Part shown: piece after piece, positions 1 to 64,000 of the stretch
How the letters are laid out: every line of letters begins with the position of its first letter
Position numbering within the stretch: position 1 is the stretch's first letter
Assembly (NCBI GenBank): GCA_020184695.1
Contig: JAANOX010000237.1
Location: 124,001 to 188,000 of the forward strand
From: Histomonas meleagridis 2922-C6/04-290x
Taxonomy: Eukaryota > Protista > Parabasalia
Direction: 5' to 3'
Length of the DNA stretch: 64,000 bases
Program-made: the position numbers and the translations under genes
Notes under the pieces: generated by a model
Database searches by the model: none
The model's input: only the letters and a program-made list of their open reading frames with translations
What the model was told of the DNA's origin: nothing

Positions 1-637
1 AAACTTTGGCTATTACGACCATTTAAAAATTCAAAATATTAATATTATATTTTTCTAATTTTATTTAAATATATTAAACCAACAATTTTTAATTACATAT
101 CTTATTGTTATATACAACACAGATTTTATATTTTTTTTGATTCTTAGCTCTTCATTTCAATTTTTTTATTCATATGATACGCATTCATTCTTCTCGTATT
201 GATTATTTCATTTTTTACTTCTTCTTTACTCATATGAAATAGCCTGTATAAAATATTAGTTCATCTTGTTCATTGTTTAGATTTCTTTTTGTTCATTGAT
301 TGAATGTATTTTGATTAATCAAAAGTTAATCATTCAAATGTTAATCATTTTGGTGTCACTTTAATATCCACATTGTAAAGACTCATGTTATTTCATCTCA
401 TTTATTCATTGTTTAAATCTTTTGAATTTTTTTAATTTTAACCAACACTTCTCGTCATTTAAGTAAAGCTTTACATTCGAATGTACAAACCAACATCCTC
501 AACAAAACAATCAATTATTCAAAAAGTTTAATCAACGATTATTATTCAATCAAAAAGCCGACACAAAAAACAACTTTTTGGTACCCCATTCCACTTTTTG
601 GACTTGACATTTTTACAAAAAGTGTGATGTGAAGTGA

Positions 638-2875
638 ATGTTTGCCAAAATTTTCATGTCGTTTGGGAAATTCGTCGCATATTTTGATTCTACAAGAGAT
701 AAATTGCCAGTCAAAGGAATAACAGTAGAATGCGAGCAAAGGGGATTCATTGTAGACCTTAAATATACTCAAGTTATACAAACAAAAAGAAATATTGATG
801 AACTCACTTATACATTTCCAACAGACAACAAAATTTGTGTATACAAAACGCATTTTGTTGTTGGTGATGAGGTCATAGAGATGAGACTTAAGCCAAAAGA
901 ACAAGCAGAAGAGATATATGAAGAAGCAAAAAATTCAGGAAAAACAGCAGCAATTAGTAAGCACATTGATTACGGATATGAATCATTCACAATTGGTCGC
1001 GTTCCAGCGAACACTGAAGTCAAAGCTATATTCAATTGTGCATTTGAAGCAAATCTTGAAGATCCAAAGACGATATTTGTTAAGTTCCCTCTTGAGCTTA
1101 TTTCGCCATCTGGTTCAGTAACCAATTTATATGGAAGAGGTGATAATGATTTTTCATTCAAATTTGAATTGAATACCAAACAAACAGTTGCCATCGAAAG
1201 TGTCACCACTAATGGAAATTCTACTTACGAGAAAATCGATGATTATAGTGGAAAACTTACCTTAAATCGGATACCAAATTCTGCAATATTTATCCGAACA
1301 AAACTCACAGATAACTTTGACAGTATTGCACTTAAAACACCCAAAGCCACAGCTATCAATTTTGCTCCATCATATCAATCAAAAGAATTACAAAATCAAG
1401 AATTTGTTTTTGTAATTGATTGTAGTGGTTCAATGTCTGGCTCACGAATCAGCAAAGCGAGGGAATGCCTTGAAATATTCATTCGTTCACTTCCAGTTCA
1501 ATGTATGTTCAACATTGTTCGATTTGGGTCAAGATTCGAAGAGCTATGGAAAGCGTCACAACCATATTCACAGAATTCATTTGATGAAGCAATTCGTTAT
1601 GTCAAAGAAATGCAGGCTGACCTCGGCGGCACCAACATTTTGCCAGCGTTAGAATCGGTTCTTAAAAACAAACCGAAGTCAATTCGTCAAATTTTCATAC
1701 TAACCGACGGCGAAGTGAACTATCCCAATCAAACATACGAACTCCTCGAAAAAAACAAAACAAATAATCGTTGCTTCACTATTGGCCTTGGTTCAGGAGC
1801 TGATGCAGGGTTTGTAGAACGAGTTGCTTCGATTACTAGTGGGAAATCAGATTTCGTATTAGAAGGAGATGACCTTTCAATGAAAGTTATTCCACAATTA
1901 AACATGTCAATGTGTTCTAGCCTAAGCAAAATTGAAGTTCATGTTGAAGGTTCACAATCATTCCAGATAACACCATTTCCAATTCCAATTGTTCCACAAG
2001 GTGGCTCAGAAACGATTTACATTGACACGGCTTCGGTTGACGATGGAATTCTAATCACTGGTAATAATGATGATGAAGATCTTGATTATGCAATTCCAAC
2101 ATCAGATACATGGGAAACTAATAGCGTTTATGCCCTCTTTGCTTACCAAATGATACGTCAAATGGAACTCTCCGGAAGATGTGACAAGTCCAAACTTCAA
2201 CAATTATCACTTGACAGCGGAGTAATTTGCACATTGACGGCCTACGTTGGCGTTTCTCAATATCAGGAAGAAGCATTCTACCAAAATGAATGTGCATATG
2301 TACATGCTGATTCGCTTTCATATTGTGCACCAATGGCTGAAGCTAAGTGTAAAGCGAAAGGTGGCTTCTTCAGCTCTTTGTTTGGAGGATTGTTTGGCTC
2401 TTCATCATCATCAAAATCTTACAAGAAATACTCAGCTCCTGAAATTAAAGTGGGTTGTCCTCTTCCACCTCCACCACCTCCATGTGGTGCACCACCACCA
2501 CGTTCAAGCGCTTCTCCGCGTTCACGCGCTTCTCCGCCTCCACCTCCACCTCCACCAGCGCCATCCGCAAGTCGTGGTTTCGACTTATCAAAGTTGCTGT
2601 CGCTACAGAACATGATGGGCTTCTGGGAGGACGCGAAAGAAGTTATCAAACTGACGAAGCTTAAGGAGGTACCAAAGGTTAACGAGGCTGATGGCGCAGA
2701 GAACCAGCAGCGTGTGATTGCAACTGTACTTGCATTGGCGTTGCTGCATCATGAGGCTATGGAAAAGAAGCCAGTTTGGCAAATGATAGAGACAAAGGCA
2801 CTCCGATGGCTGAGTGGTGTAAAATCGGACGTCAAATGGAATGAAGTTGTGGAAAGAATAGCAAAGGAGCTGTAA
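638..2875 (+). CDS. VIT + von Willebrand factor A domain protein (vWA5A-like) with Pro-rich linker
   Basis: 745-aa ORF. N-terminal VIT-like region, vWA MIDAS motif FVFVIDCSGSMSG, LGGTNI and ILTDGEV motifs, poly-Pro stretch near 2460-2565. True start may be the second Met (656). Confidence 0.9.
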   Translation: MFAKIFMSFGKFVAYFDSTRDKLPVKGITVECEQRGFIVDLKYTQVIQTKRNIDELTYTFPTDNKICVYKTHFVVGDEVIEMRLKPKEQAEEIYEEAKNSGKTAAISKHIDYGYESFTIGRVPANTEVKAIFNCAFEANLEDPKTIFVKFPLELISPSGSVTNLYGRGDNDFSFKFELNTKQTVAIESVTTNGNSTYEKIDDYSGKLTLNRIPNSAIFIRTKLTDNFDSIALKTPKATAINFAPSYQSKELQNQEFVFVIDCSGSMSGSRISKARECLEIFIRSLPVQCMFNIVRFGSRFEELWKASQPYSQNSFDEAIRYVKEMQADLGGTNILPALESVLKNKPKSIRQIFILTDGEVNYPNQTYELLEKNKTNNRCFTIGLGSGADAGFVERVASITSGKSDFVLEGDDLSMKVIPQLNMSMCSSLSKIEVHVEGSQSFQITPFPIPIVPQGGSETIYIDTASVDDGILITGNNDDEDLDYAIPTSDTWETNSVYALFAYQMIRQMELSGRCDKSKLQQLSLDSGVICTLTAYVGVSQYQEEAFYQNECAYVHADSLSYCAPMAEAKCKAKGGFFSSLFGGLFGSSSSSKSYKKYSAPEIKVGCPLPPPPPPCGAPPPRSSASPRSRASPPPPPPPPAPSASRGFDLSKLLSLQNMMGFWEDAKEVIKLTKLKEVPKVNEADGAENQQRVIATVLALALLHHEAMEKKPVWQMIETKALRWLSGVKSDVKWNEVVERIAKEL

Positions 2876-3186
2876 ATGATTAAACAGCTGAATTCTGATT
2901 AAAATTAATTAATTTGATGTGTGCACATCAAAGAATTCACAATGTGTGGTTGAATTTGATAATGATCTTTTAACTTAAAATGGTTATTAATATAACATAA
3001 TAATGTATAAAAGGAATAGAGAAATCAGGTGAAAAAATGTTTGCAATTGATTTGAAATTTTTCTTTTTAGTGCATTTTCAATTTTTTTATGATTTTACAT
3101 TTTCATGAAGAACGTTAATTTCAAAAACATTTTCTTCATTAAATGGATTTTTATCTCGCTAAATATGACTAAATATTTATAATTTT

Positions 3187-4842
3187 TTATTTAAATATGA
3201 TATACAAAACACCTAAAATCACCACAACAATAGCCATTTTTTTGAAATCGTTTTGTGAATGAAGAATTGAATCAAATGACAATTCAACTAATTTCTTTTT
3301 TTCATCTCCTTTATACGGAACTGGTTCAACATTTTCCATTACTTTCAAGTTTCTATAGCATTTGCTTTCTATTTCATAAGGAACATTTTCTTCATTTTCA
3401 TCTGGACAAACTAACATTGATATTCCTGGCTGAACCGGCACGAATTTTCTCTTACAAGTATCGACAACCTCTTCTTCAACATTTTTCTTGAGTGTTTTTT
3501 CTGGTAGGAAAACATCACTTTCAGAGGCATCACTGCTATCGTCAGATTTGATGTTAACGTCTTCCTGATCGTTTTCATTATCAATTTCAATCTCATCGCT
3601 TTCAATTGAAATTTCTCTTGTAATTTGAGAAGGTTTAGTCGCATCAACTTCTTTGGTTTGCGGTTGTTCGTTGGTTGATGGAAGTGATGGAACTGTTTGA
3701 AATGGCTTATCTTGTTTTGCAAGGGCAATTATCTCTTGGGAAGCTGCCATAAGCACATGAGAATGCTCTGATCTGACTTTCCATTTTTTACCAAATTCAA
3801 ATACATATGTAACTGAATCACCATCAAGAATCACATCAATAATGCTAGAAGTGAGTTCTTGATGGCGCGGTGCCGAATCAGTTGATTTAGTAATACATAT
3901 TATTGTGGGTGATATTTTTAGATACCGATTTGACGAAGGTTTCCATTTTCTTCCAATGATTTGAAAACGAACGCTATCAATGAAATAACAAATAGCGCCT
4001 TGGCTTGATGCGATTTTTATAAATTCAAGCTCTGCTTCTGTTATTGTAAATTTTGAATATTTATTTTTAAAAATTATAGCATTTGAATCAAAGTTTTCAT
4101 AAGATTTCATTAAGGACTGAGCCCATGGAGGGAGAGAGCCTAATAATCCTTGTTTAGTTATTGCATCTATATTATTTCCTTTGATAATAAATTGAAGAAC
4201 TGAAATTGCACATAATGTGTTATTAGCAAAAATACACATCTGCATTGTAATCGAATGCTTACATTGAAGATACAATTCATGGATTTTTTCCGGATCATTT
4301 AATCCTTGAAGATCACTAAGAGTAACACGACGAACAACATAAAGATCTTCATTAGTCCACTGTTGGTATGAAAGAGGAATTGACAATGCACATGAATGGA
4401 AATATGAAGGATCAGAAAAAAGACGATAACAAAACACATAACGTTGTGGATTATCAGTAAAATTTGATAAACTCTGTGCTGCTGATTCTTTAGTATTAAT
4501 TTCAGCTTGAACTGAAGTTCCGTCAGCAAAATGAACATTTGTTTTAACTTTATTCGGAGTAAGTTGAAGACGAATTTTTTTGCTACCTGGGAAATGAGTG
4601 AGAGCATCATTTTCGTTTATACTCACAATCCTTCCATCAACCCAATCTTGAGAAAAAAAATATTGATTATCTGCAAATTGAGGTAAGTTTTTTGCTATTA
4701 TTGGTCTCAATATCTTTCCGCTGACTGTTCCACTTAGCTTTAATTTTTCTCTTTTTGGTCCAGTTTCACTTGGATAGCGAATATAAACAGTTTTCATTTG
4801 GACATGTAAACGGTCACCAACTGACCCACCCCAAATATTCAA
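3187..4842 (-). CDS. Hypothetical protein, possibly FERM-like, with acidic linker and C-terminal transmembrane anchor
   Basis: 551-aa ORF. ELYLQCK helix followed by a PH-like beta-rich segment resembles FERM F2/F3 (weak). Hydrophobic C-terminus MAIVVVILGVLYIIFK. Confidence 0.55.
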   Translation of the reverse strand: MNIWGGSVGDRLHVQMKTVYIRYPSETGPKREKLKLSGTVSGKILRPIIAKNLPQFADNQYFFSQDWVDGRIVSINENDALTHFPGSKKIRLQLTPNKVKTNVHFADGTSVQAEINTKESAAQSLSNFTDNPQRYVFCYRLFSDPSYFHSCALSIPLSYQQWTNEDLYVVRRVTLSDLQGLNDPEKIHELYLQCKHSITMQMCIFANNTLCAISVLQFIIKGNNIDAITKQGLLGSLPPWAQSLMKSYENFDSNAIIFKNKYSKFTITEAELEFIKIASSQGAICYFIDSVRFQIIGRKWKPSSNRYLKISPTIICITKSTDSAPRHQELTSSIIDVILDGDSVTYVFEFGKKWKVRSEHSHVLMAASQEIIALAKQDKPFQTVPSLPSTNEQPQTKEVDATKPSQITREISIESDEIEIDNENDQEDVNIKSDDSSDASESDVFLPEKTLKKNVEEEVVDTCKRKFVPVQPGISMLVCPDENEENVPYEIESKCYRNLKVMENVEPVPYKGDEKKKLVELSFDSILHSQNDFKKMAIVVVILGVLYIIFK

Positions 4843-5128
4843 AGGCCGTAGTTAAATTCGACTTTTTGAACACGATTTCAATCAAAATCGATTAAAAGTA
4901 TTACAGCCTTTTTAGCATCAGCTTAAACAATAAATTAGGCTTGAAAAACATAATGTGCACCATTATACAATATGCTAAGAAGTAAAATTATTAAATAAAA
5001 CGAAACTAGTGTTGTTAATATGACTGAATTATTATTTTTGAATTTTTTAAATTTGCAAAAAATACGAATGATATTATTTATTTTGTTTATTTAACAAAAA
5101 ATATTTGAAGATCCAAGTTATTAATATT

Positions 5129-7906
5129 TTATATTTTATTTCTGCTTGATTTTCTTTTATTTGTATTATATTCCATGTGTGTACACAATTGCTGTTTAAA
5201 TGACAATTGTTCACTATTATGTGAAGACATTACAGCGTCACAGAACGCCATAATTAGTTCTTGTGTTTTTTGGTATTTTTGGAACTTTACTGACGCCAAC
5301 TGTATGATACAAGAGATAGGTCCGACAGCTGGTGTAATAATTTGCACCAATTTTTCTCTTAGTTGTTTGGAGTTTGATTTCCATAATGTCATTAACAAAC
5401 TCATATACTGTAATACGACAATCGGGTTATCACTATTTGCCAAATTTAAAAACAATTTTTGGATTTGTTCATATGAAAACAATTTCATTGAACTACCTAT
5501 AAAACATATTAAAGAATTCATTAATTCCCATGACATAAAGAATTCTTTATTTGGTGTAATATCTAACATTGAAATCATTTTATTTATGAAAGGTATATTT
5601 TCAATGATTAAAATATTACAACGTTCAACTTTTGTGAACGGTAATAAAGTAGTCAAAATCTGTAAATAGGGTGCCCCGGAGTTCGTTATTTTCAGCGTCA
5701 AATTTGCTAATTTATTTTGATAAACATGTGTTGAAAAATTTGAAATTAAATTTGGATCACATAAAATCAATGTAATGTATTTATATATGAAAGGGAAGCT
5801 CTTAAAATCCAATTGATCCACAAACGGTAATAATTGTGAACCACATAAACATAAATTATACTTCATCAAATATTCATTTAATATTTGGAATAACAAAGAA
5901 CAAAACATATCCATAAACTTGGTGAAAGAATTATCGATATATGGTTCAATTATTTCGAACACTGTTGAAATGATAAATGAGTTATTATTATATATAAAAC
6001 TTAATAAGAATTGTCTTCCGTATTTAAACTTTGATATTTTATTAGCCTTCTTTAAGAAGTCTTTTCCTAGCAACAACTTAATTATCATTTTCGATGGAAT
6101 CATTATTAACATTTGTATAATTTTATATTCTTCTGTTCGACATCTTAATTCGAATGATCTCCATAAATTATTTAAATGTTTTGGTAAATTATTATATATT
6201 TTAATAGTTAATTCATGTGCTTCTTTTCGTATTGATTCTATAAAAGTCATATCTTTAATATAATAATTTAAATCCAAAAGTATCGAATACAAATATAATT
6301 GTGATACATTAATACCAAATTCCGTTCTTGTTGATATTGGCTTCAATGATAAATTCGGGCGATAATACCAAAGCATTAATTTAACAAAACTATTTAAGTC
6401 ATTTAATGATCGATCTTTCCTTAAGTAAGAAAACAATTCATCATTAACATAAGAAGTTGATATAATTTGTGGCATTATCATCGAAAGACGTGTGTAATAT
6501 ATATTATTGTTTTTGATGATTTCAAGCGCGCTAAAGATTTTCGTTGGAAATAAATAACGATGTAAAAAATCCATAACTGACATATAACTCGTGTGCGATG
6601 TTTTGTATCTTTTCTTGGGCCTTAATGATGAGTTGTCTTCAATGTTTGTGACTTGTTTTGATTCGGTTTTAACATTACTTTTCGTGGCTAATGATAACAA
6701 TGGACTTTGAACATTAATACTGTTCGACATGACTTGTCGTTGATTAACTATCGGCGATTGTTTGTTGTTGATGGAAAACGATCGAATTCGTGTGTTTTGA
6801 TGTGAAATCGATTTAAACGATTCTGAGTCAAATGGAAGACTTAAGAAATGGAGAAATAATGACATACCCGAATACTTGTGATAGATAAATAGATCGAGAA
6901 TCTTTTGCGACATGTTCGCTTCCATTGGAATCGCGCCGTAAATTCTTAGTGGATAATTAATTAGAAGTGACCGAACATGATAACCATAATGTTTAAAGTC
7001 TAAAAGAAATTCAGATCGATTAGGTCCAACTGTTATACAGTTATCTGGCTCATATGTTTGTAAATGATTATTATTATTATTATTATTGGATAATTTGAGA
7101 CGTTTGAGCCGAGAAATTTGCTCTTCAGTACAGCTAAATGTGAGCCGTTTGGTCCATGAAAAGTCATGCGTTTGGGGCTTGGCATAACGTTGTGCTTGCA
7201 TTTTGTATATTGGAGATTTAGGTATGACGTCCATCTTGTATTCAAAAGATATTGGACGATTTGGAAGCTTAAGAAGAGTCCAACAAACATTTTTCCAGTT
7301 CCTATAAGCTTCTTCAAAATCTTGATATTTATCATAAAGAAATGGATATGGCTCTTGTGGGACAAGCTGAGATTGCCACTGAGAAGCTTTGACTAGTTGA
7401 TGTATAAAATTTAAATTTTCGCGATTTGGATATTGAATTGGAAATAAATCTTCATCATGAAAATCATAGCCGCTTAAAATAAGTTTTAGCATTACAACAT
7501 AATTCAATGATGTTGGTGACTCATTTTTAGGATTAAACCTTCTATATTGTTGAGAACCTATATTTACATGAAAAGGAGGTTGTGGAAGTCTTAGATCAGA
7601 AACAATTGTTGCTGCTGGAAATAGTCCTTTAAGCTGTTCTCTAATTTTATGTCTCCAGTGAAGACATTGTGTATGGAATTCAAGTTTTGAATTAGATTTT
7701 TCAGGAAGAGGGAAAAAATCCATTTGGGTATTCAATTCAGCTTGTTTTCCATTTTTTTCTTTTATAGGACGATAAAGCTTATCATAAATTCTTTTTTTAT
7801 TATCAAGAAAAACAGGTTCAGTATTTTTGTTTTTTATTTTGATTTGTGTTTGAGCTCTCCTCAGGTTACTAGATGGGCTTGGATTTTTATTCCAAGATGT
7901 TTTCAT
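5129..7906 (-). CDS. Hypothetical protein (925 aa, helical C-terminal half)
   Basis: Long uninterrupted ORF in AT-rich DNA; no family motif recognised. Confidence 0.75.
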   Translation of the reverse strand: MKTSWNKNPSPSSNLRRAQTQIKIKNKNTEPVFLDNKKRIYDKLYRPIKEKNGKQAELNTQMDFFPLPEKSNSKLEFHTQCLHWRHKIREQLKGLFPAATIVSDLRLPQPPFHVNIGSQQYRRFNPKNESPTSLNYVVMLKLILSGYDFHDEDLFPIQYPNRENLNFIHQLVKASQWQSQLVPQEPYPFLYDKYQDFEEAYRNWKNVCWTLLKLPNRPISFEYKMDVIPKSPIYKMQAQRYAKPQTHDFSWTKRLTFSCTEEQISRLKRLKLSNNNNNNNHLQTYEPDNCITVGPNRSEFLLDFKHYGYHVRSLLINYPLRIYGAIPMEANMSQKILDLFIYHKYSGMSLFLHFLSLPFDSESFKSISHQNTRIRSFSINNKQSPIVNQRQVMSNSINVQSPLLSLATKSNVKTESKQVTNIEDNSSLRPKKRYKTSHTSYMSVMDFLHRYLFPTKIFSALEIIKNNNIYYTRLSMIMPQIISTSYVNDELFSYLRKDRSLNDLNSFVKLMLWYYRPNLSLKPISTRTEFGINVSQLYLYSILLDLNYYIKDMTFIESIRKEAHELTIKIYNNLPKHLNNLWRSFELRCRTEEYKIIQMLIMIPSKMIIKLLLGKDFLKKANKISKFKYGRQFLLSFIYNNNSFIISTVFEIIEPYIDNSFTKFMDMFCSLLFQILNEYLMKYNLCLCGSQLLPFVDQLDFKSFPFIYKYITLILCDPNLISNFSTHVYQNKLANLTLKITNSGAPYLQILTTLLPFTKVERCNILIIENIPFINKMISMLDITPNKEFFMSWELMNSLICFIGSSMKLFSYEQIQKLFLNLANSDNPIVVLQYMSLLMTLWKSNSKQLREKLVQIITPAVGPISCIIQLASVKFQKYQKTQELIMAFCDAVMSSHNSEQLSFKQQLCTHMEYNTNKRKSSRNKI

Positions 7907-8539
7907 ATTATTTAGTTAAGAGTTGCAAATGCTATTTCTAATTGAACGCAGACGGTTTTGAAATACGTCGACTTTTGGATAATGTTATCAAAAATTTTAT
8001 TTCAAATTTACTTTTTTAACAGTGCGAAATTGTCTTAATAAAAAAACTGAATTGAAATGAAAAATTAAAATATTTCCATGGTTTTTAAGAATCTGGGAAA
8101 AAATGTCTCTACTAAAAGTACCTTGTTTATTTTCAATATGGTTTTACGTTCTATGACATAATATTACTCGTAGAGCCAAAAATGAACTAACATCGAATTC
8201 AATAAAATTTTACCCGAACGTTGTTTTATCACCTCAGAAAAAAACATGACAATGATACAAAAAACGTTTACACATCTTCCCAAATCACAAAAATAATATT
8301 AAATATCATTTTTTATGGTCATGTCATGCAAGATTTGTGTGAAATAGTCCTTCTAGTCTAGTTCATAAGAGGTGATTTATATAACAAAACTTAAAATTAT
8401 GTTATTGATCAATTGAAAAAAATGTATAGTACAACAATTGATATTAAAAAAATATTCGGGATTTTCTCAAATAAGAGGTTAATGTAATATATGTAACTTT
8501 TTTTAATTTATCTTACATTTTAATCAACAAAACTAATCT

Positions 8540-9229
8540 CTAAATTTGATTGATAAATTTTTCTTCTTTAAAATCATCTTGTGTGAATGGATCTTCGTCC
8601 ATATTAGTTGTTGAAACATTATGAAATGTGTTTTGATTTTCAATGTTACTTTGTTCATTGTTTTCTTTCTCTTGTTCTTCACTTAAATGTTTTTTATGTT
8701 TGATCTTGATTAAAACAATAACAAGTAATGATATAATAATAATTGCAACTGCAGCAGCACAAATAGAAATTGTAATTACATTTGTATTTTTATTTGTATG
8801 AAATTCATTTGAGGATAAAATTGTCAAGAAATAAGAATAAAAACTATAATATGTCGAATAACCAATGATTGTATAATCATAATAAATGAATACTGTTTCA
8901 ATATATGTATGTGATGAGTTAATATATGAAAATGTATATGAATTTGTTTGTATATTATATAATGATATTGTTTGTGTGATAGAATATCAATCTGTTAAAG
9001 TGCTCATAAATGTTAATGAAGAATTTATTACAAATGTTTTCATAAAAGTATATGTATTAGAAAATGTAAATGTCATTAATAATTGACTTTCATTAGTTAA
9101 TCCTTTAACAATATGCAATGGTCCAAATGTTGAATTTGCATATGTTAATGGAGCAATTACAGTATTCGTTGAAACATTAAAAAATGAATAAATTTCAATC
9201 GTTGGTGATATTTCACTATAAATATTTAA
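8540..9229 (-). pseudogene. 3' fragment of a type I surface protein (Ser/Thr/Tyr-rich stalk, TM helix, acidic tail)
   Basis: A 230-codon frame with one in-frame TGA (8987-8989) and no credible start. Stalk, TM (ISICAAAVAIIIISLLVIVLI) and tail resemble the C-terminus of the LRR protein at 40436. Confidence 0.65.
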
Positions 9230-9319
9230 TCACTTTTAACAACATAATTAAAAACATTTTTTAATCCTTTACATTGTTTGCAACAAGATACAAACGATTT
9301 ACAAAACAAATAATATATT

Positions 9320-12300
9320 TTATTCAAAACATTTAAATTGATAAATTCCATTTTCGACCTCAATAAACTCTATACCGATTTTTGCCTTTTCCAGGTAGTC
9401 CTCCATCAAAGCGTCTATTGTTATAGCGTTGTAATCTGCGTATTGTCTTAGTATCATCAATTTGTCAAAAGCATCTCCTTCCACTTTAATGTTTGCAATA
9501 TTGCTTACATCGACCACTGCGTTATCTCCTCCGACCATTATAATAGAAACATTAATTTCATTTGATTCCCATTTTGTCTCGATTATCCATCTTAACAAAT
9601 TCGCCATGTAATTCATTGCCACCACTGTTAGGAACTGTGGGCTATAATTTCCACTATTAAACCATATAAAAGTTTCTCTTGCACTTGTATGGAAAACATA
9701 AATTTCTTTATTTTCATTAGATTGTAAGTATATCTGATTTTCCACCTTTTGTATATCATTTTTCCAACCCTCCAAGTTAATTTCTTCTTGAGTAGGTGTA
9801 AAGAAGACGCTACTAAAAATGAAATAATTATTGAAGTATGAAACCGTCGTTTTGAATAGTTTACGCGGGAAAACTGTCGAACGTAAATTATTAATTTTTT
9901 TTTCTAAATTTTTAATTTTTTCTTTACATTCTTCAATTAATTCATCTTTAGTTAATATAACTAATTTTTGGTCGTTTGATATATCAATAATTTTTATATT
10001 ATCTTGATAATTTTCTAAGAATGATTGAATGTTTCTTCCGATTATATATTCAGGAGATCTCCAATGTGTTATAGACCATTGATGATTTACGTATAAAATT
10101 ATATTATTTTTAATAACAGCTGAAGGTAAACCAATTCTATCCAAATAGAAATGTGTATTAAAACCAGAATAAAGTGAAATATTACTTTTATCTAATAAAT
10201 ATCCAAAATATTTATTCGTTTTACCAAATAAATATTTCGAATATTGTTCTCGAATATTATTAATAAATAATATATCTCTTTGTAAACGCATGAAATATGA
10301 TATTATAAAAGCAAAAGCAATTTCTAAAAAGACTATAAACATATGATATATAAATAAATTAGTTATAGATTCATTTGATATTTCTGTTGCAAGTTGTTGA
10401 TAAGTGATTTCAATGTTATTATAATAATCGGGCATTATATAATCAATATAAAGAGAATTCATTTCGATAAGTGTTTTCCGATCTAAAAATATTAATTCAT
10501 CTTCTTGAAATTGTTTTAAGCCTCGATAAATAAATGAATAAAATTGTAAATTTGAAATTTCATGAAATAAAAATGAATTATTTATATTGTCTAAAAAGAA
10601 TTCTTTACAGACATCTAAGCGTTCATTAAGATAATTTATATCAAATATTTCATGCGTTTGTGAATAATATCGTAATGTTGATATGATTAAATATGTTGAT
10701 GAATATGTATGTATGAAAACAGTAACAAAATGACTTGAAATACCATCAACAAAATGTTGTGTATAATGTTCTGTTGCGATAATTACAGAAGGTATTAATA
10801 ATCCAAAAATAATTATCATTAATAAAATAATTATTATGAAATGACGGAAATATCCATATTTTGATTTATAACTTAAAGAAGTAATTAAATGATTTAAATC
10901 TTCATTAGTTTGTGATATATTTTTATGATTAGTTTTAGGGAATTCTTTAATGATTAAACTTAAATTTATATGAAAGAAGATATAAAACACAAAAAATAAA
11001 ATAAAACATACAAGAACTTGAAATAATGAATAACAATATCCATTAACTATACCTTCTTGTGTTGATTTGATAAAACTTAATGCACTATTATTAAATAATT
11101 CAAATGATTGTATAAATGCATGGCCAATATATTGAGAAATTAAATTTATTTGATTACTTTGTGGTATATCTGAATGATTATCATAACGAATTGGTAAATA
11201 TACAGTACGTAAAAATGTATAAAATATTTCATATATACAACTGATGTCTTTAAAGAATGGTACATTTTCTATCGGCTCATATATCCAACCAAAATAATGT
11301 TGAAATGATGGATATCTTATATATAATGTAAAAAGTTGTTCAATTAATTGATATGAATTTTCTTTAACAATCGAATCTTGTACTTCATTTGAATCATGAT
11401 AAGTTGAATTCTTAATACCATAATTTGGTACTAATATTAAATCATTAAATGAATCCGAAATATTTAAAAATGTTTTAGTGAAATCTAAAAAGTTTAATAT
11501 TAAGCTTTGTTTTGTTAATAAGATCGAAAATGAATAAAATATAAATATAATTAAAAATGCAACTTGTAAGAAATATAAGATACCAAATGTTATAATAATT
11601 TTCTTTTTATTCTTTTGAATAATTGATTTTGTAGTTTCATCTAAATTTAATTGTTTTTTCCTTTGTTTAATTTTTTGCTTTAAATCTTCATCAATATTTT
11701 CATTTAAAAATAAATGGAATTCTTCATTAGTATTATTACTACATGAAATTTTAGTCTTTAATTTAGGATATAAATCTAATATATAAAATATATGATAATT
11801 AACAAATAAAATTCTTCCTTTTTCAATGTCTTTAGCAATTTGATTATAATATTCATATGAATCTTCATCATCATGAATAATCAAAAAATATTTCGCATAT
11901 AATCGAATAGCACTTGAACTATTCGGTAAATAGAAATATATATATTTAACATTATCTGATATAGAATATGCTATAGTTGCAAGTCGTTTCATGATTTTAG
12001 TTGATTCTTTTATAGAATCTGGATTAATCATTGAGAAAAATGTTTTACTAATCTTTTGATATTCAATTAATATTGATTCGACATTATTTGCATATTTCTT
12101 AAAATTATTTGGAAATGATTGACGTACTAAACCATAACTTAAGATAACTGCTTGAAATTTAATATAATTTGTATAAATCGATGACTTTTGTGAATTAATC
12201 ATTGACATCATTTGACTAATTTTAGGACTTGAACAATTCGCTATAGATGCTAAGTGTAATATTGTCGATATTACCCATTTTGGTCGCTTATATATTAATA

Positions 12301-13441
12301 CTTGTTCTACAAATGGTAAATCAAATATAGTATCTATAGCTTCTGTTAATGTTAATGATGAATATAATACAAGTTGATAATCAGAGATCTTTTTATCAAC
12401 ATTAAAAAAATCGGGTGTTTTATAAAATATATTAATATGTCTTTTTTCATTCCATAATAAAAAATGTCGAATTAAGAAATTCGCAAATATAAAGAGAATT
12501 AATGGAGAATAAAAAATAAAATTAATACTAAACTTATGTAATGATGTAATATCTAATATAGAAAGAATCCCATTATAAAATAATAAAACTCCAAAACTGC
12601 CAAAGACTGATGATGATGATATAGATATATAACAATGTCTTAATGAGTTAATTATTATATATAGCCCAAAAACTAATGAGAAAAAAATATTAATTGAACC
12701 TGATATCGGCTCTTGAAATAAAAAATATGAAATATTCGTGATAGCTGTTAATATTGTCGTCAATGTATGAAGTGATACTATCGGATATAATATTGTATAC
12801 GCACCATGTAAATAATGCATAGATGCATGGATTAATTGTTGGAAAATATAATAAATAATAAGGATTAAAACACAATGAATAAACTCAAAAACAAACAGAA
12901 ATATGACACTGGTACTGGTGCGATCAAATATTAGGTAAAAAAAGATATTGATGGTAGAATTAAGTATAATAATAGAAATAATCGGTGGTAATGATAATAC
13001 AAATATCCCTATGATACATTGAAATGCACCTGTGATAAATTTACGCTTATAAACTATGTAATATCCTATAAAAAATAATATGATAGAAACTGAAGATAAA
13101 ATTGAATATAATAGAATAAAACCAGTCTGAGAGCTGCGTCCAGAAAAATTGGTTCGAACATTAATGGAGGTTAAATAATATAATGCATTTTCAATTAATC
13201 CACTTGATTCTTGTGGCCTTCCACGTACAATTGGGCCATCAAATGCTATTAAATAGGTTTGTATCAAAAATATAAATTGACATATATATGTGAAGGTTTC
13301 TGTATGTGCAAATAACGGAATCGTTTTATAATACAAACGAAAAAGTCTGTCTTGCGCAGGCGTAAATTCTTTGGAGTGGATCGAAGATTCAGCTGTAAAC
13401 CCATCTTTAATCAGATAAGAGGAGAAGTCTTCGGCCCGCAT
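9320..13441 (-). CDS. Multi-pass membrane protein, TmcB-like, with PAS-like and degenerate nucleotide-cyclase-like C-terminus
   Basis: 1373-aa ORF with several TM clusters. PAS-like segment LGLPSAVIKNNIILYVNHQW. Terminal VEGDAFDK resembles the class III cyclase VWGDTVN motif. Confidence 0.6.
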   Translation of the reverse strand: MRAEDFSSYLIKDGFTAESSIHSKEFTPAQDRLFRLYYKTIPLFAHTETFTYICQFIFLIQTYLIAFDGPIVRGRPQESSGLIENALYYLTSINVRTNFSGRSSQTGFILLYSILSSVSIILFFIGYYIVYKRKFITGAFQCIIGIFVLSLPPIISIIILNSTINIFFYLIFDRTSTSVIFLFVFEFIHCVLILIIYYIFQQLIHASMHYLHGAYTILYPIVSLHTLTTILTAITNISYFLFQEPISGSINIFFSLVFGLYIIINSLRHCYISISSSSVFGSFGVLLFYNGILSILDITSLHKFSINFIFYSPLILFIFANFLIRHFLLWNEKRHINIFYKTPDFFNVDKKISDYQLVLYSSLTLTEAIDTIFDLPFVEQVLIYKRPKWVISTILHLASIANCSSPKISQMMSMINSQKSSIYTNYIKFQAVILSYGLVRQSFPNNFKKYANNVESILIEYQKISKTFFSMINPDSIKESTKIMKRLATIAYSISDNVKYIYFYLPNSSSAIRLYAKYFLIIHDDEDSYEYYNQIAKDIEKGRILFVNYHIFYILDLYPKLKTKISCSNNTNEEFHLFLNENIDEDLKQKIKQRKKQLNLDETTKSIIQKNKKKIIITFGILYFLQVAFLIIFIFYSFSILLTKQSLILNFLDFTKTFLNISDSFNDLILVPNYGIKNSTYHDSNEVQDSIVKENSYQLIEQLFTLYIRYPSFQHYFGWIYEPIENVPFFKDISCIYEIFYTFLRTVYLPIRYDNHSDIPQSNQINLISQYIGHAFIQSFELFNNSALSFIKSTQEGIVNGYCYSLFQVLVCFILFFVFYIFFHINLSLIIKEFPKTNHKNISQTNEDLNHLITSLSYKSKYGYFRHFIIIILLMIIIFGLLIPSVIIATEHYTQHFVDGISSHFVTVFIHTYSSTYLIISTLRYYSQTHEIFDINYLNERLDVCKEFFLDNINNSFLFHEISNLQFYSFIYRGLKQFQEDELIFLDRKTLIEMNSLYIDYIMPDYYNNIEITYQQLATEISNESITNLFIYHMFIVFLEIAFAFIISYFMRLQRDILFINNIREQYSKYLFGKTNKYFGYLLDKSNISLYSGFNTHFYLDRIGLPSAVIKNNIILYVNHQWSITHWRSPEYIIGRNIQSFLENYQDNIKIIDISNDQKLVILTKDELIEECKEKIKNLEKKINNLRSTVFPRKLFKTTVSYFNNYFIFSSVFFTPTQEEINLEGWKNDIQKVENQIYLQSNENKEIYVFHTSARETFIWFNSGNYSPQFLTVVAMNYMANLLRWIIETKWESNEINVSIIMVGGDNAVVDVSNIANIKVEGDAFDKLMILRQYADYNAITIDALMEDYLEKAKIGIEFIEVENGIYQFKCFE

Positions 13442-14326
13442 CCTCGGTCAGGAAATTGTTGTAATCTTCTGAAAAAGTCCAGAATTTTCATCATTTTTTA
13501 TTTAGTTTTGAATGTCAGACGTTATATTGATAATAACCTTTACACCGCCACTTTTACCATCAGTTTCCTTTTCAAAATTTTGGAATATTTTCTCAAAATT
13601 TTTTGACAGCAGGTTTTGTGAAAAATAAACTCATTTAAGGGAACAAACGGTAACGTTTTTGGCTTGAGTAAACTCATTAAAAAGTCGAAATAAATCATTG
13701 AATTATAATTTTTTCTTTTATAAGCTTAGATCGTGTTGAATGGTCTAATGATTTGGAATGTGTGACCCAACAAGAACTCTCAGCAAACCACAAAATTTGG
13801 AGGCGTATTTATTTTGACAAAATAAATTGATAATTTTTGGAACTGAAAATAAAGTGTTTTTACAATGCACTCATCTTCCTTGTTTCAAGGCTATACCAGT
13901 ATGCGCAGTCAGCACAAAGCGCAATGTAAAGCAATCCCCTTTCTTTCATTAAAATGACTTTTAAATTGATATTTGGTCATGCCAATTTTTGCAAATAAAG
14001 TTTCAACCTTCTCTGATTGAGTTTAAGAAACCTAACTAAAAGAAAAATCACGACAGTTGTCATCTCTTTATTTTGGCATTTGAAAATTTCTTAGTTTTTT
14101 ATTAATATGAATTAAATTCACAAAAAAATATTTTTAATACATACATTACTGTTTGCGGTCATGGTTTTCAGAAATCATATTAATTAACAAATTAATCTTC
14201 AAATTGCTTTGCAAAGAAGATGAAACGTTTGGAGAAAAATCGTTTACTCTGAAAAAGTATTGACGATACATTGAATGTTCTATCGTCCAACTCAAATGAA
14301 AAAATTAAACGTAAAGAAGTTTCTCT

Positions 14327-15427
14327 TTAGTTTTCAGCGTACCATTTGAGCATCTTTTCGACACCTTCGTCAATTTCGATCTTGTGATGCCATCCAAGGT
14401 TATGAAGTTTGGTTACATCAGTAAGTTTTCTCATTGTTCCATCAGGTTTTTCAGGGTTGAAGTAAAGCTTTCCTTTGAATCCAACTTTTTCCTTGATCAA
14501 CTCTGCAACACCAGCGATTGTGATTTCTTTTCCAGTTCCAATGTTGATGTGGCAATTTCTTATTTCCTTATCGCCAGGTTGGTAAGTATCCTTGAAGTTG
14601 ACGTGTTCCATGATGTAAACACAAGCATCGGCCATTTCTTCACTCCAAAGGAACTCTCTGAGTGGTTTTCCAGTTCCCCAGATTTCAACTTGTCCATTGG
14701 TAATTCCATATTTAGAAAGTTTTTCACGGATTAAAGATTCCTCAGCATCTCCATTAACGCCTTCTACTGGGCGCTTGTTGAAATCACGACGGATTTCATT
14801 CCAATTATTATCTTCAAGTTGCTTGGCAAGATAAATCTTGCGGATAAGAGCTGGGAGAACGTGGCTACGCTCAAGATCGAAGTTATCGTTTGGACCATAG
14901 AGATTTGTTGGCATAACAGCAATGTAATTTGTTCCGTATTGGATGTTGAAACTTTCACACATCTTAAGTCCTGCAATCTTGGAGATAGCATATGGTTCGT
15001 TGGTGTACTCAAGAGGACAGGTGAGAAGATATTCTTCGCGGATTGGTTGTGGGCAATCACGTGGGTAAATGCATGTGCTTCCCAAGAAAAGAAGCTTCTT
15101 GACATTGTGGCGGAATGATTCGCCAATGACATTGACTTCAATAGCAAGATTTCTGTATACAAAATCTGCACGATAAACAAAGTTGGCTTGAATGCCTCCA
15201 ACATGTGCGGCAGCAAGGAAAACATACTCTGGTTGTTCTTCATCAAAGAACTTCTTTACTGCAACAGCGTCCATTAAATCAAGTTCTTGATGTGTGCGAC
15301 CAACAAGATTTGTGTAACCACGGGCAAGAAGGTTCTTCCAAATTGCGGATCCAACAAGACCACGGTGTCCTGCAACATAAATCTTGGCATTTTTGTTCTC
15401 AGGAAGGCTCATGTTCACAAGTGCCAC
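14327..15427 (-). CDS. fcl: GDP-L-fucose synthase (WcaG/Fcl), Bacteroidetes-like
   Basis: GHRGLVGSA Rossmann motif, FLGSTCIYP, catalytic YAISK, MPTNLYGPNDNF, WGTGKPLREFL, KPDGTMRK. Start may be the second Met (15412). Confidence 0.95.
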   Translation of the reverse strand: MALVNMSLPENKNAKIYVAGHRGLVGSAIWKNLLARGYTNLVGRTHQELDLMDAVAVKKFFDEEQPEYVFLAAAHVGGIQANFVYRADFVYRNLAIEVNVIGESFRHNVKKLLFLGSTCIYPRDCPQPIREEYLLTCPLEYTNEPYAISKIAGLKMCESFNIQYGTNYIAVMPTNLYGPNDNFDLERSHVLPALIRKIYLAKQLEDNNWNEIRRDFNKRPVEGVNGDAEESLIREKLSKYGITNGQVEIWGTGKPLREFLWSEEMADACVYIMEHVNFKDTYQPGDKEIRNCHINIGTGKEITIAGVAELIKEKVGFKGKLYFNPEKPDGTMRKLTDVTKLHNLGWHHKIEIDEGVEKMLKWYAEN

Positions 15428-15682
15428 TTTTCACTCAATTTGGTAACATTACATAACTGAAAAAGTAGAAAGCTATTTGCCACAATCAAACCGGAATTAA
15501 CCTTAGTCAAATAATGATGACATCACGTCACTGCAATCGATAAGACAATTGAAAATTCATATAAAAGTGATAGTGTCATCTTATGTTCTATAATGGGCTT
15601 CATAAGCTTAAGATTATGCAACAACAAACAGAATAATGGAACAACCACAGAGAGGATATATTATACAATGAAGAAAAAATAG

Positions 15683-15702
15683 GGAATAGGAATTCCTATT
15701 CC
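15683..15702. repeat. Perfect 20-bp palindrome GGAATAGGAATTCCTATTCC
   Basis: Read directly, in the intergenic region between the Rab 3' end and the fcl 5' end. Confidence 0.85.
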
Positions 15703-15997
15703 TCATCACTGAAGTGATGATACAAATTCAATTTTTTTTGAGTAAAAATGTTGAAATTTACACATGCAATGACCCCATTTCGAAGCACTTCTTTTTCCCA
15801 GAATTGTTATCTTATGAAAAAATTGTTATGGTGTAAAAAGACGTTAAGACATGCACTTTTTTCTAAAAAATTTATTTTCATATTGATGTGATTTTCAGAT
15901 AAAAACCCATACAGAGACAAAATTCATAAAACTCATAGCCGATGAGAGTATGAATATAATAAAATAAGATAAACGGCATTGTTGCTTTAACAATTGA

Positions 15998-16681
15998 TTA
16001 GCAATTGGAACCCTTCTTTTCATGTGTCTTTTTAGGCTTAGGGGTTGGATCTACATTTGTTACTGTGGGAGTATTTTTGTCATGCACAATTCTTCCTACT
16101 GTTGTGAATAAATCTTCAATTCCTTCACCAGTTTTTGCACTAACTTCACTGAACATAGCATCGATGCTTTTCGCCAATTCAGCTCCTGATTCGGTTGAAA
16201 TTACTCTTTCATCAACTTTATCCTTTTTATTTGCAACTAAAAATAATTGAAGACTATCGAAATTACAATTTTGTTTAAGGGACTGAATCCAATTGTTAAT
16301 GTCATCAAAAGAGTCTTGGCTGTCAATAGAGTATACTAAAATAGCAACAGATGCGCCATGATAGTACATTGGTGTCATACCTCTATAACGCTCTTGGCCA
16401 GCTGTATCCCATATTTGTAGTGTAGCAATGGTGGTTTCATCATTTTTAACATTTAAAGAAAAATATGTTCCACCTAAAGTCGAGGATGACGTTTGGCTGA
16501 AAGTGCCATTGATTGCTCTTTGAAGAATACACGTCTTTCCAACGCTCGCCTGACCGACAATAACTACCTTTGCCTCTGTCGTCGATGGGCTTTCTTTGCT
16601 CATTTTGTTTGGGTAAATATTGAGTGCAAATTTGACTTTTGTAAGAAAATGTGTAATTTCTATCGGCAGTATGAAACACAT
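15998..16681 (-). CDS. Rab-family small GTPase
   Basis: GQASVGKT (G1), WDTAGQERY (G3), NKKD (G4), EVSAK (G5), C-terminal Cys. True start probably MSKESP (16603). Confidence 0.95.
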   Translation of the reverse strand: MCFILPIEITHFLTKVKFALNIYPNKMSKESPSTTEAKVVIVGQASVGKTCILQRAINGTFSQTSSSTLGGTYFSLNVKNDETTIATLQIWDTAGQERYRGMTPMYYHGASVAILVYSIDSQDSFDDINNWIQSLKQNCNFDSLQLFLVANKKDKVDERVISTESGAELAKSIDAMFSEVSAKTGEGIEDLFTTVGRIVHDKNTPTVTNVDPTPKPKKTHEKKGSNC

Positions 16682-16998
16682 AAAAAACCTTCACTTTAAT
16701 AGTTATCTTCATTAAGGGAAATTAATCATAATGATTTTTTTAGTTTTTGTAACATAAGTGTTCTTCCAATAAGATAAATAGAATATTTTTCTCCATTCAT
16801 AGATTTATTGAAATTAGAAAATTGCATTTCAAATAACATTTTTTCTACTTTTGAGAAAAATCTTTATGTTTTTCATTCTGAATAACATAGAGAAAATGAG
16901 AGTAACCTTTAATATTCGAACTTTTTTTGGATGCGAATAAACAAACAAACACTGTCAATTTGTTTATTTGGCTGGAAGGTTTGTAAAAAATTTACAGA

Positions 16999-17616
16999 AT
17001 GAATAAGGATATCCAGATAATTTATGTGAATAAATCAATATCAAAAATATCTAATGTACCAGTTAAAGCAACAATTCGAAATGTAAAACAAATGGTCGCA
17101 AAAATTAATTCTATTCAATCTATTGAAAGCATTCATATTATTTTTAATGGAATAATTTTGTCTAACAAAACTACTTTATCAGAGCTTTCACAAGATACAA
17201 GAATATTGACATTATATGCTAAAGGTATTCCAAATAGATTAAAATCAATAAAGTCACAGCCAACACACAAAAGAAAAATAAAGCTTTCCAAAATTTATAA
17301 TCTTACTAAGTTCATAGTTTTTACTGTTTTAATAATTGAAGCATTGCTTTTGTTTATTGGATTAGTTAATCCCAAATATTTATTACTTCCAAAGGATAAT
17401 ATTAAACTAACAATTTCCACTTCAGCCATTATTAAAACTTATGTTTTTCAAAGTGTAATTCTTCTTTTTTCTCTTTGGATATTTAAATTATTTACCCAAG
17501 AAAGAAAGTTAGTTTCGAAGTGTATTGTTTACTTCTTAAAACTACTGTCTCCTTTCTGGGATATGGATAAATTCAAACAAGAAAATAACATTCAAGAAAA
17601 TAATAATCAACAATAA
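16999..17616 (+). CDS. Ubiquitin-like domain protein with two predicted TM helices
   Basis: N-terminal Ubl-like pattern (TIRNVKQMV...IHIIFNGIILSNKTTLSEL) followed by two hydrophobic segments. Confidence 0.65.
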   Translation: MNKDIQIIYVNKSISKISNVPVKATIRNVKQMVAKINSIQSIESIHIIFNGIILSNKTTLSELSQDTRILTLYAKGIPNRLKSIKSQPTHKRKIKLSKIYNLTKFIVFTVLIIEALLLFIGLVNPKYLLLPKDNIKLTISTSAIIKTYVFQSVILLFSLWIFKLFTQERKLVSKCIVYFLKLLSPFWDMDKFKQENNIQENNNQQ

Positions 17617-17890
17617 TTTTAACATAAAATTTTTACGATATTCCTTGAAGCGCCTATGGGGTGCAAGGCAAGTCTGGTGTATTTTAACTTTAAAATTTCT
17701 TCTTTTTGAAATTTTTAGCTCGTCACTTAAACGGTCTTCGATTTTCGTTTCAAAGCTTCAAATCGGTGTGGCGCGTCAACAATTTCATCATAACCATGTA
17801 GAGATGCACACACAATTGCCATGTTAAATAATATGAATATTTTCCAAATGCTATTTTTAAATATAAAAATAATGAAATAAACTTTATAAC

Positions 17891-18760
17891 TTATAAATAA
17901 ATATTTCTTATATCTTCTCGTTCAAGAAGCATTTGAACTATTTTTGTATGACCATTTAATGATGGTAAAATAAGTGCTGTTTCAAATAATTTAAATAATT
18001 TCCAAATATTATTTTGAAATATGAAATTATAAAAAGAAATTTTAAATAAAACAAATAAATATTTTAAGCATTAACATCAAACCCTTCTTGTTCAAGAAGT
18101 AATTTAACTATTTCTGTATGACCATTCCAAGATGCTTCTATAAGTGCTGTATTAAATATTTTAAATAATTTCCAAATATTATTTTGAAAAATCAAATTAT
18201 TAAAATAAATTTTAATTAAAATAAATAAATATCTTTAGCATTAATATCAATTTTTTCTTGTTTAAGAAGTAATTTAACGATTTCTGTATATACATTTTTT
18301 GAAGCATTTGTAAGAACTACAAATATTTTGAAAAAAATTTTTAAAATTTTTATGAAACAATAAAACACTTTAATAAAAATCCAATCAAATAAACAAATAA
18401 TCTTGCTTAAATCGATAGATATATATCTATTGTTAATTAAATAGTTAGAAAGTTCTACATTTCCTGAAAAACCCGAAATTTTCAAAAAATCAATTGGAAT
18501 ATGATTATCGAAGCAATGATAATATTTTTATTCATCTCCATTCCTCTTTCAATCAAAAATGAAAGAATATCAAAATTACAACAAAAAATACATTTTTCTC
18601 CTAATTTTTCTAAATCATTAACCATTTCGATTTTATTCTTAGATAAATATTTAAAGATATTATTTCGATGAAATTCAATTGCAATTTCATATGTACTTTC
18701 GAATGATGAATGATTTTGTTCACACAAATGAATAATTTCTTCATTTCCATCTACATTTTT
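17891..18760 (-). pseudogene. Degenerate DUF3447-ankyrin paralogue (locus B)
   Basis: Fragments EEIIHLCEQNHSSFESTYEIAIEFHRNDIF and GNVELSNYL match the paralogues. Ankyrin unit at 18061-18150 has an in-frame TAA (NA*N). 5' half is missing. Confidence 0.8.
17981..18230 (-). other. Two arrays of 4 x (17-nt interruption + 1 codon) in locus B
   Basis: 18151-18230 retains K-D-G-N; 17981-18060 retains K-H-G-E. Each array is exactly 80 nt. Confidence 0.9.
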
Positions 18761-19044
18761 CTTGTTGAAATATCATACGAATATAATTTATAAATAATAA
18801 ATATTTACAGAGATATTCATAATATTAATACTCTATTTTCAATACATATCTGGTCGGACCCTTAAAAAGTTGGTAGGTTTGAGCGCTTGGCAGAAAGGTC
18901 AAAGAAACTTTTTCAGATGTTTTCTGAGTGAAAACGATCGTCAACCGTATCAAAAAGATTATGAAAACATTTATCGTATTATTTCTATTTTTTAACATTA
19001 GCAGCTTAAAATAGCAAATATAAAATCAAAAATATAAACAATTT

Positions 19045-22000
19045 TTATTCATTTTCCACATTTTTAAATTTTTTAATTTGGTCCAAAAGTTCTTCTGTCA
19101 ATTTATATTCCTTTTCAAATTCTCCCGCATTTCTGTACAATTTTATTGTCACAATTCTTTGGTACAAATCAAATGGCACGTTCATATTATCCAGCCATAA
19201 CTTATTTAAGTTTAGGAATGTTCTTTGTCTTAAAATCTCACCGAAAATTATCAAGAACATGAAATATAACAATACAGGAATAGAATTTCCCCAATAAGTT
19301 TGGCTATCGTCAATATAATCTTTCGAGTGAAACAACACGTTGAACTCATTTTCACTTCTACCTATCAAATTCAACACCTCATTTTTATCTAAGTTAAATC
19401 TCCACAAATTATTACGATATCTCAATGAAAAATTTGTATCAAATGCTTGGTAATTAATTTCATTTGAATCCTCCACGTAAAAATAAAATGGAATTTCCAA
19501 TGGCATTCTCAACGTTTCATTTGAGTACAAGTAAGAATTCAACAAATTTAATTTTTGTGAATTAGATAGTTTCAAACCATTGATATTTATCGGTGAAATT
19601 ATCGAAGTTTGAATCTTATCATTAATTTTAAACTCGAAAGTAAACTTCAAATATGGCTCAATGTTCATATTCTCATTTCTCAAAGAATTTTCGAAGAACT
19701 CAATTCCATTTTCATTCAAGTTAAACTCATTCAACGAAAAAGTATTAAAAGATATAATATATATTGAGTCATGTAACAATTGTGTAGTTAATAATTCATA
19801 TTGTGGGTCATTATTTAATTCGAACAATGCTTGGAATTCATCTTCAGTAATGTGTCTTGAGTTTGAATTTGAAATTATGAACAAAGGAAAATTGGAAAAT
19901 CCAATTTCTAATTTTGTTGTATGCAAAGGTATTTGTGCATGATTAATATCGATATAAAACACGAAACCGAAAGAAGTTATTAATAGAACGAAAAATATTA
20001 TAATTATTATGATACATATTATTGGGTTTCTTTTCTTAATTCCTTCTTTTTGTTCATTATTTTTACGGATTCTACAACAAATTATAAATTCTAATTCACG
20101 TGATAACTCTTGTATTAAGTTAAAGTTATTTAATGATACTAAAGTTTTCTTACCAGCCCATAATAATAATGAATGAAACTCTAAAAGTATTGGGAAGAAT
20201 CGTAATATATAATTTGAGATTATTATATATGAATAATTTTGGATGAATGAAGGCTTTTGATATGATGTACAAATTCGACCTTTTTTACATTTATGTGCAG
20301 AAATAATATGTACAATGAAACGAATTAATATGAAAAAGATTAATGAATTAGGAAATCGTGGGAATGTCTTTAAATAAAAAAAGATTACTACTAATGTAGT
20401 TAACATATATATTAATTGTATCCAATAAAAGATAAAAATATGATCATTTAAACAACAATAATAATGTATGATCATATATAAGATATGAATTGTTAAAACA
20501 ATGAAAAATGATAATGTAAATCTAAAAAATGGTAAATTTTCCCAATTAGACCAATATAAAAATAAAATGATTAATGAGATTAAATCAAAGATAAATAATA
20601 ATGTATGATGATTACTTTCACATAATCCAAATTTACGCATCGATTTCTTTATCAGATGAAAAGCTGAATATTGTTGTGGTATATTCATTCCTAAATTATA
20701 TTCTGATTGATCCATAATACCATAACAATAACCATCAGGGAAATCAGGTAAAATCTTTTTAAACTTTTGATAATAATATGAAGGATTAAATAAATTCGAT
20801 GATCGTAACTTATTAATTACATAAAATATTGTTGCTAAATATAAAAAGATTTCAATTGCAATACTTTTTTGTGGTTCAAGTCCAATTAAACTTAATGGTG
20901 ATATTAAATATTGTGACGTCATACTATTCACTTCTTGAAACTTTTCTTCCATTAATTCGACTTTAGAAGCAGCTCTTAAACATAATATAATCGATATAAA
21001 CGCATAAAAGATTCGTGTGAAATTTGGAAGTTCTCGAATTTCTAATGAACAAAATCCATAAATAACAAAACATAATATTAAGACTGCAAATACATAAGGT
21101 CGTACAAATGCATAAATGATTGATATTAATAATAAAAAAGGTAATGATATTTCTCGTAAAAACATTGCGAAATATCGAATTAAATATTTAACAAAATCTT
21201 TATCATCAAAGAATTTAAAATCTACTAAATAACCTAATGATGTAAATTGGATTTTAAAAGATGGAGGTAAAGATAATAAAAATTCTTTTTCTCGATTTTC
21301 TAATTCGAAATCTTTTCCATGTTCATGACAATGTAAATATTTTCTCATTAATAATGTTAATGATTCTAATGTTAATACATTAATACCTGCTTCATCATTT
21401 ATTGGTAAAGTTTCTGCTAAAAATAATATGAACTTATTTAAGATAATATATATATATTGTCGATAAAAGTTATGATACCATTTATTTGAATTTTCGGTGT
21501 TTTTATTCGATTCTTTAATAATTGATTCTGATATTTGGAAATTATTGGAATCTAATGTCGAAATTTCTTGTTTATGTCGTTGATAAATAATTTCTTGATC
21601 TAATTGATCAATAATTCGTAATTCTCGTTCACGAATATAATGATATGCCATTCTTTTGGTTTTTTCGATTGATATTTCTTCATAAATTTTAGAGCTCATA
21701 ATTTTAACACATATTTTATGTAATAAAAAGATGATACACCACATATAACCTTGTTTAGAATCACCTTCAAAAGGTAAATCGAAAAATACTTTAACTCGTT
21801 CTCCTTGTGCTAATGAAATAAATATTGGCATTCTACTTAATAATTGGAAAGCTAATTTTAAATATGAATAAGAATTGATTACTATTAATGTAATATTTTT
21901 TGGTTTATCGAATAATAAATTTAAGAAAAACAAAAATGAAATTGCAATATGAAATATTAATCCATCAATCGAAGTTAATAAAGAAGAAATAATAATAATT

Positions 22001-25000
22001 GCTACTAATGTAATTTCATATATATAAAATGTTAAAGTTTTAATAAATGATTTAAATATATTTGGAAGATATTTATAATATTTATGATAATTAATTTTAT
22101 ATTGACTTAATTGGATATATAAAGTAAAGACAAAACTCGTCAAAATAGTTGTGAATAAAGAACCTGTTTGTACATCATAAATACCTAAATATTTTACCCA
22201 TTGTAAATATAATTCGACTCGATAAGGTGGTAATCGATATGTTAAATCAAATGTAGGTAATCCAGGTATAATATTTTGAGGGAATCCTAAATATAATATA
22301 TATTGAGCTAAAAAACAAATATTAAAAAATAATAATATACCTTTTGAATTATTATCTAAAAAGTTTTTGATCGATGTTAATAAAATTAAAATAATAAATG
22401 AAAATAATGCAAATACTGTTGTATTAAATATCATTGAAAAACTGATAAATCCAAATACAATTATAGGTAACATATAATGAAAGAAAACTCCAATCGCATA
22501 ATAAATTCGTAATGATTTATATTTCTTAAAATGATTTTTCTTTTTAGAAAAACTTGTTTTTGAAGGTTTGGATATAATTATAGTTAATAATAATAATAAT
22601 AACTCAAGGCCAATTGAATTAGCTTTTTTTTCAAAGTTTAAATCAGATTTACAAAAATATGTACCAAAATATGTAAGTATTCTTAATAAAAATGTTTGTT
22701 GATTATTAGGAAATACTAAATGAAATACAAATTGAATTATTATTAAAAATGTTACAAATATTAATAATGATGTTCGAACAATTGAAATATTTTTTGTTGA
22801 ATAAACACCAAAAGAAAAATAAATTAATAAAATTAATTTAATAATTGATGGATAATCATTTGTTATACTTAAAAAATATGATACTATCCATGAAATATAA
22901 TAATATATATTATAATATACACGTGATAATTCACATATAAATATATTATTACTAAAATCATAATTACTAAAATATTGTCGATTAAAAGCGATCGAACAAA
23001 AGAATAATAAAAATGATAAAAATAAATCATTATGTGTTTTAGAATTAGCAAAATTATTTATATCAACTACTTCTGAAGGTATTAAAACAGAAATTATATT
23101 TCTGGTTTCTTCAAAACGTGATAATAAATAAAAAGCTATCGTAAATACCACAACAAATCCATTAAAAATTACAGTCCATAATAACACAGTAAATTTCTTA
23201 TGATATATACATATTAATACTATACAACCTAAAAAGAAACATAATAATGAATGTAATGAAACATCGGAAAAAAACACAACTAAAAAATCAAAAATTGGCA
23301 CCAAAAAATAAAATAATATTTTCAATATTTCCGGGAAATCATTTTTCAAATATTTCTTTTGGAATGATAAAAATGTTGAAATAATAAATATTACAACTAT
23401 TTGCCAAGAATAAATATGTAAAGCTTCATTAGGTAAAAATCCAGAAATATATAATGTAGGGAAACTACCAAAATAATCTCCTTCATTTAATTTACCAGAA
23501 GCATAATACATATTAATGATTAACATAACACCAGAAATGAATTTAATAATTGGAAAGAAATAATGTTTAAATTGAATAACAAATACCATAACGATAAATA
23601 ATACACTTAATATTTGATATATCCAACGATTTTGATAAAACCCTAAATGAATTCCTAATACCATACAAACAATGACTAATAAATATAAAAATATTGTATA
23701 AAGTTTTGTAATAAAGAATTTAATAGTTTTTGTAATCTTTAATACTATTGTATTATGTATAATCGAATTCCCAATTTCTTCAATTTCATTAATAATTGTT
23801 AATTTCGGTATTTTTTTTATTATATTTATGTTTTGTTTTTGATATTTAATTCGTCCAACTTGTCCAATAAATGCTAATATCATATAACCTACAATTGAAA
23901 ATTGATAATTTCCAATGAATTTATATATCCCAAATAATTGAATAAATGATAATATTTCTTCAACGCCATCATTTTGTGGTACTGGGAACATTCCATAAAT
24001 AGTAAACACAGAAATAGCAAATGTTAATCCAAATACTAATGATAAAAATGGATAAAATCGATTTATCAAGTTCTTGAATGATGAAAAAGTCGATGAAACT
24101 ATAATTAACATAACTAAAACAGAAAAATATGAAGGGAAAAATAAGGAAAAAATAAAAATCGCAAAAAATGATAACACGACTAAGATATCAGAACTTAAAC
24201 ATAAAATGTTTGGAACGATTTTAGTGGCGCCTTTCTTCCAACCACTACATGATAATAATTGTATCGATGAATAACATAACGCAACTGCAAATATTAACTT
24301 CGCATTCCGATATTTGGTATCAGATATGAAATAATACTTAAAAAATCCGGCTTGCCATATTTCGCCAATATAACCTGAGAATAAAAACTCAACAAGTGAA
24401 TATAATAATGAATAGATTAAGACAATCCATGAAATAACTTTGTTGACAATTTCCCTACCAAAAAAAACACACGTTAAGTTGGAATAAATGTAATATAAAA
24501 ATAATGGCAATATTGAAAATGATAAACTGGTCGATAATAAAAATCCAATGGAAATGACATTAACAATGTCACAGATAAATTTTAAGTATAAGTTGTCAAA
24601 AATGGTTTTGCGATATTGATTTAAGCCTTCAATCGAAGATTTTGGTATAATCCCAATTATTATGCTGTTGGAAACAATGTGTAAAAGTGATGAAACCATG
24701 GCAAATATTGAGTCCTTAGTAAGGATAGTAGGATATGATATGCCAATTATTTTGGCTGCTTCACTATCCATTGGATCTGTAGTTGATACAACTGAAAATA
24801 TAAATAACACAATAGAAATTATTATTTCAATGTAAACAATAACAGTAATTTGTTTAAACGAATTGAAACGTGTAATTTGATTTGAAAATGTAACATGTAA
24901 AATTAATAAAAGTAAATATACTAAACCAACAATAGAAGTGGTTGAAAGAGCAGTACATGAAATTATGATGGGTGTTGTAAAATCTAATACAAAATGTAAA

Positions 25001-25143
25001 TAAAATGGATGAATTGTATTAAATTTTAATGGCGCTTCTTCTGCTTTCGGCTCTTTACTGAGATCCCCTTGAGCTACGATTTCATAAAAACTTTCTGATG
25101 ATTCAAAAACGCCTGAGGAAGATGAATCAGATTTCAGAAACAT
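19045..25143 (-). CDS. Divergent Piezo-family mechanosensitive channel homologue
   Basis: 2032-aa, very TM-rich. Anchor-like FPILLEFHSLLLWAGKKTLVSLNNFNLIQEL and CTD-like IKLYRNAGEFEKEYKL resemble Piezo PFLxELR..DW...TTLSL and LVRETGELELEE. Confidence 0.75.
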   Translation of the reverse strand: MFLKSDSSSSGVFESSESFYEIVAQGDLSKEPKAEEAPLKFNTIHPFYLHFVLDFTTPIIISCTALSTTSIVGLVYLLLLILHVTFSNQITRFNSFKQITVIVYIEIIISIVLFIFSVVSTTDPMDSEAAKIIGISYPTILTKDSIFAMVSSLLHIVSNSIIIGIIPKSSIEGLNQYRKTIFDNLYLKFICDIVNVISIGFLLSTSLSFSILPLFLYYIYSNLTCVFFGREIVNKVISWIVLIYSLLYSLVEFLFSGYIGEIWQAGFFKYYFISDTKYRNAKLIFAVALCYSSIQLLSCSGWKKGATKIVPNILCLSSDILVVLSFFAIFIFSLFFPSYFSVLVMLIIVSSTFSSFKNLINRFYPFLSLVFGLTFAISVFTIYGMFPVPQNDGVEEILSFIQLFGIYKFIGNYQFSIVGYMILAFIGQVGRIKYQKQNINIIKKIPKLTIINEIEEIGNSIIHNTIVLKITKTIKFFITKLYTIFLYLLVIVCMVLGIHLGFYQNRWIYQILSVLFIVMVFVIQFKHYFFPIIKFISGVMLIINMYYASGKLNEGDYFGSFPTLYISGFLPNEALHIYSWQIVVIFIISTFLSFQKKYLKNDFPEILKILFYFLVPIFDFLVVFFSDVSLHSLLCFFLGCIVLICIYHKKFTVLLWTVIFNGFVVVFTIAFYLLSRFEETRNIISVLIPSEVVDINNFANSKTHNDLFLSFLLFFCSIAFNRQYFSNYDFSNNIFICELSRVYYNIYYYISWIVSYFLSITNDYPSIIKLILLIYFSFGVYSTKNISIVRTSLLIFVTFLIIIQFVFHLVFPNNQQTFLLRILTYFGTYFCKSDLNFEKKANSIGLELLLLLLTIIISKPSKTSFSKKKNHFKKYKSLRIYYAIGVFFHYMLPIIVFGFISFSMIFNTTVFALFSFIILILLTSIKNFLDNNSKGILLFFNICFLAQYILYLGFPQNIIPGLPTFDLTYRLPPYRVELYLQWVKYLGIYDVQTGSLFTTILTSFVFTLYIQLSQYKINYHKYYKYLPNIFKSFIKTLTFYIYEITLVAIIIISSLLTSIDGLIFHIAISFLFFLNLLFDKPKNITLIVINSYSYLKLAFQLLSRMPIFISLAQGERVKVFFDLPFEGDSKQGYMWCIIFLLHKICVKIMSSKIYEEISIEKTKRMAYHYIRERELRIIDQLDQEIIYQRHKQEISTLDSNNFQISESIIKESNKNTENSNKWYHNFYRQYIYIILNKFILFLAETLPINDEAGINVLTLESLTLLMRKYLHCHEHGKDFELENREKEFLLSLPPSFKIQFTSLGYLVDFKFFDDKDFVKYLIRYFAMFLREISLPFLLLISIIYAFVRPYVFAVLILCFVIYGFCSLEIRELPNFTRIFYAFISIILCLRAASKVELMEEKFQEVNSMTSQYLISPLSLIGLEPQKSIAIEIFLYLATIFYVINKLRSSNLFNPSYYYQKFKKILPDFPDGYCYGIMDQSEYNLGMNIPQQYSAFHLIKKSMRKFGLCESNHHTLLFIFDLISLIILFLYWSNWENLPFFRFTLSFFIVLTIHILYMIIHYYCCLNDHIFIFYWIQLIYMLTTLVVIFFYLKTFPRFPNSLIFFILIRFIVHIISAHKCKKGRICTSYQKPSFIQNYSYIIISNYILRFFPILLEFHSLLLWAGKKTLVSLNNFNLIQELSRELEFIICCRIRKNNEQKEGIKKRNPIICIIIIIIFFVLLITSFGFVFYIDINHAQIPLHTTKLEIGFSNFPLFIISNSNSRHITEDEFQALFELNNDPQYELLTTQLLHDSIYIISFNTFSLNEFNLNENGIEFFENSLRNENMNIEPYLKFTFEFKINDKIQTSIISPININGLKLSNSQKLNLLNSYLYSNETLRMPLEIPFYFYVEDSNEINYQAFDTNFSLRYRNNLWRFNLDKNEVLNLIGRSENEFNVLFHSKDYIDDSQTYWGNSIPVLLYFMFLIIFGEILRQRTFLNLNKLWLDNMNVPFDLYQRIVTIKLYRNAGEFEKEYKLTEELLDQIKKFKNVENE

Positions 25144-25655
25144 AGGGAATGAAAACCGTTAAAAATCCGAGTAAAGTTTATAATCACCGTATTTTTCTGA
25201 GTATATTTATCGTTACTTTAGAATAAAATTTAAATCATTTTTCATTTGATTAATCAAACATATTTCATGAAATTAATTTACTAAATTAATAAAAACAATT
25301 AAAACATACTAAATGACCTAAAAAATTCATGTAATTTTTCTTATATAGAAATAATTGATTTTTTAATTAATTTATTACACAAATGAAAAAATGTTTATTT
25401 ACTTAAAATCTATTATTCCTAGTGTATTTACATCTTCCAAGATTACAAATGAACCAGAAAGCATGAAACGGCATCTGTGGTTGATCAATGACCTACTTTT
25501 GGAAGTCTTAGGCATGGGTAACAAAAATACCCAGTAAAATTTAAATTTTTAACATGGTTAGGTGTAACATTAAAACAGAAAATCTTAACGAATATATTAT
25601 AAAGTTTATATTAAAAAACCATTATAAAAAGCTTTTTACAATCAAAAATCATTTT

Positions 25656-25731
25656 TGAAGGGGCACCCCTTCATTCAATTTTTGAATACTTTGAATATAG
25701 TGGAACTTTTTGATCGGACCGATCAGAAAGT
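25656..25731. repeat. Two adjacent GC-rich inverted repeats
   Basis: TGAAGGGG-CA-CCCCTTCA (25656-25673) and ACTTTTTGATCGG-A-CCGATCAGAAAGT (25705-25731, one G-T mismatch). Confidence 0.75.
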
Positions 25732-26070
25732 GGCGTTTCAAAATTTTCCGAGTTGGAAAGAATAAAATGTAAAGATAGCACGATGCATACTTCGTTCAGT
25801 GCAACTTTTCCATAAATTTAATTACTTTTCTTATCATATATTAATGGAGCCAATATATGGTATTGATATTGATGAACTGATTGAAAAAATTGGCGGGGAA
25901 GATGAGAAAAAAAAGAAAATCAAAAAAAGATGAATTATAAATGCAACACAATTTCATGTCATCATTGGGAGATACATTGCATCAGCAAAGCTTGTTAAAA
26001 GGTAAAAACTATTATATAGTTAATGTCAACTTTTATGAATAATTAATATCAAATGAATGGTTTCAATATT

Positions 26071-28069
26071 TTATAAAATATTTTTATCATTAATATCAAT
26101 TCCTTCTTGTTCAAGAAGTAATTCAACTATTTCTGTATGACCTTTTTCAGATGCACAAATAAGTGCTGTTTTAAATAATTTGAACAATTTCCAAATATTA
26201 TTTTGAAACAAAAAATTATTAAAAAAAAATTTTTAAATAAAACAAATGAATATCTTTAGCATTAATATCAATTCCTTCTTGTTCAAGAAGTAATTCAACT
26301 ATTTCTGTATGACCATTTAAAGATGCATTAATAAGTGCTGTATTAAATAATTTGAATAATTTCCAAATATTATTTTGAAACAAAAAATTATTAAAATAAA
26401 TTTCATTTTTAGCATTAATATCAATTCCTTCTTTTTCAAGAAGTAATTTAACTATTTCTGTATGACAATTTAAAGATGCATTAATAAGTGCTGTTTCAAA
26501 TAATTTAAATAATTTCCAAATATTATTTAAAAATCCAAAATTATTAAAATAAATATTAAATAAAACAAATGAATATCTTTAGCATTAATATCAATTCCTT
26601 CTTTTTCAAGAAGTAATTTAACTATTTCTTTATGACAACTTAAAGATGCATTAATAAGTGCTGTTTCAAATAATTTAAATAATTTCCAAATATTATTTTG
26701 AAATATAAAATTATTAAAATAAATTCTAAATAAAACAAATAAATATTTTTAGCATTAATATCAATTCCTTTTTGTTCAAGAAGTAATTTAACTATTTCTG
26801 TATAACCATTATTAGATGCTTTCATAAGTGCTGTTTCAAATATTTTAAATAATTTCCAAATAGTATTTTGAAATATCAAATTATTAAAATAAATATTAAA
26901 TAAAACAAATGAATATCTTTAGCATTAATATCAATTCCTTTTTGTTTTAAAACGTATTCAACAAGTTCAATATTTCTTGATCCAGATGAAAATACCAAAA
27001 TATTATTCGGTATTGAATGATCTTTAAGTAAATATTCAACTGAAAAAATATTTCCAATCGTTGCTGCTTCGTTAATAATATCATCATTGATTTTCATTCC
27101 TTCTTTAACTAAAAATGAAAATATTTCATAGTTATGATATGAAATACAAAGCTTTCCTAATTTTTCTAAATTATAAATTTTTTTTAATTTATTCTCATAA
27201 GTATATTTAAAGATATCATTTCGATGGAATTGAATTGCTATTTCATATGCATCTTCAAATGATGAATGATTTTGTTCACATAAATGAATAATTTCTTCAT
27301 TTCCACCTGCAATTGCATATTTTCCTGTATTTTCTACTTTTGCATTGTTCAAGAGTAAATATTTGAAGCATTTAATAGATCCAAAGAATGCTGAATAATC
27401 AATTAATGAAACATTATCTTCATTAATGAATGGACATATTTCATAGAGTGATGGTTCTATATATTGATCAAAATCAAAATTTGTTTGTGATGATATTTCT
27501 TGAAGTTTTTCTGTTTCATCATTTCGAATTATTTTCGCAATTTCATTTGGATTATGTCCTTCTCTAATTAATTTCTGATGTAATTCCCAATCATTCTTTG
27601 AAAGCTCTTCATAATTTGGTAAGGCACTTACATATTCCCTTAAATGAATTGCTAATTCTTCTTTAGACATATAATGTGCAAAATAAGCACTCTGGTTGTT
27701 TTTTACAATGTTCGGTTCAAGAAAATTATGTTCAATCATAGCTTCAAGAAGATAATATGATTCATGTGTATGCTCATTATTAAGAAATTGACCAAATATA
27801 TCAAATATATTGGATTTGATTTTATTACTCTCTTCAAATGTTCTTATTTCTTTTATAATATTCAAAAATAAATCTATATTATTATTTTTAATTACAAAGG
27901 AATAATATATCATTTGAATAATAATTAAATCATAAGATAAAGGATGGATTTCATCAAATTTATTGATTATTAAACCTAAAGATCTAGAGAAATTTTCTTC
28001 ATTCAAACCAAAAATTGCTTGATTTATTGATAGAAGTGTTTCCCAGTCGCAACCTTCCTTTGGCCTCAT
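26071..28069 (-). CDS. DUF3447-ankyrin repeat protein (locus A), interrupted by 19 short non-GT/AG segments
   Basis: ORF 26876-28069 encodes a DUF3447-like region and ends just after GIDINAKD. Five more 90-nt ankyrin units follow (26745-26834, 26575-26664, 26405-26494, 26252-26341, 26080-26169). The 3' end at 26071 is uncertain. Confidence 0.8.
26170..26914 (-). other. Five arrays of 17-nt interruptions with single-codon spacers (locus A)
   Basis: 26835-26914 (4 elements; NDGE), 26665-26744 (4; RYGE), 26495-26574 (4; NWGE), 26342-26404 (3; EFGN), 26170-26251 (4, one 19 nt in homopolymer runs; KFGK). Confidence 0.92.
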
Positions 28070-28169
28070 GTGGAAAATATTAATAATGGATATAATTCAA
28101 ATTTGAATTAAAATTTGAGAGTATAAACTAGTGAAAAAGTTGAATTTTCAAGCAAAAATTTACAAGAGA

Positions 28170-28960
28170 CCGTTTGTTTACGATGGGTTATTTCCTTTCA
28201 ATCGTTGGAGGACGTTTACTGTGATCAACAAAAACGCTTGTTAACTGGCGAATACATAAAGTTTCTATTTCCATGTTTGATCTGTATTACTGGATTTAGT
28301 ATCAAATCATCATATCGTTCACTTCGTGCATGGAAAGTAAAAATTTAAGGTGAAGACTGTGATCCCACCACCACATTTCGAACAAAGGTGGTCAATCACT
28401 TAATGGTGAAGACAAGAAATTTGGTGTTACCTTGATAAGTTTATTACTACAAATAAAGTCAAGATAATTCAAAAAGGTTCTCATTGATCTAAAACTAAAT
28501 TTGTTTGTATTAAGATCTTTGAATTATTTTTGGATCAACCAGAGTTGTTGGAGGCGTTTTCGTAAAATGATTAAAAGCAAATGGGGACTCACGTTGAGCT
28601 GATGTTTACATTACTTCATCCAATTTTGATTTCCGTCGCTTTCATAAGCTATCACCACACATTCTCTTTGTACAAGGAACTATGCTAACTAATCTTGGTT
28701 TGAACCAATACGAACTAACAAAAGGAAAATCTGTTGTCCAAGGATCAAACGATTTGGACTGTTATAGGTCAAATAAGTACAACAAAAGGCGAAACAGCTT
28801 TGTTTGTTGCGAGAGAATATAACTCGATAAACTACTTAAGTACATAATGAAATGGCGTTAGAAGAAAAGAAGTTGCGATTTAGGATTGCAGCATGTGATG
28901 CACATCATGGCGATGAACACTTTGATAAATGGCTTATTACTTTAGCAGCTTATCACGAGC
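28170..28960 (+). pseudogene. Probable decayed coding relic of unknown family
   Basis: Higher GC than flanks, with protein-like fragments (FVYDGLFPFNRWRTF; MALEEKKLRFRIAACDAHHGDEHFDKW) broken by stops and frameshifts. Confidence 0.35.
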
Positions 28961-29174
28961 ACGTGTTGAAGAAGTAGATAAAATTAATAAAATGTAATAC
29001 AATGAATAATTTAAACCAAAATAAAAAAGTACAATTGTAACACGATCTAACATAAAACAGAACCGAAATGTATGATGTTTATAGATTTTTTTACTACAAT
29101 CTTCAATATGATAGTGATTCACTATGTGATAGCTTTTTGACCGTTTAAAAAATCTGCTCAACCACATCAAAAAA

Positions 29175-31961
29175 ATGTTTGATGATTTCCCAACATTATA
29201 TTCATATGTTCAAAGTGGTGAACAGGAAAAAATCAACATAGCTACAGAGCAAATTCTTCAAATGCAAGCACAACCGGGTTTTTTAGAATATCTTTTGAGA
29301 TTATTAATTCAAACAGGAGATCAAGGCCCTCAATTATTTATATCAACTCAAATAATGAATAATGTTAAGACATTTTGGGAAAATGATCAACTTTACTCAA
29401 ACAAACCAGAAATAAGAAATGCATTAATAAAAATTCTTATTAATGCGCCACCACTTATCATTGAAACAATAAGTAATACTATTTCATTAATTGCTCAAAG
29501 AGATTTTCCTTCTAGATGGGGTGACTTACTTCTTGAACTTGCAAATGGTCTTGAAAATGCTTCTCTCCAAAGTATTTATGCAATTACTCTTACAGCTCAA
29601 AATGTTCTTGAGAAATATAAACCATCTACTCATCTTCATTTTGAAGAAAGGAATCCAACATTAGAAGTCTGGGATGTAAGATCATTTGCCCTCATTTCTG
29701 AAATATTACCCCAAGCTCCAGCTTCCCCAGGAGTTTATAAATGTGTTGAAAATGTCATCAATATAATCAAATCATTATTTTCACAATCAATTCCCAAATT
29801 TTATGAAGATTGTTTACCTGCCTTACTAAGTGTTTTAACCAATTACATGATGATGAATTCCGAAGAATTAATACCCGTTAAAATCAAGATATGTAATCTT
29901 GTTAAAATGCTCATCGTACAATATCAACGTGAGTTTGCTGATTGGGGTAAAACTGAAGAAAATCGGAAAGAACCAGAACTAATTGAGCAACTTGTTGTAA
30001 ATTGGCATTCACTTTTGATGAGCGTTTTTACGGTTATTCAATGCGGCGACGATCAACTGATCGTATCGGCTTTTGATGCGCTCAACGCTTTAGCTCGTTC
30101 ACAGTCACGTGGAATCTTTCTAGAGAATAACTTACTTCAAAACCTTTGCAGCCAAATCTTAATACCTTGTATCCAACTTAATGATGAAGATTTATATAAT
30201 TTTGATAATAATCCATATGATTATTTTTCACGAGATATTGAAGGCATCGATGCATCAGGCTCTAAGCGGTCCTCAGCCAATTTATTCCTTCGCACACTTT
30301 GTCGTTACTTCCGAAATGAACTTTCTGCAGCATTTATGGCCAATTGCCAAAATTTACTTCAAAGTTATCAATCAGATCCTAAGACCTATTGGATTAATTT
30401 AGACACTGCAATTTTTATTATGGCAGCATTAGCAATTAAAGTAAATCTCTATGGAATTGGCGTTAAAGAAATTGCAGAAGGATTTGATATTGTTGGGTTT
30501 GTTAATCAATTTATTCTTCCACAACTTGATCCAAGTAATCAATTATATATATTACAAACAGATGCACTTAAATTCATTGTTGATTTTCGATTAATTATCA
30601 AAGAGATAATACCAGAGATCTTTCCAATCATTGTTCAATTATTACAATCACCATCAGCTGCTGTTATATTTTATTCATCATATTGTGTTGAACAAATTTT
30701 AAAGATGAAAGACATTGATAAACCGTTGTTGTTATCAAAAATCGATATACCGTTAATCATTCAAACACTATTCAAAATATTTCGGTTTAACGATGAACTC
30801 AACATTCAAGCAGTTCGATGTTTATTACGTATCGTCTGTGGTGGGCAACAGTTCATCCAACCACATATCCCTTCAATTACCAACACATTAATTGACTACA
30901 TTATGAAAATGTGTCAGCATCCAATTTATCCAGAATTTACACATCAAATTTTTGAAATATTTGCTGCTTCAATAACTAAAGCTAATGTAAATGTACAAGT
31001 TATTGAACAACAAATACTTCAAATGTGTACATTTATATTACAAAATAATGTAATTGATTATACACCATATGCATTTCAATTAATCGGAGTATATTTATTA
31101 GGAAATCCAGACGAAGTAAATCAATTTTATGTTGAACAATATACAAACTTTATAGCTCCACAAATATGGCAGCCACAAGGTAATATTCCTGCATTAACTT
31201 ATTTGATGAGAGCTTATTGCATCAAATTACCTCAATTAATATGCCAAAGTATGCCCCAAATACTGTTAATATGTCAACAATTATTACAAATGTCTTTATC
31301 AAATGTAAATGCATTCTCCATATTCACTTATATCTTTAGATATCTTCAACCTGAAATTACTTTACCTTATTTACAGCAAGTTATAGCTTTAATAGTACCA
31401 CAAATTGGTAATGAACAATTAATTAAATACAGGCAGTCATTTGCTGTTTTGATGGCAAACTTTGCCAACTTTTTGGGCCCGATCAATTTAATTCAAAATA
31501 TTAACGATGAAATCATTGACATATGGACCAAGTGTATACCGTTTACGCAATACAGAAAAAATACTGAAATTGTCATAGCCGGCGTTTTGAAAACTTTACT
31601 CGAGGCATCAAACTTAACGGCCGAAGCTTGGACGGCACTTTTTGTGGCGCTGATAGATTTACATGAAATGCCATACAATGAAAATTCGAGAAAAGAAGAA
31701 ATAAGCGAAATGCACGAAGAAGAGAAAAGCGCTATGGAATTCGACGTGACATTTAGTAAGTTGGAATGCGCAGAATTACCAATGTTTGATAATTATCCCG
31801 AATTGCATACTGTGGATTTGGGTGCTTTCATTGTTACTCAACTTGCGGCATTTAGTCAACAGCATCCCGGAGTGTTGATGCAGGCAGTGGCCCATTTGAA
31901 GCCAATATATCAACAACATTTTGTCAAATATCAAGAAAAGTACCAAGTTCAATTCTATTAA
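29175..31961 (+). CDS. CSE1: Exportin-2 / CSE1 (importin-alpha re-exporter)
   Basis: IBN_N-like N-terminus (AQRDFPSRWGDLL), Cse1 motifs NPYDYFSRDIEGIDASGSKRSSA and QPQGNIPALTYL. Confidence 0.85.
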   Translation: MFDDFPTLYSYVQSGEQEKINIATEQILQMQAQPGFLEYLLRLLIQTGDQGPQLFISTQIMNNVKTFWENDQLYSNKPEIRNALIKILINAPPLIIETISNTISLIAQRDFPSRWGDLLLELANGLENASLQSIYAITLTAQNVLEKYKPSTHLHFEERNPTLEVWDVRSFALISEILPQAPASPGVYKCVENVINIIKSLFSQSIPKFYEDCLPALLSVLTNYMMMNSEELIPVKIKICNLVKMLIVQYQREFADWGKTEENRKEPELIEQLVVNWHSLLMSVFTVIQCGDDQLIVSAFDALNALARSQSRGIFLENNLLQNLCSQILIPCIQLNDEDLYNFDNNPYDYFSRDIEGIDASGSKRSSANLFLRTLCRYFRNELSAAFMANCQNLLQSYQSDPKTYWINLDTAIFIMAALAIKVNLYGIGVKEIAEGFDIVGFVNQFILPQLDPSNQLYILQTDALKFIVDFRLIIKEIIPEIFPIIVQLLQSPSAAVIFYSSYCVEQILKMKDIDKPLLLSKIDIPLIIQTLFKIFRFNDELNIQAVRCLLRIVCGGQQFIQPHIPSITNTLIDYIMKMCQHPIYPEFTHQIFEIFAASITKANVNVQVIEQQILQMCTFILQNNVIDYTPYAFQLIGVYLLGNPDEVNQFYVEQYTNFIAPQIWQPQGNIPALTYLMRAYCIKLPQLICQSMPQILLICQQLLQMSLSNVNAFSIFTYIFRYLQPEITLPYLQQVIALIVPQIGNEQLIKYRQSFAVLMANFANFLGPINLIQNINDEIIDIWTKCIPFTQYRKNTEIVIAGVLKTLLEASNLTAEAWTALFVALIDLHEMPYNENSRKEEISEMHEEEKSAMEFDVTFSKLECAELPMFDNYPELHTVDLGAFIVTQLAAFSQQHPGVLMQAVAHLKPIYQQHFVKYQEKYQVQFY

Positions 31962-32483
31962 AAATCATTTTTTAAGCTCAAATTGTTTTTGTTTTGTGAT
32001 TCACTATAACCAATGAAAATGTGCGAAATTTCGTTTACAGATCTGGAAACACTTTATCCACAAGTGTAAGTGAATAAAAAAACATTTCAACAAAAAAATA
32101 TTCGTAACTATGCTGCCATGAAAAACATGTTGACGAATGAAAAAACTGTAAACTTACACCTCAAAATAATATATTCGTATATTAATAGAGAACATATTAA
32201 TATATTTTTGATAAATTTTTTTGTTTACATTTGTTATTTTCGCAAACTTCACTTAGGAGAACGTTAAAGCAAAAAGAATTTTTTAATTGATTTTTATTTT
32301 GTTTGGGACAGAAGATAGGTGAAAAATATGAACAAAAAAATTATTATCAAACTATATAAATTTTTTTTTTTTGTTTTCATGTTTAGTTATTCCACATGTA
32401 CATTATTCTTTTATAGAGCATTACCTAAGTATTACATTGCAAAAACATTATTATGGATAAAAATTAGATCTAAGTACATATTG

Positions 32484-33611
32484 TTATTTATTCAACATTT
32501 CTTTTGCTTTATTTTTTACACTTACTATGTAAGCGAAATACTTCTTCATACTATGTTTTTCTTCATTTAAATTATTAATAAAATGCCCAAAATATTTTAT
32601 AGTTTTTGGTGACAGTACAACAACTTCGTCTTCATTTTCATTAACTGGCTTTAATAAATAATGAACACCCGGAGGATATAAACTCTTTGATATCTTTTGC
32701 TTACTTTTAGGTAATTTTATTCTCATTTTATACCCAAATAAATCGATTTTTATTTTGCTGCAATTCAATGCTTTATTTTTGATTTTGCGAATTTTCGTTG
32801 ACGTCTCAGCAGAAAAGATGGAATCAAGTGATAGCGCATTATGCACAGATAAAAATGGCACTGGGTCTCCATAGTTACAAAACGTTTTGCAATATTTTGT
32901 GGATTCAGCGCATAAATTCTTACTAAAGATCGCTGGAGGAGCCCAACAAATACATCGTGTATGAATTTGTGGATAATCACTTAAAAACATCTTGCCTAAT
33001 ATTGCTGCAACACCTGCTCCAAGACTATGGCCTGTGATTATTAATTTGCGATTATGATTTTTAATGGAAAGATCTGAAACTAATTTTGATATTTGGTTAT
33101 AAATAATAAGAGCCGAGTTATATACGCCAACATGAACATATCCATCAAATGCTGACTTTGGAGAACAATTAACATCAGTTAAAAAATTATCAAAACAATA
33201 TGTGCCACGACATGCAATAAAAATTGTGTCTAAAACATCACTATTGGTAACAAAATATGGGACTTCTGATTTAGAATCATTTAAAGAATCAAAAATTAAA
33301 GGACCTGCTTTACTTGGCATATTTCGTTCTTCTGCTTTGTGGTAAACACATCTCGATAGAGTTGCTGTTAATTTCATTAATTTAAGTTCGATCATATCTG
33401 TTAAACTTATTTCATCTGCTGGTTCTTCTGGTGGTAAAATACCTTGGCAAATTTTTCGAATCAATGGTGCAAGTGATAATTTTTTATTATTTTTTTGTTC
33501 AGTTGGAGCTTGTTGAGGAGTTTCCATCAGATTCCAACGGGTTTGCTTGGAACCCTTTGAAATAACCTCTGAAATCCATTCAATTCCAAAAAATCCGGTG
33601 GAGTAAACCAT
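32484..33611 (-). CDS. Lipase class 3 family protein
   Basis: IACRGT, HVGVY, nucleophile elbow ITGHSLGAG, GDPVP, terminal His (EKHSMKKY). Confidence 0.9.
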   Translation of the reverse strand: MVYSTGFFGIEWISEVISKGSKQTRWNLMETPQQAPTEQKNNKKLSLAPLIRKICQGILPPEEPADEISLTDMIELKLMKLTATLSRCVYHKAEERNMPSKAGPLIFDSLNDSKSEVPYFVTNSDVLDTIFIACRGTYCFDNFLTDVNCSPKSAFDGYVHVGVYNSALIIYNQISKLVSDLSIKNHNRKLIITGHSLGAGVAAILGKMFLSDYPQIHTRCICWAPPAIFSKNLCAESTKYCKTFCNYGDPVPFLSVHNALSLDSIFSAETSTKIRKIKNKALNCSKIKIDLFGYKMRIKLPKSKQKISKSLYPPGVHYLLKPVNENEDEVVVLSPKTIKYFGHFINNLNEEKHSMKKYFAYIVSVKNKAKEMLNK

Positions 33612-34065
33612 TTAAATAAAAATTAACCCCCGTGTTTGGGGGGTGCAAAGCTTCATTAATTCAATTATTCAATAGCTATCTCAATTTTTCTGTGCGCGAA
33701 AAAACGACACTTTTTGATAAATGATTCGTTTTTAGATAATATTAGCCTGATTTTCGTCATAACAGTTAAACCGCCTGACCAAGTATTCCGGGTTGTTCAA
33801 AATTTTTAATTCGCCTTTCCTCAAAAAAAGCAAATGAGCCTTGCCCATTTGGTATCAAAGATCTCTGCCCACAGAGGCACATTGCACAGCATCTGCCCAA
33901 GATGAAAACCTTAGTCAACTAAATTTTATAAAATTTGATTGAGTCGTGTTGTGCTTTCCGTTTTTCGGATCTAGTTTCCATATAATTATTTTTATGATTT
34001 CATATGAAAGTAAAATAACACAAAAATAATTCAATTTTTAATTTATAAAAAAACCATTTCTATAA

Positions 34066-37000
34066 TTATTGCAACCCAAAGAATGGAGTTATATTTTGTA
34101 TTTGCAGCAAATGACCCATTCTTTGTATCATTCTTTGGTAGTCAGCGACAGGTACATCTTCATCACCCGGATCTCTTAACACCAGCAACAATTGTTGCTG
34201 TGCGTTTTGTTGATTTCCTTGTGACAATTGAATTACCAAATTATTTAACAGCACTGCGCACGCAATTGCTATTTCATCTGGTAAATTTATATTTTCCCAT
34301 TCGTTTTGTTTCATTGCCAAAGTCTGTGCAAGAACGCGTACAATTTCATTACAATAATTTCCCATTATTTGGGGGAACTCACTGCAGACGAAATTCAATG
34401 AAAAATAAATATTTTCCGCTTCGCTTTGTGTATTTACACTTGGTAATATTAATAACATTTTCGGCAAATACTTTTGCACATCAAAGTTAACTCCTAAAAC
34501 TTTTCTCCATAATGTGAACAATAATGAAACAGTAAATTCTAAAGTAATTGCGAATGTAAGTTGTGCATCATATTCAGTCGATAAAACTTCATCAATATAT
34601 CCAAAAATTTGTGGCAAATAACGTTGAAGTAATTCAGGTTCATGTTCAGCGACTTCACGTACAGAAGCAATTGGATAAGGATAAGTATAAAAGTCACAAA
34701 TTTTTAAGCTTTCTACAAATGTTTGTACTAAGAATTTCTTCATTAAGTTTGGTATTGCTTGATAAGAAATACTATAATATGAAGATAAAACACTTATTAT
34801 GTTTGTCTTTTCAAATTCACTACATTTCGAAAAGATTTCATTTGTGAGTTTCCAAAAGTCATCAATTGGAAATATCTGTGGGTAATTATATGCTATTATT
34901 CGTAATAATTCATATAGCGAATCACCAAAGTCATAATTATAATTTGTGAATTTTTGATAATCTTCTTGACAACTTAGATCACGTCTCATTCCTTGAAAAG
35001 CACATTCTAGTAAACTATCAATGATTTCTTTCGAAAGTGGTAATGATTTTTTGATTATAATTTTAGAAAAGATAGTAAAACATAATGAAACTATTTTCGT
35101 TGATAATGTATCTTGGATTTGTTTTATCATTAATATTAAAAATTGTTGACTTTCTTCTGGGATTAAACAATTTAATGAAGCCGCACATTTAATTGCTGGT
35201 AATTGGAATTCATCTGATTCATTCTTTATCATTTTATTAAGATCTTCTTTTAATATATTAATAACACCTCTTATTGATTCTGGTATTATTTTAATCACAG
35301 AATTTAAGAAGTTTAATGTGAAAACATATGTATCTTCTATTATATTATTTTGTTCATTTTTATCTTCATCATCTTCAAATGATGGCTCACTACTAAGTAT
35401 GGAATGTACTACACTTAAAGCATTGCCTAAATATGGTATTATTTCTTGTACTTTAGCTCTTATTATTTGTTCAAGTGCCATCATTCCACTTGATATTAAT
35501 ATATTATCTTCCGATGTAATACATTGCATACATATGTTAATTGATGATATAATTGTTTCAGTTGTTTGTGGGACATAACGAATTAAAAAGCCTAAACATT
35601 CAATTGCACTTGCTTTAATATTAACTTCTTCTGGTTGATTTGCTTGCGCTGCTATAACAATAGTTTGAAGCATTTCGTTCGAGACAATAGAAATCTCTTC
35701 TTTACAAGATTTAGTTAATGCCGTGAAACAATCAATTACTCGACTTTGTAATATAACTGGATATATTTGTAAGACTTGACATAACGAAGTAAATATTGGT
35801 ACAATAAGTTTCGGAGTTTCTGTGATAGATATAATTTCAAGTAAATTATGTAATGAAACAAGTGCTTTAGATATAAGATTAGGATGTGGAACCTTTAAAA
35901 TATTAAATGTGATCGTTAAAAATGTTTCTAAAATATTATAATATGCATCATTCAAACGTTCAAAAAGTTTTGAAAAAACTTCATAACCTGCTTCTTGAAC
36001 TGTATGATTGTTGGTTTGAATACATGAAAAAGAAAATTGTATAAATGTATTAATTTGATGATGTATCATCTCGGGAACACATCCAATTAAGACAATAAGT
36101 GTTTCGGCGTAAACGGTTATCGAATTAACCGTTGTCAAATTTTCCGATTTTGACATGACGCAATTGTAAAGTTGCTTTTGCTTGGCAACGCCTGCAAGAA
36201 CTTCAATGGTGTCTATGGCAATGTTCATGTTTTCTTGATCATCAATACAAACATCATCTATGTAAGCATCAGTCGCTATTTTAAAAACACAATCAATTAT
36301 TCCATCAACAAGATTATCTGTAGTAATTGTTTCAACAGCGAGCATTGAATTTACAGGACCAAGAAGTAGACATCGGATGTTGATATCAATACTAGGCTGA
36401 ATTGCAATTTGAAGATATTGTTTGATTATTTCATCTAAATTGGGGAATTCATATTCGCTCTCAGCAATTTGCTTGAAAATATCAATTAGATAATAGGAGG
36501 TGTTGCTATTGTTTGATATTAGTTGTATGAAAATTTGGAATAATGACACATAAAGTACATCAAGACCTTCTATGATTTCTGGTGCAAAGTTGAACATCTT
36601 AGAAATGACATCCGAAACAGATTTGATTATTTCTTCGTTTTGAATTGTTAATGCTTTTTGACATAAATTTATGAAAAATCCCCAAACTGATCCAACTACT
36701 TCATGGCTAGCGCGGTCCAAGAAAACTGAGGCCATTTGAAGAGAAGCGTTGAAGTGAAACTCGGATTGCGTTTGACTGAATTGTTCTAATAATTGGAAAT
36801 ATTCTGGCCAATTCACTGCTTCAACACTCATAATAGCACCAGCTGCTGAAAGAATATTTTGAAACAAATACATGTTATCGGTTGTAGATAAATATTGAAT
36901 AAAAGTTTGTTTAATTGTTTCACCTTGATCATTTGATTGATAATGTTCCCAACGCCCTATATTCGATACCATTGTCTTCATCGCGATTGCGCATGATAAG

Positions 37001-37176
37001 CGAATTGGCGTTTCATTAGTTTGTGAAAATAGTTGGAATAATGCAAATAATGTTTCTGGAACATCATATAAAACCATTAATTGATTTGAAGCACTGTCAA
37101 TTAGCTCTTGATTAGCACACTGAGGATTGCATAAAATTGAGTATAATGAATTGAGCTGCTGAACAAGCTCTTGCAT
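34066..37176 (-). CDS. Importin-beta family karyopherin (importin-4-like), HEAT repeats
   Basis: 1036-aa helical ORF with IBN_N-type start (IRLSCAIAMKT, VNWPEYFQLL) and acidic loop (FEDDEDKNE). Confidence 0.75.
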   Translation of the reverse strand: MQELVQQLNSLYSILCNPQCANQELIDSASNQLMVLYDVPETLFALFQLFSQTNETPIRLSCAIAMKTMVSNIGRWEHYQSNDQGETIKQTFIQYLSTTDNMYLFQNILSAAGAIMSVEAVNWPEYFQLLEQFSQTQSEFHFNASLQMASVFLDRASHEVVGSVWGFFINLCQKALTIQNEEIIKSVSDVISKMFNFAPEIIEGLDVLYVSLFQIFIQLISNNSNTSYYLIDIFKQIAESEYEFPNLDEIIKQYLQIAIQPSIDINIRCLLLGPVNSMLAVETITTDNLVDGIIDCVFKIATDAYIDDVCIDDQENMNIAIDTIEVLAGVAKQKQLYNCVMSKSENLTTVNSITVYAETLIVLIGCVPEMIHHQINTFIQFSFSCIQTNNHTVQEAGYEVFSKLFERLNDAYYNILETFLTITFNILKVPHPNLISKALVSLHNLLEIISITETPKLIVPIFTSLCQVLQIYPVILQSRVIDCFTALTKSCKEEISIVSNEMLQTIVIAAQANQPEEVNIKASAIECLGFLIRYVPQTTETIISSINICMQCITSEDNILISSGMMALEQIIRAKVQEIIPYLGNALSVVHSILSSEPSFEDDEDKNEQNNIIEDTYVFTLNFLNSVIKIIPESIRGVINILKEDLNKMIKNESDEFQLPAIKCAASLNCLIPEESQQFLILMIKQIQDTLSTKIVSLCFTIFSKIIIKKSLPLSKEIIDSLLECAFQGMRRDLSCQEDYQKFTNYNYDFGDSLYELLRIIAYNYPQIFPIDDFWKLTNEIFSKCSEFEKTNIISVLSSYYSISYQAIPNLMKKFLVQTFVESLKICDFYTYPYPIASVREVAEHEPELLQRYLPQIFGYIDEVLSTEYDAQLTFAITLEFTVSLLFTLWRKVLGVNFDVQKYLPKMLLILPSVNTQSEAENIYFSLNFVCSEFPQIMGNYCNEIVRVLAQTLAMKQNEWENINLPDEIAIACAVLLNNLVIQLSQGNQQNAQQQLLLVLRDPGDEDVPVADYQRMIQRMGHLLQIQNITPFFGLQ

Positions 37177-37372
37177 TTACTCGACCTCAGGTCAAAAAGT
37201 GGCTATTTTTAAACCAATTTTTTTGTTGAACGTCACAACAATTATCATGTGTTAGGGTAAATATCATTTGCTTATATAAGTTAAAGTTGCCTTTTATCAC
37301 AATGATTTTTTTTAAGAAAAATGATTATTGTCAAATTGATTTAAAAAATCATTTTCTGTAAACAACAAATAT

Positions 37373-38401
37373 TTACTCAGTAATGTATTCATCGTATTTT
37401 TTGTGATAGTTATCATTGTTTTCGTCAAGCAATTGATCATTAATTTCTTCATATTGACTTCGATTTGTTGAGACTTCTGTACTTGGATTTGTCCCATTTT
37501 TCCACATGTCTTTTAAGGCTCCTTTACAAGCAGCAATTGAAACCGTTGGTATTAATACAGATGGAAATATCCATAAAAGTGCTGGTTGCCCATGATTCAT
37601 CACTGAAACCATGATCCAACTCAATGCAACACCTAAAATATAACATCCGAACGAAACTTCAAAATAACGAGTATCTTTTTTCTGATCATATCGTAAAAAG
37701 AAATCAAGAACAATACCCGGAATAACAACATCTCCAGCTCCAATTAATGCATTATGATCTCCACGAGGGGCTGCAAATGCTGCTGGAATGTGTGATGAAG
37801 CACTAGTGGCTGCTTCGACCATAACACTTTCACCAAAAACAAGAGGAGAGAGGAAAACCCACCAAACATCGTATATAATAAAACATATAGCAACTAGAAG
37901 ACAAATCTTAAATGATGTGATTTTGATGAACGTAATCCCTGCAACACAAATACAAAATGTGATAAGATTTGTAACAAGCCAGTGTTCTGTAAAGAACCAA
38001 ATTAATGCGGTTCCTGCAGAAAATGCAACTGTGATAATAATATTTGTAATTTTATGTGGAATTAGAGACCAAAACCAATCCCAAACAGTGAAAGCGGTGG
38101 CAACAAAACTTGAAAAAATAAGAATTATTTTCAAAAAAAGTAAAATTGAATCAATAAAGAAATAAAGAACAACTAAAATTACAGAACTTATAACAAGCAT
38201 TGCAACAATAACTTTCCATGTTACTTCAGATTGTTCTCCTGGACTTGTTTTAATTAAATCAGGTCTGCTTTGCTGATATTGTGGTTCAAAAATATTTCCC
38301 GATGAACTCATGCACCCATAAAGAATAGTGGCTGATGATATAAGTAGCAGAATTACAGAGGTAAAATCGATTGTCTGTATGAAAACACCGAACAAAAACA
38401 T
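37373..38401 (-). CDS. Signal peptide peptidase-like aspartyl protease (A22B)
   Basis: Catalytic YD (IYDVWWVF), GxGD (GAGD) and QPALL motifs in a multi-TM protein. Confidence 0.92.
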   Translation of the reverse strand: MFLFGVFIQTIDFTSVILLLISSATILYGCMSSSGNIFEPQYQQSRPDLIKTSPGEQSEVTWKVIVAMLVISSVILVVLYFFIDSILLFLKIILIFSSFVATAFTVWDWFWSLIPHKITNIIITVAFSAGTALIWFFTEHWLVTNLITFCICVAGITFIKITSFKICLLVAICFIIYDVWWVFLSPLVFGESVMVEAATSASSHIPAAFAAPRGDHNALIGAGDVVIPGIVLDFFLRYDQKKDTRYFEVSFGCYILGVALSWIMVSVMNHGQPALLWIFPSVLIPTVSIAACKGALKDMWKNGTNPSTEVSTNRSQYEEINDQLLDENNDNYHKKYDEYITE

Positions 38402-38422
38402 CTGTCCGGTTTCAGGTAGAAA

Positions 38423-38448
38423 AAGTGACGAATGTGATGTGATGTGAT
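38423..38448 (-). promoter_or_regulatory. Clustered initiator-like (TCAY) elements upstream of the SPP gene
   Basis: Minus strand reads TCACATCACATCACATTCGTCACTT about 22-47 nt upstream of the ATG, resembling the trichomonad Inr TCA(Y)(W). Confidence 0.35.
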
Positions 38449-38949
38449 TGTTAATCTCAGAAAATTGTATGATGCTTGATCTGTCATGTTCTCAAAATAA
38501 ATCTTCATTTCAATTCCTCTCGAATTGGTTTATCCCAATATTGAGACTATTTCAGATTAGAAATTTGTAAATAACTTTCATATTACTAGGAGTTGTTCTT
38601 AATATTTTAATTTTTATATAATTTTATATATAATTAGAATCATATTGATTCAAAATTGAAATTAGAATCAAATTAAATAAAAAAAGCGAAACTAAATTAA
38701 ATAAAGACTTCATTGGTAATTTAAAGTATATTTAAATCATCAAGCAAGAAACAATAAAAATGATAAATAAGTTTGGATCAAAAAATATTGAATCAATATA
38801 TTTTCTAAAGAACTTATTGACTACTTACTAATGAGTTTGGAATTTTAACAAAATATTTTTATGTTTACAAAAAGAATTCTCAGCAATGGAAAAATTTTTT
38901 TTCTGCAATCGAATTATTTGACCGTTAATAACCGTATCAATTTCATTCA

Positions 38950-40095
38950 ATGTCTTCAAACAATGGTATTTCTGCAAGCGACTATGTTCGTCAAGGCATT
39001 ATTGGTCGTGGTAACTTTGGTGTTGTTTTCAAAGCAATTTGCAAGAAAACCAATGAAATTGTAGCTATCAAAGAAATTGATCTTGAGGAAAGCGATGATG
39101 ATTTAATTGAAATCCAACGAGAGATAGACATGCTTCGTTCCTGTGAATCCGAGTATGTTGTTCATTATTATGGTTGCACACTTGTTGGTACAAAATTATG
39201 GATTGTAATGGAAATGATGGGTGGTGGATCAGTTCGTGAGCTTATTCAGATCAAGGTCATGCCTGAACCACAAATAGCTATAGTTATTTCCCAAGTTCTT
39301 CGAGCACTTGATTTTCTTCATCGCCGTCGAAAAGTTCATCGAGACATCAAAGCTGCCAACATTCTTCTTAACAACAACGGTGATGTTAAACTTGCAGATT
39401 TTGGTGTTGCTGCTTCACTTGAATCTCGAAATAAAGCCTTCACATTTGTAGGCACGCCATTTTGGATGGCACCCGAGGTTATTATGGAGAGTGGTTATGA
39501 TGAGAAGTGTGATATTTGGTCTCTTGGTATAACAGCCATTGAAATGGCCACTGGACTTCCACCATATGCCAATATTCCAGCACAACGAGTATTAATGCTT
39601 ATTCCACAAAATCCCCCGCCCACATTAGAGGGAGATTTTTCGCCTCAGTTCAAAGATTTTGTCTCCAAATGCCTCACGAAAGACCCAAAAATTCGGCCAA
39701 GCGCCAGTGCACTTTTGGGGCACCCCTTTGTGAAAAGTGCCAAACACAAAGATTTACTTGTTGAGTATATTGAGCAAGTAAAGCCATATTCTTCGTTGAG
39801 TGATGACGAGACAGTGTCATATGATGAAGAAGAGGAAGAAGAAGAGGAAGATGATTTTTGGGTATTTGATACAGTACATGTACAAACGAAACCTAAAGAA
39901 CATCAAAATAACACAAATATGTACCTGGAGGCGTTGGAGTCCGCGATTTTGAGTACTTCGAGAGATCAGAGATTTGCTCATGTGAATGAACCGTTAACAA
40001 AATTGGGCGGATTGTTTGTGTTGTGTGACTCAAGATGCCCAGGATTCGCAGAGGCCTTTGTGAAAGCACTAGTCGAGCAACAGAAAATGAATTGA
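38950..40095 (+). CDS. STE20 family kinase, GCK-III (MST3/MST4/STK25-like)
   Basis: GRGNFG, VAIK, HRDIKAAN, DFG, GTPFWMAPE (STE20 signature), C-terminal PDCD10-dimerisation-like segment CPGFAEAFVKAL. Confidence 0.93.
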   Translation: MSSNNGISASDYVRQGIIGRGNFGVVFKAICKKTNEIVAIKEIDLEESDDDLIEIQREIDMLRSCESEYVVHYYGCTLVGTKLWIVMEMMGGGSVRELIQIKVMPEPQIAIVISQVLRALDFLHRRRKVHRDIKAANILLNNNGDVKLADFGVAASLESRNKAFTFVGTPFWMAPEVIMESGYDEKCDIWSLGITAIEMATGLPPYANIPAQRVLMLIPQNPPPTLEGDFSPQFKDFVSKCLTKDPKIRPSASALLGHPFVKSAKHKDLLVEYIEQVKPYSSLSDDETVSYDEEEEEEEEDDFWVFDTVHVQTKPKEHQNNTNMYLEALESAILSTSRDQRFAHVNEPLTKLGGLFVLCDSRCPGFAEAFVKALVEQQKMN

Positions 40096-40435
40096 TGTTG
40101 TTTGTTTGTGTAATTCTCAGTAAAATTCATATGTAAAAACGAATTTAAAAATAAATGTATCGATTACATTAAATTAAATGAATGAAATTATTGATTTTGC
40201 TGTTTGTTTTTAAGTAAATATGTTTAATTATCACAAACATCACAAAAGCTATAGCTGGTGCTTTTACTCAAAATATAGTAAACAAAGAAAATAAAAAATT
40301 AAATCTTTACTTTATTTATAAATTTTTATCAAAAAAAAATTCGCATTATGCTATTTGAATTAGGAATCATTCAAATCATAAAATTATGTTTCTTATTCAT
40401 TTGTAAAAAAAAATTATGTTATAATTAATGAGAAA

Positions 40436-42592
40436 TTAAATCCATTGGTCAACATCATTGCGGGCAGCTTTATTCAAATTCTTACTAACATGCATTGATT
40501 GACTTCCATCAGAAGAAGTTAAGTAATTTGATTTCAAATCTGATGATTTTTTATTTGATTTTTTGTAGTGTACCAAAAAAATTATTATTCCCATAATTAG
40601 AAGAACAAATGCAATTGATCCACATACTAATCCAATTATAACATTTCTGGAAAGTCCATTATTAGTTTCGACGTCTAATGGTAACAATGTGTAAAAATCA
40701 GAATAAAAAGATAAATAATTTTCGTAATGAACAAGAGAATATTCATAAAAAAGAAGTTCTGTTCTTATGTAAGTTGATAAGGAATTAATAAAAGTAAATG
40801 AAACTGTAATTGATGAAAATGTTTTTATAAGTGTTATAGTTTGCTTAATTGAAATAGAAAATGTTATTACGAAAGAATGTGTTAAAGAAAGATCTAAAGG
40901 AAATGACATCGAAAAAGTATTCGATTGTATGAATGCATTTGATTCTTTAATATTTGATTGGGTAAATGAATTTGATTGAGTGAAATTGTTTGACTGTGTT
41001 AATGTGATAGATGAAATTTGTTTGCACCCATTAACAGCTGTTTGAGACACTTGCAAATTTCCAAAAGTTGTTTGACTATACGAACTTGTCACCAAAACGG
41101 AAGTTTCAAGATTGGAAAAAGAATTTGATTTTACTTCTGGTGTTGCATTTCCATAAAAATATATGCATTTAAGATTATTACAATTAGCAAAAGCATAATC
41201 TTCAATTTTTTGTAAATTTTCCCAAAATGTTATTGACTCTAGTGAAGAACATGAACAAAATGCTGAATTTCCAATTGTTTTTACACTTGAACCAATACTA
41301 ACGGATGTTAAATTTGAACAATATTGAAAAGCTGAATTAGAAATTCTTTTTATCTTGTTCCCAATTTTAGCCTTTTTAAGAAGAGAACAATTAAAACATA
41401 TATTAGAGCCTATTGAAGAAACTGAGTCAGGAATTGTTATATTCATTAAAGAAGATGAACAGAACGCATAATTATTTATAAAAGTAACATTATTTCCAAT
41501 AATAACAGTTTCAAGATAATGGCATTCAAAAAATGAATAACTTCCAATTGTATTAATTTGTGATGGAACTTTAAATAATTTGTTTTTATTTCCTGAAGGA
41601 TAAAGAAGAAGTGAAACATTTCTGTAATATAAAACTCCATCATTTTCATAATTGGAATAAATTTTATTTTCTTTAGACACTTTAATAAATTGGAGATTTG
41701 AGCATTCAGAAAAAGCACTTACATTGACATTAGAAACTGATTTGGGAATAGTAATATTTTTTAATGAAGAGCATAAAAAAAATGCTCCTTCTGGAATAGA
41801 CTCTACATTTTCTCCATTAAAAATGACTGCAGATAAACTGGTACATGAAGAAAAAATGCTCTTTCCGATCGTTTGAACAGATTTTGGTAATATAATTTCT
41901 TTTAATTTAGAGCAATAACTAAATGCTTCATCAGAAATTGTTGTTACATTTTCACCAATATTTACCTCTTCCAAGTTTGAGCATTTACTAAATGCTTTCT
42001 CTTTAATTGTTAATATTGAATTTCCAATTTTAGCAGATTTCAGTAAGCCCCAATTACAAAAAGCTTCATACGGAATTGAATCAACACCTTCTTGTATAAC
42101 GACGTATAAAGTTTTCTCTTTATACGCACCAGAAAAATCAATATCATAATTTATGTATAAAGTTTTTGAAGATTCATTAAATTCTTTAAATAAAGAATGT
42201 ATAAAAAATATGGTAAAAAGGAATAAATTTACCCCTTGATTTTGTGACTTTTTCCTTTGAACACCATCACACAAATATTTTTCATACGAAAAACTTTTAC
42301 GAATGAAAATAAAAAATGCAATTATCCAAATGAATTTCAAAGTAAAATTACATATGTTCAAGTAAGTATGATGAAAATTAAAGATTATAAAATGAGGGCA
42401 GTTAAAAAGAAATTTTTCAGAAATGCTATTGGAAGGTAATTTAGTTAATTTGATAATTGAAAAAGATATTCGGATATGATCAAAAATCTCGGTGGGTATT
42501 TTGCATTCATCAATTGAGATAAAACTGAAACAACTAATGTGCGCTAGTAGTGTTATTAATATCAAAATATGACTATTTGCTAGAAAGAACAA
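40436..42592 (-). CDS. BspA-like (TpLRR/LRR_5) surface protein with stalk, TM helix and tail
   Basis: Repeated IGxxAFxxCxxLxxIxIPxSVxx units, TQSNxF repeats, TM IIGLVCGSIAFVLLIMGIIIFLV. Start codon uncertain. Confidence 0.9.
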   Translation of the reverse strand: MFFLANSHILILITLLAHISCFSFISIDECKIPTEIFDHIRISFSIIKLTKLPSNSISEKFLFNCPHFIIFNFHHTYLNICNFTLKFIWIIAFFIFIRKSFSYEKYLCDGVQRKKSQNQGVNLFLFTIFFIHSLFKEFNESSKTLYINYDIDFSGAYKEKTLYVVIQEGVDSIPYEAFCNWGLLKSAKIGNSILTIKEKAFSKCSNLEEVNIGENVTTISDEAFSYCSKLKEIILPKSVQTIGKSIFSSCTSLSAVIFNGENVESIPEGAFFLCSSLKNITIPKSVSNVNVSAFSECSNLQFIKVSKENKIYSNYENDGVLYYRNVSLLLYPSGNKNKLFKVPSQINTIGSYSFFECHYLETVIIGNNVTFINNYAFCSSSLMNITIPDSVSSIGSNICFNCSLLKKAKIGNKIKRISNSAFQYCSNLTSVSIGSSVKTIGNSAFCSCSSLESITFWENLQKIEDYAFANCNNLKCIYFYGNATPEVKSNSFSNLETSVLVTSSYSQTTFGNLQVSQTAVNGCKQISSITLTQSNNFTQSNSFTQSNIKESNAFIQSNTFSMSFPLDLSLTHSFVITFSISIKQTITLIKTFSSITVSFTFINSLSTYIRTELLFYEYSLVHYENYLSFYSDFYTLLPLDVETNNGLSRNVIIGLVCGSIAFVLLIMGIIIFLVHYKKSNKKSSDLKSNYLTSSDGSQSMHVSKNLNKAARNDVDQWI

Positions 42593-43107
42593 TGAAATTT
42601 TTGGAGATGAAATTTACTATTTTAATTAAAAAGTTTACTTCTTTTGAATTCTGCTGGCATCTGGAAAAAAGTTTACAACGTTGAATTTTTTTTGAACTGA
42701 ACTGTAGCTCAAGATAAATCACAGTTTGAACTGTGAAATAGGAAACCAGATGAATTTCTGTACAACTTACTTAATACTTAGAATTTATAATTAACTGACG
42801 AAAGAAAATGATTTTTATACTTCTAAGATAAAGAACTTGGTGGAAATTTTAAAGATATTCACGTTCGTATTTTTTATGTACAAAACTTCCATGTAATTTG
42901 TAAACTGTTCAATATTTTCTGAGTCTGAACGTTCAGACAAAGAACGGTTTTGTTAATATGAAAATTCTGAGACTTTTAATCGGTATATGAATCACTTCAC
43001 TTATTTGATTTATAGCATTCATCACGAGTTTGATTCGAATTTATCAAAATATTTTCATATATCTAATTTGATGGTTTAAATTTGTTATTTTTTCCCCTAA
43101 AAAAACG

Positions 43108-43413
43108 ATATGTGTGTGTAAAAATGGAATTGAAATGAAAAGAGAATTATCATATGAATAAGGATTAGAGAAGGCAAAAAAAATTAATGCATTTAAATTT
43201 GAAGCAAGTACACTTACAGGCGAAGGTGTTGACAACGTGTATGAAAGCATCGTAAAAACATCAATAAGTAAAGCAACCAATTTAAATGATTTAGATATGT
43301 TAAAAGTCTTCAAATTTATACACAATAATAAACAAAAAGAGATAACATTTCGAAAAAATAATTTTGTTGAAACAGCAGTTTACTCACCAAATAAAAAATT
43401 ATTTCTATTTTAA
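43108..43413 (+). pseudogene. Small GTPase (Rab-like) C-terminal relic
   Basis: Plus strand reads KRELSYE*GLEKAKKINAFKFEASTLTGEGVDNVYESIV, with in-frame TAA at 43159-43161. G4 is degenerate and no G1/G3 was found. Confidence 0.6.
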
Positions 43414-44735
43414 GCGAAGTAGTCAAGCACGGCCTTTTTCTTCGCCTGTACTTGTGCGATTCCTTCCACGTAATCATTATGCAAAATTTCGTCAGCGTTT
43501 CTTCTTAATGCCACCATTCCTGCCTCAACGCAGACAGCCTTTAGCATAGCGCCATTAAAATCTTCTGTTGATCTTGCCAACTCTCTAAAGTTTACTTTAG
43601 AGACTCCTTCCTTACAAGTTTTCATTTTTCTTGAATGGATTTCCAAAATTTGTACTCTTGCGTCCTCATTTGGCAGAGGCAATTCGATTTTCCGGTCGAG
43701 CCTACCAGACCTCATCAACGCAGGATCCAATGTATCAGGTCGATTGGTTGCACAGATAACTTTAACGTTGTCCAACGATGAAAAACCGTCGAGTTGATTC
43801 AAAAGTTCCAACATCGTGCGCTGCACCTCGCGCTCTCCTTGTAGGCTGTTTCCTGAGGTACGCTTGGACCCGATAGCATCAATTTCATCAATGAATATTA
43901 TTGATGGAGCTTTGCTTCGTGCTAATTCAAACGCATTTCGAACTAACCGCGATCCTTCTCCAACAAACATTTGAACAAGTTGGGGGCCTGCTAAACGTAG
44001 AAATGTGGATTGGGTTGATGCTGCACATGCTCGTGCTAACATTGTTTTGCCTGTACCAGGTGGCCCATATAATAAAACTCCTTTTGGTGGTTGTATACCA
44101 AGTTTTTGTATTCGTTCTTTTGATGGTGATATAAGTGGTAATACTACGGCTTCTTTCAGTTCTTGAATTTGTTTTTCTAATCCACCAACTTGATCATACG
44201 TTTCAGTGGGCTTGGAATCTACTTCCATGGCTTTGACACGTGAATCAAAATGTTGAGGAAGTTTCTCGAAAATTAAATATGAATCTTTGGAAAGTCCAAC
44301 CATATCAGATGGTTGAAGGTCAGAAGCATCAACAAGACCTGGCACTGGAAGAAAAACAGTTTCACGTGTGGTTGTCTTAACAACTGCGGATTTGGCTTCA
44401 CTACCTCGATAAACACTGTCAGGGGATTCATCGGAATCAAGAGATAGAATTTCTACAACATGTGCAACAAGAAATGGAAGGGTACGGTTAAGACGTATTT
44501 TTTCGGTGTTAGAGCGAATATCTTCTTCCATATGGGTCTTTTGATTTTGATATTGTCGAAGCATGTTACGAAGCGCAGCGATTTGGTTATTTAACGCCAC
44601 GGTTTGACGTTCAATCTCTTGATCTGGCTTTTGCCCCATTTCTTTGATAAGATCGTCGTCCATTGGTTTGGTTAAATTGACTTTGTTTGTTTGAACTATT
44701 ATGGGGTAGAACAATGAAAAACCACCATCAAACAT
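43410..44735 (-). CDS. RPT5: 26S proteasome AAA-ATPase subunit RPT5 (PSMC3/6A)
   Basis: [65 protein letters not shown]-terminal LDYFA. Start probably MDDDLIK. Confidence 0.95.
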
Positions 44736-45324
44736 TGTTTAAAGTAACAGTCTACGCTAAAAGCATAACAGCAAATACAGAAAGTTATGTTTTTGATTAA
44801 AGATGATTTGTTTACAATGATCTTGAATTTATTCATTATTTTTTTTTTAAAGAAACTTAGTTTCAGCATTCAACTTTTCTTTTTTATTATTGTCCGCAAA
44901 TAAACAAAAAAAATTACATAGATCCTATGTAAGTCAAATGAGAATTAAAATTAAAAAAAAATAAACATTTTTTTAAAAGGAAATTAGAAAAAACAAAGAC
45001 TATGAAACAGTTGTATGAAGTTTATTTATAATATAAATGCGTTTGGTACTAATTAATATTAGGGAATTCTATGATGTTAGTTGATAAATTTGTGGCTCAG
45101 AAACAGTTTGCTCACCATATTTTCAGATGTCCCAAACTAATATCTCTTCACCGCATAAAAATACATACTTAATGAGGCTTAGCAACCCAACAAAAAATGA
45201 ATACGACCATGGCGGTTATAAAATCACGTTTATTTTAACGTTCATTTCAAAAAATTGACAAAGATAGTCAAATTTTTGACTTGCTTTTAATTTTAAACGT
45301 ACTTTATGATTTTCTGATCTTTTC

Positions 45325-46050
45325 ATGAATCTTGATTCTACAATCTGTTCTATAGCTGCTTTAAAGCAACGAATAGAAGAACTTGAAAGCGAAAAATTAG
45401 AATTGGATAATGAGTTAACTGAATATCAAAGTCAAATCCTTGAACTCAAAAAAGATGTCCTGAATCAAGAAATATTATCAAAAGCGACAAAGAATGCACT
45501 TAACATGATAAAGGAATCAAAAGCAATTCGCTCCCAAATTGAAGCTGAAAGGGAACTTAATGCACAATTGAAAAATGAATTAAAAACCGCAGAAGAAACT
45601 TTGTATAAACTTAAAAACAACCCAGTCACAGTTGAAAAAGATGATAAAGACGCTTTACGTGTAATTCAAAACATCAATGAATATCAAAAATTAACAGCGC
45701 AGATACTCAAAGATTATTTTCCGTCCACATTTTTCAAATCAACTTTAACACCAAATGAGAATACAAGTCGATATGATATTGATTTACTTCCAACTGATCA
45801 ACGAAAAATTGTAAAACGTCTTCGTGAACTCCCTTCGAATTACCCTCAACAAAGCAATCAAGTCAAACATGCGATTCTACAAGGAATGGTGTTTACTCTT
45901 CAAATAGCAGATGATTTAATTCAAAGTATATGCTCTCTTAAGAGCCAACAGTCCTACTCCATGACACCTGCGTCTATAGAAACCCAGATCATACCTTTAA
46001 CATATCAACTTAAAGTAATTTTTAACGAATTGAAACGTTTTTCTTTCTGA
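45325..46050 (+). CDS. Coiled-coil hypothetical protein
   Basis: 241-aa ORF with a heptad-rich N-terminal half. Confidence 0.7.
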   Translation: MNLDSTICSIAALKQRIEELESEKLELDNELTEYQSQILELKKDVLNQEILSKATKNALNMIKESKAIRSQIEAERELNAQLKNELKTAEETLYKLKNNPVTVEKDDKDALRVIQNINEYQKLTAQILKDYFPSTFFKSTLTPNENTSRYDIDLLPTDQRKIVKRLRELPSNYPQQSNQVKHAILQGMVFTLQIADDLIQSICSLKSQQSYSMTPASIETQIIPLTYQLKVIFNELKRFSF

Positions 46051-46259
46051 GACGGGTTCCAAGAATCTCTAAATTGTGTTTAAATAAAGTAAAAAGCGTA
46101 TTTTTTGTTCTAATTATGGTTTTATGCATAGCAAAAGTTTGTTACGGATTTTGTTTCTGAAATAACAGTTAACTGCTTTTTTAGTTTCAAAAATTTTGTT
46201 TGTTTCAGAATTTTCAACAAGACATTTTAATTTGAATCAAAGTATTTTGACATTGGAAC

Positions 46260-47144
46260 ATGGAAGAATCGTCAGATGACATAGAAGACTATATTGATTA
46301 TCAAGTTGAATGGGAGGACAGAAGTAATTGTGCTTGCAACATAGCATATTTTCCAGTTGGTGGGTTTTACATTATAAATCATTGGCGTAAAAAATTTTTG
46401 CGTCCAATTCTTTCAAACATAGCTTTTATCATTATATTTGCAGACTTAGTATTTGATCTTTATTATTCACTTAATTTTAAAGAGTATATAATTTCGCTAG
46501 TGTTTTGTTCACTTGCATTTTTAGCGACAGCTGTTTCATATTGGCTAATTATTGTTATAGGTCCGGGATATGTACCATATAACTGGAAGTTAACACATAA
46601 AAAGCGATTTACATGGAAAGAAAGGATGAATTATATCACAATATACGACCAACAAGTTCAATGTGCCAGAATGTCCGAAAGGCCAGCAAGGTCATCTTTT
46701 TCCTTGGATGCAAGAAGGTTTGTTCTTCGAGCAGATCATCTATGCATTTGGACAAATTCATGGATCGGATTTAAAAACCATCGTTACTTCATTTTATTTA
46801 CACTCTGGTTTGTTATTTATAGCTGTCTTTGGTTTGCTTGCAGATATAACTGGTATCTTTTAATTCCACAACTTCATTGGTATTATCTTATATCAGCTGC
46901 TTGTGCAATCGTTCTTATAACAGCTGCTAGTTATTCATTTTATTACTTGGTTAAGTCGTTGATAAATCTAAAAAATAACATCACGGGAATCGAAAAGTAC
47001 AATCGAAGGAACGTTAAAATGTACGATAAAGGCTGTATGAACAACTTTGAAGAAATCTTTGGAACAAGGAAGTGCATCATATGCTGGTGTAACCCTTTTT
47101 GTCCAGTTCCACGTGTCCATGATGGTTTTTATAATTCATATTAA
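46260..47144 (+). CDS. DHHC-family palmitoyltransferase, variant DHLC motif
   Basis: Four TM segments, GPGYVP, RADHLCIWTNSWIGFKNHRYF, ITGIE (TTxE-like), C-terminal YDKGCMNNFEEIFG. Confidence 0.88.
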   Translation: MEESSDDIEDYIDYQVEWEDRSNCACNIAYFPVGGFYIINHWRKKFLRPILSNIAFIIIFADLVFDLYYSLNFKEYIISLVFCSLAFLATAVSYWLIIVIGPGYVPYNWKLTHKKRFTWKERMNYITIYDQQVQCARMSERPARSSFSLDARRFVLRADHLCIWTNSWIGFKNHRYFILFTLWFVIYSCLWFACRYNWYLLIPQLHWYYLISAACAIVLITAASYSFYYLVKSLINLKNNITGIEKYNRRNVKMYDKGCMNNFEEIFGTRKCIICWCNPFCPVPRVHDGFYNSY

Positions 47145-47673
47145 ATTTTGTTAATGTTTTTTATTTGTTTCTAATTTTTGAGGGAACTGTGTTCGAATTT
47201 AAAGACAAGGTCTAAGTGAAGTGAAAAACTGACACTATAAACATAAATTTTCAGCATCTGTTCCATACAATTCTAAAAAAAATATAAACATAATAATATA
47301 CATTGTAGGTTAATCTTAAATATTATGTATCATGAAAATATATCAATTTTTTGAAAAAATATTTCATCATTATTTTTTTCACATTAATAATTAATTAAAG
47401 AAATAAAATGAATCATTAATTTTCAATAACGGAAATGGAATTAATTATCGAGACATTGCTAAAATAAAGAAATTCAGAAAAATATTATGAAAATTATTTG
47501 GTATATATCACAAGATTGGGCGTTAATTTAAAATATATATATATAGATCTATATTTAAAGATTCTCTCACATCATAACAAGAAACAATATGAATATAAAA
47601 TGCTTTAATTTAATATTTTTTCATAAATACTTTCACTTAATCAATAAATTTTACTTATTCATTAAAAGCAAAC

Positions 47674-50600
47674 TTACAAAAATCTTGCTCCAAAAAGAAA
47701 TGCTGGATTTGCTTCAGCAAATTTCGGTTTCGGTGCACCCCAACCACCAAATACTTGATGTGCTTGTTTTGTTTCTGATGCCAAAAGTTTTTCATCGTAT
47801 ATAATATCATTTTGCTTCTTAAGTAATTCCACAATATTTTTACAATTTTCATTACCTCCTTGATTTGAGTTTGCGAGCATAATTGCTGATTCACCGTTAT
47901 TATTTACTTCATTTATTTTTATATCTTTTTGTTGAAGAAGTAATTCTACGATTTCAAAACAACCATTTTGCGCAGCGCCCATTAAAGAATTCATAAATAA
48001 TTTTCATAAATTCCGAAGTTTTTATATAAATTTTAAAAAATTATAATAATTATTATTCTTATGATTTATATCGATTTCTTTATGATCGAGTAATAATTTA
48101 ACGATTTCCAAATGATTATTAAAACATGCTAACATAAAAGCAGTACCAAAATAATTAATTAAATTCCAAATTTTATCTATAAATTCCATTTTTTATTAAT
48201 AAACATATAATACTTATAATAAATACCATGAATGTCCAGATCAATTCCTTCATGTTCAAGTAATAGTTTAACTATATCTGTTCTTCCTTCTGAACAAGCA
48301 GTCATTAATGGTGTAAAATATATATATATTTAATTCCAAATATTGTTTTGATATAGAAATATTTTGAATCAATAATATAATGAAATAAATAAACAGATTT
48401 CACATTAACATTAACATCTTTTTTATCAAGAATTAACTTAAAGATTTCGAATTGATTCTTTTTAACTTCTTCAAAATTTGCTTTATTGTTAACAAATCAA
48501 TAAAATAAATCTTAACACGTGTAAATAAATTTGGCTTATTATTATCATTTCCTTGAGAATATTTCATATCGAAATGACATTGATCAGTTTTAGATGCACA
48601 ATGAGAATTCATAAAAATTATAAATAAATCAATTAACAAATAAAAAAACTCTAAATTATCAAAATTAATTCTAAACTCACAAAATGAACTTCGAAAAATT
48701 AAAGTAAACCAATTTGTTTTGATTTGGATTATAAAATGTATTATTATGTTTGTATAAAGACATTTTATGAAGTACAGTTTCAAATGATTGAATGAAATTC
48801 CAAATATTATTTCGAAATATTAAAAAGGCGGAACAAATCGTATTCAGAAGATTAACATCAATTCCTTTATGATCAAGAAGTAATTTAACAATTTCAACAA
48901 AACCTGCAATCGTTGCATACATTAAAGGTGAACCGAATGAATTAAATATATTTCACGAAATTTATCAATGAAATATTAAACTTAAGAAATGAATATCAAC
49001 AAAATTAACATCAATTTCTTTATGTTCAAGTAATAATTTAACAATATCAATGTAGTTATTACGTACAGCAAAAGTTAAAGCTGTTTCAAATAAATTAAAT
49101 TGTTTCCAAATAAAATTTAAAAACATAAAATTAATAAAATAAATTTTAAAACATATTATTAAATAGTTTTAGCATTAATATCAATATCTTTTTGTTCAAG
49201 AAGTAATTTAACAATATCAACACTGCCTTTCCATGTTGCAAAAATAAATGGGGTTTCAAAAAATGGAAACAATTTTTAAAAATATTTTAATATTATATTT
49301 ATTACATTTGTTAATATCAATTCCCTCAACATTAAGAAGAAGTTTCACAAGATCAACATTACCACTATTACATGCATAAAACAATGGCGTTAAAAAAACA
49401 ATAGACAAATTCCAAAGTTTGGAGTAAAACATTGAATTTATAAAACAAATATCGAACAAAAAAATGAAACATTTGCAATATTTATATCAATACCTTTACA
49501 TTCAAGAAGTAATTTGCATATTTTTATATAATTATTTTCAAATGCAAATGTTAATGCAGTTTTTCCTCTAGTATTTTGTTGTGAAATATCAATTCCTTTA
49601 TGTTGAAGAAGTAATTTAACTATTTTTGTATGACCATTTGAAGATGCTAAAATTAGCGCTGTATAAAATATTTGAAATAATTTCCAAATATTATTTTGAA
49701 ATATCAAATTATTATAATATATATTATTTTTAGCATTAACATCAATTCCTTCTTGTTCAAGAAGTAATTTAACTATATCTGTATTACCTTTATAAGATGC
49801 AAACATAATTGCTGTTTTAAATATTTTTAATAAATTCCAATAATTATTTTAAAATATTAAAATATTCAAATAAATAATATCTTTAGCATTAATATCAATT
49901 CCCTTTTGCTCAAGAAGCATTTTCACGTTTTCAATGTTATTTAAAGCACAAGCACAAAATAAAGGGGTTTTATAAAAGCACAAGAAACTCTACTAAATAT
50001 TCTCAACAAACATTAAAAAAACAAAAACAAATATCATAAATATTAACATTAATAGCTTTCCTCGATAAAACATATTTCACAAGTTCACTATTATTTGAAG
50101 AAACAGCATAAGCTATTGCATTATTTGGTAATGCTTTTCCTTCATAAAGATATCTTACAATGAATAAGTTACCACTTGCAAAAACTTCTTCAACGAATTG
50201 AGCATCATAAATATTAATTCCTTCATTTTCGATGAACAAAAAGATATCAAAGTTATCATATTGTATACATTTCGAACCCATATAATTTATTATTTTTATT
50301 TTCTTTTCTTCTTCACTTTCATTATTTCTCATTTGGTTCTGAGAAAATGTTATTGGATTTTGGAAGTTAAAATAACGCAGACATTTTCTTATAAACATAG
50401 TTCTTTCCTGATTATAATCGCATTTGAATAATTTATTTTCATATAGATAATAAAAGATATCATTTCGATGGAACTTAATTGCTGCTTTATAAGCGTTTCC
50501 AAATGTTACACCATTTTGTTCACATAAATGAATGATTTCAATGTTTCCACCTGCTACTGCATATTTACCAACATTTTCAATATAAGCACCATTAACTAAC

Positions 50601-51370
50601 AAATATTTAAAACATTTAATCGACCCATAAAATGCTGCATATTGGATTAATGTAACAGGATGTTCATCACAACTAAAACATTTGGTGAATTTCTCATAAA
50701 TTGATACTGGTAATGGCTCATCAATATCAATTTTATTGTTTGATATTATTTCTTGAAGTTGTTCAGCATCATCATTACGTATAGCTTTTGTGACTTCAGA
50801 AGGATTTCCTTCGTTCATGTTCTTTTTATGTTCTTCAAAATTACTTCCTTTTTGTTGACGAATGATTTCAATAGCTTTCTGTTCCCCAAAGGAGGGTTGT
50901 GCTTTTTGAGCTTGATTTTCAATTGATGAAATTTGTTCTTTTGTTAATAAATGAACAAAGTATATCTTGTTTTCTGGGTGATCAATAAATTGATCAGGTC
51001 TTATTAAATTATTTTCAACTAATTTAACTAATATAAAATTGGACTCTCTAATACCCACTGAAAGTAAATAACTTTTAAATAGTGAAAATATTTGTGGACT
51101 TTCTTTGAGAATTTCTTCTTCCTTTTTTTCAATAAATTGTAAATATTGTATATAGATATTTATATCTTTACGCTGTGATAGATATGATGAATAAATATTT
51201 CTTATTAGAACCAGATTAAATGAAATTGGAAAATTAGTATCAAATAAATCCATGGTTAATTGAACAGTCAATTCAATGTTTTCTTGATTTAAATCAAAAA
51301 GTAAATTACTAATATCTTGAAGATATTTGATTTCTTCTTTGGGATTTCTTGTTGTCATTTTGTTGTCCAT
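47674..51370 (-). CDS. DUF3447-ankyrin repeat protein (locus C), one gene interrupted by 42 short segments; 993 aa after removal
   Basis: 3697 nt minus 41x17 and 1x18 nt leaves 2982 nt = 994 codons, with no internal stop in my manual translation. This joins ORFs 50003-51370, 49438-49806, 49256-49459, 48677-48922, 48433-48783 and 47674-47994. Confidence 0.85.
47992..50032 (-). other. Twelve arrays plus one singleton of 17-nt interruptions (locus C)
   Basis: 49969-50032 (NSRK), 49816-49878 (INGK), 49663-49725 (NDGY), 49391-49470 (DNGL), 49255-49300 (KYKE), 49085-49164 (KYGE), 48932-48994 (NREG), 48779-48841 (TNGE), 48613-48709 (5 elements), 48494-48510 (single), 48315-48394 (YSGF), 48145-48224 (YGGG), 47992-48054 (NKGM). 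Confidence 0.9.
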
Positions 51371-51649
51371 TGCCTGAAAAAAACGTTAAAAAAGTGCCTT
51401 GGCATGGATTGCATAGCTTCTATCAGAGTAGTGTAAACGAAATTAATTCATATTTTTCTCTGAATGGAAATTAATAAATTCATTTTAGATATATAAAATA
51501 TCTCTTTATATATGTAGAGATTAATATTATCATTATCTAATATTGCAATGCCTTAATTAATATTTCGGAAATGAGGGAAAATCAATTCATTATGAAATTT
51601 TCTCAAATGAATATAGTTTCTCATGAAAATATCATTTTCAATTTGAATT

Positions 51650-52490
51650 TTGAAAATATTAAAAAAATCAACAAAATCAATTGATGAATTTGATAAAAAA
51701 TATGATTGGGAATTTCATAAACAATTAATTAAAAAAGGAGTAAATCCTAATGAAATTACAATAATAATTCGAAATTATGAAATAGAAAAACTTCAAGAAA
51801 TATCATCACAAAATGATTTTAAATTTTTGGATCAATTATATGTTTTAGATATTTAATTATGAATGGTGTTAAAGTCGGCAAATATTCATTTGCAGGTGGA
51901 AATGAAGTAATAATTCATTTATGTGAAAATAATAATGGATCATTTTATGAAGCAGCAATTGAATTTCATTGAAATGATATCTTTAAACACCTTTATGAAA
52001 ATAAAATTGTTAAAACGATAAATTTAGATTACTTATATAAGTAATGTATTGTCAATAATTCATTTAATTGTGTAGGAAGGATTGAATTTAGATTCTTTCA
52101 TATATGAATTATCATTGACTGGAATTTATATCTAATAAAATGTTTTCTTGAAAAATATAAACTACTAAATGATATTTATTTCATGAGCAAGTCCAGGAAA
52201 TATTGAACTTGTTGAATATTTTCTTAAATTTGAACAAACTGATATCAATGTTAGAAAAGTTTCTATAAAAAATTGGGAATTTGTTGATATGTCATTATAT
52301 TTAATATGAGTATTTGGCTATTTTTTATGTTTTTTGATATTTATTTGAAAAATTTTATACCCTTATATAATATTTGGAAATAATTTATATTATTTAATAC
52401 ATCAGTTATTAAAGCATTTAAAAATGCTCAAATAGAAATAGTTAAATTGCTTCTTGAACAAAAAGGAATTAATGTTAGCTGGAGGGTCAA
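51650..52490 (+). pseudogene. Degenerate DUF3447-ankyrin paralogue (locus E)
   Basis: WEFHKQLIKKGVNPNEI, GGNEVIIHLCE, AAIEFH*NDIF and GNIELVEYFL fragments with stops and frameshifts; one ankyrin unit starts at 52399. Confidence 0.8.
52259..52398 (+). other. Array of 7 x (17-nt interruption + 1 codon)
   Basis: 140 nt = 7 x 20. Retained codons GGA TAT GGC GAT TAT GGA AAT precede ACA (Thr). Confidence 0.85.
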
Positions 52491-52918
52491 AAAACCAACA
52501 TTTGTATAAATTTTAAAAATGCGATAAAATAGATATCATTGAGATCAGTAAATTTTTCAGAGGTACTAAAACTCAAAATCATGCAATATTTTTTCAACGA
52601 TAATTATATGTTAATAATGGCATCGGTAGGAGATTACAAAAATATTTTTGTTATGAAATTTTGACTGTTAAATCTTTCCAAATTCGATATGATTTCGACC
52701 ATACTTTTTTGGGAATTTTGTGATATTTCCTATATAGTAATATTGTATGTTAGATATGTTTATTTTCTAAATAATTATCTTGTATTATTTTTATTAAAAT
52801 TTAGAAAGTGTGGAACTCAATTTAAAAAAAAAAATTAATTGAAAAATTGTTATTCGAAAACTTAACTTTGGTTTATATGATGAGATAAAAAGATTTTATA
52901 TTTGTTGACTATAAGTTT

Positions 52919-54915
52919 TTACTGTTTATTGTTTTTTTCTTTATCATTGAATAATTTAACTATTTCTTCGTAACCTTTAATTGTTGCAATCATGAGTGGA
53001 GTTAATAATAATTTGCATGAATATCAAATATCAGTTTGAAACATAAAATTGATTAAATTAACACTAAATATAATAAATTGATAGTATAAGTATGAATTAC
53101 TATTCCCTCTTGTTCAAGTAATAGTTTAACAATTTCAGTTTTTCCACATTCACATGCAACTAAAAGAGCTGTTTGAAGAAAAATGAATAAAATCCAAATA
53201 TCATTTTGAAAAGTCATTTTTTACAATTAAATATTATATACTTTAAATATATATCTTTAGCATTAATATCAATTCCTTTTTGTTTAAGGAGCAATTTTAT
53301 AATGTCAATATGACCATATCTAGTTGCCAGCATTAAAGCTGTCCATAATAATTTATAAAAATTCCAAAACTTATTTTTAAGCATTAAATTATTCTATTAA
53401 ATATTGAACAAAATTTTAAAATATCTTTGTTATTAATATCAATGTCCTTTTGCTCAAGAAGTAATTTGACAACATCAGTACATCCATTAAGTGATGCATT
53501 CATTAAAGCTGTTTTAAATTCTTTGAATAATTTCCATTAACAATTTTAAAATATAAAGTTATTAAAATATATTTTGTTCAAAACGAATAAACATCGCTAA
53601 TATTTATATCAATTCCTTCTTGTTCAAGAAGCAATTTTACAATTTCTATATGACCATTTTTTGTAGCAATTATAAGTGCAGTTTGAAATAATATAAAGAA
53701 TTTCCAAATATTACTTAAAAACTTCACATGAGTAAAATTAAAACTTTTTTCATTTATATTAATACACTTTAGATCGATGACATATTTAACGAGTTCAACA
53801 TTTCCTGACAATGAAGAAAAAATTAAAATATCTTTCGGAACAGGTTTCTTATTAAGGAAATATTTAACAAGAAATATATTTCCAATATTAGCTGCTAAAT
53901 TAATAAATGATTCTTCAATATCCATACCTTCTTTTTCCAAAAAATAAAGAATTTGATAATTGTTACATTTAATACAAATTTTTCCCAGTTTGTTTATATT
54001 GTCAATTTTAGACATTTTATTCTCGTAAAGATAATGAAAGATATCATTTCGATGAAACAAAATTGCAGTTTCAATAGTTCCTTCGAAAGATAAATGATAT
54101 TGTTCACAAAGATGAAACATTTCTATGTTACCACCTGCAACAGCAAATATTCCTGAATTATAACTTGCTCCGTTTAGTAACAAAAATTTAAAACATTTAA
54201 TTGATCCAAAAAATGCTGCATAATCAATTAACGAAACTTTTTCTTGATTAATAAATGAACATCTTTCATAAATTGAAGGACAAATTATTTGATTAAAATT
54301 AAAATCATTTTGTGATGATATTTCTTGAAGTTTTTCTATTTCGTCATTTCGAATTATTTTTGCTATTTCATTCGGATTAACTCCTTCTTTAATTAATTGC
54401 TTATGAAGTTCCCAATTATTCTTTGATAGTTCTTTTATATTATCAAAGAAATCTCTACTATGGTAGTATCTAGCTAATCGAAAATCTTCAAATTCTTCAT
54501 TACTTAGAAAATGTGAAAAATAAAAAGATTTATGTTTTTTGCTTTTTATAACTTGAGATGTGATTAATTTATATTCATACAACTTTTCAAGAAGAAAATT
54601 AGATTCTTGAGAATCAGAGCAAAGAAGAATTGTTGTAAATATATGAATTAGCTTGAAATCATTTTTATTGATTTTTTCTTTTTCTTCAATTTCCTGGAGA
54701 AAATGAATACAAATATCGAATTCATTCACGTTTGAACTAAAGCTTAAAAGAAATAATTGACTTAGAACAGTATTGAATGAATATACTAAATTATCATCAA
54801 ATAAATTCATAATCGATTCAATTGATGAATTAAAATTATCTTTATTTAAGCCAAAAACAATTTGTTCCATCAGTAGTAAGATATCATCAGTGATATTTTG
54901 AAATGACGCCTTCAT
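52919..54915 (-). CDS. DUF3447-ankyrin repeat protein (locus D), interrupted by 19 short segments; 557 aa after removal
   Basis: 1997 nt minus 19x17 = 1674 nt = 558 codons. Ankyrin units at 53593-53682, 53423-53512, 53253-53342, 53083-53172, then a terminal unit ending at TAA 52919-52921. Confidence 0.85.
53003..53742 (-). other. Five arrays of 17-nt interruptions (locus D)
   Basis: 53683-53742 (60 nt, 3 elements, EGQ), 53513-53592 (KYGK), 53343-53422 (NNGW), 53173-53252 (NDGQ), 53003-53082 (SYDL). Confidence 0.9.
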
Positions 54916-55356
54916 GACGGATGAAGGAGGACGATAAAATTACATTCAAATTTCAAAGTCATATTTTATGAAGAAAAAAGTGAATTTCTAATGACCGAAT
55001 AGATTCTTGATACCTCAAGAAATTTCTTTAGACATTATTCATGAATATCAATATTGATACTTACATGTGTAATTAAGCACTCAGTGTTGGTTGTCTCATT
55101 TTTAAATTTTTACATATATGATTAGCATTTGAAAACATCGCTTTTTTTCTTCTTGTTTAAATTTTATAGAGCAAAAGTCGATTTTTTTTTTGCTTTTTTA
55201 TGAAGAAAAACAAAAGAAATTTCACCAACAGTTAGTTTTACTTTAAGTCAAGTAGCTTCACATCACACTGTTTTCTGTTCACCGGGAAACTTTTTGAAAG
55301 GCAATCTTTTCCGGAAAAGATTTGTGAAATGACTCCGGTGGAACTCATTATATTAA

Positions 55357-55890
55357 ATGTCATTAGAAAAACCTTTACTCGCTGATGCTGCTGTAGACAT
55401 AGATGCTACTTCTCAAGTTGAACAACAAAATGAAAATGTTCCAAATCCATTTAGAAATGAATCACCACATGATGAAATGAATTTGATCACACTAGACAAT
55501 GAAAATGAAGAAGAAACAAATGTTTCTCTTCAAGATGATGAATCGTTGTCAATTTTGGATGATTTAATCACAAGTGAAAATAATGTCAATAATTCTGTTT
55601 CAGACAACAAAGAAACTCAATGCGAAAAACAAAATGAACAAAAAGATAAAAATGAAGAAAAATCATCACGAGCCGAATCTTTCAAAAAATGTATTTACAA
55701 AAGCGTTGAGTTTGCTGACATCATCACAACAAAAGCTGTTGCAAAATTGAGTATTGTTTTTTCACCAGTTTTTGATTTTCTTTTTAAGAATATTGATCTT
55801 CTTTCATGGAAGGTTGATGATGCTACAATCAAAGTTAACAATTATATTTGGGGAAGAAAGGAAAGAAAACAACATTTAAAGGTTGAGTAA
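55357..55890 (+). CDS. Hypothetical acidic protein
   Basis: 177-aa ORF, Asn/Glu-rich, with a helical C-terminus. Confidence 0.7.
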   Translation: MSLEKPLLADAAVDIDATSQVEQQNENVPNPFRNESPHDEMNLITLDNENEEETNVSLQDDESLSILDDLITSENNVNNSVSDNKETQCEKQNEQKDKNEEKSSRAESFKKCIYKSVEFADIITTKAVAKLSIVFSPVFDFLFKNIDLLSWKVDDATIKVNNYIWGRKERKQHLKVE

Positions 55891-55965
55891 AAAATTACAT
55901 GAAAAATAAATATTTGCAAAAAAAAAATAATCTATTTGAATAAAAGGTAACCTGCAAAAAACGGG

Positions 55966-58900
55966 TTGAGCGGCTTTGGTTTGCAACTTTATATTAAGAG
56001 TGCATGCAAGGAAATTTGTTTGGAAACAATTTATATTTTTGCCACTTTTTGTCCAATAAGAAAAAATAAGCGCAAAAAACAACAAATGATTACTTCATCA
56101 ACTAAATTCGATATTACTAAATACATGCATTCAGGTGCATCACAAGATGGAACACTATGTGCTAGTATGGTTGTTTTTTCGCAACTAAATCCAAGAGTAA
56201 ATCAATACCAACAAATCGGACAATTACCTCTTGTAATTAGTCGGAAATCCGCAAACTTAATGATTCTTGTCCTTGGTCCACAGAAGAAAATTCTGACCTA
56301 TGTACAAGTAACACAATCAATTAATTGGATTATTCAATCAAGTGTTTATTGCACATTTATTGATCAAAATAATGTCAGGTGTTTGGCTAGATTTAATACT
56401 GCTGAGGATGCTCAGTTTTTCACAATGATTGCTCTTTCCAAAAAAATCAACATCGGAATTAACAGTTATTGTATTGATCAAGGAAAAAACGATTTACAAA
56501 TTTGTAGTGATAATGAAAATATTTTAGTAAAAGTTAGAGTTTATGATCTAACATTACAAGCAGTTCATGAGGCAATCGACAAAATTGATAACTGTTATAT
56601 TGAAGATTCTATAACATTTCCCAATACAAAAATGAATGGGGTCTATGTAGCCCAAATTTCTCAGTCAATATTTGCTATAATGGAAATAGTTGGAAAGCAA
56701 ATGAAGGAAAAAAAGAAAAGCGGACTCTTTGGCTTCTTCGGTGTTGAAGAAGAAAATGATAATAGCGAAAGTGAAAGTGATTTATTCGGCTTTAATAGAA
56801 AAGAAAGAAATTCATCAGAAAATAGTTCAGAAGAAGAGGAAAATAACTTATTTGGATTTCATAAAAAAGTATCCAGAAAAATAGAGGAAGAAGAGGAAGA
56901 AGAAAATAGTGAAAGCGAAAGTAGTTTTAGAGGTAAACAGAAAAGAGTATATAGAAAAATAGAGGAAGAAGAAGAAAATAGTGAAAGCGAAAGTAGTTTA
57001 AGAGGTAAACAGAAAAGAGTATATCAAAGAATGGAAGAAGAGGAAGAAGAAGAAAACAGCCAAAGCGAAAACAATTTAAGAAGTAATCAGAAAAGAGTAT
57101 ATAGAAAAATAGAGGAAGAAGAGGAAGAAGAAGAAAATCTTGAAGAGGAAAATGAAAGAAGTAAAGAAGAAAATATGGAGGAAATCGAAGAGGAAAATGA
57201 GAATAAAGAGGAAGAAAATGAAGACGAAAATGATGATAAAGAAGATGATATTGAAGAAGATAAAGGTGAACATAGTGATGTTATAGAACATCAAGACAAC
57301 GAAGAAGAAATTGAAGACAAAAAAGAAGAAAATAAAGAAATAGAAAAAGAGAAAGAAGAAACTTCAGAAGAAGATAAAGAAGAAGTTGAAGAAGAATATA
57401 TGGAAGATAAAAATGAAATAAAAGAAAAAGAAACCAAAGAAGAAATTATCGAAGAAACGGAAGAGGAAGAAGTTAAAGAAGAAGAAAAGGAAGGTAAAAA
57501 AGATAAAGAAGAAGACAAAGAAGAAATTAAGGAAGAAATCCTAGAAAGAGTTAAAAAAGAGGAAGTTAAGAAAGATGAAAAAGAAAATATAAAAGAAGAA
57601 ACACAAGAAGAGGAAGATAAAGAAGAAACTAAAGAAAAAATTAAAGAAGATAAAGAAGGGGATGTTAAAGAGGAAGAAACTCAAGAAGAAGAAATTAAGG
57701 AAGATAAAGATGAATCTTCAAAAGTAGAAACTGAGGGAAATGAAGAAGAAATCAAAGAACATAAAGAAAGAAATCCAGAAGAAGTTAAAGAGGAAGAAAT
57801 TAAAGATAAAGAAGAAATATCAGAGGGTGAAATTAAAGAAGATAAAGAAAGAACTACAGAAGAAGAAATTGAAGAAGAAGAAACTAAAGAAGAGGAAACT
57901 AAAGAAAATAACAAAAAAATTAAAGAAAAAACTATAGAAGAAGTTAATGAAGATAAAAAAGAAAATAAAGAAGGAACACCAGAAAAAATTGAAGAAGAAG
58001 TTAAAGAAGAGGAAACTAAAGAAGATAAAGAAGAAACTAAAGAAGAAGTTAAAGAAGAAGAAGAAATTAAAGAAGAGGAAACTATCGAAGACAAAAAAGA
58101 AGAAACTAAAGAAGGAACACCAGAAGAAGTTGAAGAAGAAGTTAAAGAAGAGGAAACTAAAGAAGATAAAGAAGAAACTAAAGAAGAAGTTAAAGAAGAA
58201 GAAGAAACTAAAGAAGAAGTTAAAGAAGAAGAAGAAATTAAAGAAGAGGAAACTAAAGAAAGAACACCAGAAGAAGTGAAAGAAGAAGAGGAAACTAAAG
58301 AAGTTAAAGAAGAAGTTAAAGAAGAAGAAGAAACTAAAGAAGATAAAGAAGAAGTCAAAGAAGAAGAAATTAGAGAAGAGGAAACTAAAGAAGATGAAGA
58401 AGAAACTAACGAAGAAATTAAAGAAGAAGAAGAAACTAAAGAAGATAAAGAAGAAGAAGAAACTAAAGAAGAGGTTAAAGAAGAAGAAAAAGAAGAAACT
58501 AAAGAAGAATTTAAAGAAGAAGAAGAAATTAAAGAAGATAAAGAAGAGGTTAAAGAAGAAGAAACTAAAGAAGAAGTTAAAGAAGAAGAAGAAACTAAAG
58601 AAGATAAAGAAGAAGAAGAAATTAAAGAAGAGGAAACTAAAGAAAGAACACCAGAAGAAGTGAAAGAAGAAGAGGAAACTAAAGAAGATAAAGAAAATGA
58701 AATTGAAGAAGAAGAAATTAAAGAAGATAAAGAAGAGGTTAAAGAAGAAGAAACTAAAGAAGAAGTTAAAGAAGAAGAAGAAACTAAAGAAGTTAAAGAA
58801 GAAGAAGAAATTAAAGAAGAGGAAACTAAAGAAAGAACACCAGAAGAAGTGAAAGAAGAAGAGGAAACTAAAGAAGTTAAAGAAGAAGTTAAAGAAGAAG

Positions 58901-61524
58901 AAGAAATTAAAGAAGATAAAGAAGAAGTCAAAGAAGAAGAAATTAGAGAAGAGGAAACTAAAGAAGATGAAGAAGAAACTAAAGAAGAAGTTAAAGAAGA
59001 AGAAGAAATTAAAGAAGAGGAAACTAAAGAAAGAACACCAGAAGAAGTGAAAGAAGAAGAGGAAACTAAAGAAGATAAAGAAGAAGTCAAAGAAGAAGAA
59101 ATTAGAGAAAAGGAAACTAAAGAAGAGGTTAAAGAAGAAGAAGTTAAAGAAGAAGAAGAAACTAAAGAAGAATTTAAAGAAGAAGAAGAAGTTAAAGAAG
59201 AAGATAAAGAAGAGGAAACTAAAGAAAGAACACCAGAAGAAGTGAAAGAAGAAGAAGAAATTAAAGAAGAAACTAAAGAAAAAGCACAAAAAGAAGTGAA
59301 AGAAGAAGAAACTAAAGAAAAAACACCAGAAGAAATGAAAGAAGAAGAAGAAATTAAAGAAGATGAAACCAAAGAAAATAAAGAAAGAACGCCAGAAAAA
59401 GAAGAAGAAGTCAAAGAAGAAATTAAAGAAAATAAAGAAAAAGAAATTAAAGAAGAAGAAATTGAAGAAGAAGATAAAGAAGAGGAAACTAAAGAAAGAA
59501 CACCAGAAGAAGAAACTCGGGAAGAAATTATCAAAGAAGAGGAAACTGGAGAAAAGGAAGTTAAAGAAGATAAAGAAGCAAGAAAAGAAGAAGAAAATAA
59601 GGAAGAGGAAAATAAAGAAGAAATTAAAGAAAATAAAGAAAGAACACAAGAAGAAGTTGAAGAAGAAGAAACTAAAGAAGAAAGTAAAAATAAAGAAGAT
59701 GAAGTCAAGGAAGATAGAGAAGAAGAAAGAACTCCAGAAGAAGATGAAGAAGTTAAGGAAAATATAAAAGAAGAAGAAACTCTAGAAGAAAATAAAAATA
59801 AACAAGAAGAAATAAAAGAAAACGAAATTAAAAATAAATCTGATGAAGAAGAAGAAAAATCACCACCAAAAGAAAGTTCTGATGAAAAAACCAAAGATCA
59901 ATCAGAATCGTCTAAAGAAAACTCCGAAGCCGAAGCAAAAGGTAAATCTGAGCGGTCTAAAGAAAACTCCGAAGCCAATGAAGATAAATCTGAATCATCT
60001 AAAGAAAGTTCTGATGAAGAAACCAAAGATCAATCAGAATCGTCTAAAGAAAACTCCGAAGCCGAAGCAAAAGGTAAATCTGAATCGTCTAAAGAAAGTT
60101 CTGATGAAGAAACCAAAGATCAATCAGAATCGTCTAAAGAAAACTCCGAAGCCAATAAAGATAAATCTGAATCATCTAAAGAAAGTTCTGATGAAGAAAC
60201 CAAATACAAATCAGAATCGTCTAAAGAAAACTCCGAAGCCGAAGCAAAAGGTAAATCTGAATCATCCAACGGAAGTTCTGATGATAAATTCATCCAAATT
60301 CTGAGTGATGATGAAATTGGCACAAAAAAAACAACAAAACGTCGGAAGCCCGCTCCAAAGCATGACGACACCTCCGATGACTTCAGCGATCTCTTTGCCA
60401 AGCCAAAGAAGAAGAAGCAGCGAATATCACTTTTCGACGCAGATTTGACAGATTCGTCAACAGATGCATTTGATTTTGACTTCACCAAACCTGCTAAGAC
60501 TAAGTCTAAGAAACGTATCACGTTATTTGATGATATAATACCCTCGACAAAGCCCAAAAAGTCCAAAAAGAAATCGAAATCAAAATCCCGAAAGTCACTT
60601 TTTGATAGTATTGACGATAGCGCACCACCAGTCAAATCCACTGAATTACCTAAAGAAGAATTGAAAGCCGAAATCGGTTCTTCCGTAGAAAAAGTTCATA
60701 AGGATCTTGGCACTTTTGCCTATGTTGATAAAGCACAAAAGTTTACATCTGCTTCTGAACTTAGGCAATCAATGCGCTCACGATTTGCGCAACTTGAATC
60801 CCTTATCAAGTCCATTACTATTCAAGAGTGTAAAACTACACAACTTGATTTACCAAATATTGTACTCAAAGAAAGTATTCATAAATTAGTAAATGACATT
60901 AAATCCAAAGATGCGCGACTTAAACAAATGCAAATTCTTATCGATTTCCTTGACGAAACTACAACATCGACATTTGAAAAAGATGAAATTCTAAAAGAGC
61001 AGAAAAAGCGTCGAATGGAAATCAAAACAGAAGAAACGCGAACAGAATCCGCAATTTCGGAACTTGTCGAAGTGCAAAAAGTTGTAAATTCGCTCGAGCA
61101 AGAACTTTCTGATATTTCCATATCATTGCAACAATCGGAGAATGAACTTCGCGCGAAACACGAAGCGGAAATGTACCGAGAAGCGTCTGAAAGCATCGAA
61201 GAGCAAAAGCCGATCGAGCAGAAAATGATCGAAGCGAAGAATCGGAAAGTTAACATCGAAATAAAACTGATGCCATTACTTGACGAAAACAAGAAAATGA
61301 AAGAAAACGTCGACACGAAATCGCTTAAAGAAATTGAAGAACTGAAAAGTAACGCACCGAAAATGCTGAAGGAAGTCGTGCTCGAGATGAAGGAGGGACT
61401 GGAGGCGATGCTGGAAAGCGCGTTCAACCCATTGAGGGAATACGACGGAGATATGGTGGCAACGGCGGTGAAAAACGCGTTGAAGAAACAAGGAATGTTA
61501 TGTATGCAAAAGAGGAAAGTGTAA
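55966..61524 (+). CDS. Giant Glu/Lys-rich repeat protein with FKBP15-like N-terminal PH/WH1-type domain and C-terminal coiled coil
   Basis: 1852-aa ORF. N-terminal YCTFIDQNNVRCLARFNTAEDAQFF resembles FKBP15 YSTFYDDQRQNWSIMFESEKAAVEF (from memory). About 1000 aa of E/K repeats. True start probably MITSS. Confidence 0.8.
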   Translation: MSGFGLQLYIKSACKEICLETIYIFATFCPIRKNKRKKQQMITSSTKFDITKYMHSGASQDGTLCASMVVFSQLNPRVNQYQQIGQLPLVISRKSANLMILVLGPQKKILTYVQVTQSINWIIQSSVYCTFIDQNNVRCLARFNTAEDAQFFTMIALSKKINIGINSYCIDQGKNDLQICSDNENILVKVRVYDLTLQAVHEAIDKIDNCYIEDSITFPNTKMNGVYVAQISQSIFAIMEIVGKQMKEKKKSGLFGFFGVEEENDNSESESDLFGFNRKERNSSENSSEEEENNLFGFHKKVSRKIEEEEEEENSESESSFRGKQKRVYRKIEEEEENSESESSLRGKQKRVYQRMEEEEEEENSQSENNLRSNQKRVYRKIEEEEEEEENLEEENERSKEENMEEIEEENENKEEENEDENDDKEDDIEEDKGEHSDVIEHQDNEEEIEDKKEENKEIEKEKEETSEEDKEEVEEEYMEDKNEIKEKETKEEIIEETEEEEVKEEEKEGKKDKEEDKEEIKEEILERVKKEEVKKDEKENIKEETQEEEDKEETKEKIKEDKEGDVKEEETQEEEIKEDKDESSKVETEGNEEEIKEHKERNPEEVKEEEIKDKEEISEGEIKEDKERTTEEEIEEEETKEEETKENNKKIKEKTIEEVNEDKKENKEGTPEKIEEEVKEEETKEDKEETKEEVKEEEEIKEEETIEDKKEETKEGTPEEVEEEVKEEETKEDKEETKEEVKEEEETKEEVKEEEEIKEEETKERTPEEVKEEEETKEVKEEVKEEEETKEDKEEVKEEEIREEETKEDEEETNEEIKEEEETKEDKEEEETKEEVKEEEKEETKEEFKEEEEIKEDKEEVKEEETKEEVKEEEETKEDKEEEEIKEEETKERTPEEVKEEEETKEDKENEIEEEEIKEDKEEVKEEETKEEVKEEEETKEVKEEEEIKEEETKERTPEEVKEEEETKEVKEEVKEEEEIKEDKEEVKEEEIREEETKEDEEETKEEVKEEEEIKEEETKERTPEEVKEEEETKEDKEEVKEEEIREKETKEEVKEEEVKEEEETKEEFKEEEEVKEEDKEEETKERTPEEVKEEEEIKEETKEKAQKEVKEEETKEKTPEEMKEEEEIKEDETKENKERTPEKEEEVKEEIKENKEKEIKEEEIEEEDKEEETKERTPEEETREEIIKEEETGEKEVKEDKEARKEEENKEEENKEEIKENKERTQEEVEEEETKEESKNKEDEVKEDREEERTPEEDEEVKENIKEEETLEENKNKQEEIKENEIKNKSDEEEEKSPPKESSDEKTKDQSESSKENSEAEAKGKSERSKENSEANEDKSESSKESSDEETKDQSESSKENSEAEAKGKSESSKESSDEETKDQSESSKENSEANKDKSESSKESSDEETKYKSESSKENSEAEAKGKSESSNGSSDDKFIQILSDDEIGTKKTTKRRKPAPKHDDTSDDFSDLFAKPKKKKQRISLFDADLTDSSTDAFDFDFTKPAKTKSKKRITLFDDIIPSTKPKKSKKKSKSKSRKSLFDSIDDSAPPVKSTELPKEELKAEIGSSVEKVHKDLGTFAYVDKAQKFTSASELRQSMRSRFAQLESLIKSITIQECKTTQLDLPNIVLKESIHKLVNDIKSKDARLKQMQILIDFLDETTTSTFEKDEILKEQKKRRMEIKTEETRTESAISELVEVQKVVNSLEQELSDISISLQQSENELRAKHEAEMYREASESIEEQKPIEQKMIEAKNRKVNIEIKLMPLLDENKKMKENVDTKSLKEIEELKSNAPKMLKEVVLEMKEGLEAMLESAFNPLREYDGDMVATAVKNALKKQGMLCMQKRKV
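56875..59870 (+). repeat. Purine-rich coding repeat tract (GAA/AAA-based EEETKEEVK and ERTPEE modules)
   Basis: Shuffled modules such as GAAGAAGAAACTAAAGAAGAAGTTAAA and GAAAGAACACCAGAAGAAGTGAAA; plus strand overwhelmingly A/G. Confidence 0.95.
59872..60270 (+). repeat. Nine-unit 45/45/42-nt coding minisatellite (order A B C A B A C A B)
   Basis: A=ESSDEETKDQSESSK, B=ENSEAEAKGKSESSK, C=ENSEANEDKSESSK; 7x45 + 2x42 = 399 nt. Confidence 0.9.
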
Positions 61525-62221
61525 ATAATTAGTTTGGTTTGTGGATTTTTGTGAAATATTATTGATATGTTTAAAATAGTAAAAAGGATAATTTATGTTT
61601 TATAGGAGAATATTAAAATATGAGAAAATAGTAAAATAATTTTACTATTAATCCAAATTGCGCGCTCAATAGCGCAATATATGGTTTTTGATATATGAAA
61701 TATAATATTTTGTGTAGTTGAGATGTTTAAATATTTATGTTTACATATTAATGGATGGTATTGCAAGAATTACATAATATATAAATGTTATATCTATATC
61801 TCATATTATATTTTTCAGTAAATATTTTTTGCAATATTTTGTGAGTTATAATATGATTCATTGATGTTTTTTATAATTATGTATTAAAAAATTAAATTAT
61901 AGATCATAAAACGAAAAACATTTTTTCCCATCAAGATAATCGTTTTTTGTCTTCTCTTTATGTCTAAAGTATCATTTGTAATAAGAACTTTCTTGATATA
62001 TCGTTAAGAATTAGTGATTCGCTTGCAAACTTTATTGGAAATCGAATTTAATGGCCGAGTAAATTCAACCACCACAATTGAGAGTCCGGATTGTTATTCA
62101 GCGGTTAAATTCAAATTTAATTTTGTAATTTAAAATCTCATCTCAAATTGAATAAAATCAGAAAGAAACGATCATTTTTAAGTTAATCCTTCCAGAATCG
62201 AAGTTTACCCAGAAAGCAAAA

Positions 62222-62803
62222 ATGGATGACGAATTAAAAATCAAGATCCAATGGCTTCCTGGTGCGATTCTCCCCGTTGTCACGCATGGGTCATCTACAG
62301 CAGCAGAACTTGCCGACCTTTTGCAATTTTCATGCTTTGACCATGAAAGAGTGTATCTATTTCATAATGGATCAATCCTTAATCCTTCTGATACTTTGTC
62401 AAGTCAAGGTATAAAAAAGGGTGATGTAGTAGAATGTAAAATTGTAGGTCAAATAGAGAAGTTTGAAGAATTATTCCCTAAAGAGAACCAATCTATCGCA
62501 AGGGAAATGGCTCGTGTTTTAGATATGAGAACAGATAAAATATATGAAAGAAAAGAAATGAGTAGACGCGAAAGGAATTCGTCATGTTCTGATGATGATG
62601 ATGATGATTCATATCAATTTTTAATGATGGAAGGTAGTGACCTAACGACTTCGAATGATATTTCCACAGATCCACTACCTATAATATGGCAGAATAATGA
62701 ATATGATGATATACCATATATACCAGAAAATAATATTAGGAATGGAGGAACACAAAGGAACTCTGATCCAAGGAATGAGCCAGAAAAAGTTTTTACGCAA
62801 TGA
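62222..62803 (+). CDS. Ubiquitin-like domain protein with acidic tail
   Basis: LFHNGSILNPSDTLSSQGIKKGDVVEC is a Ubl signature. Confidence 0.75.
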   Translation: MDDELKIKIQWLPGAILPVVTHGSSTAAELADLLQFSCFDHERVYLFHNGSILNPSDTLSSQGIKKGDVVECKIVGQIEKFEELFPKENQSIAREMARVLDMRTDKIYERKEMSRRERNSSCSDDDDDDSYQFLMMEGSDLTTSNDISTDPLPIIWQNNEYDDIPYIPENNIRNGGTQRNSDPRNEPEKVFTQ

Positions 62804-63524
62804 ATAAAACTTGTTTTTGTTCTCTAATATTTTTTTTTTGAAAATCTTTGCTGGTCAACCCGATGTCACTCTTAACAGATATTCTGTAGAAGATCTGGCC
62901 GGATTGCAATTCAAAATTAACAGGCTCACAATATTCAAAAGCTAAAAAAAAATTAACCGTTGTAACATATTGAAATATCACATAAATTTGAAAGAACGTC
63001 CAGATTTAAAGCGTTGTTTTCACTTAATGTGAGATGACCTAACCGTAAATGTTTCAATGTGTTTCATTCAAATCTGTATGAGAATTTGTATATTATGGAG
63101 GGTTTTCTATATTACAACCGATATCAGACCTCAGAAAAAGTAGATTACGCATATATTTCTGATTTTAGAAAATTAGAAATTGCAAATACTGATATAAAAA
63201 AGAAAAAAGCATTTTTGATCCATATATTAATAAAGAAAATACCATTATCAATACAGCAATATTCATAATCTTTTTAAGCACGAATTTGGAAGTTCTCGAT
63301 CGAATTTTTAAACAAATAAATAATAACAATATTGATAATAATGCTATTGTACATATAATGAATGATCACAATTAAGTGTACAAAACAAAAACCGAGTCAA
63401 TTTCTATACATTTTACAAATTGCATACTATTTCCGCATATTTGAACAATATTATTATACATATGAATAGAAATAAATATCATATATCAAATCAATAAAAA
63501 TTATTTTCAAATTGTTCATTTTCT

Positions 63525-64000
63525 TTATCCATCAATAATATCCCAAAATTCCAATACATATTTATCCCAACTTAATCCATTAACCCAACGCCAACGTAAC
63601 AAACAGCAAAATGTGTCAGAAAGTTCATTTCGAACTCGTTTTCCATCTGCGGCACTTTTTGTGCAATGTAATTTCCATTCAATTTCAGTTCGCTTTTGAT
63701 TTGACGTAAAAAATAATTTACAGAAAAAGTGAAACTTTTTCAAACTTTTATTGTTCTTCTTCAGTACCCTTCAGCATTATCACTCCGTGGTGCACCTTAT
63801 TCACAATTGGCACGTATTGGAAGTTGAATTCCAAGTTAATTGAAGGCAATTGGTTCAAAGTCACTCTTGACAAGTTTGGTAATTCTTGGAATTCCATTTC
63901 CTCTTCTTCTTCTTCTTTCTTCTTCTTCTTCAATTGTTCCTCTTCTTCTTTCTTCTTCTTTTCTTCTTCGCTTTCTTCATTTTCGTTCTTATCTGATATT
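63525..64000 (-). CDS. 3' part of an acidic hypothetical gene running off the window, with an apparent 1-nt frame break near 63745
   Basis: Glu-rich frame ends at TAA 63748-63750. A Trp-rich protein-like frame (63525-63743) starts a few nt later in another frame. Confidence 0.5.

Follow-up and report, generated by a model that had tools for sequence, protein, structure and literature searches.

The window, a stretch of 64,000 nt from Histomonas meleagridis (GCA_020184695.1), contains about 90 AT-rich elements of 17 nt in five ankyrin loci. Locus A (17891-18314, minus strand) is a fragment of about 2.5 units with two predicted four-element junctions, assigned by register and spacing. It is closely related to locus B and has an in-frame TAA at 18066-18064. 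Locus B (26071-28069, minus strand), recognized by the same two features, is an ankyrin gene with junctions of 4, 4, 4 and 3 predicted elements and one junction of 82 nt, the second element of which reads 19 nt. Locus C (47674-51370, minus strand) is a long ankyrin gene of about 16 units, identified by register, spacing and RNA depth. Its junctions hold 0, 2, 3 or 4 elements each, and its middle part (48400-48900) is degenerate, with an uncertain segmentation there. On the plus strand, a degraded ankyrin-family gene (locus E, 51590-52500) has seven consecutive elements at 52259-52395 with GGA, TAT, GGC, GAT, TAT and GGA between them. Locus D (52919-54915, minus strand) is a DUF3447-ankyrin gene, assigned by Pfam matches, register, in-silico splicing and RNA contigs. 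Removal of 19 elements in silico gives one ORF of 557 aa with its ATG at 54915 and a stop near 52919. The elements of this gene diverge at 43% of their sites, and all are still 17 nt long. The number of elements reaches about 40 per gene.

Elements were placed with a dynamic programme guided by an ankyrin profile, which is sound in clean junctions and misplaces elements in degenerate stretches. For loci A-D 87 elements were obtained, with unreliable placements in the degenerate stretches. Together with the seven of locus E, this number fits the about 95 elements counted in the initial annotation. A second programme based on codon usage failed to place the elements, since AT-rich codons are frequent in the H. 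meleagridis genome as well, and was dropped.

The initial annotation had proposed a 20-nt register for these junctions. All junctions named there consist of a D/N codon, n repeats of one 17-nt element plus one codon, and T-A-L. In 15 of the 16 neighbouring pairs, adjacent ankyrin units are spaced by 102+17n nt, with n = 0, 2, 3 or 4 (binomial p = 5e-18 against 1/17, although the paralogues do not count as independent events). The only spacing outside this pattern, 172 nt, belongs to the 82-nt junction, whose 19-nt element deviates inside a T-run. None of the 52 retained codons on the grid in the window is a stop, as had been claimed before, and none of 44 on-grid codons from relatives. Their GC content is 31-33%. 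At offsets within the elements, the same comparison gave a GC content of 3-12% and as many as 10 stops. Glycine is the third retained codon in 12 of the 13 four-element junctions, and the retained codons spell consensus ankyrin loops, e.g. D-N-D-G-Q-T.

The same 17+3 grid was detected in metagenomic relatives, where the glycine is written GGA, GGG or GGT. The homologous locus of T. foetus showed no clear 17+3 grid. Single elements exist outside the loops too. A scan of non-ankyrin genes for single elements whose removal rejoins ORFs returned two spurious antisense matches in a purine-rich region besides the ankyrin sites already known, and no case in a non-ankyrin gene.

As a check, RNA was examined for non-canonical gaps of 17 nt, and such gaps were found in public RNA contigs aligned on 48000-53999. 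This range covers loci C, D and, indirectly, E. The runs are presumed to be RNA, and the data are assembled k-mer contigs rather than reads. Three runs (X1, X2, X3) contain the removed form of three whole junctions and of two single elements; it was not detected in the DNA run X6. Each of the three whole junctions loses 68 nt, and in two of them the printed letters are exactly the predicted micro-exons.

These two are junctions 2 and 3 of locus D. Junction 2 (53516-53592) comprises the elements 53592-53576, 53572-53556, 53552-53536 and 53532-53516 with the micro-exons AAA, TAT and GGA, then AAA. In X3 position 53515 is joined to 53593 with TCCATATTT between them, which reads AAA TAT GGA on the opposite strand; the joint, with a depth of 1491.7, lacks 68 nt. 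Junction 3 (53346-53422) has the elements 53422-53406, 53402-53386, 53382-53366 and 53362-53346 and the micro-exons AAT, AAT and GGA, then TGG. Here an X3 contig joins 53346 to 53422 with CCATTAT between, which together with two flanking aligned bases corresponds to AAT AAT GGA, and again 68 nt are missing. For junction 5 (53006-53082; elements 53082-53066, 53062-53046, 53042-53026 and 53022-53006; micro-exons AGT, TAT and GAT, then TTA), assigned by register and RNA contigs, X1 and X2 have 8 letters in place of 76 genomic nt, i.e. 68 nt are removed, and the flanks of both contigs are free of mismatches. Junction 1 (53686-53742) was predicted from the register, with the elements 53742-53726, 53722-53706 and 53702-53686, GAA and GGA between them and then CAA.

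In junction 4 of the same gene (53176-53252) only the first element, 53252-53236, is removed in an X2 contig, with a 17-nt gap at 53235 (depth 165/165; 0 in X6). The same contig keeps the second to fourth elements and is fully spliced at the next junction. The second single event concerns ATTTATTTTATTGATTT (48494-48510, minus strand), an element of locus C between two long exons and outside any loop. It is absent in X1 (101/101) and present in X2 and X3 (removed in 0/478 in X3), and the reading frames join across it. The partial splicing of one contig and the position of a lone element between long exons show that the elements are separate units. In some contigs unspliced forms predominate, as for 48494-48510 in X3 and for the second to fourth elements of junction 4. 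Removal may thus be inefficient or regulated.

Further joints were observed across the gene family, around a conserved exon at 49723/49724. From there 21-37 RNA contigs per run continue directly into Y-G-K-T-A-L-M, and the DNA contigs enter element sequence instead. RNA depth on unique parts of locus C is roughly 40-480 in the three runs. At locus E the RNA contigs cease to align where the first predicted element begins, at 52259.

With depths of 1e5-1e6 on conserved exons, the family is very large, and loci A and E look degraded. Hence the RNA contigs could derive from element-free copies elsewhere in the genome, for example retrocopies, with the interrupted loci as decaying pseudogenes. Several results make this very improbable. 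The spliced contigs have flanks that agree with loci C and D over 150-190 nt without a mismatch, whereas paralogues differ by 10-40%. Run X6 has depth 0 for the single 17-nt deletions at 53235 and 48494 (0/1165 at the latter), although not every joint was counted in X6. DNA contigs across junctions 4 and 5 (whole) and 2 and 3 (parts) retain the elements at a single-copy depth of about 530. Moreover, the partly spliced contig exists, and the exact length of 17 nt persists through the 43% divergence and is common to other organisms.

The region is AT-rich and repetitive, and k-mer contigs were used, so template switching of the reverse transcriptase or errors of contig assembly have to be considered as sources of the deletions. 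We regard such an artefact as hardly credible. The element ends have no microhomology, and 24 of the 66 elements analysed are uniquely placed. Each of four successive deletions leaves exactly one codon, identical events recur in different runs, and the ORF of 557 aa is restored.

The initial annotation had left two routes open, excision at the RNA level or ribosomal skipping. The first is supported by the element-free RNA contigs and their absence in the DNA run. Persistence of the elements in the mRNA, with ribosomes hopping over them or with the 51-nt versions translated as loop insertions, would suit the three-element junctions, which are in frame and in some cases lack stops. However, element-free RNA is abundant, four-element junctions contain stops and shift the frame, and known bypass elements persist in the mRNA. 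This alternative is extremely unlikely, and with removal at the RNA level ribosomal bypass is not needed.

Each element is excised independently from the RNA, and the flanking codons are joined. A four-element loop is therefore read from four one-codon exons. The elements look like a new intron class. With high probability, the 17-nt segments belong to a class of intron-like elements that is specific to this lineage, occurs in the nuclear transcripts of protein-coding genes, is excised exactly, and is recognized and has spread in the way proposed below.

The consensus of 66 elements is R1 T2-4 A5 ... A14 T15-17 (R-TTT-A...A-TTT), with a purine at position 1 and T at position 2 in most of them. 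The GC content is 8%, and C is nearly absent from the consensus. Of the 66 elements, ten begin with GT; an AG end does not occur, and the last position is never G. GT-AG was seen in none of the 24 uniquely placed elements; the unique ends confirmed by RNA are AT-TA, GT-AC and AT-TT. Neither an ACTAAC branch motif nor CTAA was detected in the elements. The motif carries about 7 bits of information and matches 10 times per kb in ankyrin sense strands versus 0.4 times per kb in other ORFs; ordinary ORFs hold 12 matches of at least 8 bits. Between recent paralogues 32% of the sites differ in the codons versus 6% in the spacers.

RNAalifold predicted 0 pairs on 13 junctions, where weak AU helices could be missed. 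Folds of single junctions had z-scores of -1.3 to +0.5 and structures that differ from one another. As no conserved structure was found, bulge-helix-bulge (BHB) and stem-loop models were set aside. Scans of the window with Rfam and for tRNAs gave no matches.

Recognition would act on the element itself, through a weak AU-rich signature with a purine-UUU-A 5' end and an A-UUU 3' end. The near lack of G and C and the strict length of 17 nt, serving as a ruler, may be further cues. Neither GT-AG ends nor a branch motif nor a conserved RNA fold would be required for such recognition. The elements may have spread by duplication of ankyrin repeats. Their length and motif would be conserved, and the single codons between them would encode those residues of the ankyrin binding loop that change fast.

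Trichomonad introns are described as GT-AG introns of at least 23 nt with a fused ACTAA branch motif (PMC12316389). This agrees with the statement of the initial annotation that parabasalid introns have GT-AG ends and a branch motif of the ACTAAC/TCTAAC type, which the elements do not have. All 63 introns of T. vaginalis have GT/AG together with a 5' motif of 7 nt and a branch/3' motif of 12 nt (PMC12316389). These motifs total 19 nt and thus cannot fit in 17 nt. Type B introns of trichomonads are 23-28 nt long and T-rich with variable 5' motifs (PMC12316389). As the smallest known spliceosomal introns, PMC12316389 cites those of Stentor (15 nt), Bigelowiella (18 nt) and Trichomonas (23 nt).

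Against this background the elements could be ordinary spliceosomal introns at the physical minimum, if the major spliceosome of the lineage tolerates AT/GT...TT ends. Precise excision from RNA, the narrow fixed length near the smallest spliceosomal introns, the T-richness and variable 5' motifs of type B introns, and the purine and T at the first two positions agree with this explanation. It is opposed by the lack of AG and of any final G, by the ends confirmed by RNA and by the motif length of 19 nt. In addition, the window holds two candidate canonical introns of the form GT...ACTAAC...AG. We consider ordinary introns of this kind tentatively plausible, at less than an even chance.

Regarding the machinery, a pathway without canonical spliceosomal recognition is our leading guess. 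Excision by a spliceosome-independent cut-and-ligate reaction has a chance just short of even. A spliceosome with relaxed end requirements at the minimum intron size has a substantial chance, which nevertheless stays below one half, and something else is rather improbable. The smallest known spliceosomal introns measure 15-21 nt, and a fixed length close to theirs suits a spliceosome as well as a non-spliceosomal pathway. It is doubtful, but conceivable, that a spliceosome-independent, length-measuring cut-and-ligate system acts on the nuclear mRNAs of Histomonas and its relatives. Every hypervariable codon of the ankyrin loops would then form an exon of its own, flanked by conserved spacers of 17 nt, which would enable diversification or shuffling of the loops codon by codon.

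Full-text searches of the literature returned no paper on a system of this kind, in line with the earlier claim that no such system has been described. If the preferred reading as intron-like elements is true, they form a new class of nuclear mRNA introns with a fixed length of 17 nt and without GT-AG, branch motif or fold. This bears on the minimal requirements to define and excise an intron. To our knowledge, up to seven consecutive exons of 3 nt would be the densest exon-intron packing known. Ankyrin genes of H. meleagridis would currently be truncated in the annotation; the annotated model P0138 (428 aa) stops where the interrupted ankyrin units start. Gene counts and statements that this group is 'intron-poor' would then need revision. 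A parasite-specific excision machinery would be relevant to a poultry pathogen without approved treatment. Furthermore, fast-changing codons between conserved spacers would suggest an unexplored route to diversify binding surfaces.

Among known systems, type B introns of trichomonads are from the same phylum and are likewise very short, T-rich, uniform in length and precisely removed from mRNA. Precise removal with joined exons is also found here, but not the GT-AG ends and the 5' and branch motifs of the parabasalid U2-type form. In type B introns GT...AG is invariably combined with a 5' motif and with a 3' site to which a CTAA branch site is fused, whereas the elements are mostly AT...TT without branch motif. 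A gene has one type B intron, seldom two, and a genome about 60-80, in contrast to up to about 40 elements per gene. Type B introns measure 23-28 nt, compared with 17 nt for the elements, which lie beside 3-nt exons. The introns of Stentor (15-16 nt) and of the Bigelowiella nucleomorph (18-21 nt) resemble the elements in being AT-rich and fixed near the minimum length. These minimal introns keep GT-AG, and we know of no report of tandem arrays split by single codons for them. For U12-type (AT-AC) introns the 5' ATATCCTT and the branch site TCCTTAAC are missing in the consensus RTTTA...ATTT, in which C is nearly absent.

Nonconventional introns of euglenids also occur in nuclear mRNA and lack GT-AG. 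Their length is variable, and paired ends bring the exons together. In the 17-nt elements, the 5' RTTT and 3' ATTT are not complementary, the length is fixed and no pairs were predicted. Endonuclease-ligase splicing (tRNA/BHB introns; IRE1 on HAC1/XBP1) is comparable with regard to short introns (about 11-26 nt), ends other than GT-AG and definition by a ruler or structure. However, these introns depend on a bulge-helix-bulge or on paired stem-loops whose loops contain G, whereas the GC content of the elements is 8% and they lack a conserved fold. A bulge-helix-bulge at the exon-intron borders is unsupported by RNAalifold, which weak AU helices could escape; the IRE1 type does not fit either, as the borders have little or no G and conserved stem-loops were not detected.

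Programmed DNA elimination as with IES of ciliates does not agree with run X6, which lacks the two single deletions, with not every joint counted. Translational bypass elements (T4 gene 60; byps of yeast mitochondria) are similar as short non-coding inserts within ORFs with a skipped coding gap, but they stay in the mature mRNA, and the 17-nt elements are absent from RNA contigs. Micro-exons of animals and plants measure 3-15 nt (PMC13149111). Like the exons described here, they go down to 3 nt, are in frame and code for residues of surface loops. Those micro-exons are isolated between long GT-AG introns, whereas in H. meleagridis 17-nt non-canonical elements flank up to seven exons of 3 nt in tandem.

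When the register of each junction was read backward from T-A-L, all interrupted ankyrin loops consisted of a D/N codon followed by n x (17 nt + one codon). Thus, the period of 17 nt and one codon described in the initial annotation fits every interrupted loop. The retained codons spell textbook ankyrin loops (D-N-D-G-Q-T, D-N-N-G-W-T, D-K-Y-G-K-T). As claimed before, no stop was found among them: the 52 grid codons had 31% GC and no stop, whereas offsets within the elements gave 3-12% GC and as many as 10 stops. The proposed 17-nt quantisation of the spacing held for 15 of 16 neighbouring pairs in the window, with distances of 102+17n nt (n = 0, 2, 3, 4), and failed for one pair; since the ankyrin copies are related, the binomial p of 5e-18 mostly gauges length preservation. 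Compared with its four-element neighbours, a three-element junction is missing exactly their first 17 nt. The elements have a GC content of 8% and the consensus A/G, TTT, A ... A, TTT (n = 66), with ends that are mostly AT...TT. Unique placement was possible for 24 elements, and none of these was GT-AG.

The removal of the elements was investigated with public runs of the same organism. The region is present in four runs classed as RNA, a classification guessed by the software, and in several DNA runs. Three RNA runs (X1-X3) and one DNA run (X6) were aligned to 48000-53999 as assembled contigs, not as reads. The depth of X3 was 3 in the intergenic stretch 51400-51599 versus 100-800 across genes, and unique contigs of X6 showed a flat depth of 480-580. 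Hence, the runs show the depth profiles expected of RNA and DNA.

Only in RNA, 53515 was joined to 53593 (locus D, junction 2) with TCCATATTT in between, the reverse complement of AAA TAT GGA, and 53346 to 53422 (junction 3) with CCATTAT in between, which gives AAT AAT GGA together with two flanking aligned bases. The depth was 1491.7 for each joint. In two RNA contigs the 76 genomic nt of 53006-53081 were replaced by 8 letters, with 0 mismatches in the flanks; this fits the micro-exons AGT TAT GAT. Single deletions of 17 nt, again in RNA only, were detected in X2 at 53235, the first element of junction 4, with elements 2-4 retained in the same contig, and in X1 at 48494, a lone element flanked by two long exons. 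For both, the depth in X6 was 0. The elements are present in the X6 contigs, which cover junctions 4 and 5 whole and junctions 2 and 3 in part. Family-wide, 21-37 RNA contigs per run exit a conserved exon at 49723/49724 into TAT GGA AAA ACA GCA CTT ATG; DNA contigs run into element sequence past this point. Over locus E the alignment of RNA contigs ends at 52259, the first base of the first predicted element. The joints, the 17-nt deletions and the family-wide exits show that the elements are cut precisely and one by one from RNA, leaving one-codon exons behind. For the loci covered by the alignment (C, D and, indirectly, E), the removal from RNA suspected in the initial annotation is thereby supported, with the exact predicted codons at two junctions. 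In X3 and X2, which belong to the same study, the dominant contigs retained the lone element (48494-48510), and its excision may be sample-dependent or inefficient.

All elements of locus D have the length of 17 nt, although 43% of their sites differ. Between the recent A/B copies, 32% of sites differ in micro-exon codons, 6% in elements and 10% in exons (Fisher's test, p = 1e-8, for non-independent pairs). In D-x-x-G-x-T, the codons at the three x positions vary and Gly is constant. Metagenome contigs and one Logan assembly (L002-L004, L007, L008) share the 170-nt spacing and the grid; N-K-D-G-N-T is an example of their loops. They use GGA, GGG or GGT for Gly, and such synonymous variation would be expected of a translated codon. 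The NSA2 protein encoded on L007 had no NCBI-named match above 60% identity among the matches listed, and ENA is the only known source of an exact copy. Hence, L007 probably comes from another organism, as does L008, on which the same ankyrin gene is found. At the homologue locus of T. foetus (TRFO_38572, L006) a clear 17+3 grid was sought, but not found. Its ankyrin loops (7600-7830 of L006) contain a GT...AG stretch of 45 nt, which is in frame, and an insert of 88 nt (5x17+3), which disrupts the frame and divides the gene model; this arrangement may or may not be related to the 17-nt elements.

The AT-rich window (20-37% GC) contains long intron-free ORFs and five loci of the DUF3447-ankyrin family. 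After in silico removal of 19 elements, locus D (52919-54915, minus) is one 557-aa ORF that contains five regular repeats and ends at a normal stop. Locus B (26071-28069, minus) is readable through four junctions up to an 82-nt junction (26173-26254, minus), whose second element has 19 nt within a run of T. The deviation is due either to a homopolymer error in the ONT-based assembly or to a change that disrupts the last repeat. Locus A (17891-18314, minus) contains a TAA in frame, and several breaks are present in locus E (51590-52500, plus); locus C (47674-51370) is on the minus strand. The same grid was found on H. meleagridis contig JAANOX010000047.1 (4001-6600), where the annotated 428-aa model stops at the start of the interrupted ankyrin units and unannotated units go on for more than 1 kb. 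The public annotation probably truncates this family systematically. The family is very large and includes conserved ankyrin exons and a piece of the N-terminal domain in locus E; summed contig depths reached 1e5-1e6 in RNA and DNA runs alike at 49600-49800, 51600-52000, 52400-52600 and 53200-53400.

The remaining genes (VWA, Piezo-like protein, CSE1, lipase, signal peptide peptidase, kinase, BspA-type LRR protein, Rpt5, DHHC) are single intact ORFs. The Rpt5 protein was located on contig JAANOX010000237.1 of assembly GCA_020184695.1, which its protein names identify as Histomonas meleagridis. The Piezo cap domain (E = 7e-8) of a 2032-aa ORF (19045-25143, minus) suggests a Piezo-like channel in a parabasalid. 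No Pfam match was obtained for an 1852-aa ORF (55966-61524, plus), which lies where the sequence is strongly skewed towards purines (GC skew up to 0.59, AT skew up to 0.71).

Regarding recognition, the elements were tested for GT-AG ends, U12 motifs and the trichomonad 7-nt and 12-nt motifs, and none was found; the latter two together exceed 17 nt and so cannot fit. Neither a conserved RNA fold nor microhomology at the element ends was detected. The element motif holds only about 7 bits; it shows a 25-fold enrichment on the sense strand of the ankyrin genes, with 12 further occurrences in ordinary ORFs. Hence, part of the specificity must lie in the strict length, in the almost complete lack of G/C or in an unseen factor. 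Cut-and-ligate excision independent of the spliceosome is our tentative preference, at close to an even chance. Excision by a spliceosome with relaxed end rules, working at its size limit, is a considerable possibility that falls short of even. The window also contains two candidates for canonical parabasalid introns, which begin with GT... and end in ACTAAC...AG, one of 27 nt (28698-28724, plus) upstream of the CSE1 ORF and one of 100 nt (45069-45168, minus) upstream of the Rpt5 ORF. If both are real, two intron kinds coexist in the H. meleagridis genome.

The H. meleagridis genome paper reports scarce introns and is silent on ankyrin genes. A 2026 review of non-canonical splicing, covering non-canonical sites, micro-exons, recursive splicing, trans-splicing and tRNA/IRE1 splicing, contains nothing like the 17-nt elements, and full-text literature searches found no description of such a system, in agreement with the initial annotation. 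Its statement on GT-AG parabasalid introns also agrees with the literature: known trichomonad introns have at least 23 nt, are all GT/AG and occur mostly once per gene (PMC12316389). In contrast, the elements have 17 nt and no GT-AG. They are classified here as a new kind of intron; should the spliceosome prove responsible, they would rather count as an extreme form of a kind already known.

Follow-up and report, generated by a model that had tools for sequence, protein, structure and literature searches.

Locus C and its interruptions

Locus C is a coding region on the reverse strand of the window, the 64,000-nt stretch of Histomonas meleagridis contig JAANOX010000237.1 analysed here, and extends over 3697 nt (47674..51370) from an ATG at 51370 to a TAA at 47676–47674. 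The preliminary description had proposed that six apparent ORF fragments in this region are one 993-aa gene with 42 interruptions. Deletion by script of 42 individually listed segments, all 17 nt long except an 18-nt one at 50032–50015 and amounting to 715 nt together, gave exactly the claimed ORF of 2982 nt, which was in frame with codon 994 as its sole stop. The four elements quoted earlier as examples were all in the deletion list (49470–49454, 48838–48822, 49430–49414 and 48994–48978). The elements of locus C always interrupt between codons. The contig's public annotation calls no gene at locus C.

The joining of the fragments into one gene also held. An N-terminal ORF of 455 aa matched the Pfam family DUF3447 (1.6e-10, above the cutoff) and Ank, the pieces downstream are ankyrin repeats (Ank 1.4e-14 and others), and transcript contigs link them. 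The host gene therefore has the organization of the trichomonad DUF3447 family, a DUF3447 domain and then tandem ankyrin repeats, and its homologues were found in Histomonas, Tritrichomonas and Trichomonas. As had been suggested, locus C is not a pseudogene: it is transcribed, and the repeat cores are under purifying selection, with core codon positions 1 and 2 diverging more slowly than position 3 (0.28 versus 0.48). Two neighbours, loci B and E, are genuine pseudogenes. A ciliate genetic code, with TAA read as Gln, seemed to explain two in-frame loops and was ruled out by the true frame shifts between repeats and by a first exon of 455 codons containing neither TAA nor TAG.

All features of the gene lie on the reverse strand. 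The first exon (50033..51370) is uninterrupted and encodes the DUF3447 domain and the first ankyrin repeats. In loop C0 (49969..50032, 64 nt) the 18-nt element, a T-run, is followed by elements at 50011–49995 and 49991–49975, with the single codons aat and agt between elements and then tat aaa. Loops C1 (49816..49878) and C2 (49663..49725) are both 63 nt and contain three elements each, at 49875–49859, 49855–49839 and 49835–49819 in C1 (codons att, aat, gga and aaa) and at 49722–49706, 49702–49686 and 49682–49666 in C2 (codons aat, gat, gga and tat). Loop C3 (49561..49572) is an element-free 12 nt, act aga gga aaa (TRGK), and shows the form that the other loops take once their elements are gone. 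Loop C4 (49391..49470, 80 nt) has four elements (49470–49454, 49450–49434, 49430–49414 and 49410–49394) separated by gat, aat and gga and followed by tta, giving D-N-G-L, while loop C5 (49255..49300, 46 nt) has two (49294–49278 and 49274–49258). Loop C6 (49085..49164, 80 nt) again has four (49164–49148, 49144–49128, 49124–49108 and 49104–49088; codons aaa, tat, gga and gaa). In loop C7 (48932..48994, 63 nt) element placement was picked by a position weight matrix, giving 48994–48978, 48974–48958 and 48951–48935 with codons aat, cgt gaa and ggt, and in loop C8 (48779..48841, 63 nt) elements are at 48838–48822, 48818–48802 and 48798–48782, with codons acg, aat, gga and gaa.

Outside the ankyrin loops are an array of five elements (48613..48709; 48709–48693, 48689–48673, 48669–48653, 48649–48633 and 48629–48613) with the single-codon spacers gaa, aga, aga and ttg, and a singleton, ATTTATTTTATTGATTT (48494..48510), flanked by aag and gtt so that the position of the cut is unable to slide. 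Further downstream, loops C9 (48315..48394) and C10 (48145..48224) are 80 nt with four elements each, at 48394–48378, 48374–48358, 48354–48338 and 48334–48318 in C9 (codons tat, tct, gga and ttt) and at 48224–48208, 48204–48188, 48184–48168 and 48164–48148 in C10 (codons tat, gga, gga and ggt), where TRF detected a 20-nt period. Loop C11 (47992..48054, 63 nt) has elements at 48051–48035, 48031–48015 and 48011–47995 and codons aat, aaa, gga and atg. The last exon and a short 3′ UTR (47637..47991) include two element-free ankyrin repeats with an Ank match, a C-terminal tail and the stop at 47674. The X3 RNA contig was colinear over 47637–47888 and carried a further 19 letters, unaligned, past 47637, and the transcript probably ends near this position. 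Up to seven elements were seen in series with single-codon spacers.

Comparison of RNA and DNA contigs

RNA was compared with DNA using assembled contigs from runs of different studies, in which the RNA label of the runs was guessed and the RNA study may have used another isolate. Transcriptome contigs were without the elements, whereas DNA contigs were colinear with the window and kept them. At eight sites the RNA departed from or resumed the genome at the predicted nucleotide, and contigs did so at the predicted boundaries 50032, 49470, 48612 and 52259. The junctions of locus C documented individually in RNA are a minority of the 42, namely the 5′ edges of C0 and C4, the 3′ edge of the five-element array and the singleton. 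RNA contigs were colinear with the first exon from 51383 down to 50032 with 0 mismatches, and the X3 and X4 contigs departed from the genome at 50032 in C0 and at 49470 in C4, in each case the predicted boundary extended by 1 nt that matches by chance. The X3, X4 and X5 contigs all resumed at precisely 48612, preceded by 138 letters that did not align. The 17 nt of the singleton were missing from the X5 contig (101/101), and the same deletion was found in 0/1707 in DNA. The X3 and X4 contigs kept the singleton, which in a transcript leads to a stop 25 codons further on.

A 17-nt deletion at 53235 was likewise present in 165/165 in X4 RNA and 0/2605 in DNA. In loop D4 of the neighbouring paralogue, RNA aligned to 53082 and resumed at 53005, with eight unaligned letters between that matched the single-codon model exactly (a-gttatgat-tta). 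One contiguous intron per loop, 68 nt in D4, would leave no extra letters, yet the RNA keeps 12 non-contiguous letters, and a single large intron was also contradicted by family-level RNA with GGA inside processed loops. At the family level, the loose ends of RNA had the sequence GAT AAA AAT GGA AAA ACA GCA and those of DNA were element sequence; at 49724 in loop C2 they were ...TAT GGA AAA ACA GCA... and AT-rich element sequence, respectively.

The share of locus C 31-mers was 0.65 in the best RNA run and 0.91 in the DNA runs; full processing of the transcript predicts 0.664 and no processing 0.977. For locus A the shares were 0.44 in RNA and just 0.73 in DNA, the latter because its repeats are near-identical. 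The preliminary description had left open whether the elements are dealt with in RNA or in translation, and the contig evidence assigns their removal to RNA. Some sites are processed incompletely, in particular elements starting with T. RNA contigs kept elements 2–4 of loop D3, and of the four T-starting elements in the window, two are in this loop and one is in pseudogene B, with the fourth at 48374–48358 in locus C. As some elements are kept, processing is slow, regulated or only partial, and would yield some truncated transcripts.

Length and sequence of the elements

Restoration of an ORF was dropped as a test of 17-nt elements. A dynamic-programming search found a stop-free path from ATG to stop with just 20 deletions for each length that is 2 mod 3 (5, 8, 11 ... 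38), so an open frame after removal is not discriminating by itself. Three other properties were not chosen by the parser. The gaps between HMM-anchored ankyrin cores were 12, 46, 63 or 80 nt (12+17m) in 20/22 loops of the window and 80 nt in 10/11 loops of relatives, and uninterrupted control ankyrin genes had a 12-nt gap. A metagenome scan with a GIDINAK-coding 21-mer recovered no ankyrin genes other than unrelated ones whose loops are of the normal 12 nt, and these were used as negative controls. The isolated codons of the 80-nt loops included no stops among 96, and the codon after element 3 was Gly in 22/24 loops; together these codons restore the hairpin of the ankyrin repeat. The 17-nt elements are thus real, as seen in the length lattice, the codons with their Gly, interiors that are saturated at a fixed length and RNA contigs without elements.

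Elements have the form RTTT(A)…(A)TTT, with about 5% C, 5% G and a G+C content of about 9%. A purine was found at position +1 in 79/83 elements in the window and 44/44 in relatives. Most elements begin with ATTT, and 15/83 in the window begin with G. Positions 2–4 and 15–17 are TTT, T being the usual base at +2, and there is an enrichment of A at position 14, which lies four bases upstream of the 3′ cut. The earlier observation that highly diverged elements keep a length of 17 was borne out, since their interiors are near saturation (mismatch 0.5–0.6) and diverged relatives likewise hold 17 nt. Length was also said to be the main constraint. It is indeed fixed while the interior is free, but it is not the sole constraint, as the +1 purine and the terminal TTT are kept too. 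Lengths other than 17 were found only at two T-homopolymer elements, of 18 nt in locus C and 19 nt in locus A, which are either assembly errors or breaches of the length rule.

None of 85 elements had GT-AG, GC-AG or AT-AC (U12-type) ends, an AG 3′ end, a trichomonad GTAYGT or ACTAAC motif, or the N3-CDG ... CHG-N5-6 signature of Euglena nonconventional introns. Folding of eight 80-nt loops gave MFE z-scores of -2.0 to +1.4 with no recurrent fold and no signal, and the five-element array gave the sole value of -3.1. Single elements with their flanks had a mean MFE of -2.1 kcal/mol. A helix or stem-loop at both cut sites, as in bulge-helix-bulge or IRE1 substrates, was not found in the loops or elements folded. 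A weight-matrix scan of the non-ankyrin genes in the window found nothing convincing.

Diverged relatives in ENA metagenomes have the same architecture, with elements that are always purine-first and mostly have TT at the 3′ end; one third begin with GT. Among 1.8 billion representative proteins, no full-length processed homologue was found. The best matches were truncated N-terminal ORFs, and the metagenome homologues are called just as far as the first element. A literature search found no description of such elements.

Interpretation of the elements

Several known systems share features with these elements. Ciliate internal eliminated sequences are also short, AT-rich and precisely excised from coding regions. 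They are TA-bounded and removed from DNA, whereas the elements here are retained in DNA runs and missing only from RNA; an element of that type would be absent from somatic DNA, and the deleted form had a depth of 0 in DNA contigs. Translational bypass elements (phage T4 gene 60 and the Magnusiomyces mitochondrial 'byps') are likewise short frame-breaking inserts in intact frames, with many possible per gene, but remain in the mRNA. The tRNA and archaeal bulge-helix-bulge introns and the IRE1-cut HAC1/XBP1 introns are short and non-spliceosomal, and resemble the elements in the enzyme-set distance between two cuts that is proposed here; the metazoan XBP1 intron has a fixed length of 26 nt. These introns need defined helices or stem-loops, formed partly from exon sequence. 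The elements here differ in being so poor in G+C, in structure that is not above shuffled controls and in permitting 3-nt exons. Euglena nonconventional introns (PMC12501133) are similar in having no GT-AG, in being excised and in coexisting with conventional introns in the same genome; they vary in length and carry paired motifs, unlike the fixed 17 nt without signature or fold signal seen here.

The elements could also be ultra-short spliceosomal introns with degenerate ends, removed successively by a reduced parabasalid spliceosome whose geometry sets the length. Such introns are 15–16 nt in Stentor, 18–21 nt in the Bigelowiella nucleomorph and 23–25 nt in Trichomonas type B, and they are likewise removed from RNA, AT/T-rich and very narrow in length spread. 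The tightly fixed length of the elements is like that of the 15-nt Stentor and 18-nt nucleomorph introns (PMC12316389). The purine at +1, the T at +2, the GT-first third of the relatives' elements and the A at position 14 are consistent with this origin. However, ultra-short spliceosomal introns have GT-AG ends, a branch motif and normal exons between them, and confirmed Trichomonas introns are at least 23 nt with conserved 5′, branch-site and 3′ motifs (PMC12316389). The absence of AG and AT-AC ends and of the trichomonad motifs from all 85 elements, and 3-nt exons that leave no space for exon contacts, make a spliceosomal origin unlikely.

It is very improbable that no RNA processing is involved, with the RNA derived from an isolate or paralogues whose DNA is without the elements, or the deletions produced by reverse transcription or assembly. 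The different sources of RNA and DNA, and the use of contigs instead of reads, leave room for this explanation. Against it, the RNA contigs had 0 mismatches to the window over 150–670 nt beside the junctions, and the deleted form was never found in DNA contigs (0/1707 and 0/2605). The same RNA study has the singleton both kept and removed and keeps elements 2–4 of D3, which indicates that the genome of the RNA source carries elements. Junction microhomology was at chance level (0 nt in 30/85), arguing against template-switch artefacts, and every deletion restored the frame and the ankyrin consensus. Similarly slight is the chance that ribosomes hop over elements kept in the mRNA, or that locus C is a decaying pseudogene whose ORF comes from free choice of deletions. 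Many deletion lengths can force a stop-free path, loci B and E next to it are true pseudogenes and some elements are kept in RNA contigs; because two sites show partial retention, translational bypass keeps a slight residual chance. The elements were nevertheless missing from RNA contigs at the eight tested sites, and the 31-mer share agrees with a processed transcript. The loop lattice, the Gly codons and the stop-free single codons did not depend on the parser, and the cores are under purifying selection.

Locus C is therefore likely to be one expressed DUF3447/ankyrin-repeat gene with non-canonical micro-introns, in which 42 AT-rich elements would be cut from the pre-mRNA and the flanks, many of them single codons, joined to give an mRNA of 993 codons. 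The best reading is that an element is defined by its termini (5′ R-U-U-U and 3′ U-U-U) and its exact length. Because a 3-nt exon cannot carry signals, recognition would reside within the element, and the putative cutter would gauge a fixed distance between its two cut sites. By exclusion and analogy, we tentatively prefer over the spliceosome a mechanism in which a two-site endoribonuclease of the ruler type makes the cuts and a tRNA/RtcB-type RNA ligase then joins the ends, a scheme that is possible though short of probable. Arrays probably grew by tandem duplication, both of a 20-nt module made up of an element and a codon and of complete 170-nt repeat units, and loops of 63, 46 and 12 nt may have arisen by precise loss of single elements.

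These 17-nt elements spaced by single codons point to an undescribed kind of RNA excision. If confirmed, they would form a new class of intervening sequence that is fixed in length, has neither RNA structure nor GT-AG or AT-AC ends and stands in arrays isolating single codons, and would point to an unknown ruler-type activity that cuts and joins RNA. Ideas of exon and intron recognition would be challenged, again because 3-nt exons have no capacity for signals. Incomplete removal at certain elements could add a regulatory layer to gene expression or catch elements as they arise and disappear. The chances are about even that a trichomonad lineage excises RNA by a non-spliceosomal system not known before, which reads no more than a purine at the 5′ end, short U-tracts and a length of exactly 17 nt, producing single-codon exons and a gene family hidden from annotation. 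Gene finders miss or truncate genes that bear elements. With locus C unannotated and metagenome homologues called only to the first element, proteins are missing from the proteome of this parasite of poultry and from those of its relatives.

Locus C and the spacing of its ankyrin cores

The window consists of AT-rich eukaryotic DNA in which most ORFs are long, uninterrupted and read in the standard code. A 455-codon ORF on the minus strand (51370–50006) encodes a DUF3447 domain and ankyrin repeats, a combination typical of trichomonads, and its named homologues are from Histomonas meleagridis, Tritrichomonas foetus and Trichomonas vaginalis. On the 3' side of this ORF, a three-frame reading revealed well-conserved ankyrin cores of 30 residues (T-A/P-L ... 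G-I-D-I-N-x-x-D), which follow one another with repeated changes of frame and AT-rich stretches between them. Locus C lacks a gene call in the public record WSYJ01000171.1 (GCA_020186115.1), which encodes a neighbouring window protein. The gene table of the public contig contains no gene across bases 1–8685 of L005, which cover locus C (47674–51370, minus strand) and a DHHC palmitoyltransferase ORF (46260–47144, plus strand).

The preliminary description had joined the fragments of locus C into one interrupted gene, and scripted removal of 42 blocks (715 nt in total, 41 being 17 nt long and one 18 nt) did produce 2982 nt, or 993 codons with one terminal stop. The blocks include a five-block array (48709–48613, minus strand) and a singleton (48510–48494, minus strand), both outside the hairpin. 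The ORF is weak evidence alone because, in a dynamic-programming search, as few as 20 deletions sufficed for a path without stops, whichever deletion length congruent to 2 mod 3 was used. The loop-length lattice, stop-free single codons, Gly codon, control genes and loops of relatives were not free choices of parsing.

A hidden Markov model (HMM) of the 30-residue core was built, all cores were placed in six frames, and the gap from each core end to the next core start was measured. Gaps fitted 12+17m nt in 20 of the 22 loops in the window (one of 12 nt, one of 46 nt, five of 63 nt and 13 of 80 nt), with single loops of 60 and 82 nt off this lattice. At 12 nt, the loop act aga gga aaa (TRGK) is the normal ankyrin hairpin, and uninterrupted ankyrin genes (L002 of H. 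meleagridis and several from unrelated metagenomic organisms) also have 12-nt loops. The longer loops contain the same four hairpin codons split apart by 17-nt blocks, loop 49470–49391 reading aat [17] gat [17] aat [17] gga [17] tta acg, or N-D-N-G-L-T. No stops were found among the 96 single codons of 24 80-nt loops; the frequency expected from composition is about 10%, and the chance of this outcome roughly 4e-5. The ankyrin hairpin requires Gly at the codon after the third block, where a Gly codon was present in 22 of these 24 loops.

Removal of the elements from RNA

Assembled contigs, not reads, were compared, using a DNA run (X1) and, from another study, runs whose RNA label was guessed (X3–X5); the DNA contigs were colinear with the window, and the RNA contigs were colinear with 0 mismatches through the first exon and then behaved as predicted at eight sites. 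At the 5' edge of loop C0 in locus C, the RNA match ended at 50032 (predicted exon end 50033), the next RNA base being the same as the first element base, and at that of loop C4 it ended at 49470 (predicted 49471) with the same 1-nt chance match. Three RNA runs restarted exactly at 48612, the first base past the fifth block of the five-element array, with 138 unaligned letters upstream. The 17 nt of the singleton (48494–48510) were left out in X5 (101/101) versus 0/1707 in DNA, and its ends are 5'-ATTT...ATTT-3' because its cut cannot slide. For the first block of loop D3 in the paralogous locus D, 17 nt were left out at 53235 (X4 165/165, DNA 0/2605), equivalent by a 1-nt shift to the predicted 53252–53236. 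The RNA alignment reached 53082 at the 5' edge of loop D4, one chance-matching base beyond the predicted exon end (53083), and at the 3' edge 8 unaligned letters preceded a restart at 53005, where the single-codon model predicts a + gttatgat + tta. One contiguous 68-nt intron in this loop is incompatible with those 8 letters. In pseudogene E, the RNA contigs ended at 52259, the start of a seven-block array.

Family-wide, the loose-end consensus was GAT AAA AAT GGA AAA ACA GCA (D-K-N-G-K-T-A) in RNA and ...ATTTATTTGTTTTATTT AAA ATTTATTT.... in DNA. Among sampled 31-mers of the locus, the share found was 0.65 in the best RNA run and 0.91 in DNA (predicted 0.664 fully processed, 0.977 unprocessed), which agrees with processing without proving it, since exon coverage may be incomplete. 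The preliminary description would have been refuted had neither processed RNA nor protein existed; processed RNA was found as element-free junctions in RNA contigs, individually for only some junctions of locus C. Excision of the elements takes place in RNA; it is precise, keeps the phase and leaves exons of a single codon.

Element anatomy and candidate mechanisms

The elements lie between codons without exception and have the consensus R-T-T-T-A-(t-t-n-a-n-a-n-t)-A-T-T-T, with 9% G+C; their terminal dinucleotide classes include AT..TT (39), AA..TT (13) and GT..TT (8). Mismatch between repeat units was 0.28 at core codon positions 1+2, 0.48 at position 3, 0.13–0.26 at element positions 2–4 and 15–17, and 0.5–0.6 in the element interior, near the random expectation for composition. 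The earlier proposal that length is the main constraint was supported, as 17 nt is kept though the interiors are near random, but the conserved ends show that length is not the only one. The exceptions, of 18 nt (50032–50015) and 19 nt (locus A), both sit at long T-runs. RNA folding of the loops was no better than in shuffled controls.

Because 3-nt exons cannot hold signals, we infer that recognition lies within the element and uses the 5' purine, the U-tracts and exact distance. Our favoured mechanism, put forward tentatively, is one in which an endonuclease would cut at two sites whose distance it measures like a ruler, and RNA ligation would follow. A degenerate spliceosomal process ranks next but is unlikely: the elements function like introns, but none of 85 had GT-AG, GC-AG or AT-AC termini or the trichomonad GTAYGT or ACTAAC motifs. 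The Euglena CDG/CHG signature was likewise found in 0/85 (motif definitions from PMC12316389 and PMC12501133), and the elements failed the defining tests of U2, U12, Euglena nonconventional and BHB/IRE1 introns, bypass elements and IES. Other mechanisms or an artefact take up the remaining probability; against a template-switch artefact, microhomology at the junctions was no more than chance predicts. A full-text literature search did not find such elements described, and in the genome paper on two H. meleagridis strains the only introns reported are conventional and scarce (PMC8529796).

Paralogues, relatives and incomplete removal

The four positions within a loop differ from one another in consensus; the 170-nt unit was therefore probably duplicated in its entirety, and the loops of 63, 46 and 12 nt come from precise losses of individual elements. 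Locus E (51590–52500, plus strand), a decayed paralogue with in-frame stops, e.g. tga in the FHRND motif, and persisting transcription at low depth, contains a seven-module array (52259–52398; 7 x [17+3] = 140 nt; G-Y-G-D-Y-G-N) which shows that 20-nt modules can multiply too. Locus A (26072–28069, minus strand), also a paralogue, has five interrupted loops, and removal of 19 elements gave an ORF of 557 aa whose loops are textbook examples (AKD-NDGE-TAL, AKN-RYGE-TAL ...); its 19-nt element, in loop 26251–26170, owes this length to a T9 run. Locus B (17778–18800, minus strand) is another decayed paralogue, with a broken N-terminal part, a stop within a core (gct taa aat) and two 80-nt loops whose elements are almost identical to those of locus A. 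Elsewhere in the window, 56000–60000 is strongly skewed (GC skew up to 0.59, AT skew up to 0.71) and lies in an 1852-codon ORF (55966–61524, plus strand) whose first 1000 residues had no Pfam match and whose product is probably a low-complexity, purine-rich repeat protein.

Four ENA metagenome contigs (L001, L004, L017 and L018; samples ONAT22-1 and BRZ), from relatives or diverged paralogues, encode N-terminal domains 34–41% identical. Of the 11 gaps measured in them, 10 were 80-nt loops, and there was one further in the L001 tail; four-element loops were at 1326–2252 in L017, 1557–1976 in L018, 2217–2296 in L004 and 1864–1943 in L001. Their blocks are strongly diverged yet 17 nt long, a larger share begin with GT, GC or GA, and in gene calls the proteins break off at the first element. 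The N-terminal domain of the H. meleagridis homologue P0011 gives way to a region (L002 5100–6180) made up of a long tandem repeat (GLTSNTTSAPSNSTGFKSGF-like units) and then of ankyrin repeats that are uninterrupted and have loops of the ordinary 12 nt.

Removal was not always complete. In locus D (52920–54915, minus strand; four 80-nt loops), all four elements were gone from loop 53082–53003 in RNA contigs and the first alone from D3 (53252–53173), blocks 2–4 being kept in X4 and X5. Of these three kept blocks, two begin with T and the other has AAT at its end. An initial T occurs in just 4 of the 83 elements in the window, three in D3 or pseudogene B and the fourth in locus C (48374–48358), and all 44 elements of the relatives begin with a purine. 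This natural variation at element starts suggests that a 5' purine is required for removal. Keeping the remaining D3 elements leads to an in-frame stop, and the locus D gene may be dying or alternatively processed. The singleton of locus C was kept in X3 and X4 contigs and, because translation through a kept singleton would reach a stop after 25 codons, the products may be truncated or regulation may be at work.

Follow-up and report, generated by a model that had tools for sequence, protein, structure and literature searches.

Probable excision from RNA of fixed-length 17-nt elements lacking GT-AG ends, singly and in arrays, in an ankyrin gene of Histomonas meleagridis

The host gene and its elements

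The poultry parasite Histomonas meleagridis has a gene with about 41 intervening sequences, each of a fixed 17 nt, that lack GT-AG ends and in places stand only one codon apart. The gene lies on the minus strand of the window, by which we mean the whole 64-kb stretch of DNA that was analysed. Its N-terminus is a DUF3447/ankyrin domain in an uninterrupted ORF (51370-50003; Pfam DUF3447, 1.6e-10, together with Ank families). After that ORF its 34-residue ankyrin repeats are broken by the 17-nt elements, and a stop codon at 47674-47676 closes the gene. PWM/DP parses place 38-41 elements and predict a product of about 999-1016 aa. Phase 0 applies to 34 of 38 elements found, the consensus is RTTTATT...ATTT, and the longest arrays hold up to seven units in succession. 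Nearby, a copy of the gene has truly become a pseudogene, its frame being broken by a TGA at 51970-51972.

We concentrate here on six units that every parse returned (Table 1). The initial annotation had placed them as a five-unit array (48709-48613) and a lone unit (48510-48494), and we find them at those positions. The array keeps a register of 17+3 = 20 nt exactly, the codons between its units being, from 5' to 3', GAA, AGA, AGA and TTG. It is preceded by AAT CAA AAC AAA TTG (NQNKL) and followed by ATG AAT TCT CAT TGT (MNSHCASK). The singleton ATTTATTTTATTGATTT stands between ACA CGT GTT AAG (TRVK) and GTT AAC AAT AAA (VNNK), and it is identical at 16 of 17 positions to a loop element at 49144-49128. 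Three of the six units begin with AT and three with GT, all five array units starting R-T; their 3' ends are TC, TT, TT, AA, TT and TT. The edge of the first unit is ambiguous by 1 nt because a G also stands after GTTTACTTTAATTTTTC.

Table 1. Positions of the host gene, the exon pieces, the six elements and the predicted single-codon exons
Feature	Position	Strand	Basis or remark
Host gene, DUF3447/ankyrin	47674..51370	-	Pfam, PWM/DP parses, RNA contigs in three runs
Exon piece ETVLHKMSLYKHNNTFYNPNQNKL	48710..48781	-	Helix 1 of degenerate repeat and insertion start; no Pfam match alone
Array element 1 GTTTACTTTAATTTTTC	48709-48693	-	Edge ambiguous by 1 nt
Predicted single-codon exon GAA (E)	48690..48692	-	20-nt register; analogy with arrays of fitting RNA letter counts
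Array element 2 GTTCATTTTGTGAGTTT	48689-48673	-	Register, parses, RNA/DNA word test
Predicted single-codon exon AGA (R)	48670..48672	-	As for GAA
Array element 3 ATTAATTTTGATAATTT	48669-48653	-	Register, parses, RNA/DNA word test
Predicted single-codon exon AGA (R)	48650..48652	-	As for GAA
Array element 4 GTTTTTTTATTTGTTAA	48649-48633	-	Ends AA, not TTY; register, parses, RNA/DNA word test
Predicted single-codon exon TTG (L)	48630..48632	-	As for GAA
Array element 5 ATTTATTTATAATTTTT	48629-48613	-	3' boundary fixed by RNA contigs X3, X4, X5
Exon piece MNSHCASKTDQCHFDMKYSQGNDNNKPNLFTRVK, 34 codons	48511..48612	-	Lineage-specific insertion; RNA contigs cover without mismatch
Lone element ATTTATTTTATTGATTT, 5' AU, 3' UU	48494..48510	-	RNA contig deletion in X5
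Exon piece VNNKANFEEVKKNQFEIFKLILDKKDVNVNVKS	48395..48493	-	Helix 2 and loop start of degenerate repeat; in-gene BLASTP

It had also been claimed that elements occur beyond the ankyrin hairpin loop. They do, the array and the singleton both lying in an insertion of about 60 residues that separates helix 1 (GETVLHKMSLYKHNN) of a degenerate repeat from its helix 2. The segment that follows the singleton had been read as the second half of an ankyrin repeat, and this too is supported. Compared by BLASTP with one of the normal repeats of the host gene, it aligns over helix 2 and the loop, with 9 of 22 residues identical (41%), 17 of 22 positive and E 1e-6. It is this in-gene alignment that carries the reading, since Pfam matched no family to any of the three short exon pieces around the elements.

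Elements outside the loop are still inside a gene of the DUF3447 and ankyrin family. A search for other host genes, in which eight candidate singletons came up, gave no convincing non-ankyrin case within the 64-kb window. Four of the eight are known elements of ankyrin loci, that at 17902 adjoins an ankyrin locus, and that at 8832 is put down to chance, the frame there being open already. Those at 46783 (inside an intact ORF) and 57341 (antisense to an intact ORF) were judged from the ORF list only.

An exhaustive search of 1.84 billion representatives returned 0 relatives of the 34-aa piece (48511..48612), and no homologous proteins were found for the 116-aa ORF, no contigs on record encoding the 455-aa ORF or the DHHC neighbour, and no relatives in a metagenome protein scan. 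Two contigs from a metagenome DNA word scan are unrelated: the first carries an ankyrin gene without interruptions from a different organism, and the second is a chance match. The public annotation has no called gene over the host locus.

What separates the pattern from chance

The initial annotation took the frame switch at the elements as evidence. We reject this argument, because neither frame-restoration parsing nor the count of frame-opening deletions discriminates. A 17-nt deletion opens the singleton frame at 81 positions (60 distinct mRNAs), the frame of the array is opened by about 100 single deletions at every 3n+1 length, and a parse of the whole gene needs about 20 skips for any element length not divisible by 3. 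The RTT...TTY rule proposed for the elements needs small corrections. The fourth unit ends TAA, and the motif is neither sufficient nor fully necessary, RTT-N12-TT being common in intact ORFs (about 10 per kb, at equal sense and antisense frequency). The elements carry no splice signals that can be recognised, and stretches of the N-terminal ORF that match the PWM with 6-8 bits stay in the RNA contigs.

Spacing is more informative. Conserved KLLL anchors are 102 nt apart in the uninterrupted repeat and 153 or 170 nt apart in four loci, that is, 102 + n x 17. The quantised spacing gives 17 nt as the unit from DNA alone.

The RNA evidence consists of assembled contigs (X3-X5) on 47600-53599, set against the DNA contigs of X1. 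The RNA runs come from study P2 (2023) and the DNA runs from study P1 (2021). The singleton is the cleanest case. An RNA contig of X5 lacks exactly 48494-48510 (depth 118.1/118.1), and in DNA contigs these positions are missing in 0/1707.6. The deletion cannot be slid because the flanking bases differ; the cut sites, AU...UU, are exact and free of alignment ambiguity. What the RNA loses is the one deletion predicted among the 81 that would restore the frame. A single element can therefore act alone, as had been proposed. The 17 nt are kept in the RNA contigs of X3 (0/478.5 missing) and X4 (0/44 missing). Removal of the singleton looks incomplete; that it differs between samples is less likely. 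In the broad sense the singleton behaves as an intron: DNA and part of the RNA contain it, processed RNA lacks it, and its flanks are contiguous in one molecule (X5 against X3 and X1).

For the array 48613-48709, sampled 31-mers are present at 1.00 in the DNA runs X1 and X2 and at 0.00 in the RNA runs X3, X4, X5 and X9. In X3, X4 and X5, RNA contigs follow the genome to exactly 48612 and then continue for 138 letters that depart from it. What the RNA gives for this array is thus absence and an exact 3' edge, 48613/48612. The 3' edges fixed by RNA read ...GATTT/G and ...TTTTT/A.

Elsewhere in the 47600-53599 region, at 53235, 17 nt are left out in X4 RNA, and in DNA contigs in 0/2605.4. At 53006-53081, 76 nt are replaced by 8 letters in an RNA contig, which amounts to the loss of four 17-nt units (4x17) and the retention of three codons, the aligner having absorbed one letter. 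At 52260-52314, 55 nt are replaced by 4 letters, three units (3x17) being removed and two codons kept. Overall the RNA losses are 17, 17, 51 and 68 nt. The colinear RNA blocks end (48612, 49470, 52259, 53005/53082 and 53237) where element edges had been predicted, allowing for 1-2 nt by which an alignment may extend by chance. Two further arrays have lost no more than their first units in RNA contigs. Unprocessed and half-processed RNAs coexist. In the RNA runs, intergenic depth is 0-9 against 100-900 in the gene, and the retained forms are therefore RNA rather than DNA carry-over. The RNA runs hold 0.55-0.66 of the words of the host gene and the DNA runs 0.86-0.91; with all elements gone, 0.70 would be expected.

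Three independent observations lift the pattern above chance: the exact loss from RNA of the predicted 17 nt, the array words that are absent from RNA and present in DNA, and the anchor spacing quantised by 17.

How the elements might be removed

The explanation that we prefer, with a probability of about 0.8, is excision at the RNA level of fixed-length 17-nt micro-introns without GT-AG ends, single as well as arrayed, and found outside the ankyrin hairpin too. The units would be transcribed and then cut from the RNA, and their flanks would be joined. Such a class of micro-introns would have AU or GU at the 5' end, a U-rich body, neither AG nor any fixed dinucleotide at the 3' end, and no parabasalid branch motif. 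In an array each 17 nt would be followed by one retained codon, so that 48709-48613 would leave E-R-R-L. Removal of all five units would place GAAAGAAGATTG between ...AAATTG and ATGAAT... in the mRNA. The four single-codon exons of this array are predicted from two neighbouring arrays with fitting letter counts. Since an exon of 3 nt is too short to be defined by itself, processing of an array probably proceeds unit by unit from the 5' side.

Regarding the enzyme, our guess, at about even odds, is that the spliceosome is used under a length constraint rather than a separate cut-and-ligate activity. A non-spliceosomal activity that measures length is a tentative possibility, more doubtful than not. 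It would read a 5' R-U in a U-rich context, excise exactly 17 nt and rejoin the ends, and do so repeatedly along an array, leaving single codons. If this is correct, nuclear mRNA would be processed in a way not known before, and an unannotated intron-dense gene family would lie hidden in a genome described as intron-poor. Cut sites could also be placed by a conserved RNA structure, as with the bulge-helix-bulge of tRNA introns, the IRE1 type or the nonconventional introns of euglenids. An Rfam search of the window gave no match. Folding of the RNA of 48730-48480 is unremarkable against shuffles (z -0.74; 44 of 200 shuffles reach as good a fold), and a predicted fold does not speak against sites defined by protein or by a guide.

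The array at 48613-48709 could instead be removed as one intervening sequence of 97 nt, its 20-nt register being a relic of the sequence's origin. Taking out 97 nt repairs the frame just as well, and the absence, the 3' edge and the 138-letter contig tail fit either way of removal. However, the 8 and 4 letters left behind in two arrays agree in count with retained single codons, which excludes removal in one piece there, and all five units of the present array have the R-T start and the exact 17+3 register. We therefore find removal in one piece unlikely.

Another suggestion would be that the difference lies in the DNA (a strain or allele polymorphism, an element-free copy of the gene, or programmed DNA excision) and that the RNA copies an element-free template. 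RNA and DNA do come from separate studies, and just one RNA sample lacks the singleton, so a 17-nt DNA difference in sample S5 is conceivable for the singleton. The array, however, is missing in all three RNA samples, both DNA samples hold all of its words, and the deletions at 48494 and 53235 never appear in DNA contigs. Moreover, retained elements and arrays processed halfway occur in these very RNA runs at 100% identity, and hence the genome of the RNA samples has the elements. A DNA-level cause is very unlikely.

If the elements stayed in the mature mRNA and were skipped by the ribosome, through hopping or frameshifting, their mostly phase 0 placement would make sense, and short inserts that are not a multiple of 3 recall phage T4 gene 60 and the byp elements of yeast mitochondria. 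RNAs that retain elements exist. Yet there are also RNA contigs from which the elements have been removed precisely, and these dominate for the arrays, so that bypass is not needed, and seven to twelve successive hops per repeat pair would be unprecedented. We consider translational bypass extremely unlikely. Barely credible, finally, is a decayed, frameshifted pseudogene with a chance 17-nt parse in AT-rich DNA: frame repair is trivially easy, the motif is common, the locus has no gene call and its neighbour did decay, but RNA loses the predicted 17 nt exactly, anchors are spaced by 17, spliced loops match the uninterrupted repeat of the host gene in length and in the conserved G and T, and RNA depth over the gene far exceeds that of intergenic DNA.

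Excision of 17-nt micro-introns from RNA would have several consequences. The singleton makes clear that a unit can work autonomously and independently of the ankyrin hairpin, which suggests a general processing signal that a reporter could test. Minimal requirements for an intron would be challenged, there being no AG, no branch motif and exons of 3 nt. Gene catalogues of a poultry pathogen would miss or truncate a whole protein family. The elements also offer a natural system in which excision by measured length and stepwise processing could be studied.

Comparison with known introns and inserts

A literature search, with subscription journals largely outside its reach, turned up no account of elements of this kind. 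Parabasalids serve as a textbook example of intron-poor eukaryotes. For H. meleagridis the published annotation has about 600 introns, at most one per gene. Trichomonas, of the same phylum, has about 63 introns genome-wide, of types A and B, one per transcript, with GT...AG ends and, 8-12 nt from the 3' end, the branch motif (A/T)CTAAC; those of type B are 23-25 nt long and T-rich (PMC12316389). The H. meleagridis elements are likewise short and T-rich, but the six are 17 nt long, below the 23 nt of the shortest type, and lack AG ends and CTAA. A GT 5' end is not general either, since the singleton, proven by RNA and unshiftable, starts AT.

Very short introns are known elsewhere. Those of Stentor coeruleus measure 15-16 nt and those of the Bigelowiella nucleomorph 18-21 nt. 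In these organisms and in Mikrocytos, tiny spliceosomal introns have GT-AG ends and conserved internal motifs and stand singly between normal exons. Introns of Mikrocytos mackini are 16-17 bp long, and their splicing is incomplete, 63% against 37% (PMC10245619). The H. meleagridis elements share with all three a very short, near-invariant length, AT-richness and removal from RNA. They differ in their ends, AU/GU...(U/A/C/G) without AG, so that none of the six units is GT-AG, in their number of dozens per gene, and in standing in tandem with 3-nt exons. Nor are they of the U12 AT-AC type (5' ATATCC, 3' AC), as the units that start with AT read ATTTAT or ATTAAT and end TT.

Nonconventional introns of euglenids, which are removed from nuclear pre-mRNA, have non-GT-AG borders and vary in length, and base pairing draws their ends together. 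Borders and removal from RNA are alike in H. meleagridis, whereas the elements have a constant length of 17 nt and their predicted fold does not stand out from shuffles (z -0.74). In T4 gene 60 and the mitochondrial byps of Magnusiomyces, short non-coding inserts break the frame and stay in the mRNA, and a normal protein results. The elements described here are also short, non-coding and frame-breaking, but they are missing from RNA contigs. IESs of ciliates are short AT-rich inserts in coding sequence, often numerous, and are precisely excised from DNA. Here the likeness is in the inserts themselves, while DNA keeps them (1.00 of array words in the DNA runs, with no deletion), RNA loses them, and unprocessed RNAs exist.

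Micro-exons of animals and plants, from 3 nt upward, lie between long canonical introns and depend on enhancers, and recursive splicing proceeds stepwise. One-codon exons between introns are the common feature, and stepwise removal would explain half-processed arrays; in H. meleagridis, however, the flanking introns would be 17 nt each, up to seven units in succession. Exact 17-base AT-rich inserts that are present in DNA and missing from RNA point to a hitherto undescribed class of tiny introns that lack the usual GT-AG ends.

Loss of the elements from RNA

The initial annotation had placed an array of five 17-nt units and a lone 17-nt unit (the singleton) on the minus strand; they lie in a DUF3447/ankyrin gene, here called the host gene. 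All coordinates were confirmed on reading the minus strand (see table). We turned to public runs from the same organism, namely two DNA samples (2021) and RNA samples (2023 and 2013). Among sampled 31-mers of the host gene, 0.55-0.66 were present in RNA runs versus 0.86-0.91 in DNA runs; were all elements gone from RNA, 0.70 would be expected to survive. Contigs of three RNA runs (X3-X5) and one DNA run were aligned to 47600-53599, the comparison being one of lengths and edges.

Coordinates and surroundings of the elements (positions in the window)
Feature	Position	Strand	Context	3' end
Array unit 1	48709-48693	-	then GAA	TC
Array unit 2	48689-48673	-	then AGA	TT
Array unit 3	48669-48653	-	then AGA	TT
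Array unit 4	48649-48633	-	then TTG	AA
Array unit 5	48629-48613	-	then ATG AAT TCT... (MNSHCASK...)	TT
Singleton	48510-48494	-	between ...TRVK and VNNKANF...	TT
Host gene	51370-47674	-	site of array and singleton	

In X5, exactly 17 letters are missing at 48494 (record 25, an assembled contig; depth 118.1 of 118.1), bearing out the earlier suggestion that one element can act alone. The removed segment is exactly ATTTATTTTATTGATTT, an AU...UU unit, and its position is exact because the flanking bases differ from the deletion's end bases. The singleton is kept in X4 and in X3 (0 of 478.5; record 10, 17 nt longer), and is never missing in the DNA run (0 of 1707.6). When it is retained the frame reaches a stop at 48433-48435; hence the X3 and X4 forms would encode a protein without the last repeats.

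Four sampled array words (48613-48709) score 1.00 in both DNA samples and 0.00 in RNA runs X3, X4, X5 and X9, and the flanking exon is assembled in X3-X5 at depth 44-478. RNA therefore lacks the array, whose flanks are joined within one contig. The three RNA contigs (X3-X5) run colinearly with the genome only as far as 48612, the base directly past unit 5; beyond it all three carry 138 further letters off the genome. Past 47637 (-), a position 37 nt beyond the host-gene stop codon, X3 record 9 has 19 extra letters, which may mark a poly(A) site.

Probable removal one unit at a time, and the alternatives

We give a probability of roughly 0.8-0.9 to removal of the array as five 17-nt units, with the predicted GAA-AGA-AGA-TTG kept. 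Removal of all 97 nt in one piece is improbable, since two other arrays exclude such removal, each for its own case. At locus D, another minus-strand ankyrin locus, the 76 nt of a four-unit array (53006-53081) are replaced by 8 letters (X4, record 23). By hand check this count fits four 17-nt units out with AGT, TAT and GAT kept, the aligner absorbing one letter. In a plus-strand seven-unit array, 4 letters stand in place of 55 nt (52260-52314; X5, record 29), the loss being exactly units 1-3 with GGA and TAT kept. Block ends at 49470, 52259 and 53237 fall on predicted unit edges within one or two chance-matching bases.

A DNA-level difference is contradicted: DNA runs keep the units, and retained and half-processed forms occur in the same RNA runs. 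For the singleton taken by itself, a DNA-level difference keeps a small probability, RNA and DNA coming from different studies. The element-retaining contigs are RNA rather than DNA carry-over, since depth in RNA runs is 0-9 in intergenic stretches and 100-900 in the host gene. Given the removal of units seen in RNA, translational bypass is not needed. A pseudogene or chance pattern is contradicted by the exact removal, the array words missing from RNA and the 17-quantised spacing of KLLL words described below.

Half-processed forms also occur. At locus D, the four-unit loop 53252-53176 (-) has lost no more than its first unit (53252-53236) in X4 and X5 RNA contigs (17 letters at 53235 in X4, not in DNA); retained units 2-4, of which 3 and 4 begin TT, bring an in-frame stop. 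In the same contig, processing of the following downstream loop (53082-53006) is complete. The seven-unit array, with units 1-3 (52259-52315) gone and 4-7 kept in an RNA contig, has a unit 4 starting TA rather than RT. It lies in a third DUF3447/ankyrin copy (51570-52500, +), which looks like a pseudogene, with an in-frame TGA at 51970-51972 (R of FHRNDIF in paralogues) and other breaks in the frame; low-depth transcription of the copy nevertheless persists. In the first host-gene loop (49972-50035, -), RNA contigs of all three runs diverge from the genome at 50032/50031; our parse had placed the first unit at 50011. A fit requires either a T-starting unit (50031-50015) or, within a T7 run, one unit of 18 nt with two 17-nt units after it (D-N-SR-KTPL), so there may be exceptions in unit length or 5' base, or a homopolymer error in the assembly.

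Units are transcribed, since retained forms exist, and then removed precisely, singly or serially, with flanks joined. Within arrays, removal would start at the 5' side and take one unit after another: the seven-unit array has lost no units beyond 1-3 and loop 53252-53176 none beyond unit 1, and a 3-nt exon would hardly be recognisable before joining the upstream exon. The rule RTT...TTY proposed earlier held at its R-T start (6/6 units) and proved loose at its TTY end. As the length is constant and the 3' end varies, the 3' cut appears to be set by its distance from the 5' R-U, not read from a 3' signal. The 17-mer by itself cannot be the whole signal, because look-alikes are frequent in intact ORFs, show no depletion in sense orientation, and stay in place in the RNA of the N-terminal ORF. 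Fold prediction around array and singleton gave no RNA structure that stands out. That the mechanism is not spliceosomal we consider less likely than not; if true, the units would be categorically new.

Sequence context and host gene

Repair of the reading frame, the original argument for the elements, is unconvincing by itself. The whole gene needs about 20 skips at any skip length not a multiple of three. A 17-nt deletion opens the singleton frame at any of 81 positions (60 distinct mRNAs). At the array, each 3n+1 length offers about 100 single deletions that open the frame, since the two ORFs share an overlap of about 100 nt. Intact ORFs contain RTT-N12-TT about 10 times per kb, equally in sense and antisense. 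On frame alone, therefore, the predicted units do no better than random deletions.

Repeat spacing is sequence evidence that discriminates: the conserved KLLL-coding words in four ankyrin loci of the window are 102 nt apart (uninterrupted repeat), or else 153 nt (102 + 3x17) or 170 nt (102 + 4x17). With units removed, loops have the 34-residue length and conserved G and T of the host gene's uninterrupted repeat (AKNN-D-G-NTAL vs QQNTRGKTAL). Two more ankyrin loci with such arrays (17984-18230 and 26498-26914, -) have a repeat spacing of exactly 170 nt (102 + 4x17). A position-weight/dynamic-programming parse, seeded with the initially annotated units and hence not independent, recovered all six array and singleton units under every setting; it gave 38-41 units in the host gene, with consensus RTTTATT...ATTT, and phase 0 for 34/38 in an all-phase parse.

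The elements are indeed not confined to the ankyrin loop, as had been claimed. Other units lie in the hairpin loop; array and singleton both lie in a ~60-residue insertion between helix 1 of a degenerate repeat (GETVLHKMSLYKHNN..., upstream of the array) and its helix 2. The exon piece that follows the singleton can be aligned with helix 2 and loop of a normal repeat (KNQFEIFKLILDKKDVNVNVKS vs KGSVDIVKLLLEQKDIDINAKT, E 1e-6). The insertion has no Pfam match and no relatives among 1.84 billion representative proteins. Around the singleton (48488-48516, -) there is a near-direct repeat, GTTAAG / element / GTTAAC, and the singleton is 16/17 identical to loop element 49144-49128. Insertion with target duplication, or unit copying, may be hinted at by this one case.

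Host-gene codons 1-455 encode the DUF3447/ankyrin domain without interruption, the remainder being short ORF fragments; we handled it as an ordinary host gene, and it is neither a toxin nor an injected effector. The window's DNA is eukaryotic and AT-rich (GC 21-37%), its ORFs long and intron-free. A proteasome ATPase gene near the locus matches contig WSYJ01000171.1 of GCA_020186115.1 letter for letter. The paper on that Histomonas meleagridis genome (WSYJ00000000) gives 43 Mb, 28% GC and 573-638 annotated introns, with no gene having more than one. The public collection records no called genes on WSYJ01000171.1 over about 46050-54735 of the window, so the element-bearing family seems absent from annotation; this stretch takes in all three ankyrin loci as well as an intact DHHC palmitoyltransferase ORF (46260-47144). 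A 1852-aa ORF at 55966-61524 (+) lies where the two strands differ extremely in composition (GC skew up to 0.59, AT skew up to 0.71). The stretch looks purine-rich, repetitive and coding, and its long antisense ORFs would be a by-product.

Relation to known introns

Our literature search found no published description of such 17-nt elements, and the advance here is their test in RNA. We file the units as introns of a new variety. Their length is within the range of the Stentor and Mikrocytos spliceosomes. Their ends are neither GT-AG nor AT-AC, and they lack the branch motif of Trichomonas introns. The closest known systems are the uniform tiny introns of Stentor, Mikrocytos and the chlorarachniophyte nucleomorph, the type B introns of Trichomonas and the nonconventional introns of euglenids, from each of which the units differ in a defining feature.

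What the first reader, a model, noticed from the sequence alone, without database searches (positions are those of the whole stretch)
48932..53592. Simple ribosomal frameshifting or read-through cannot explain the arrays; phase-0 placement hints at translational bypass
Net extra lengths of 34, 51 and 68 nt cover all three frames. In-frame 63-nt arrays contain stops (49816-49878 TAA; 48932-48994 TGA TAA TGA; 47992-48054 TAA, TGA). In 53513-53592 and 49969-50032 the incoming frame stops before the outgoing frame's stop, so one frameshift cannot pass. The elements parse between codons, whereas spliceosomal introns occur in all phases, and 3-nt exons are hard for exon definition. Competing hypotheses: (a) repeated 17-nt ribosome hops, which would differ from T4 gene 60 because take-off and landing codons do not match; (b) a non-spliceosomal or highly derived splicing activity that measures 17 nt; (c) DNA-level elimination. 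Phase assignment is partly ambiguous in T-runs.
Basis: inference. Interest (0 to 1): 0.85.

Follow-up and report, generated by a model that had tools for sequence, protein, structure and literature searches.

The report
17-nt introns between single codons
Ankyrin genes of this trichomonad-like protist are interrupted by runs of exactly 17-base AU-rich inserts separated by single codons; RNA assemblies show the inserts are cut out of the RNA, so this is an undescribed form of splicing rather than ribosome hopping.

Summary
Ankyrin repeats on the minus strand are spaced 102 + 17n nt apart (n = 4, 3, 2 or 0). The extra DNA parses as 17-nt AU-rich elements between whole codons. Removing 42 elements from gene C (51370-47674) gives one 993-aa ORF, and removing 19 from gene D gives a 557-aa ORF.

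The lean towards translational bypass is not supported. Contigs from three RNA runs of the same organism lack the elements exactly and keep the single codons. One junction reads IDINISD-KYG-KTALMNA. DNA contigs of the same organism keep every element. One RNA contig has lost only one element of an array, so elements come out one at a time. Frameshifting, read-through, bypass and DNA elimination are disfavoured.

The element consensus is R-UUU-A ... A-UUU. None of 84 ends in AG, and no RNA structure is predicted. The host is a parabasalid (Rpt5 83% identical to Tritrichomonas foetus). The same repeat family in a Histomonas contig has no elements, while two gut-metagenome contigs do.

The length sits at the known floor for spliceosomal introns (15-17 nt), so a derived minimal spliceosomal intron is the best guess. 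The machinery is not shown.

First readers of this scan noted the same system on many other pieces of this genome. None had been followed up.

The parts
50033..51370 (-). Gene C, uninterrupted N-terminal exon (446 codons; DUF3447 plus first ankyrin repeats)
   Evidence: ORF. Pfam DUF3447 and Ank. Homologues in Tritrichomonas, Histomonas and Trichomonas. RNA contigs X3 rec12 and X5 rec19 stop aligning exactly at 50032.
49969..50032 (-). Array of 3 elements (18+17+17 nt) with single codons AAT and AGT, followed by two exon codons TAT AAA
   Evidence: My parse. The edge at 50032 matches the end of the RNA contig alignments. The first element has one extra T in a T-run.
49819..49875 (-). Array of 3 x 17 nt, loop D-I-N-G-K
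49666..49722 (-). Array of 3 x 17 nt, loop N-N-D-G-Y
49394..49470 (-). Array of 4 x 17 nt, loop N-D-N-G-L
   Evidence: RNA contigs X3 rec11 and X5 rec18 stop aligning at 49470, the array edge.
49258..49303 (-). Two elements (34 nt extra); exact placement ambiguous
   Evidence: Extra length 34. Two near-equal parses (49267-49303 or 49258-49294); the span given covers both.
49088..49164 (-). Array of 4 x 17 nt, loop T-K-Y-G-E
48935..48994 (-). Array of 3 x 17 nt, loop D-N-R-E-G (two codons between elements 2 and 3)
48782..48838 (-). Array of 3 x 17 nt, loop N-T-N-G-E
48613..48709 (-). Five-element array outside an ankyrin loop (single codons GAA, AGA, AGA, TTG)
   Evidence: RNA contigs of three runs (X3 rec10, X5 rec17, X6 rec24) stop aligning at 48612, the array edge.
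48494..48510 (-). Singleton element ATTTATTTTATTGATTT, phase 0, boundaries cannot be shifted
   Evidence: table 4: 17 nt left out in RNA run X6 (contig depth 101) and 0 of 1707 in DNA run X1. It is retained in the listed contigs of X3 and X5.
48318..48394 (-). Array of 4 x 17 nt, loop S-Y-S-G-F
48148..48224 (-). Array of 4 x 17 nt, loop G-Y-G-G-G
47995..48051 (-). Array of 3 x 17 nt, loop N-N-K-G-M
47674..47994 (-). Last exon of gene C up to the TAA stop
   Evidence: After removal of the 42 elements the ORF ends at residue 993.
52259..52395 (+). Seven-module array (7 x 17 nt plus single codons) in a plus-strand ankyrin gene, loop G-Y-G-D-Y-G-N
   Evidence: RNA contigs X3 rec16 and X6 rec29 stop aligning at 52259.
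53686..53742 (-). Gene D, array of 3 x 17 nt
53516..53592 (-). Gene D, array of 4 x 17 nt; the RNA keeps only AAA TAT GGA (K-Y-G)
   Evidence: table 5c: X3 joint 53515->53593 with TCCATATTT between (77-9 = 68). DNA contig X1 rec8 spans it ungapped.
53346..53422 (-). Gene D, array of 4 x 17 nt; the RNA keeps AAT AAT GGA (N-N-G)
   Evidence: table 5c: X3 joint 53346->53422 with CCATTAT between (75-7 = 68). Parse.
53176..53252 (-). Gene D, array of 4 x 17 nt, seen partly processed
   Evidence: X5 contig rec23 lacks 17 nt at 53235-53251 but keeps the other three elements. DNA run X1 shows 0 of 2605.
53006..53082 (-). Gene D, array of 4 x 17 nt, removed in RNA
   Evidence: table 8: X5 rec23 and X6 rec30 jump 53005->53082 with 8 letters between (76-8 = 68) and 0 mismatches in the flanks. 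DNA contig X1 rec7 is ungapped.

Best explanation
The arrays are runs of very short intervening sequences. Each is 17 nt, about 92% A+U, with consensus R-UUU-A at the 5' end and A-UUU at the 3' end. They are removed from the transcript itself, one element at a time. What remains is the single codons between them, which together encode the ankyrin beta-hairpin loop.

Shown here:
- The elements are present in the DNA.
- They are precisely absent from RNA assemblies.
- The single codons are retained in the RNA.
- A partly processed intermediate exists.
- Length is strictly quantised.

Inferred: the remover is most likely the spliceosome working at its minimal intron size. The fixed length would come from the geometry of the active site, and the splice-site consensus has drifted from GU...AG to RU...UU. 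Tiny introns are recognised by intron definition. Each removal fuses a 3-nt exon to its neighbour, so the 3-nt exons never need exon definition.

Odds: RNA-level excision about 0.9. Given that, spliceosomal about 0.65 against a dedicated non-spliceosomal cut-and-ligate activity about 0.3.
For: RNA against DNA:
- A 17-nt deletion at 48494 is seen only in RNA run X6, and one at 53235 only in RNA run X5.
- Joints 53515->53593 (+9 letters), 53346->53422 (+7) and 53005->53082 (+8) each remove a net 68 nt, which is 4 x 17.
- The first of these joints reads AAA TAT GGA on the sense strand.
- The flanks of X5 rec23 have 0 mismatches, so this is the same locus and not a paralogue.
- DNA contigs X1 rec7 and rec8 span the arrays ungapped, at the same depth (about 530) as element-free pieces.
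- RNA contig alignments end exactly at the predicted array edges 48612, 49470, 50032 and 52259.
- Intergenic 51470-51669 is near zero in X3 and X5 (57.6 in X6) against 831 in DNA.

Quantisation: repeat spacing is 102 + 17n in 21 of 24 intervals.

Decoding: removing 42 elements gives a 993-aa ORF and removing 19 gives a 557-aa ORF.

Consensus: position 1 is A or G, positions 2-4 are TTT, position 14 is A, and positions 15-17 are TTT. In metagenome relatives the 5' end is mostly GT, GC or GA.

Size: 17 nt lies inside the known floor for spliceosomal introns. Heterotrich ciliates have 15-16 nt (PMC9505925) and mikrocytids 16-17 nt (PMC10245619).

That would pair with A(+1) and wobble with G(+1).
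Against: - None of 84 elements ends in AG and only 18% start with GT.
- The parabasalid splice motifs known from Trichomonas (5' GTAYGT, 3' ACTAACACACAG; PMC12316389) are absent.
- No lariat or branch evidence could be obtained.
- No snRNA was examined.
- The RNA evidence comes from assembled contigs, not raw reads. The run kinds are the tool's guess ('RNA?'), and contigs show presence but not proportions.
- The exact position of the internal single codons is fixed by the 17-nt rule plus the final RNA product, not by reads of every intermediate.
- One element appears to be 18 nt (50015-50032).
Confidence: 0.6

Rival explanations
1. The elements are removed from RNA by a non-spliceosomal activity. 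This would be an endonuclease-plus-ligase or other protein 'ruler' that recognises the AUUU-type ends 17 nt apart, cuts both sides and reseals, in the manner of tRNA or XBP1/HAC1 splicing.
For: Same RNA evidence as the main explanation. Ends are not GT-AG. Length is strictly fixed. Both ends carry a similar motif, ATTT at positions 1-4 and 14-17. The elements are confined to one gene family, while other genes in the window are long uninterrupted ORFs.
Against: No bulge-helix-bulge or hairpin potential was found. The mean MFE z-score of the arrays is -0.19, and single elements with 6-nt flanks fold at about -1.3 kcal/mol. No pairing covariation was detected. Spliceosomal introns of 15-17 nt with equally narrow size ranges already exist. 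G or A at +1, and GT/GC starts in relatives, look like a decayed 5' splice site.
Confidence: 0.25
2. Programmed translational bypass: the elements stay in the mRNA and ribosomes hop 17 nt repeatedly.
For: Phase-0 placement. Many elements carry in-frame stops. Frameshifting and read-through are excluded.
Against: RNA contigs lack the elements. Take-off and landing codons do not match. No hairpin is predicted. Four consecutive hops per repeat and 42 per protein would be prohibitively inefficient by what is known of T4 gene 60 (my knowledge).
Confidence: 0.02
3. DNA-level elimination: a somatic or extrachromosomal DNA copy without the elements is the transcribed template.
For: Precise, scarless removal resembles ciliate IES excision.
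Against: DNA-run contigs keep the elements, and their depth equals that of flanking single-copy pieces. The DNA run shows 0 depth for the 17-nt deletions. An RNA contig with one of four elements removed indicates stepwise processing of RNA. Ends are not TA-bounded. Parabasalids are not known to have nuclear dimorphism (my knowledge).
Confidence: 0.03
4. The loci are decaying pseudogenes, and the 17-nt periodicity is only inherited from a duplicated ancestral repeat with no processing system.
For: The elements are homologous by slot among repeats. One copy has an in-frame TAA in an exon (repeat at 18150). A plus-strand gene has an in-frame TGA at 51970.
Against: Element sequences have diverged to about 66-69% identity without changing length. 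Removing them gives 993-aa and 557-aa ORFs. The loci are transcribed and the processed RNA is observed.
Confidence: 0.03

Closest known systems
Minimal-length spliceosomal introns (heterotrich ciliates such as Stentor, 15-16 nt; mikrocytids, 16-17 nt; chlorarachniophyte nucleomorph, 18-21 nt)
   Same: Removed from RNA. AU-rich. Extremely narrow length range at the lower limit of splicing, and 17 nt falls inside that range (PMC9505925; PMC10245619).
   Different: Those introns are reported as GU...AG (stated for Stentor) with a fixed branch A, and they are scattered singly through many genes. Here none of 84 ends in AG and most start with AU. They stand in tandem, separated by single codons, and in this window occur only in ankyrin genes.
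Parabasalid spliceosomal introns (Trichomonas vaginalis types A and B)
   Same: Same group of organisms. Type B introns are short (23-25 nt) and T-rich (PMC12316389).
   Different: Trichomonas has only about 63 introns. All are GT/AG with a 12-nt 3' motif ACTAACACACAG. None is 17 nt and none is in tandem. That motif is absent from the elements.
Euglenid nonconventional introns
   Same: Nuclear mRNA introns without GT-AG borders, removed at the RNA level (PMC12501133 abstract).
   Different: By my knowledge they vary in length and depend on pairing between intron ends. Here the length is fixed and no pairing signal is found.
Programmed translational bypass (phage T4 gene 60, yeast mitochondrial byps)
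   Same: A short non-coding gap placed between codons, often carrying stops.
   Different: In bypass the gap stays in the mRNA and the take-off and landing codons match. Here the gap is absent from RNA and the codons differ.
Animal and plant microexons, recursive splicing
   Same: Exons as short as 3 nt exist, and stepwise removal can regenerate splice contexts (papers listed; my knowledge).
   Different: Those microexons are rare, flanked by long canonical introns and helped by enhancers. Here single-codon exons are the rule: three per ankyrin loop, flanked by 17-nt introns.

Membership tests
Programmed translational bypass | The coding gap is retained in the mature mRNA | tested here: not met
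   RNA-run contigs lack the elements at 48494, 53235, 53006-53081, 53346-53422 and 53516-53592.
Programmed translational bypass | Matching take-off and landing codons | tested here: not met
   Codons on either side differ, for example GAT|E|AAA and TAT|E|GGA.
Programmed translational bypass | Stimulatory hairpin at the take-off site | tested here: not met
   Single elements with 6-nt flanks fold at about -1.3 kcal/mol, z about -0.2.
U2-type spliceosomal intron | Removed from the transcript | tested here: met
U2-type spliceosomal intron | GT (or GC) at the 5' end and AG at the 3' end | tested here: not met
   5' dinucleotides among 84 elements: AT 51, GT 15, AA 12, TT 4, GC 2. 3' dinucleotides: TT 62, AG 0.
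U2-type spliceosomal intron | Branch-point adenosine and lariat formation | not testable with these tools
   A is frequent at positions 9, 11 and 14, but that is uninformative in AU-rich sequence. No lariat data were available.
Parabasalid intron consensus | 5' GTAYGT and 3' ACTAACACACAG motifs | tested here: not met
   Motifs as described in PMC12316389. They are absent from the element list.
Minimal (15-17 nt) spliceosomal introns | Length confined to one or two values at the size floor | tested here: met
   Extras of 17n in 21 of 24 repeat intervals. 41 of 42 elements in gene C are 17 nt and one is 18 nt.
U12-type AT-AC intron | 5' ATATCC and branch site TCCTTAAC | tested here: not met
   The elements start ATTT(A/C), and no TCCTTAAC is present in the list. 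The motif definition is from my knowledge.
tRNA-type (bulge-helix-bulge) or IRE1-type intron | Defined RNA structure presenting both cut sites | tested here: not met
   No excess folding energy and no pairing covariation. These are weak tests in AU-only sequence.
Ciliate-type internal eliminated sequence | Absent from the DNA that is transcribed; TA-bounded | tested here: not met
   DNA contigs keep the elements at full depth, and a partly processed RNA exists. Ends are R...T, not TA...TA.

The most novel reading that the evidence does not exclude
The 17-nt elements are not spliceosomal. They would be excised by a dedicated, previously unknown RNA cut-and-rejoin machine that measures 17 nt between AUUU-type ends. 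This would allow ankyrin loops to be written, and perhaps varied, codon by codon through optional inclusion of single-codon exons or duplication of 20-nt modules.
Probability: 0.25. Interest if true: 0.97.

Novelty: new variant of a known kind. Interest (0 to 1): 0.86.

Why it matters
If this holds, it is the densest known use of single-codon exons, with three per ankyrin loop and dozens per gene. It is also a class of nuclear mRNA introns that share a fixed 17-nt length but lack GT-AG ends.

It bears on three open questions:
- How short an intron and an exon can be and still be processed.
- How the 3' splice site is chosen when no AG is present, for example by distance alone.
- How introns are gained. 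A Histomonas contig carries the same 34-aa repeat family without any elements, so these look like lineage-specific gains.

There is a practical consequence too. Gene finders will miss or truncate these genes. The 993-aa gene C appears as six ORF fragments, so the ankyrin repertoire of this organism and its relatives is probably badly under-annotated.

Tried and rejected
- A free decoder allowing element lengths of 12-23 nt and any phase was too permissive. In AT-rich DNA it read through stop-free elements or used odd lengths to dodge stops. It recovered 17 nt and phase 0 cleanly only in the best-conserved locus A. I relied instead on anchor distances and a slot-restricted parse.
- A 17-nt, phase-0 decoder with a high opening probability over-predicted triplets of elements inside the uninterrupted N-terminal ORFs. 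Those calls were discarded.
- A search for pairing covariation within elements or with their flanks found only slot-specific homology.
- Folding of arrays and single elements gave no signal.
- Rfam and tRNA scans of the window found nothing.
- The metagenome scan with the N-terminal domain returned one unrelated-looking locus without these repeats.
- Searching the two-repeat exon 49471-49662 for identical proteins from RNA assemblies found none.
- Literature searches for 17-nt introns, single-codon exons and parabasalid non-canonical introns found no description.
- I did not submit a predicted spliced protein to the database tools.


Full report
**What is there**

The window is AT-rich (21-37% GC) and gene-dense. 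It has long uninterrupted ORFs of up to 2032 aa, uses the standard code and mostly TAA stops.

The N-terminal part of the gene at 51370-50033 (minus strand) carries DUF3447 plus ankyrin repeats. Its relatives are parabasalid proteins from Histomonas, Tritrichomonas and Trichomonas. A proteasome ATPase in the window is 83% identical to Tritrichomonas foetus, 76% to Trichomonas vaginalis and 68% to Histomonas. The host is therefore a parabasalid.

**Check of the observation**

I anchored every ankyrin repeat on its conserved 'TAL...IVKLLLEQ' exon with tblastn. Distances between successive repeats are:
- 102 nt for the one uninterrupted repeat;
- otherwise 102 + 68 (13 times), + 51 (6 times) or + 34 (once).

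Three exceptions are 52, 70 and 48 nt. The first two fit one or two extra T in a T-run; the third is at the first, atypical repeat of gene D.

All 13 four-element arrays parse identically: codon 30, then a 17-nt element, codon 31, element, codon 32, element, codon 33 (nearly always GGA, Gly), element, codon 34. The resulting loops are ordinary ankyrin loops such as DKYGK, DNNGW, DNDGE and NRYGE.

Deleting the 42 parsed elements of gene C (41 of 17 nt, one of 18 nt) gives a single 993-aa ORF ending at 47674. Deleting 19 elements gives a 557-aa ORF for gene D.

**The decisive test**

Public runs of the same organism exist. I laid contigs of three RNA runs and one DNA run on 47670-53660.

The RNA contigs lack the elements:
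- A 17-nt deletion at 48494 is present only in RNA run X6.
- A 17-nt deletion at 53235 is present only in RNA run X5.
- Three joints each remove a net 68 nt: 53515->53593 with nine letters between, 53346->53422 with seven, and 53005->53082 with eight.
- The nine retained letters read AAA TAT GGA on the sense strand, so the product is IDINISD-KYG-KTALMNA. This is exactly the predicted set of single codons.

The flanks of contig X5 rec23 match the window with no mismatch, so it comes from this locus and not from a paralogue.

RNA contig alignments end precisely at the predicted array edges 48612, 49470, 50032 and 52259.

The DNA run behaves differently. Its contigs cross the same arrays ungapped, at the same depth as element-free pieces. 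Its depth for the two 17-nt deletions is 0.

One RNA contig has lost only the first of four elements of array 53176-53252, while the next array downstream in the same contig is fully processed. Elements are therefore removed individually, and at the RNA level.

Caveats: these are assembled contigs, and the run kinds are the tool's guess. However, intergenic 51470-51669 is close to zero in two of the three RNA runs and at full depth in the DNA run.

**What this does to the interpretation**

The lean towards translational bypass does not:
- the gap is not in the RNA;
- take-off and landing codons differ;
- there is no hairpin.

DNA elimination is also disfavoured.

**Anatomy of the elements**

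Among 84 distinct elements in the window:
- Position 1 is A (about 75%) or G (about 20%).
- Positions 2-4 are TTT.
- Position 5 is A or C.
- Position 14 is A.
- Positions 15-17 are TTT.
- None ends in AG and only 18% begin with GT.

The recurrent motif ATTTGGAAAT is simply the end of one element, the Gly codon GGA, and the start of the next.

There is no folding signal. The arrays have a mean z-score of -0.19, and single elements with 6-nt flanks fold at about -1.3 kcal/mol. There is no pairing covariation either.

Elements in the same slot of different repeats are 66-69% identical, against about 55% for different slots. The single codons between them are less conserved, at about 49%. The elements have diverged in sequence while keeping their length.

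Three-element arrays usually just lack the first slot.

Elements also occur outside loops, as a five-element array at 48613-48709 and a singleton at 48494-48510. A seven-module array sits on the plus strand at 52259-52395.

**Distribution**

In the window the elements are confined to five ankyrin loci. Other genes are uninterrupted.

Two gut-metagenome contigs encoding paralogous or related proteins show the same 170-nt spacing and 17-nt elements. There the elements mostly start GT, GC or GA.

A Histomonas meleagridis contig carries the same 34-aa repeat family at exactly 102-nt spacing, so it has no elements. This looks like lineage-specific gain.

**Mechanism**

Seventeen nucleotides lies inside the known size floor of spliceosomal introns: 15-16 nt in Stentor and 16-17 nt in mikrocytids. 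In those cases the length range is equally narrow. That is what one expects if the geometry of the catalytic centre acts as the ruler.

Three observations fit a decayed 5' splice site:
- R at +1;
- GT and GC starts in relatives;

Intron definition of tiny introns, removed one by one, would also remove the exon-definition problem for 3-nt exons.

Against a spliceosome: AG is completely absent, and so are the strong parabasalid motifs known from Trichomonas.

I therefore put RNA-level excision at about 0.9. Given that, I put a derived spliceosomal mechanism at about 0.65 and a dedicated non-spliceosomal cut-and-ligate activity at about 0.3. No step of the chemistry has been shown.

**Why phase 0**

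This is inference. Splicing does not care about phase, so the uniform phase more likely reflects origin. Elements appear or are absent scarlessly at codon boundaries, and 20-nt modules (element plus codon) can duplicate, as in the seven-module array.

Modularity also keeps any skipping of a single-codon exon in frame.

**Novelty**

The ninth search only retrieved the Stentor comparison paper.

First readers of this scan flagged the same system on many other pieces of this genome. None had been followed up.

I class it as a new variant of a known kind, namely minimal introns. There is a real chance, about one in four, that it is a new kind of RNA excision.

Noticed in passing
window 50015-50032 and 26190-26234: Length exceptions. 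One element parses as 18 nt, with an extra T in a T-run. One array in locus A is 2 nt too long, also in T-runs. These could be tolerated 18-nt variants, inactivating mutations or homopolymer assembly errors.
   Followed up: partly
window 51970-51972 (plus strand): In-frame TGA at the conserved Arg of the 'FHRNDIF' motif (EFH*NDIF) in the plus-strand DUF3447/ankyrin gene. It is probably a CGA-to-TGA change. The gene is still covered by RNA contigs.
   Followed up: no
window 18061-18072 (minus strand): In-frame TAA inside an ankyrin exon (DVNA*N) of locus B. This is a likely pseudogene copy that still keeps four exact 17-nt elements.
   Followed up: no
window 55966-61524: A region of about 5.5 kb with extreme purine skew (GC skew up to 0.59, AT skew up to 0.71) that is open as an 1852-aa ORF. 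It looks like a low-complexity repeat gene.
   Followed up: no
L007:1440-1660 (ENA metagenome contig): Another DUF3447/ankyrin gene from a different AT-rich organism. T-rich interruptions of roughly 25-80 nt sit at the same loop position, with no obvious AG end. They are not 17-nt units.
   Followed up: no
L005:6511-7513 (Histomonas meleagridis GCA_020184695.1): The same 34-aa ankyrin repeat family (…IVKLLLEQKDININ…) at exact 102-nt spacing, with no elements.
   Followed up: yes
window 48494-48510: The singleton element is removed in the RNA contig of run X6 but retained in the listed contigs of runs X3 and X5. Removal may be inefficient or regulated.
   Followed up: partly

Follow-up and report, generated by a model that had tools for sequence, protein, structure and literature searches.

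Tiny spliceosomal introns measure 15-16 nt in Stentor, about 25 nt in Paramecium and 18-21 nt in chlorarachniophyte nucleomorphs. Those of ciliates and nucleomorphs carry GT-AG ends and a branch A (PMC9505925, PMC6009652). The elements described here, which interrupt ankyrin genes in a 64-kb stretch of the Histomonas meleagridis genome (the window), resemble them in being very short, nearly fixed in length and removed at the RNA level, with the whole intron lying inside the footprint of the machinery. Unlike them, the elements of 17 nt (112 of the 114 loop elements) never end in AG (0/112; TT in 90/112, AC in one) and start with GT in 26/112, the other common starts being AT (59/112) and AA (15/112). 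They also stand up to four or five in a row with single codons between them, and within the window they are seen only in ankyrin genes. In T. vaginalis, the active introns number only 63; they start with GT, have (T)CTAA as their branch motif and end in AG (PMC12316389). Its type B introns (23-25 nt) share with the elements the phylum, a very short length, a T-rich interior and an intron-poor genome, but the elements lack CTAA (0/112) as well as AG.

Euglenid nonconventional introns vary in length, and their ends can often pair. Like these and other introns without GT-AG ends (e.g. in Fritillaria), the elements are removed from RNA; unlike the euglenid introns they are fixed at 17 nt and have no conserved fold that we could find, RNAalifold predicting 0 pairs on 20 loops, a setting in which AU-only helices score poorly. 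Bypass elements (T4 gene 60, the byps of Magnusiomyces mitochondria) and ciliate IESs are likewise short frame-breaking inserts that are invisible in the protein. However, a bypass element is retained in the mRNA and an IES is eliminated at the DNA level, whereas the present elements are in the DNA and absent from RNA. In the classical model for yeasts and other eukaryotes, introns are lost precisely by recombination with reverse-transcribed mRNA. The Histomonas repeats resemble this in the exact, scar-free absence of whole elements from paralogues and in the joint loss of neighbouring elements above chance, but the empty boundaries show no 3' bias along the gene. In the literature on 17-nt, tiny or non-canonical introns in parabasalids, we found no description of this system. 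On balance, we think it probable that the elements are micro-introns, that the full loop is ancestral and that exact secondary losses produced the emptier loops.

Loops and elements of the ankyrin genes

Pfam DUF3447 and Ank were matched on the 455-aa N-terminal ORF of locus C. The gaps between its 30-codon ankyrin cores measure 12, 46, 63, 64 or 80 nt, which corresponds to four codons with 0, 2, 3 or 4 elements added, each 17 nt long apart from one of 18 nt. Removal of 42 curated elements (41 of 17 nt, one of 18 nt) leaves a 2982-nt CDS that forms one ORF with zero internal stops, in which canonical xxGx loops return. The earlier note had reported 0, 2, 3 or 4 elements per four-codon loop, and every loop it named is found at its place, on the minus strand (Table 1). 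The layouts also agree with it that boundary 1 is empty in loops 2, 3, 9 and 13 and in one loop of locus A. As to which element is missing, class assignment bears the note out for loop 2, for the locus A loop and, in the remaining boundary-1 loops, for most elements; in the boundary-3 loops (1 and 8) and the two-element loop 6, the boundaries are empty by layout alone, that of loop 8 being set by frame and element ends and not by element class. Its statement that the boundary before the conserved Thr is never filled holds for regular loops, is ambiguous for loop 11 and fails for the five-element array, where all five are filled. Loop 1 is 64 nt long because its first element has 18 nt.

Table 1. 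Element-bearing features of the window (e1-e4, element classes; codons in one-letter amino acid code)
Feature	Positions	Strand	Length (nt)	Codons	Elements and layout
Locus C, ankyrin/DUF3447 gene	47674..51370	-		993 once elements are removed	42 elements
Loop 1	49969..50032	-	64	N,S,R,K	50015-50032 (18 nt), 49995-50011, 49972-49988; boundary 3 empty
Loop 2	49816..49878	-	63	I,N,G,K	49859-49875, 49839-49855, 49819-49835, classed e2, e3, e4; boundary 1 empty
Loop 3	49663..49725	-	63	N,D,G,Y	49706-49722, 49686-49702, 49666-49682; boundary 1 empty
Loop 4	49561..49572	-	12	T,R,G,K	zero
Loop 5	49391..49470	-	80	D,N,G,L	four
Loop 6	49255..49300	-	46	K,Y,K,E	49278-49294, 49258-49274; boundaries 1 and 2 empty
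Loop 7	49085..49164	-	80	K,Y,G,E	four
Loop 8	48932..48994	-	63	N,R,E,G	48978-48994, 48958-48974, 48935-48951; boundary 3 empty
Loop 9	48779..48841	-	63	T,N,G,E	48822-48838, 48802-48818, 48782-48798; boundary 1 empty
Five-element array, degenerate repeat	48613..48709	-		E,R,R,L	five of 17 nt around the codons
Lone element	48494..48510	-	17		omitted exactly (17 nt) in an RNA-run X5 contig
Loop 11	48315..48394	-	80		four; last one placed within a 3-nt ambiguity
Loop 12	48145..48224	-	80	Y,G,G,G	four
Loop 13	47992..48054	-	63	N,K,G,M	48035-48051, 48015-48031, 47995-48011; boundary 1 empty
Loop 14	47890..47901	-	12	N,N,G,E	zero
Locus A	26170..26914	-	80, 80, 80, 63, 82		five loops
Two further loops	17981..18230	-	80 each		four each
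Locus D	53003..53742	-	60 (one), 80 (four)		five loops
Array	52259..52398	+	140		three extra 20-nt modules, then a regular 80-nt loop

At locus A, the 63-nt loop (26342-26404) is without e1 and its elements score high as e2, e3 and e4, while the 82-nt loop has an e2 of 19 nt with a T run. The core between the two loops at 17981-18230 holds an in-frame TAA, and this locus is a probable pseudogene. The 60-nt loop of locus D (53683-53742) has three elements and three codons; we had considered it as a 63-nt loop and dropped this, as the core alignment sets its length at 60 nt. The gene holding the 140-nt array looks broken. An HMM of the 30-codon core, run on the window and the first relatives, gave inter-core distances of 80 nt (20 times) and 63 nt (5 times) and also of 12, 46, 64, 60, 82 and 140 nt, equal to 12 + 17k nt in nearly every case. 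Elements are carried in three independent metagenome assemblies. All loops are full in relatives L003, L004 and L128, and 10 of 12 are full in L126; L127 has two 63-nt loops. The 60-nt loops (that of locus D and two in L126) miss e1 together with one codon. The note was right that elements are exactly present or absent at codon boundaries, and differences of 20 nt (element plus codon) occur as well. Another Histomonas ankyrin locus, L005, has only element-free loops of 12-15 nt, an outgroup-type state, and a T. foetus homologue is annotated as an ankyrin protein without interruption. Gene finders miss the system, splitting the ankyrin genes into fragments, as seen in the ORFs of the window and in the gene calls on relatives. 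An exact-protein look-up of two window ORFs, made for strain comparison, found neither on record.

Signals common to the elements are weak: R at position 1, TTT at 2-4 (5' consensus RTTTA), mostly A at 14 and TTT or TTC at 15-17. Their interiors are conserved, more so than synonymous sites. The pattern e3-GGA-e4 has 11 matches in the window versus 0 in 100 shuffles, which together with the stop-free 993-codon ORF excludes a chance origin of the loop pattern. The same pattern matched at least 120 loci in JGI metagenomes; no ankyrin core was among the matches listed, and we set these aside as chance hits. A PWM search of the 64-kb window found no element outside ankyrin genes. Five PWM candidates in non-ankyrin genes were all false, because the downstream ORF extends upstream in its own frame. 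Intact ORFs are not depleted of element-like 17-mers (41 observed versus 35.8 expected at 8 bits). A hand-proposed e3/e4 helix around GGA has 66% paired cells versus 61% in shuffles, a marginal difference. These fold results bear on bulge-helix-bulge (tRNA-type) and IRE1-type unconventional introns, whose two cut sites are presented by a conserved RNA structure; AU-only helices score poorly in such predictions. An Rfam scan of the window gave no match, hence no snRNA to set against the element 5' consensus. The elements do not conform to U2-type GT-AG introns (GT or GC at the 5' end, AG at the 3' end), and shifting their boundaries over repeated bases creates no GT-AG. Nor do they match parabasalid introns (T. 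vaginalis type A/B), which carry ACTAAC or TCTAA as a branch motif near their 3' AG, or U12-type AT-AC introns (ATATCC at the 5' end, AC at the 3' end, TCCTTAAC branch site). A single conventional intron per loop was rejected, as several loops are without GT and RNA retains the inner codons.

Elements in DNA and RNA

We compared RNA runs from one study (P2, 2023) with DNA runs from another (P1, 2021); the kinds of run were guessed. Exact junction letters are available at one loop and exact missing lengths at two more places, and the other loops contribute break points and word shares. At loop 13, an RNA-run X3 contig joins 47994 to 48050 with TCCT between, so that the four codons alone remain and three 17-nt pieces are gone, whereas a DNA contig is colinear across 47928-48294. 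At 48494, an X5 contig has a 17-nt deletion that DNA run X1 does not show (depth 0 of 1707), and X3 and X4 contigs keep this element. At 52260-52314, a contig of X5 misses 51 nt and retains 52315-52398; an unspliced RNA-run contig is present at 52230-52344. Partly processed RNAs therefore exist, as the kept element at 48494 and the retained stretch 52315-52398 demonstrate.

Elsewhere, RNA contigs depart from colinearity exactly at element starts, while DNA-run contigs run colinear through the loops. The departures fall at 50032 in loop 1 (contigs from three runs), at 49470 and 49393/49394 in loop 5, at 49293 in loop 6 (one contig; the element start plus 2 ambiguous bases) and at 48612/48613 at the five-element array (three runs). 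On restriction to the repeat part, the word share goes from 0.91 to 0.90 in DNA runs and from 0.66/0.62 to 0.43/0.45 in RNA runs, the exon-only prediction being 0.673 to 0.447. In the intergenic stretch 51372-51699, RNA-run depth is about 10-fold below that of the gene, and in DNA runs the two depths are similar in order of magnitude. Because RNA-run contigs are without the elements and DNA-run contigs have them, the elements are removed from RNA. The intron-like nature proposed in the note is supported by contigs that omit the elements exactly and by word shares that drop as predicted. In the broad sense the elements are introns, present in DNA, absent from mature RNA and exactly joined across. 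They do not stay in translated mRNA as in bypass or recoding, and they are not eliminated from DNA as ciliate-type IESs are, no deleted form being present at 48494 in the DNA run; homology also places the organism among the parabasalids.

If the RNA evidence holds genome-wide, very many 17-nt pieces would be removed without any canonical splice signal, leaving single-codon exons, which would exceed what current intron-recognition models allow. On the reading we favour, the elements are intervening sequences: each is cut from the transcript and the single codons on either side are joined, which makes the elements micro-introns with 3-nt exons. Their place is the beta-hairpin loop of the ankyrin repeat, where as many as four codon boundaries in succession carry them. 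A heavily modified spliceosome or another cut-and-join enzyme system might carry out the excision. A more specific version, which we put forward only tentatively and hold to be doubtful, is a length-measuring RNA cut-and-join system with class-specific 17-nt recognition and possibly trans-acting guides, not a conventional spliceosome; the exact presence/absence pattern would then record that partly processed RNA has flowed back into the genome. Such a system would explain the conserved interiors, the ignored look-alikes in other ORFs and the single-codon exons.

Ancestry of the loops and direction of change

The four loop positions hold four classes, e1-e4, that are common to several genes and the metagenome relatives. 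In a leave-one-gene-out test, 107 of 136 elements were assigned to the correct class (P about 3e-39), with 11 of 16 at locus C. Because the classes are position-specific and the relatives mostly full, the full loop is the best ancestral candidate, with exact, secondary loss the preferred account of the emptier loops. Wherever direction can be judged, comparison of the repeats suggests loss over gain, most clearly for e1 at 26342-26404. This e1-less loop is nested among near-identical units that bear e1, a class common across genes; its unit 26404 is sister to the four-element unit 26574, which has e1 (support 95/87). Three bases beside the e1-less site differ from those of neighbouring units, an observation more in keeping with conversion from another donor than with a simple fresh deletion. 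The cores flanking loop 4 (TRGK) cluster with four-element units in the repeat tree (support 89/91), and loops with all four boundaries empty number 2 against 0.024 expected if boundaries were independent. The tree (180 nt) is mostly unresolved, with 2 of 28 branches starred, so that it lends weak support to any direction at boundary 3 and in the empty loops. The element-free L005 means that TRGK and NNGE could be primitively empty.

The full 80-nt loop is probably ancestral to the repeat family and would have spread through repeat and gene duplication. Loops with three, two or no elements would follow from exact deletion of whole elements, the four codons being left. Most likely, a transcript that was processed in full or in part would have been copied into DNA, and this copy would have entered recombination or gene conversion, with conversion or duplication among repeats afterwards. 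The earlier note had offered reverse-transcribed RNA as a route. It agrees with the exactness, with the existence of partly processed RNAs and with the surplus of fully empty loops, and we regard it as plausible rather than demonstrated. For single elements to be lost 3 nt away from kept ones, the templates would have to be partly processed or the conversion tracts very short. Once emptied, a loop can also spread through gene conversion between repeats; since loop types spread in this way or by repeat duplication, the listed cases would not be independent events, and independent events may be few. Our view that change generally ran towards loss is inferred, and so are the route by reverse transcription and the machinery of excision. 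The pattern provides an evolutionary handle in which elements act as discrete, exactly removable units, and it speaks for many copies having been made of a single ancient four-element loop. Similar repeats with 0, 2, 3 and 4 elements are natural 'deletion mutants' for studying the mechanism and order of removal.

Alternative explanations

The opposite direction would have loops initially empty, as they are in other parabasalids, and filled boundary by boundary, via reverse splicing or codon-boundary insertion, those with 0, 2 or 3 elements being earlier stages. The short loops of L005 and the uninterrupted T. foetus homologue imply that the system was gained once in this lineage, the additional 20-nt modules at 52259-52398 are in keeping with addition, and the nested patterns 0011, 0111 and 1111 suit stepwise gain and stepwise loss equally. 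However, pattern 1101 misfits an ordered build-up, and the e1 class predates the array of locus A, one unit of which is without it. Position-specific classes common to genes and relatives argue for one ancestral full loop that was copied and not for repeated insertion, and the 64 kb yielded no element outside ankyrin genes. We therefore consider stepwise gain unlikely. Precise gain or loss, as the note had it, is supported in part, as loss where the classes and the nested 26342-26404 loop allow a judgement; codon-boundary-targeted insertion found no support.

The differing studies and guessed run kinds would allow the RNA contigs to come from another genome, the elements being absent from the DNA of part of the population or of the RNA-source strain. 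Against this, RNA libraries contain both forms (48494-48510 kept in X3/X4 and gone in X5; the unspliced contig at 52230-52344), the 17-nt deletion has zero depth in the DNA run, and three independent metagenome assemblies carry elements. Dozens of exact deletions per gene in a sister strain would also be far-fetched, and we judge this explanation very improbable. Least credible of all is that the elements stay in mRNA and are skipped by the ribosome, or mark decaying pseudogenes or assembly errors. A fixed length and phase-0 placement can be read as hints of bypass, and the in-frame stop at 17981-18230 and the broken-looking gene at 52259-52398 as hints of decay. Yet RNA contigs are without elements and word shares match removal, the 993-codon ORF has its canonical xxGx loops restored, element interiors are conserved, and the same architecture recurs in independent assemblies.

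Loop lengths and element occupancy

A profile HMM built from eleven 30-codon ankyrin cores was used to measure core-to-core distances across the window and related contigs. A distance of 80 nt is the commonest by far, then 63, 46 and 12 nt, with isolated cases of 64, 82, 60 and 140 nt; distances reading 77 or 74 are 80-nt loops in which the core boundary is shifted. With few exceptions a loop consists of four codons and 0, 2, 3 or 4 elements of 17 nt (e1 to e4, named by loop position). The length is 17 nt in 112 of 114 loop elements. One exception has 18 nt (table); the other, the second element of loop 26170-26251, has 19 nt with a run of nine T, and could be a genuine length variant or result from a homopolymer error in the long-read assembly. 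The third loop codon is GGN (Gly) in 27 of 33 loops, matching the expectation for the ankyrin hairpin xxGxT. Subtraction of 42 curated elements from the ankyrin/DUF3447 gene 47674-51370 (locus C) yields a single stop-free ORF of 993 codons, and the pattern e3-GGA-e4 has 11 matches in the window versus 0 in 100 shuffles. The loop-element observation is real and far beyond chance.

An earlier note described scarless presence or absence of elements at individual codon boundaries. All stretches it named are present on the minus strand, and reading the sequence gives the same occupancies: five 63-nt loops lack the element at boundary 1, two loops lack the one at boundary 3, and 49255-49300 lacks those at boundaries 1 and 2, while the TRGK (49561-49572) and NNGE (47890-47901) loops carry zero elements. 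Exact presence or absence of an element describes most loops, but not the 60-nt loops (53683-53742 and two in contig L126), which lack e1 and one codon, nor 52259-52398, which has three extra 20-nt modules. Copy number thus also differs for a 20-nt unit made up of one element and one codon.

Shifting the first element of the 60-nt loop at 53683-53744 by 2 nt upstream leaves the product unchanged; the element then has the consensus GTTT start and lies inside a codon (phase 1). On this placement, elements may not strictly need phase 0. Two ankyrin loci look damaged and keep regular elements: 17981-18230 carries a TAA in frame within a core, near 18066, and the plus-strand DUF3447 gene 51571-52500 has its N-terminal part split across several frames.

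Length-variant element of the window and loops of related metagenome contigs
Feature	Position	Strand	Description
18-nt element	50015-50032	-	accounts for the 64-nt loop
L003			six loops, all 80 nt
L004			two loops, 80 nt
L128			three loops, 80 nt
L126			ten 80-nt loops and two 60-nt loops
L127			two 63-nt loops without e1; ORF P0091 starts reading into a third loop

Removal of elements from RNA

Reads were compared as Logan contigs of three runs labelled 'RNA?' (X3, X4, X5) and one labelled 'DNA?' (X1), with much paralogue noise. In the intergenic stretch 51372-51699, RNA-run depth is about 10-fold below that of the gene and DNA-run depth is similar in magnitude to that of the gene, indicating that the 'RNA?' runs really are RNA-enriched libraries. 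Exact evidence comes from three places (47994/48050, 48494 and 52260-52314). In one X3 contig, 47994 and 48050 are separated only by TCCT; including two ambiguous T's, the junction is CAT TCC TTT ATT on the plus strand, which corresponds to the codons N, K, G and M after removal of three 17-nt pieces. An X5 contig lacks exactly 17 nt at 48494, a deletion with 0 of 1707 depth in the DNA run. An X5 contig also has 4 letters in place of the 55 nt of 52260-52314, so that 51 nt are gone. RNA contigs cease to be colinear precisely where an element begins, at 50032 (three runs), 49470, 49393, 49293 and 48612 (three runs), while DNA contigs are colinear across loops (47928-48294 and 49322-49614).

As a second, quantitative check, we determined the share of sampled 31-mers present in each run. 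Over the whole gene it is 0.91 for DNA and 0.66/0.62 for RNA; over 47890-50032 only, it is 0.90 and 0.43/0.45. The 31-mers touching no element make up 0.673 of the gene and 0.447 of the repeat part, an exon-only prediction that the RNA shares track, with the DNA shares unchanged. Together, the run contigs and the 31-mer shares rule out ribosomal bypass, dead genes and assembly artefact, the last of which the earlier note had named as one explanation that would undo its claim. Removal from RNA is the only reading that fits, and the elements are intervening sequences of an unusual kind.

Removal is incomplete and possibly ordered. Element 48494-48510 is kept in X3 and X4 contigs and removed in X5, one X5 contig has lost the three 5' elements of the 140-nt array and retains the regular loop 52315-52398 that follows, and one contig over 52230-52344 is unprocessed. 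The first element of the retained loop begins with T, not A or G.

Gain or loss of elements

The four loop positions form four distinguishable classes, with 107 of 136 elements assigned to their own position when the tested gene is left out. Because these classes are common to genes and assemblies, they point to one ancestral four-element loop copied with the repeats, not to repeated insertion. The earlier suggestion of precise intron gain or loss stands as to exactness and intron-like character, with loss favoured; codon-boundary-targeted insertion is opposed by the shared classes. The presence/absence pattern matches classical precise intron loss.

The earlier note proposed mapping occupancy on a phylogeny of the 90-nt cores; the tree used here, of 180 nt, is mostly unresolved. 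In this tree, the unit of the 63-nt loop 26342-26404 (locus A) is sister to a four-element unit with very short branches (95/87), its e2, e3 and e4 are kept with very high class scores, and the missing e1 is of a class found in other genes and relatives, which together indicate a change from four to three elements. The unit with the TRGK loop groups, at moderate support (89/91), with units most of which carry four elements. Locus C stands out: 9 of its 13 regular loops are short of at least one element, whereas full loops predominate in the other window genes and in every relative but L127. Empty boundaries cluster, with two fully empty loops versus 0.024 expected under independent boundaries. 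These observations agree with loss by way of a template that had already been stripped of elements, and partly processed RNAs could be the source of single-element loss. Alternatively, emptiness could be the primitive state of the empty loops. Loops of the 63-nt type are also found in L127, so this type is old; it may spread by duplication or gene conversion, and the three bases that differ beside the e1-less site of locus A fit conversion from another donor. The cases listed in the earlier note are therefore not independent events. No 3' bias of empty boundaries was seen along the gene. Exact loss from an ancestral loop with all four elements is the best reading of the scarless differences, with cDNA and conversion as candidate routes.

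Element sequence, relatives and gene content

A consensus pooled from 80 full-loop elements begins with a purine (A or G in 76) followed by T at positions 2-4; A predominates at position 14, and the last three positions, 15-17, are T, with C sometimes at 17. Of the 112 17-nt loop elements, just 26 start with GT, and none has an AG 3' end or contains CTAA, the branch motif of parabasalids; boundary shifts permitted by repeated bases do not restore GT-AG ends. No consensus fold of the loops was found, and pairing in a proposed e3-e4 helix is barely above shuffles. Element-like 17-mers are not depleted on the sense strand of 20 intact window ORFs of at least 250 codons (41 observed versus 35.8 expected at 8 bits), so recognition must use more than the weak consensus. 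Using full loops of the window, L126, L128 and L004, overall between-gene likeness is 0.62 for element interiors (positions 5-13) versus 0.55 for third codon positions of flanking cores; for L126 versus locus A, the values are 0.80 for interiors, 0.66 for third and 0.75 for first and second codon positions. This suggests that the element sequence itself is constrained. No elements were found outside ankyrin genes in the 64-kb window.

The nonconventional introns of euglenids are non-GT-AG like the elements, but their lengths vary. Nucleomorph (18-21 nt) and ciliate (15-25 nt) introns (in part PMC9505925, PMC6009652) and T. vaginalis type B introns (23-25 nt; PMC12316389) are near in size, but have GT-AG ends and a branch site. 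None of these systems is known to combine a fixed 17 nt, no AG, arrays of single-codon exons and restriction to one protein loop, and we did not find the system described in literature on 17-nt, tiny or non-canonical introns in parabasalids.

Homologues of the N-terminal domain were found in ENA metagenome assemblies, where their ORFs end at the start of the first loop. L126 and L001, the latter from a second sample, have identical first loops. L003 is more distant, with mostly G-initial elements and only generic ends in common. The system is common to a group of related organisms; it was not seen in one Histomonas ankyrin locus (L005), whose loops are 12-15 nt with zero elements, or in the one T. 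foetus homologue looked at, whose annotation is that of an ankyrin protein without interruptions. At 5100-5700 of L005 the Histomonas homologue ends in tandem repeats (unit about 60 nt) with single-base length differences among copies that look like long-read indel errors.

The window is AT-rich (28% G+C) and its host an intron-poor parabasalid; the top named relatives of the DHHC ORF 46260-47144 are from Trichomonas vaginalis (43%) and Tritrichomonas foetus (38%). DUF3447 and ankyrin domains lie in a 455-aa ORF (50003-51370, minus strand). The 1857-codon ORF 55951-61521 lies in a stretch of extreme strand asymmetry, where GC skew reaches 0.59 and AT skew 0.71; it is overlapped by long antisense ORFs and probably encodes a low-complexity purine-rich repeat protein.
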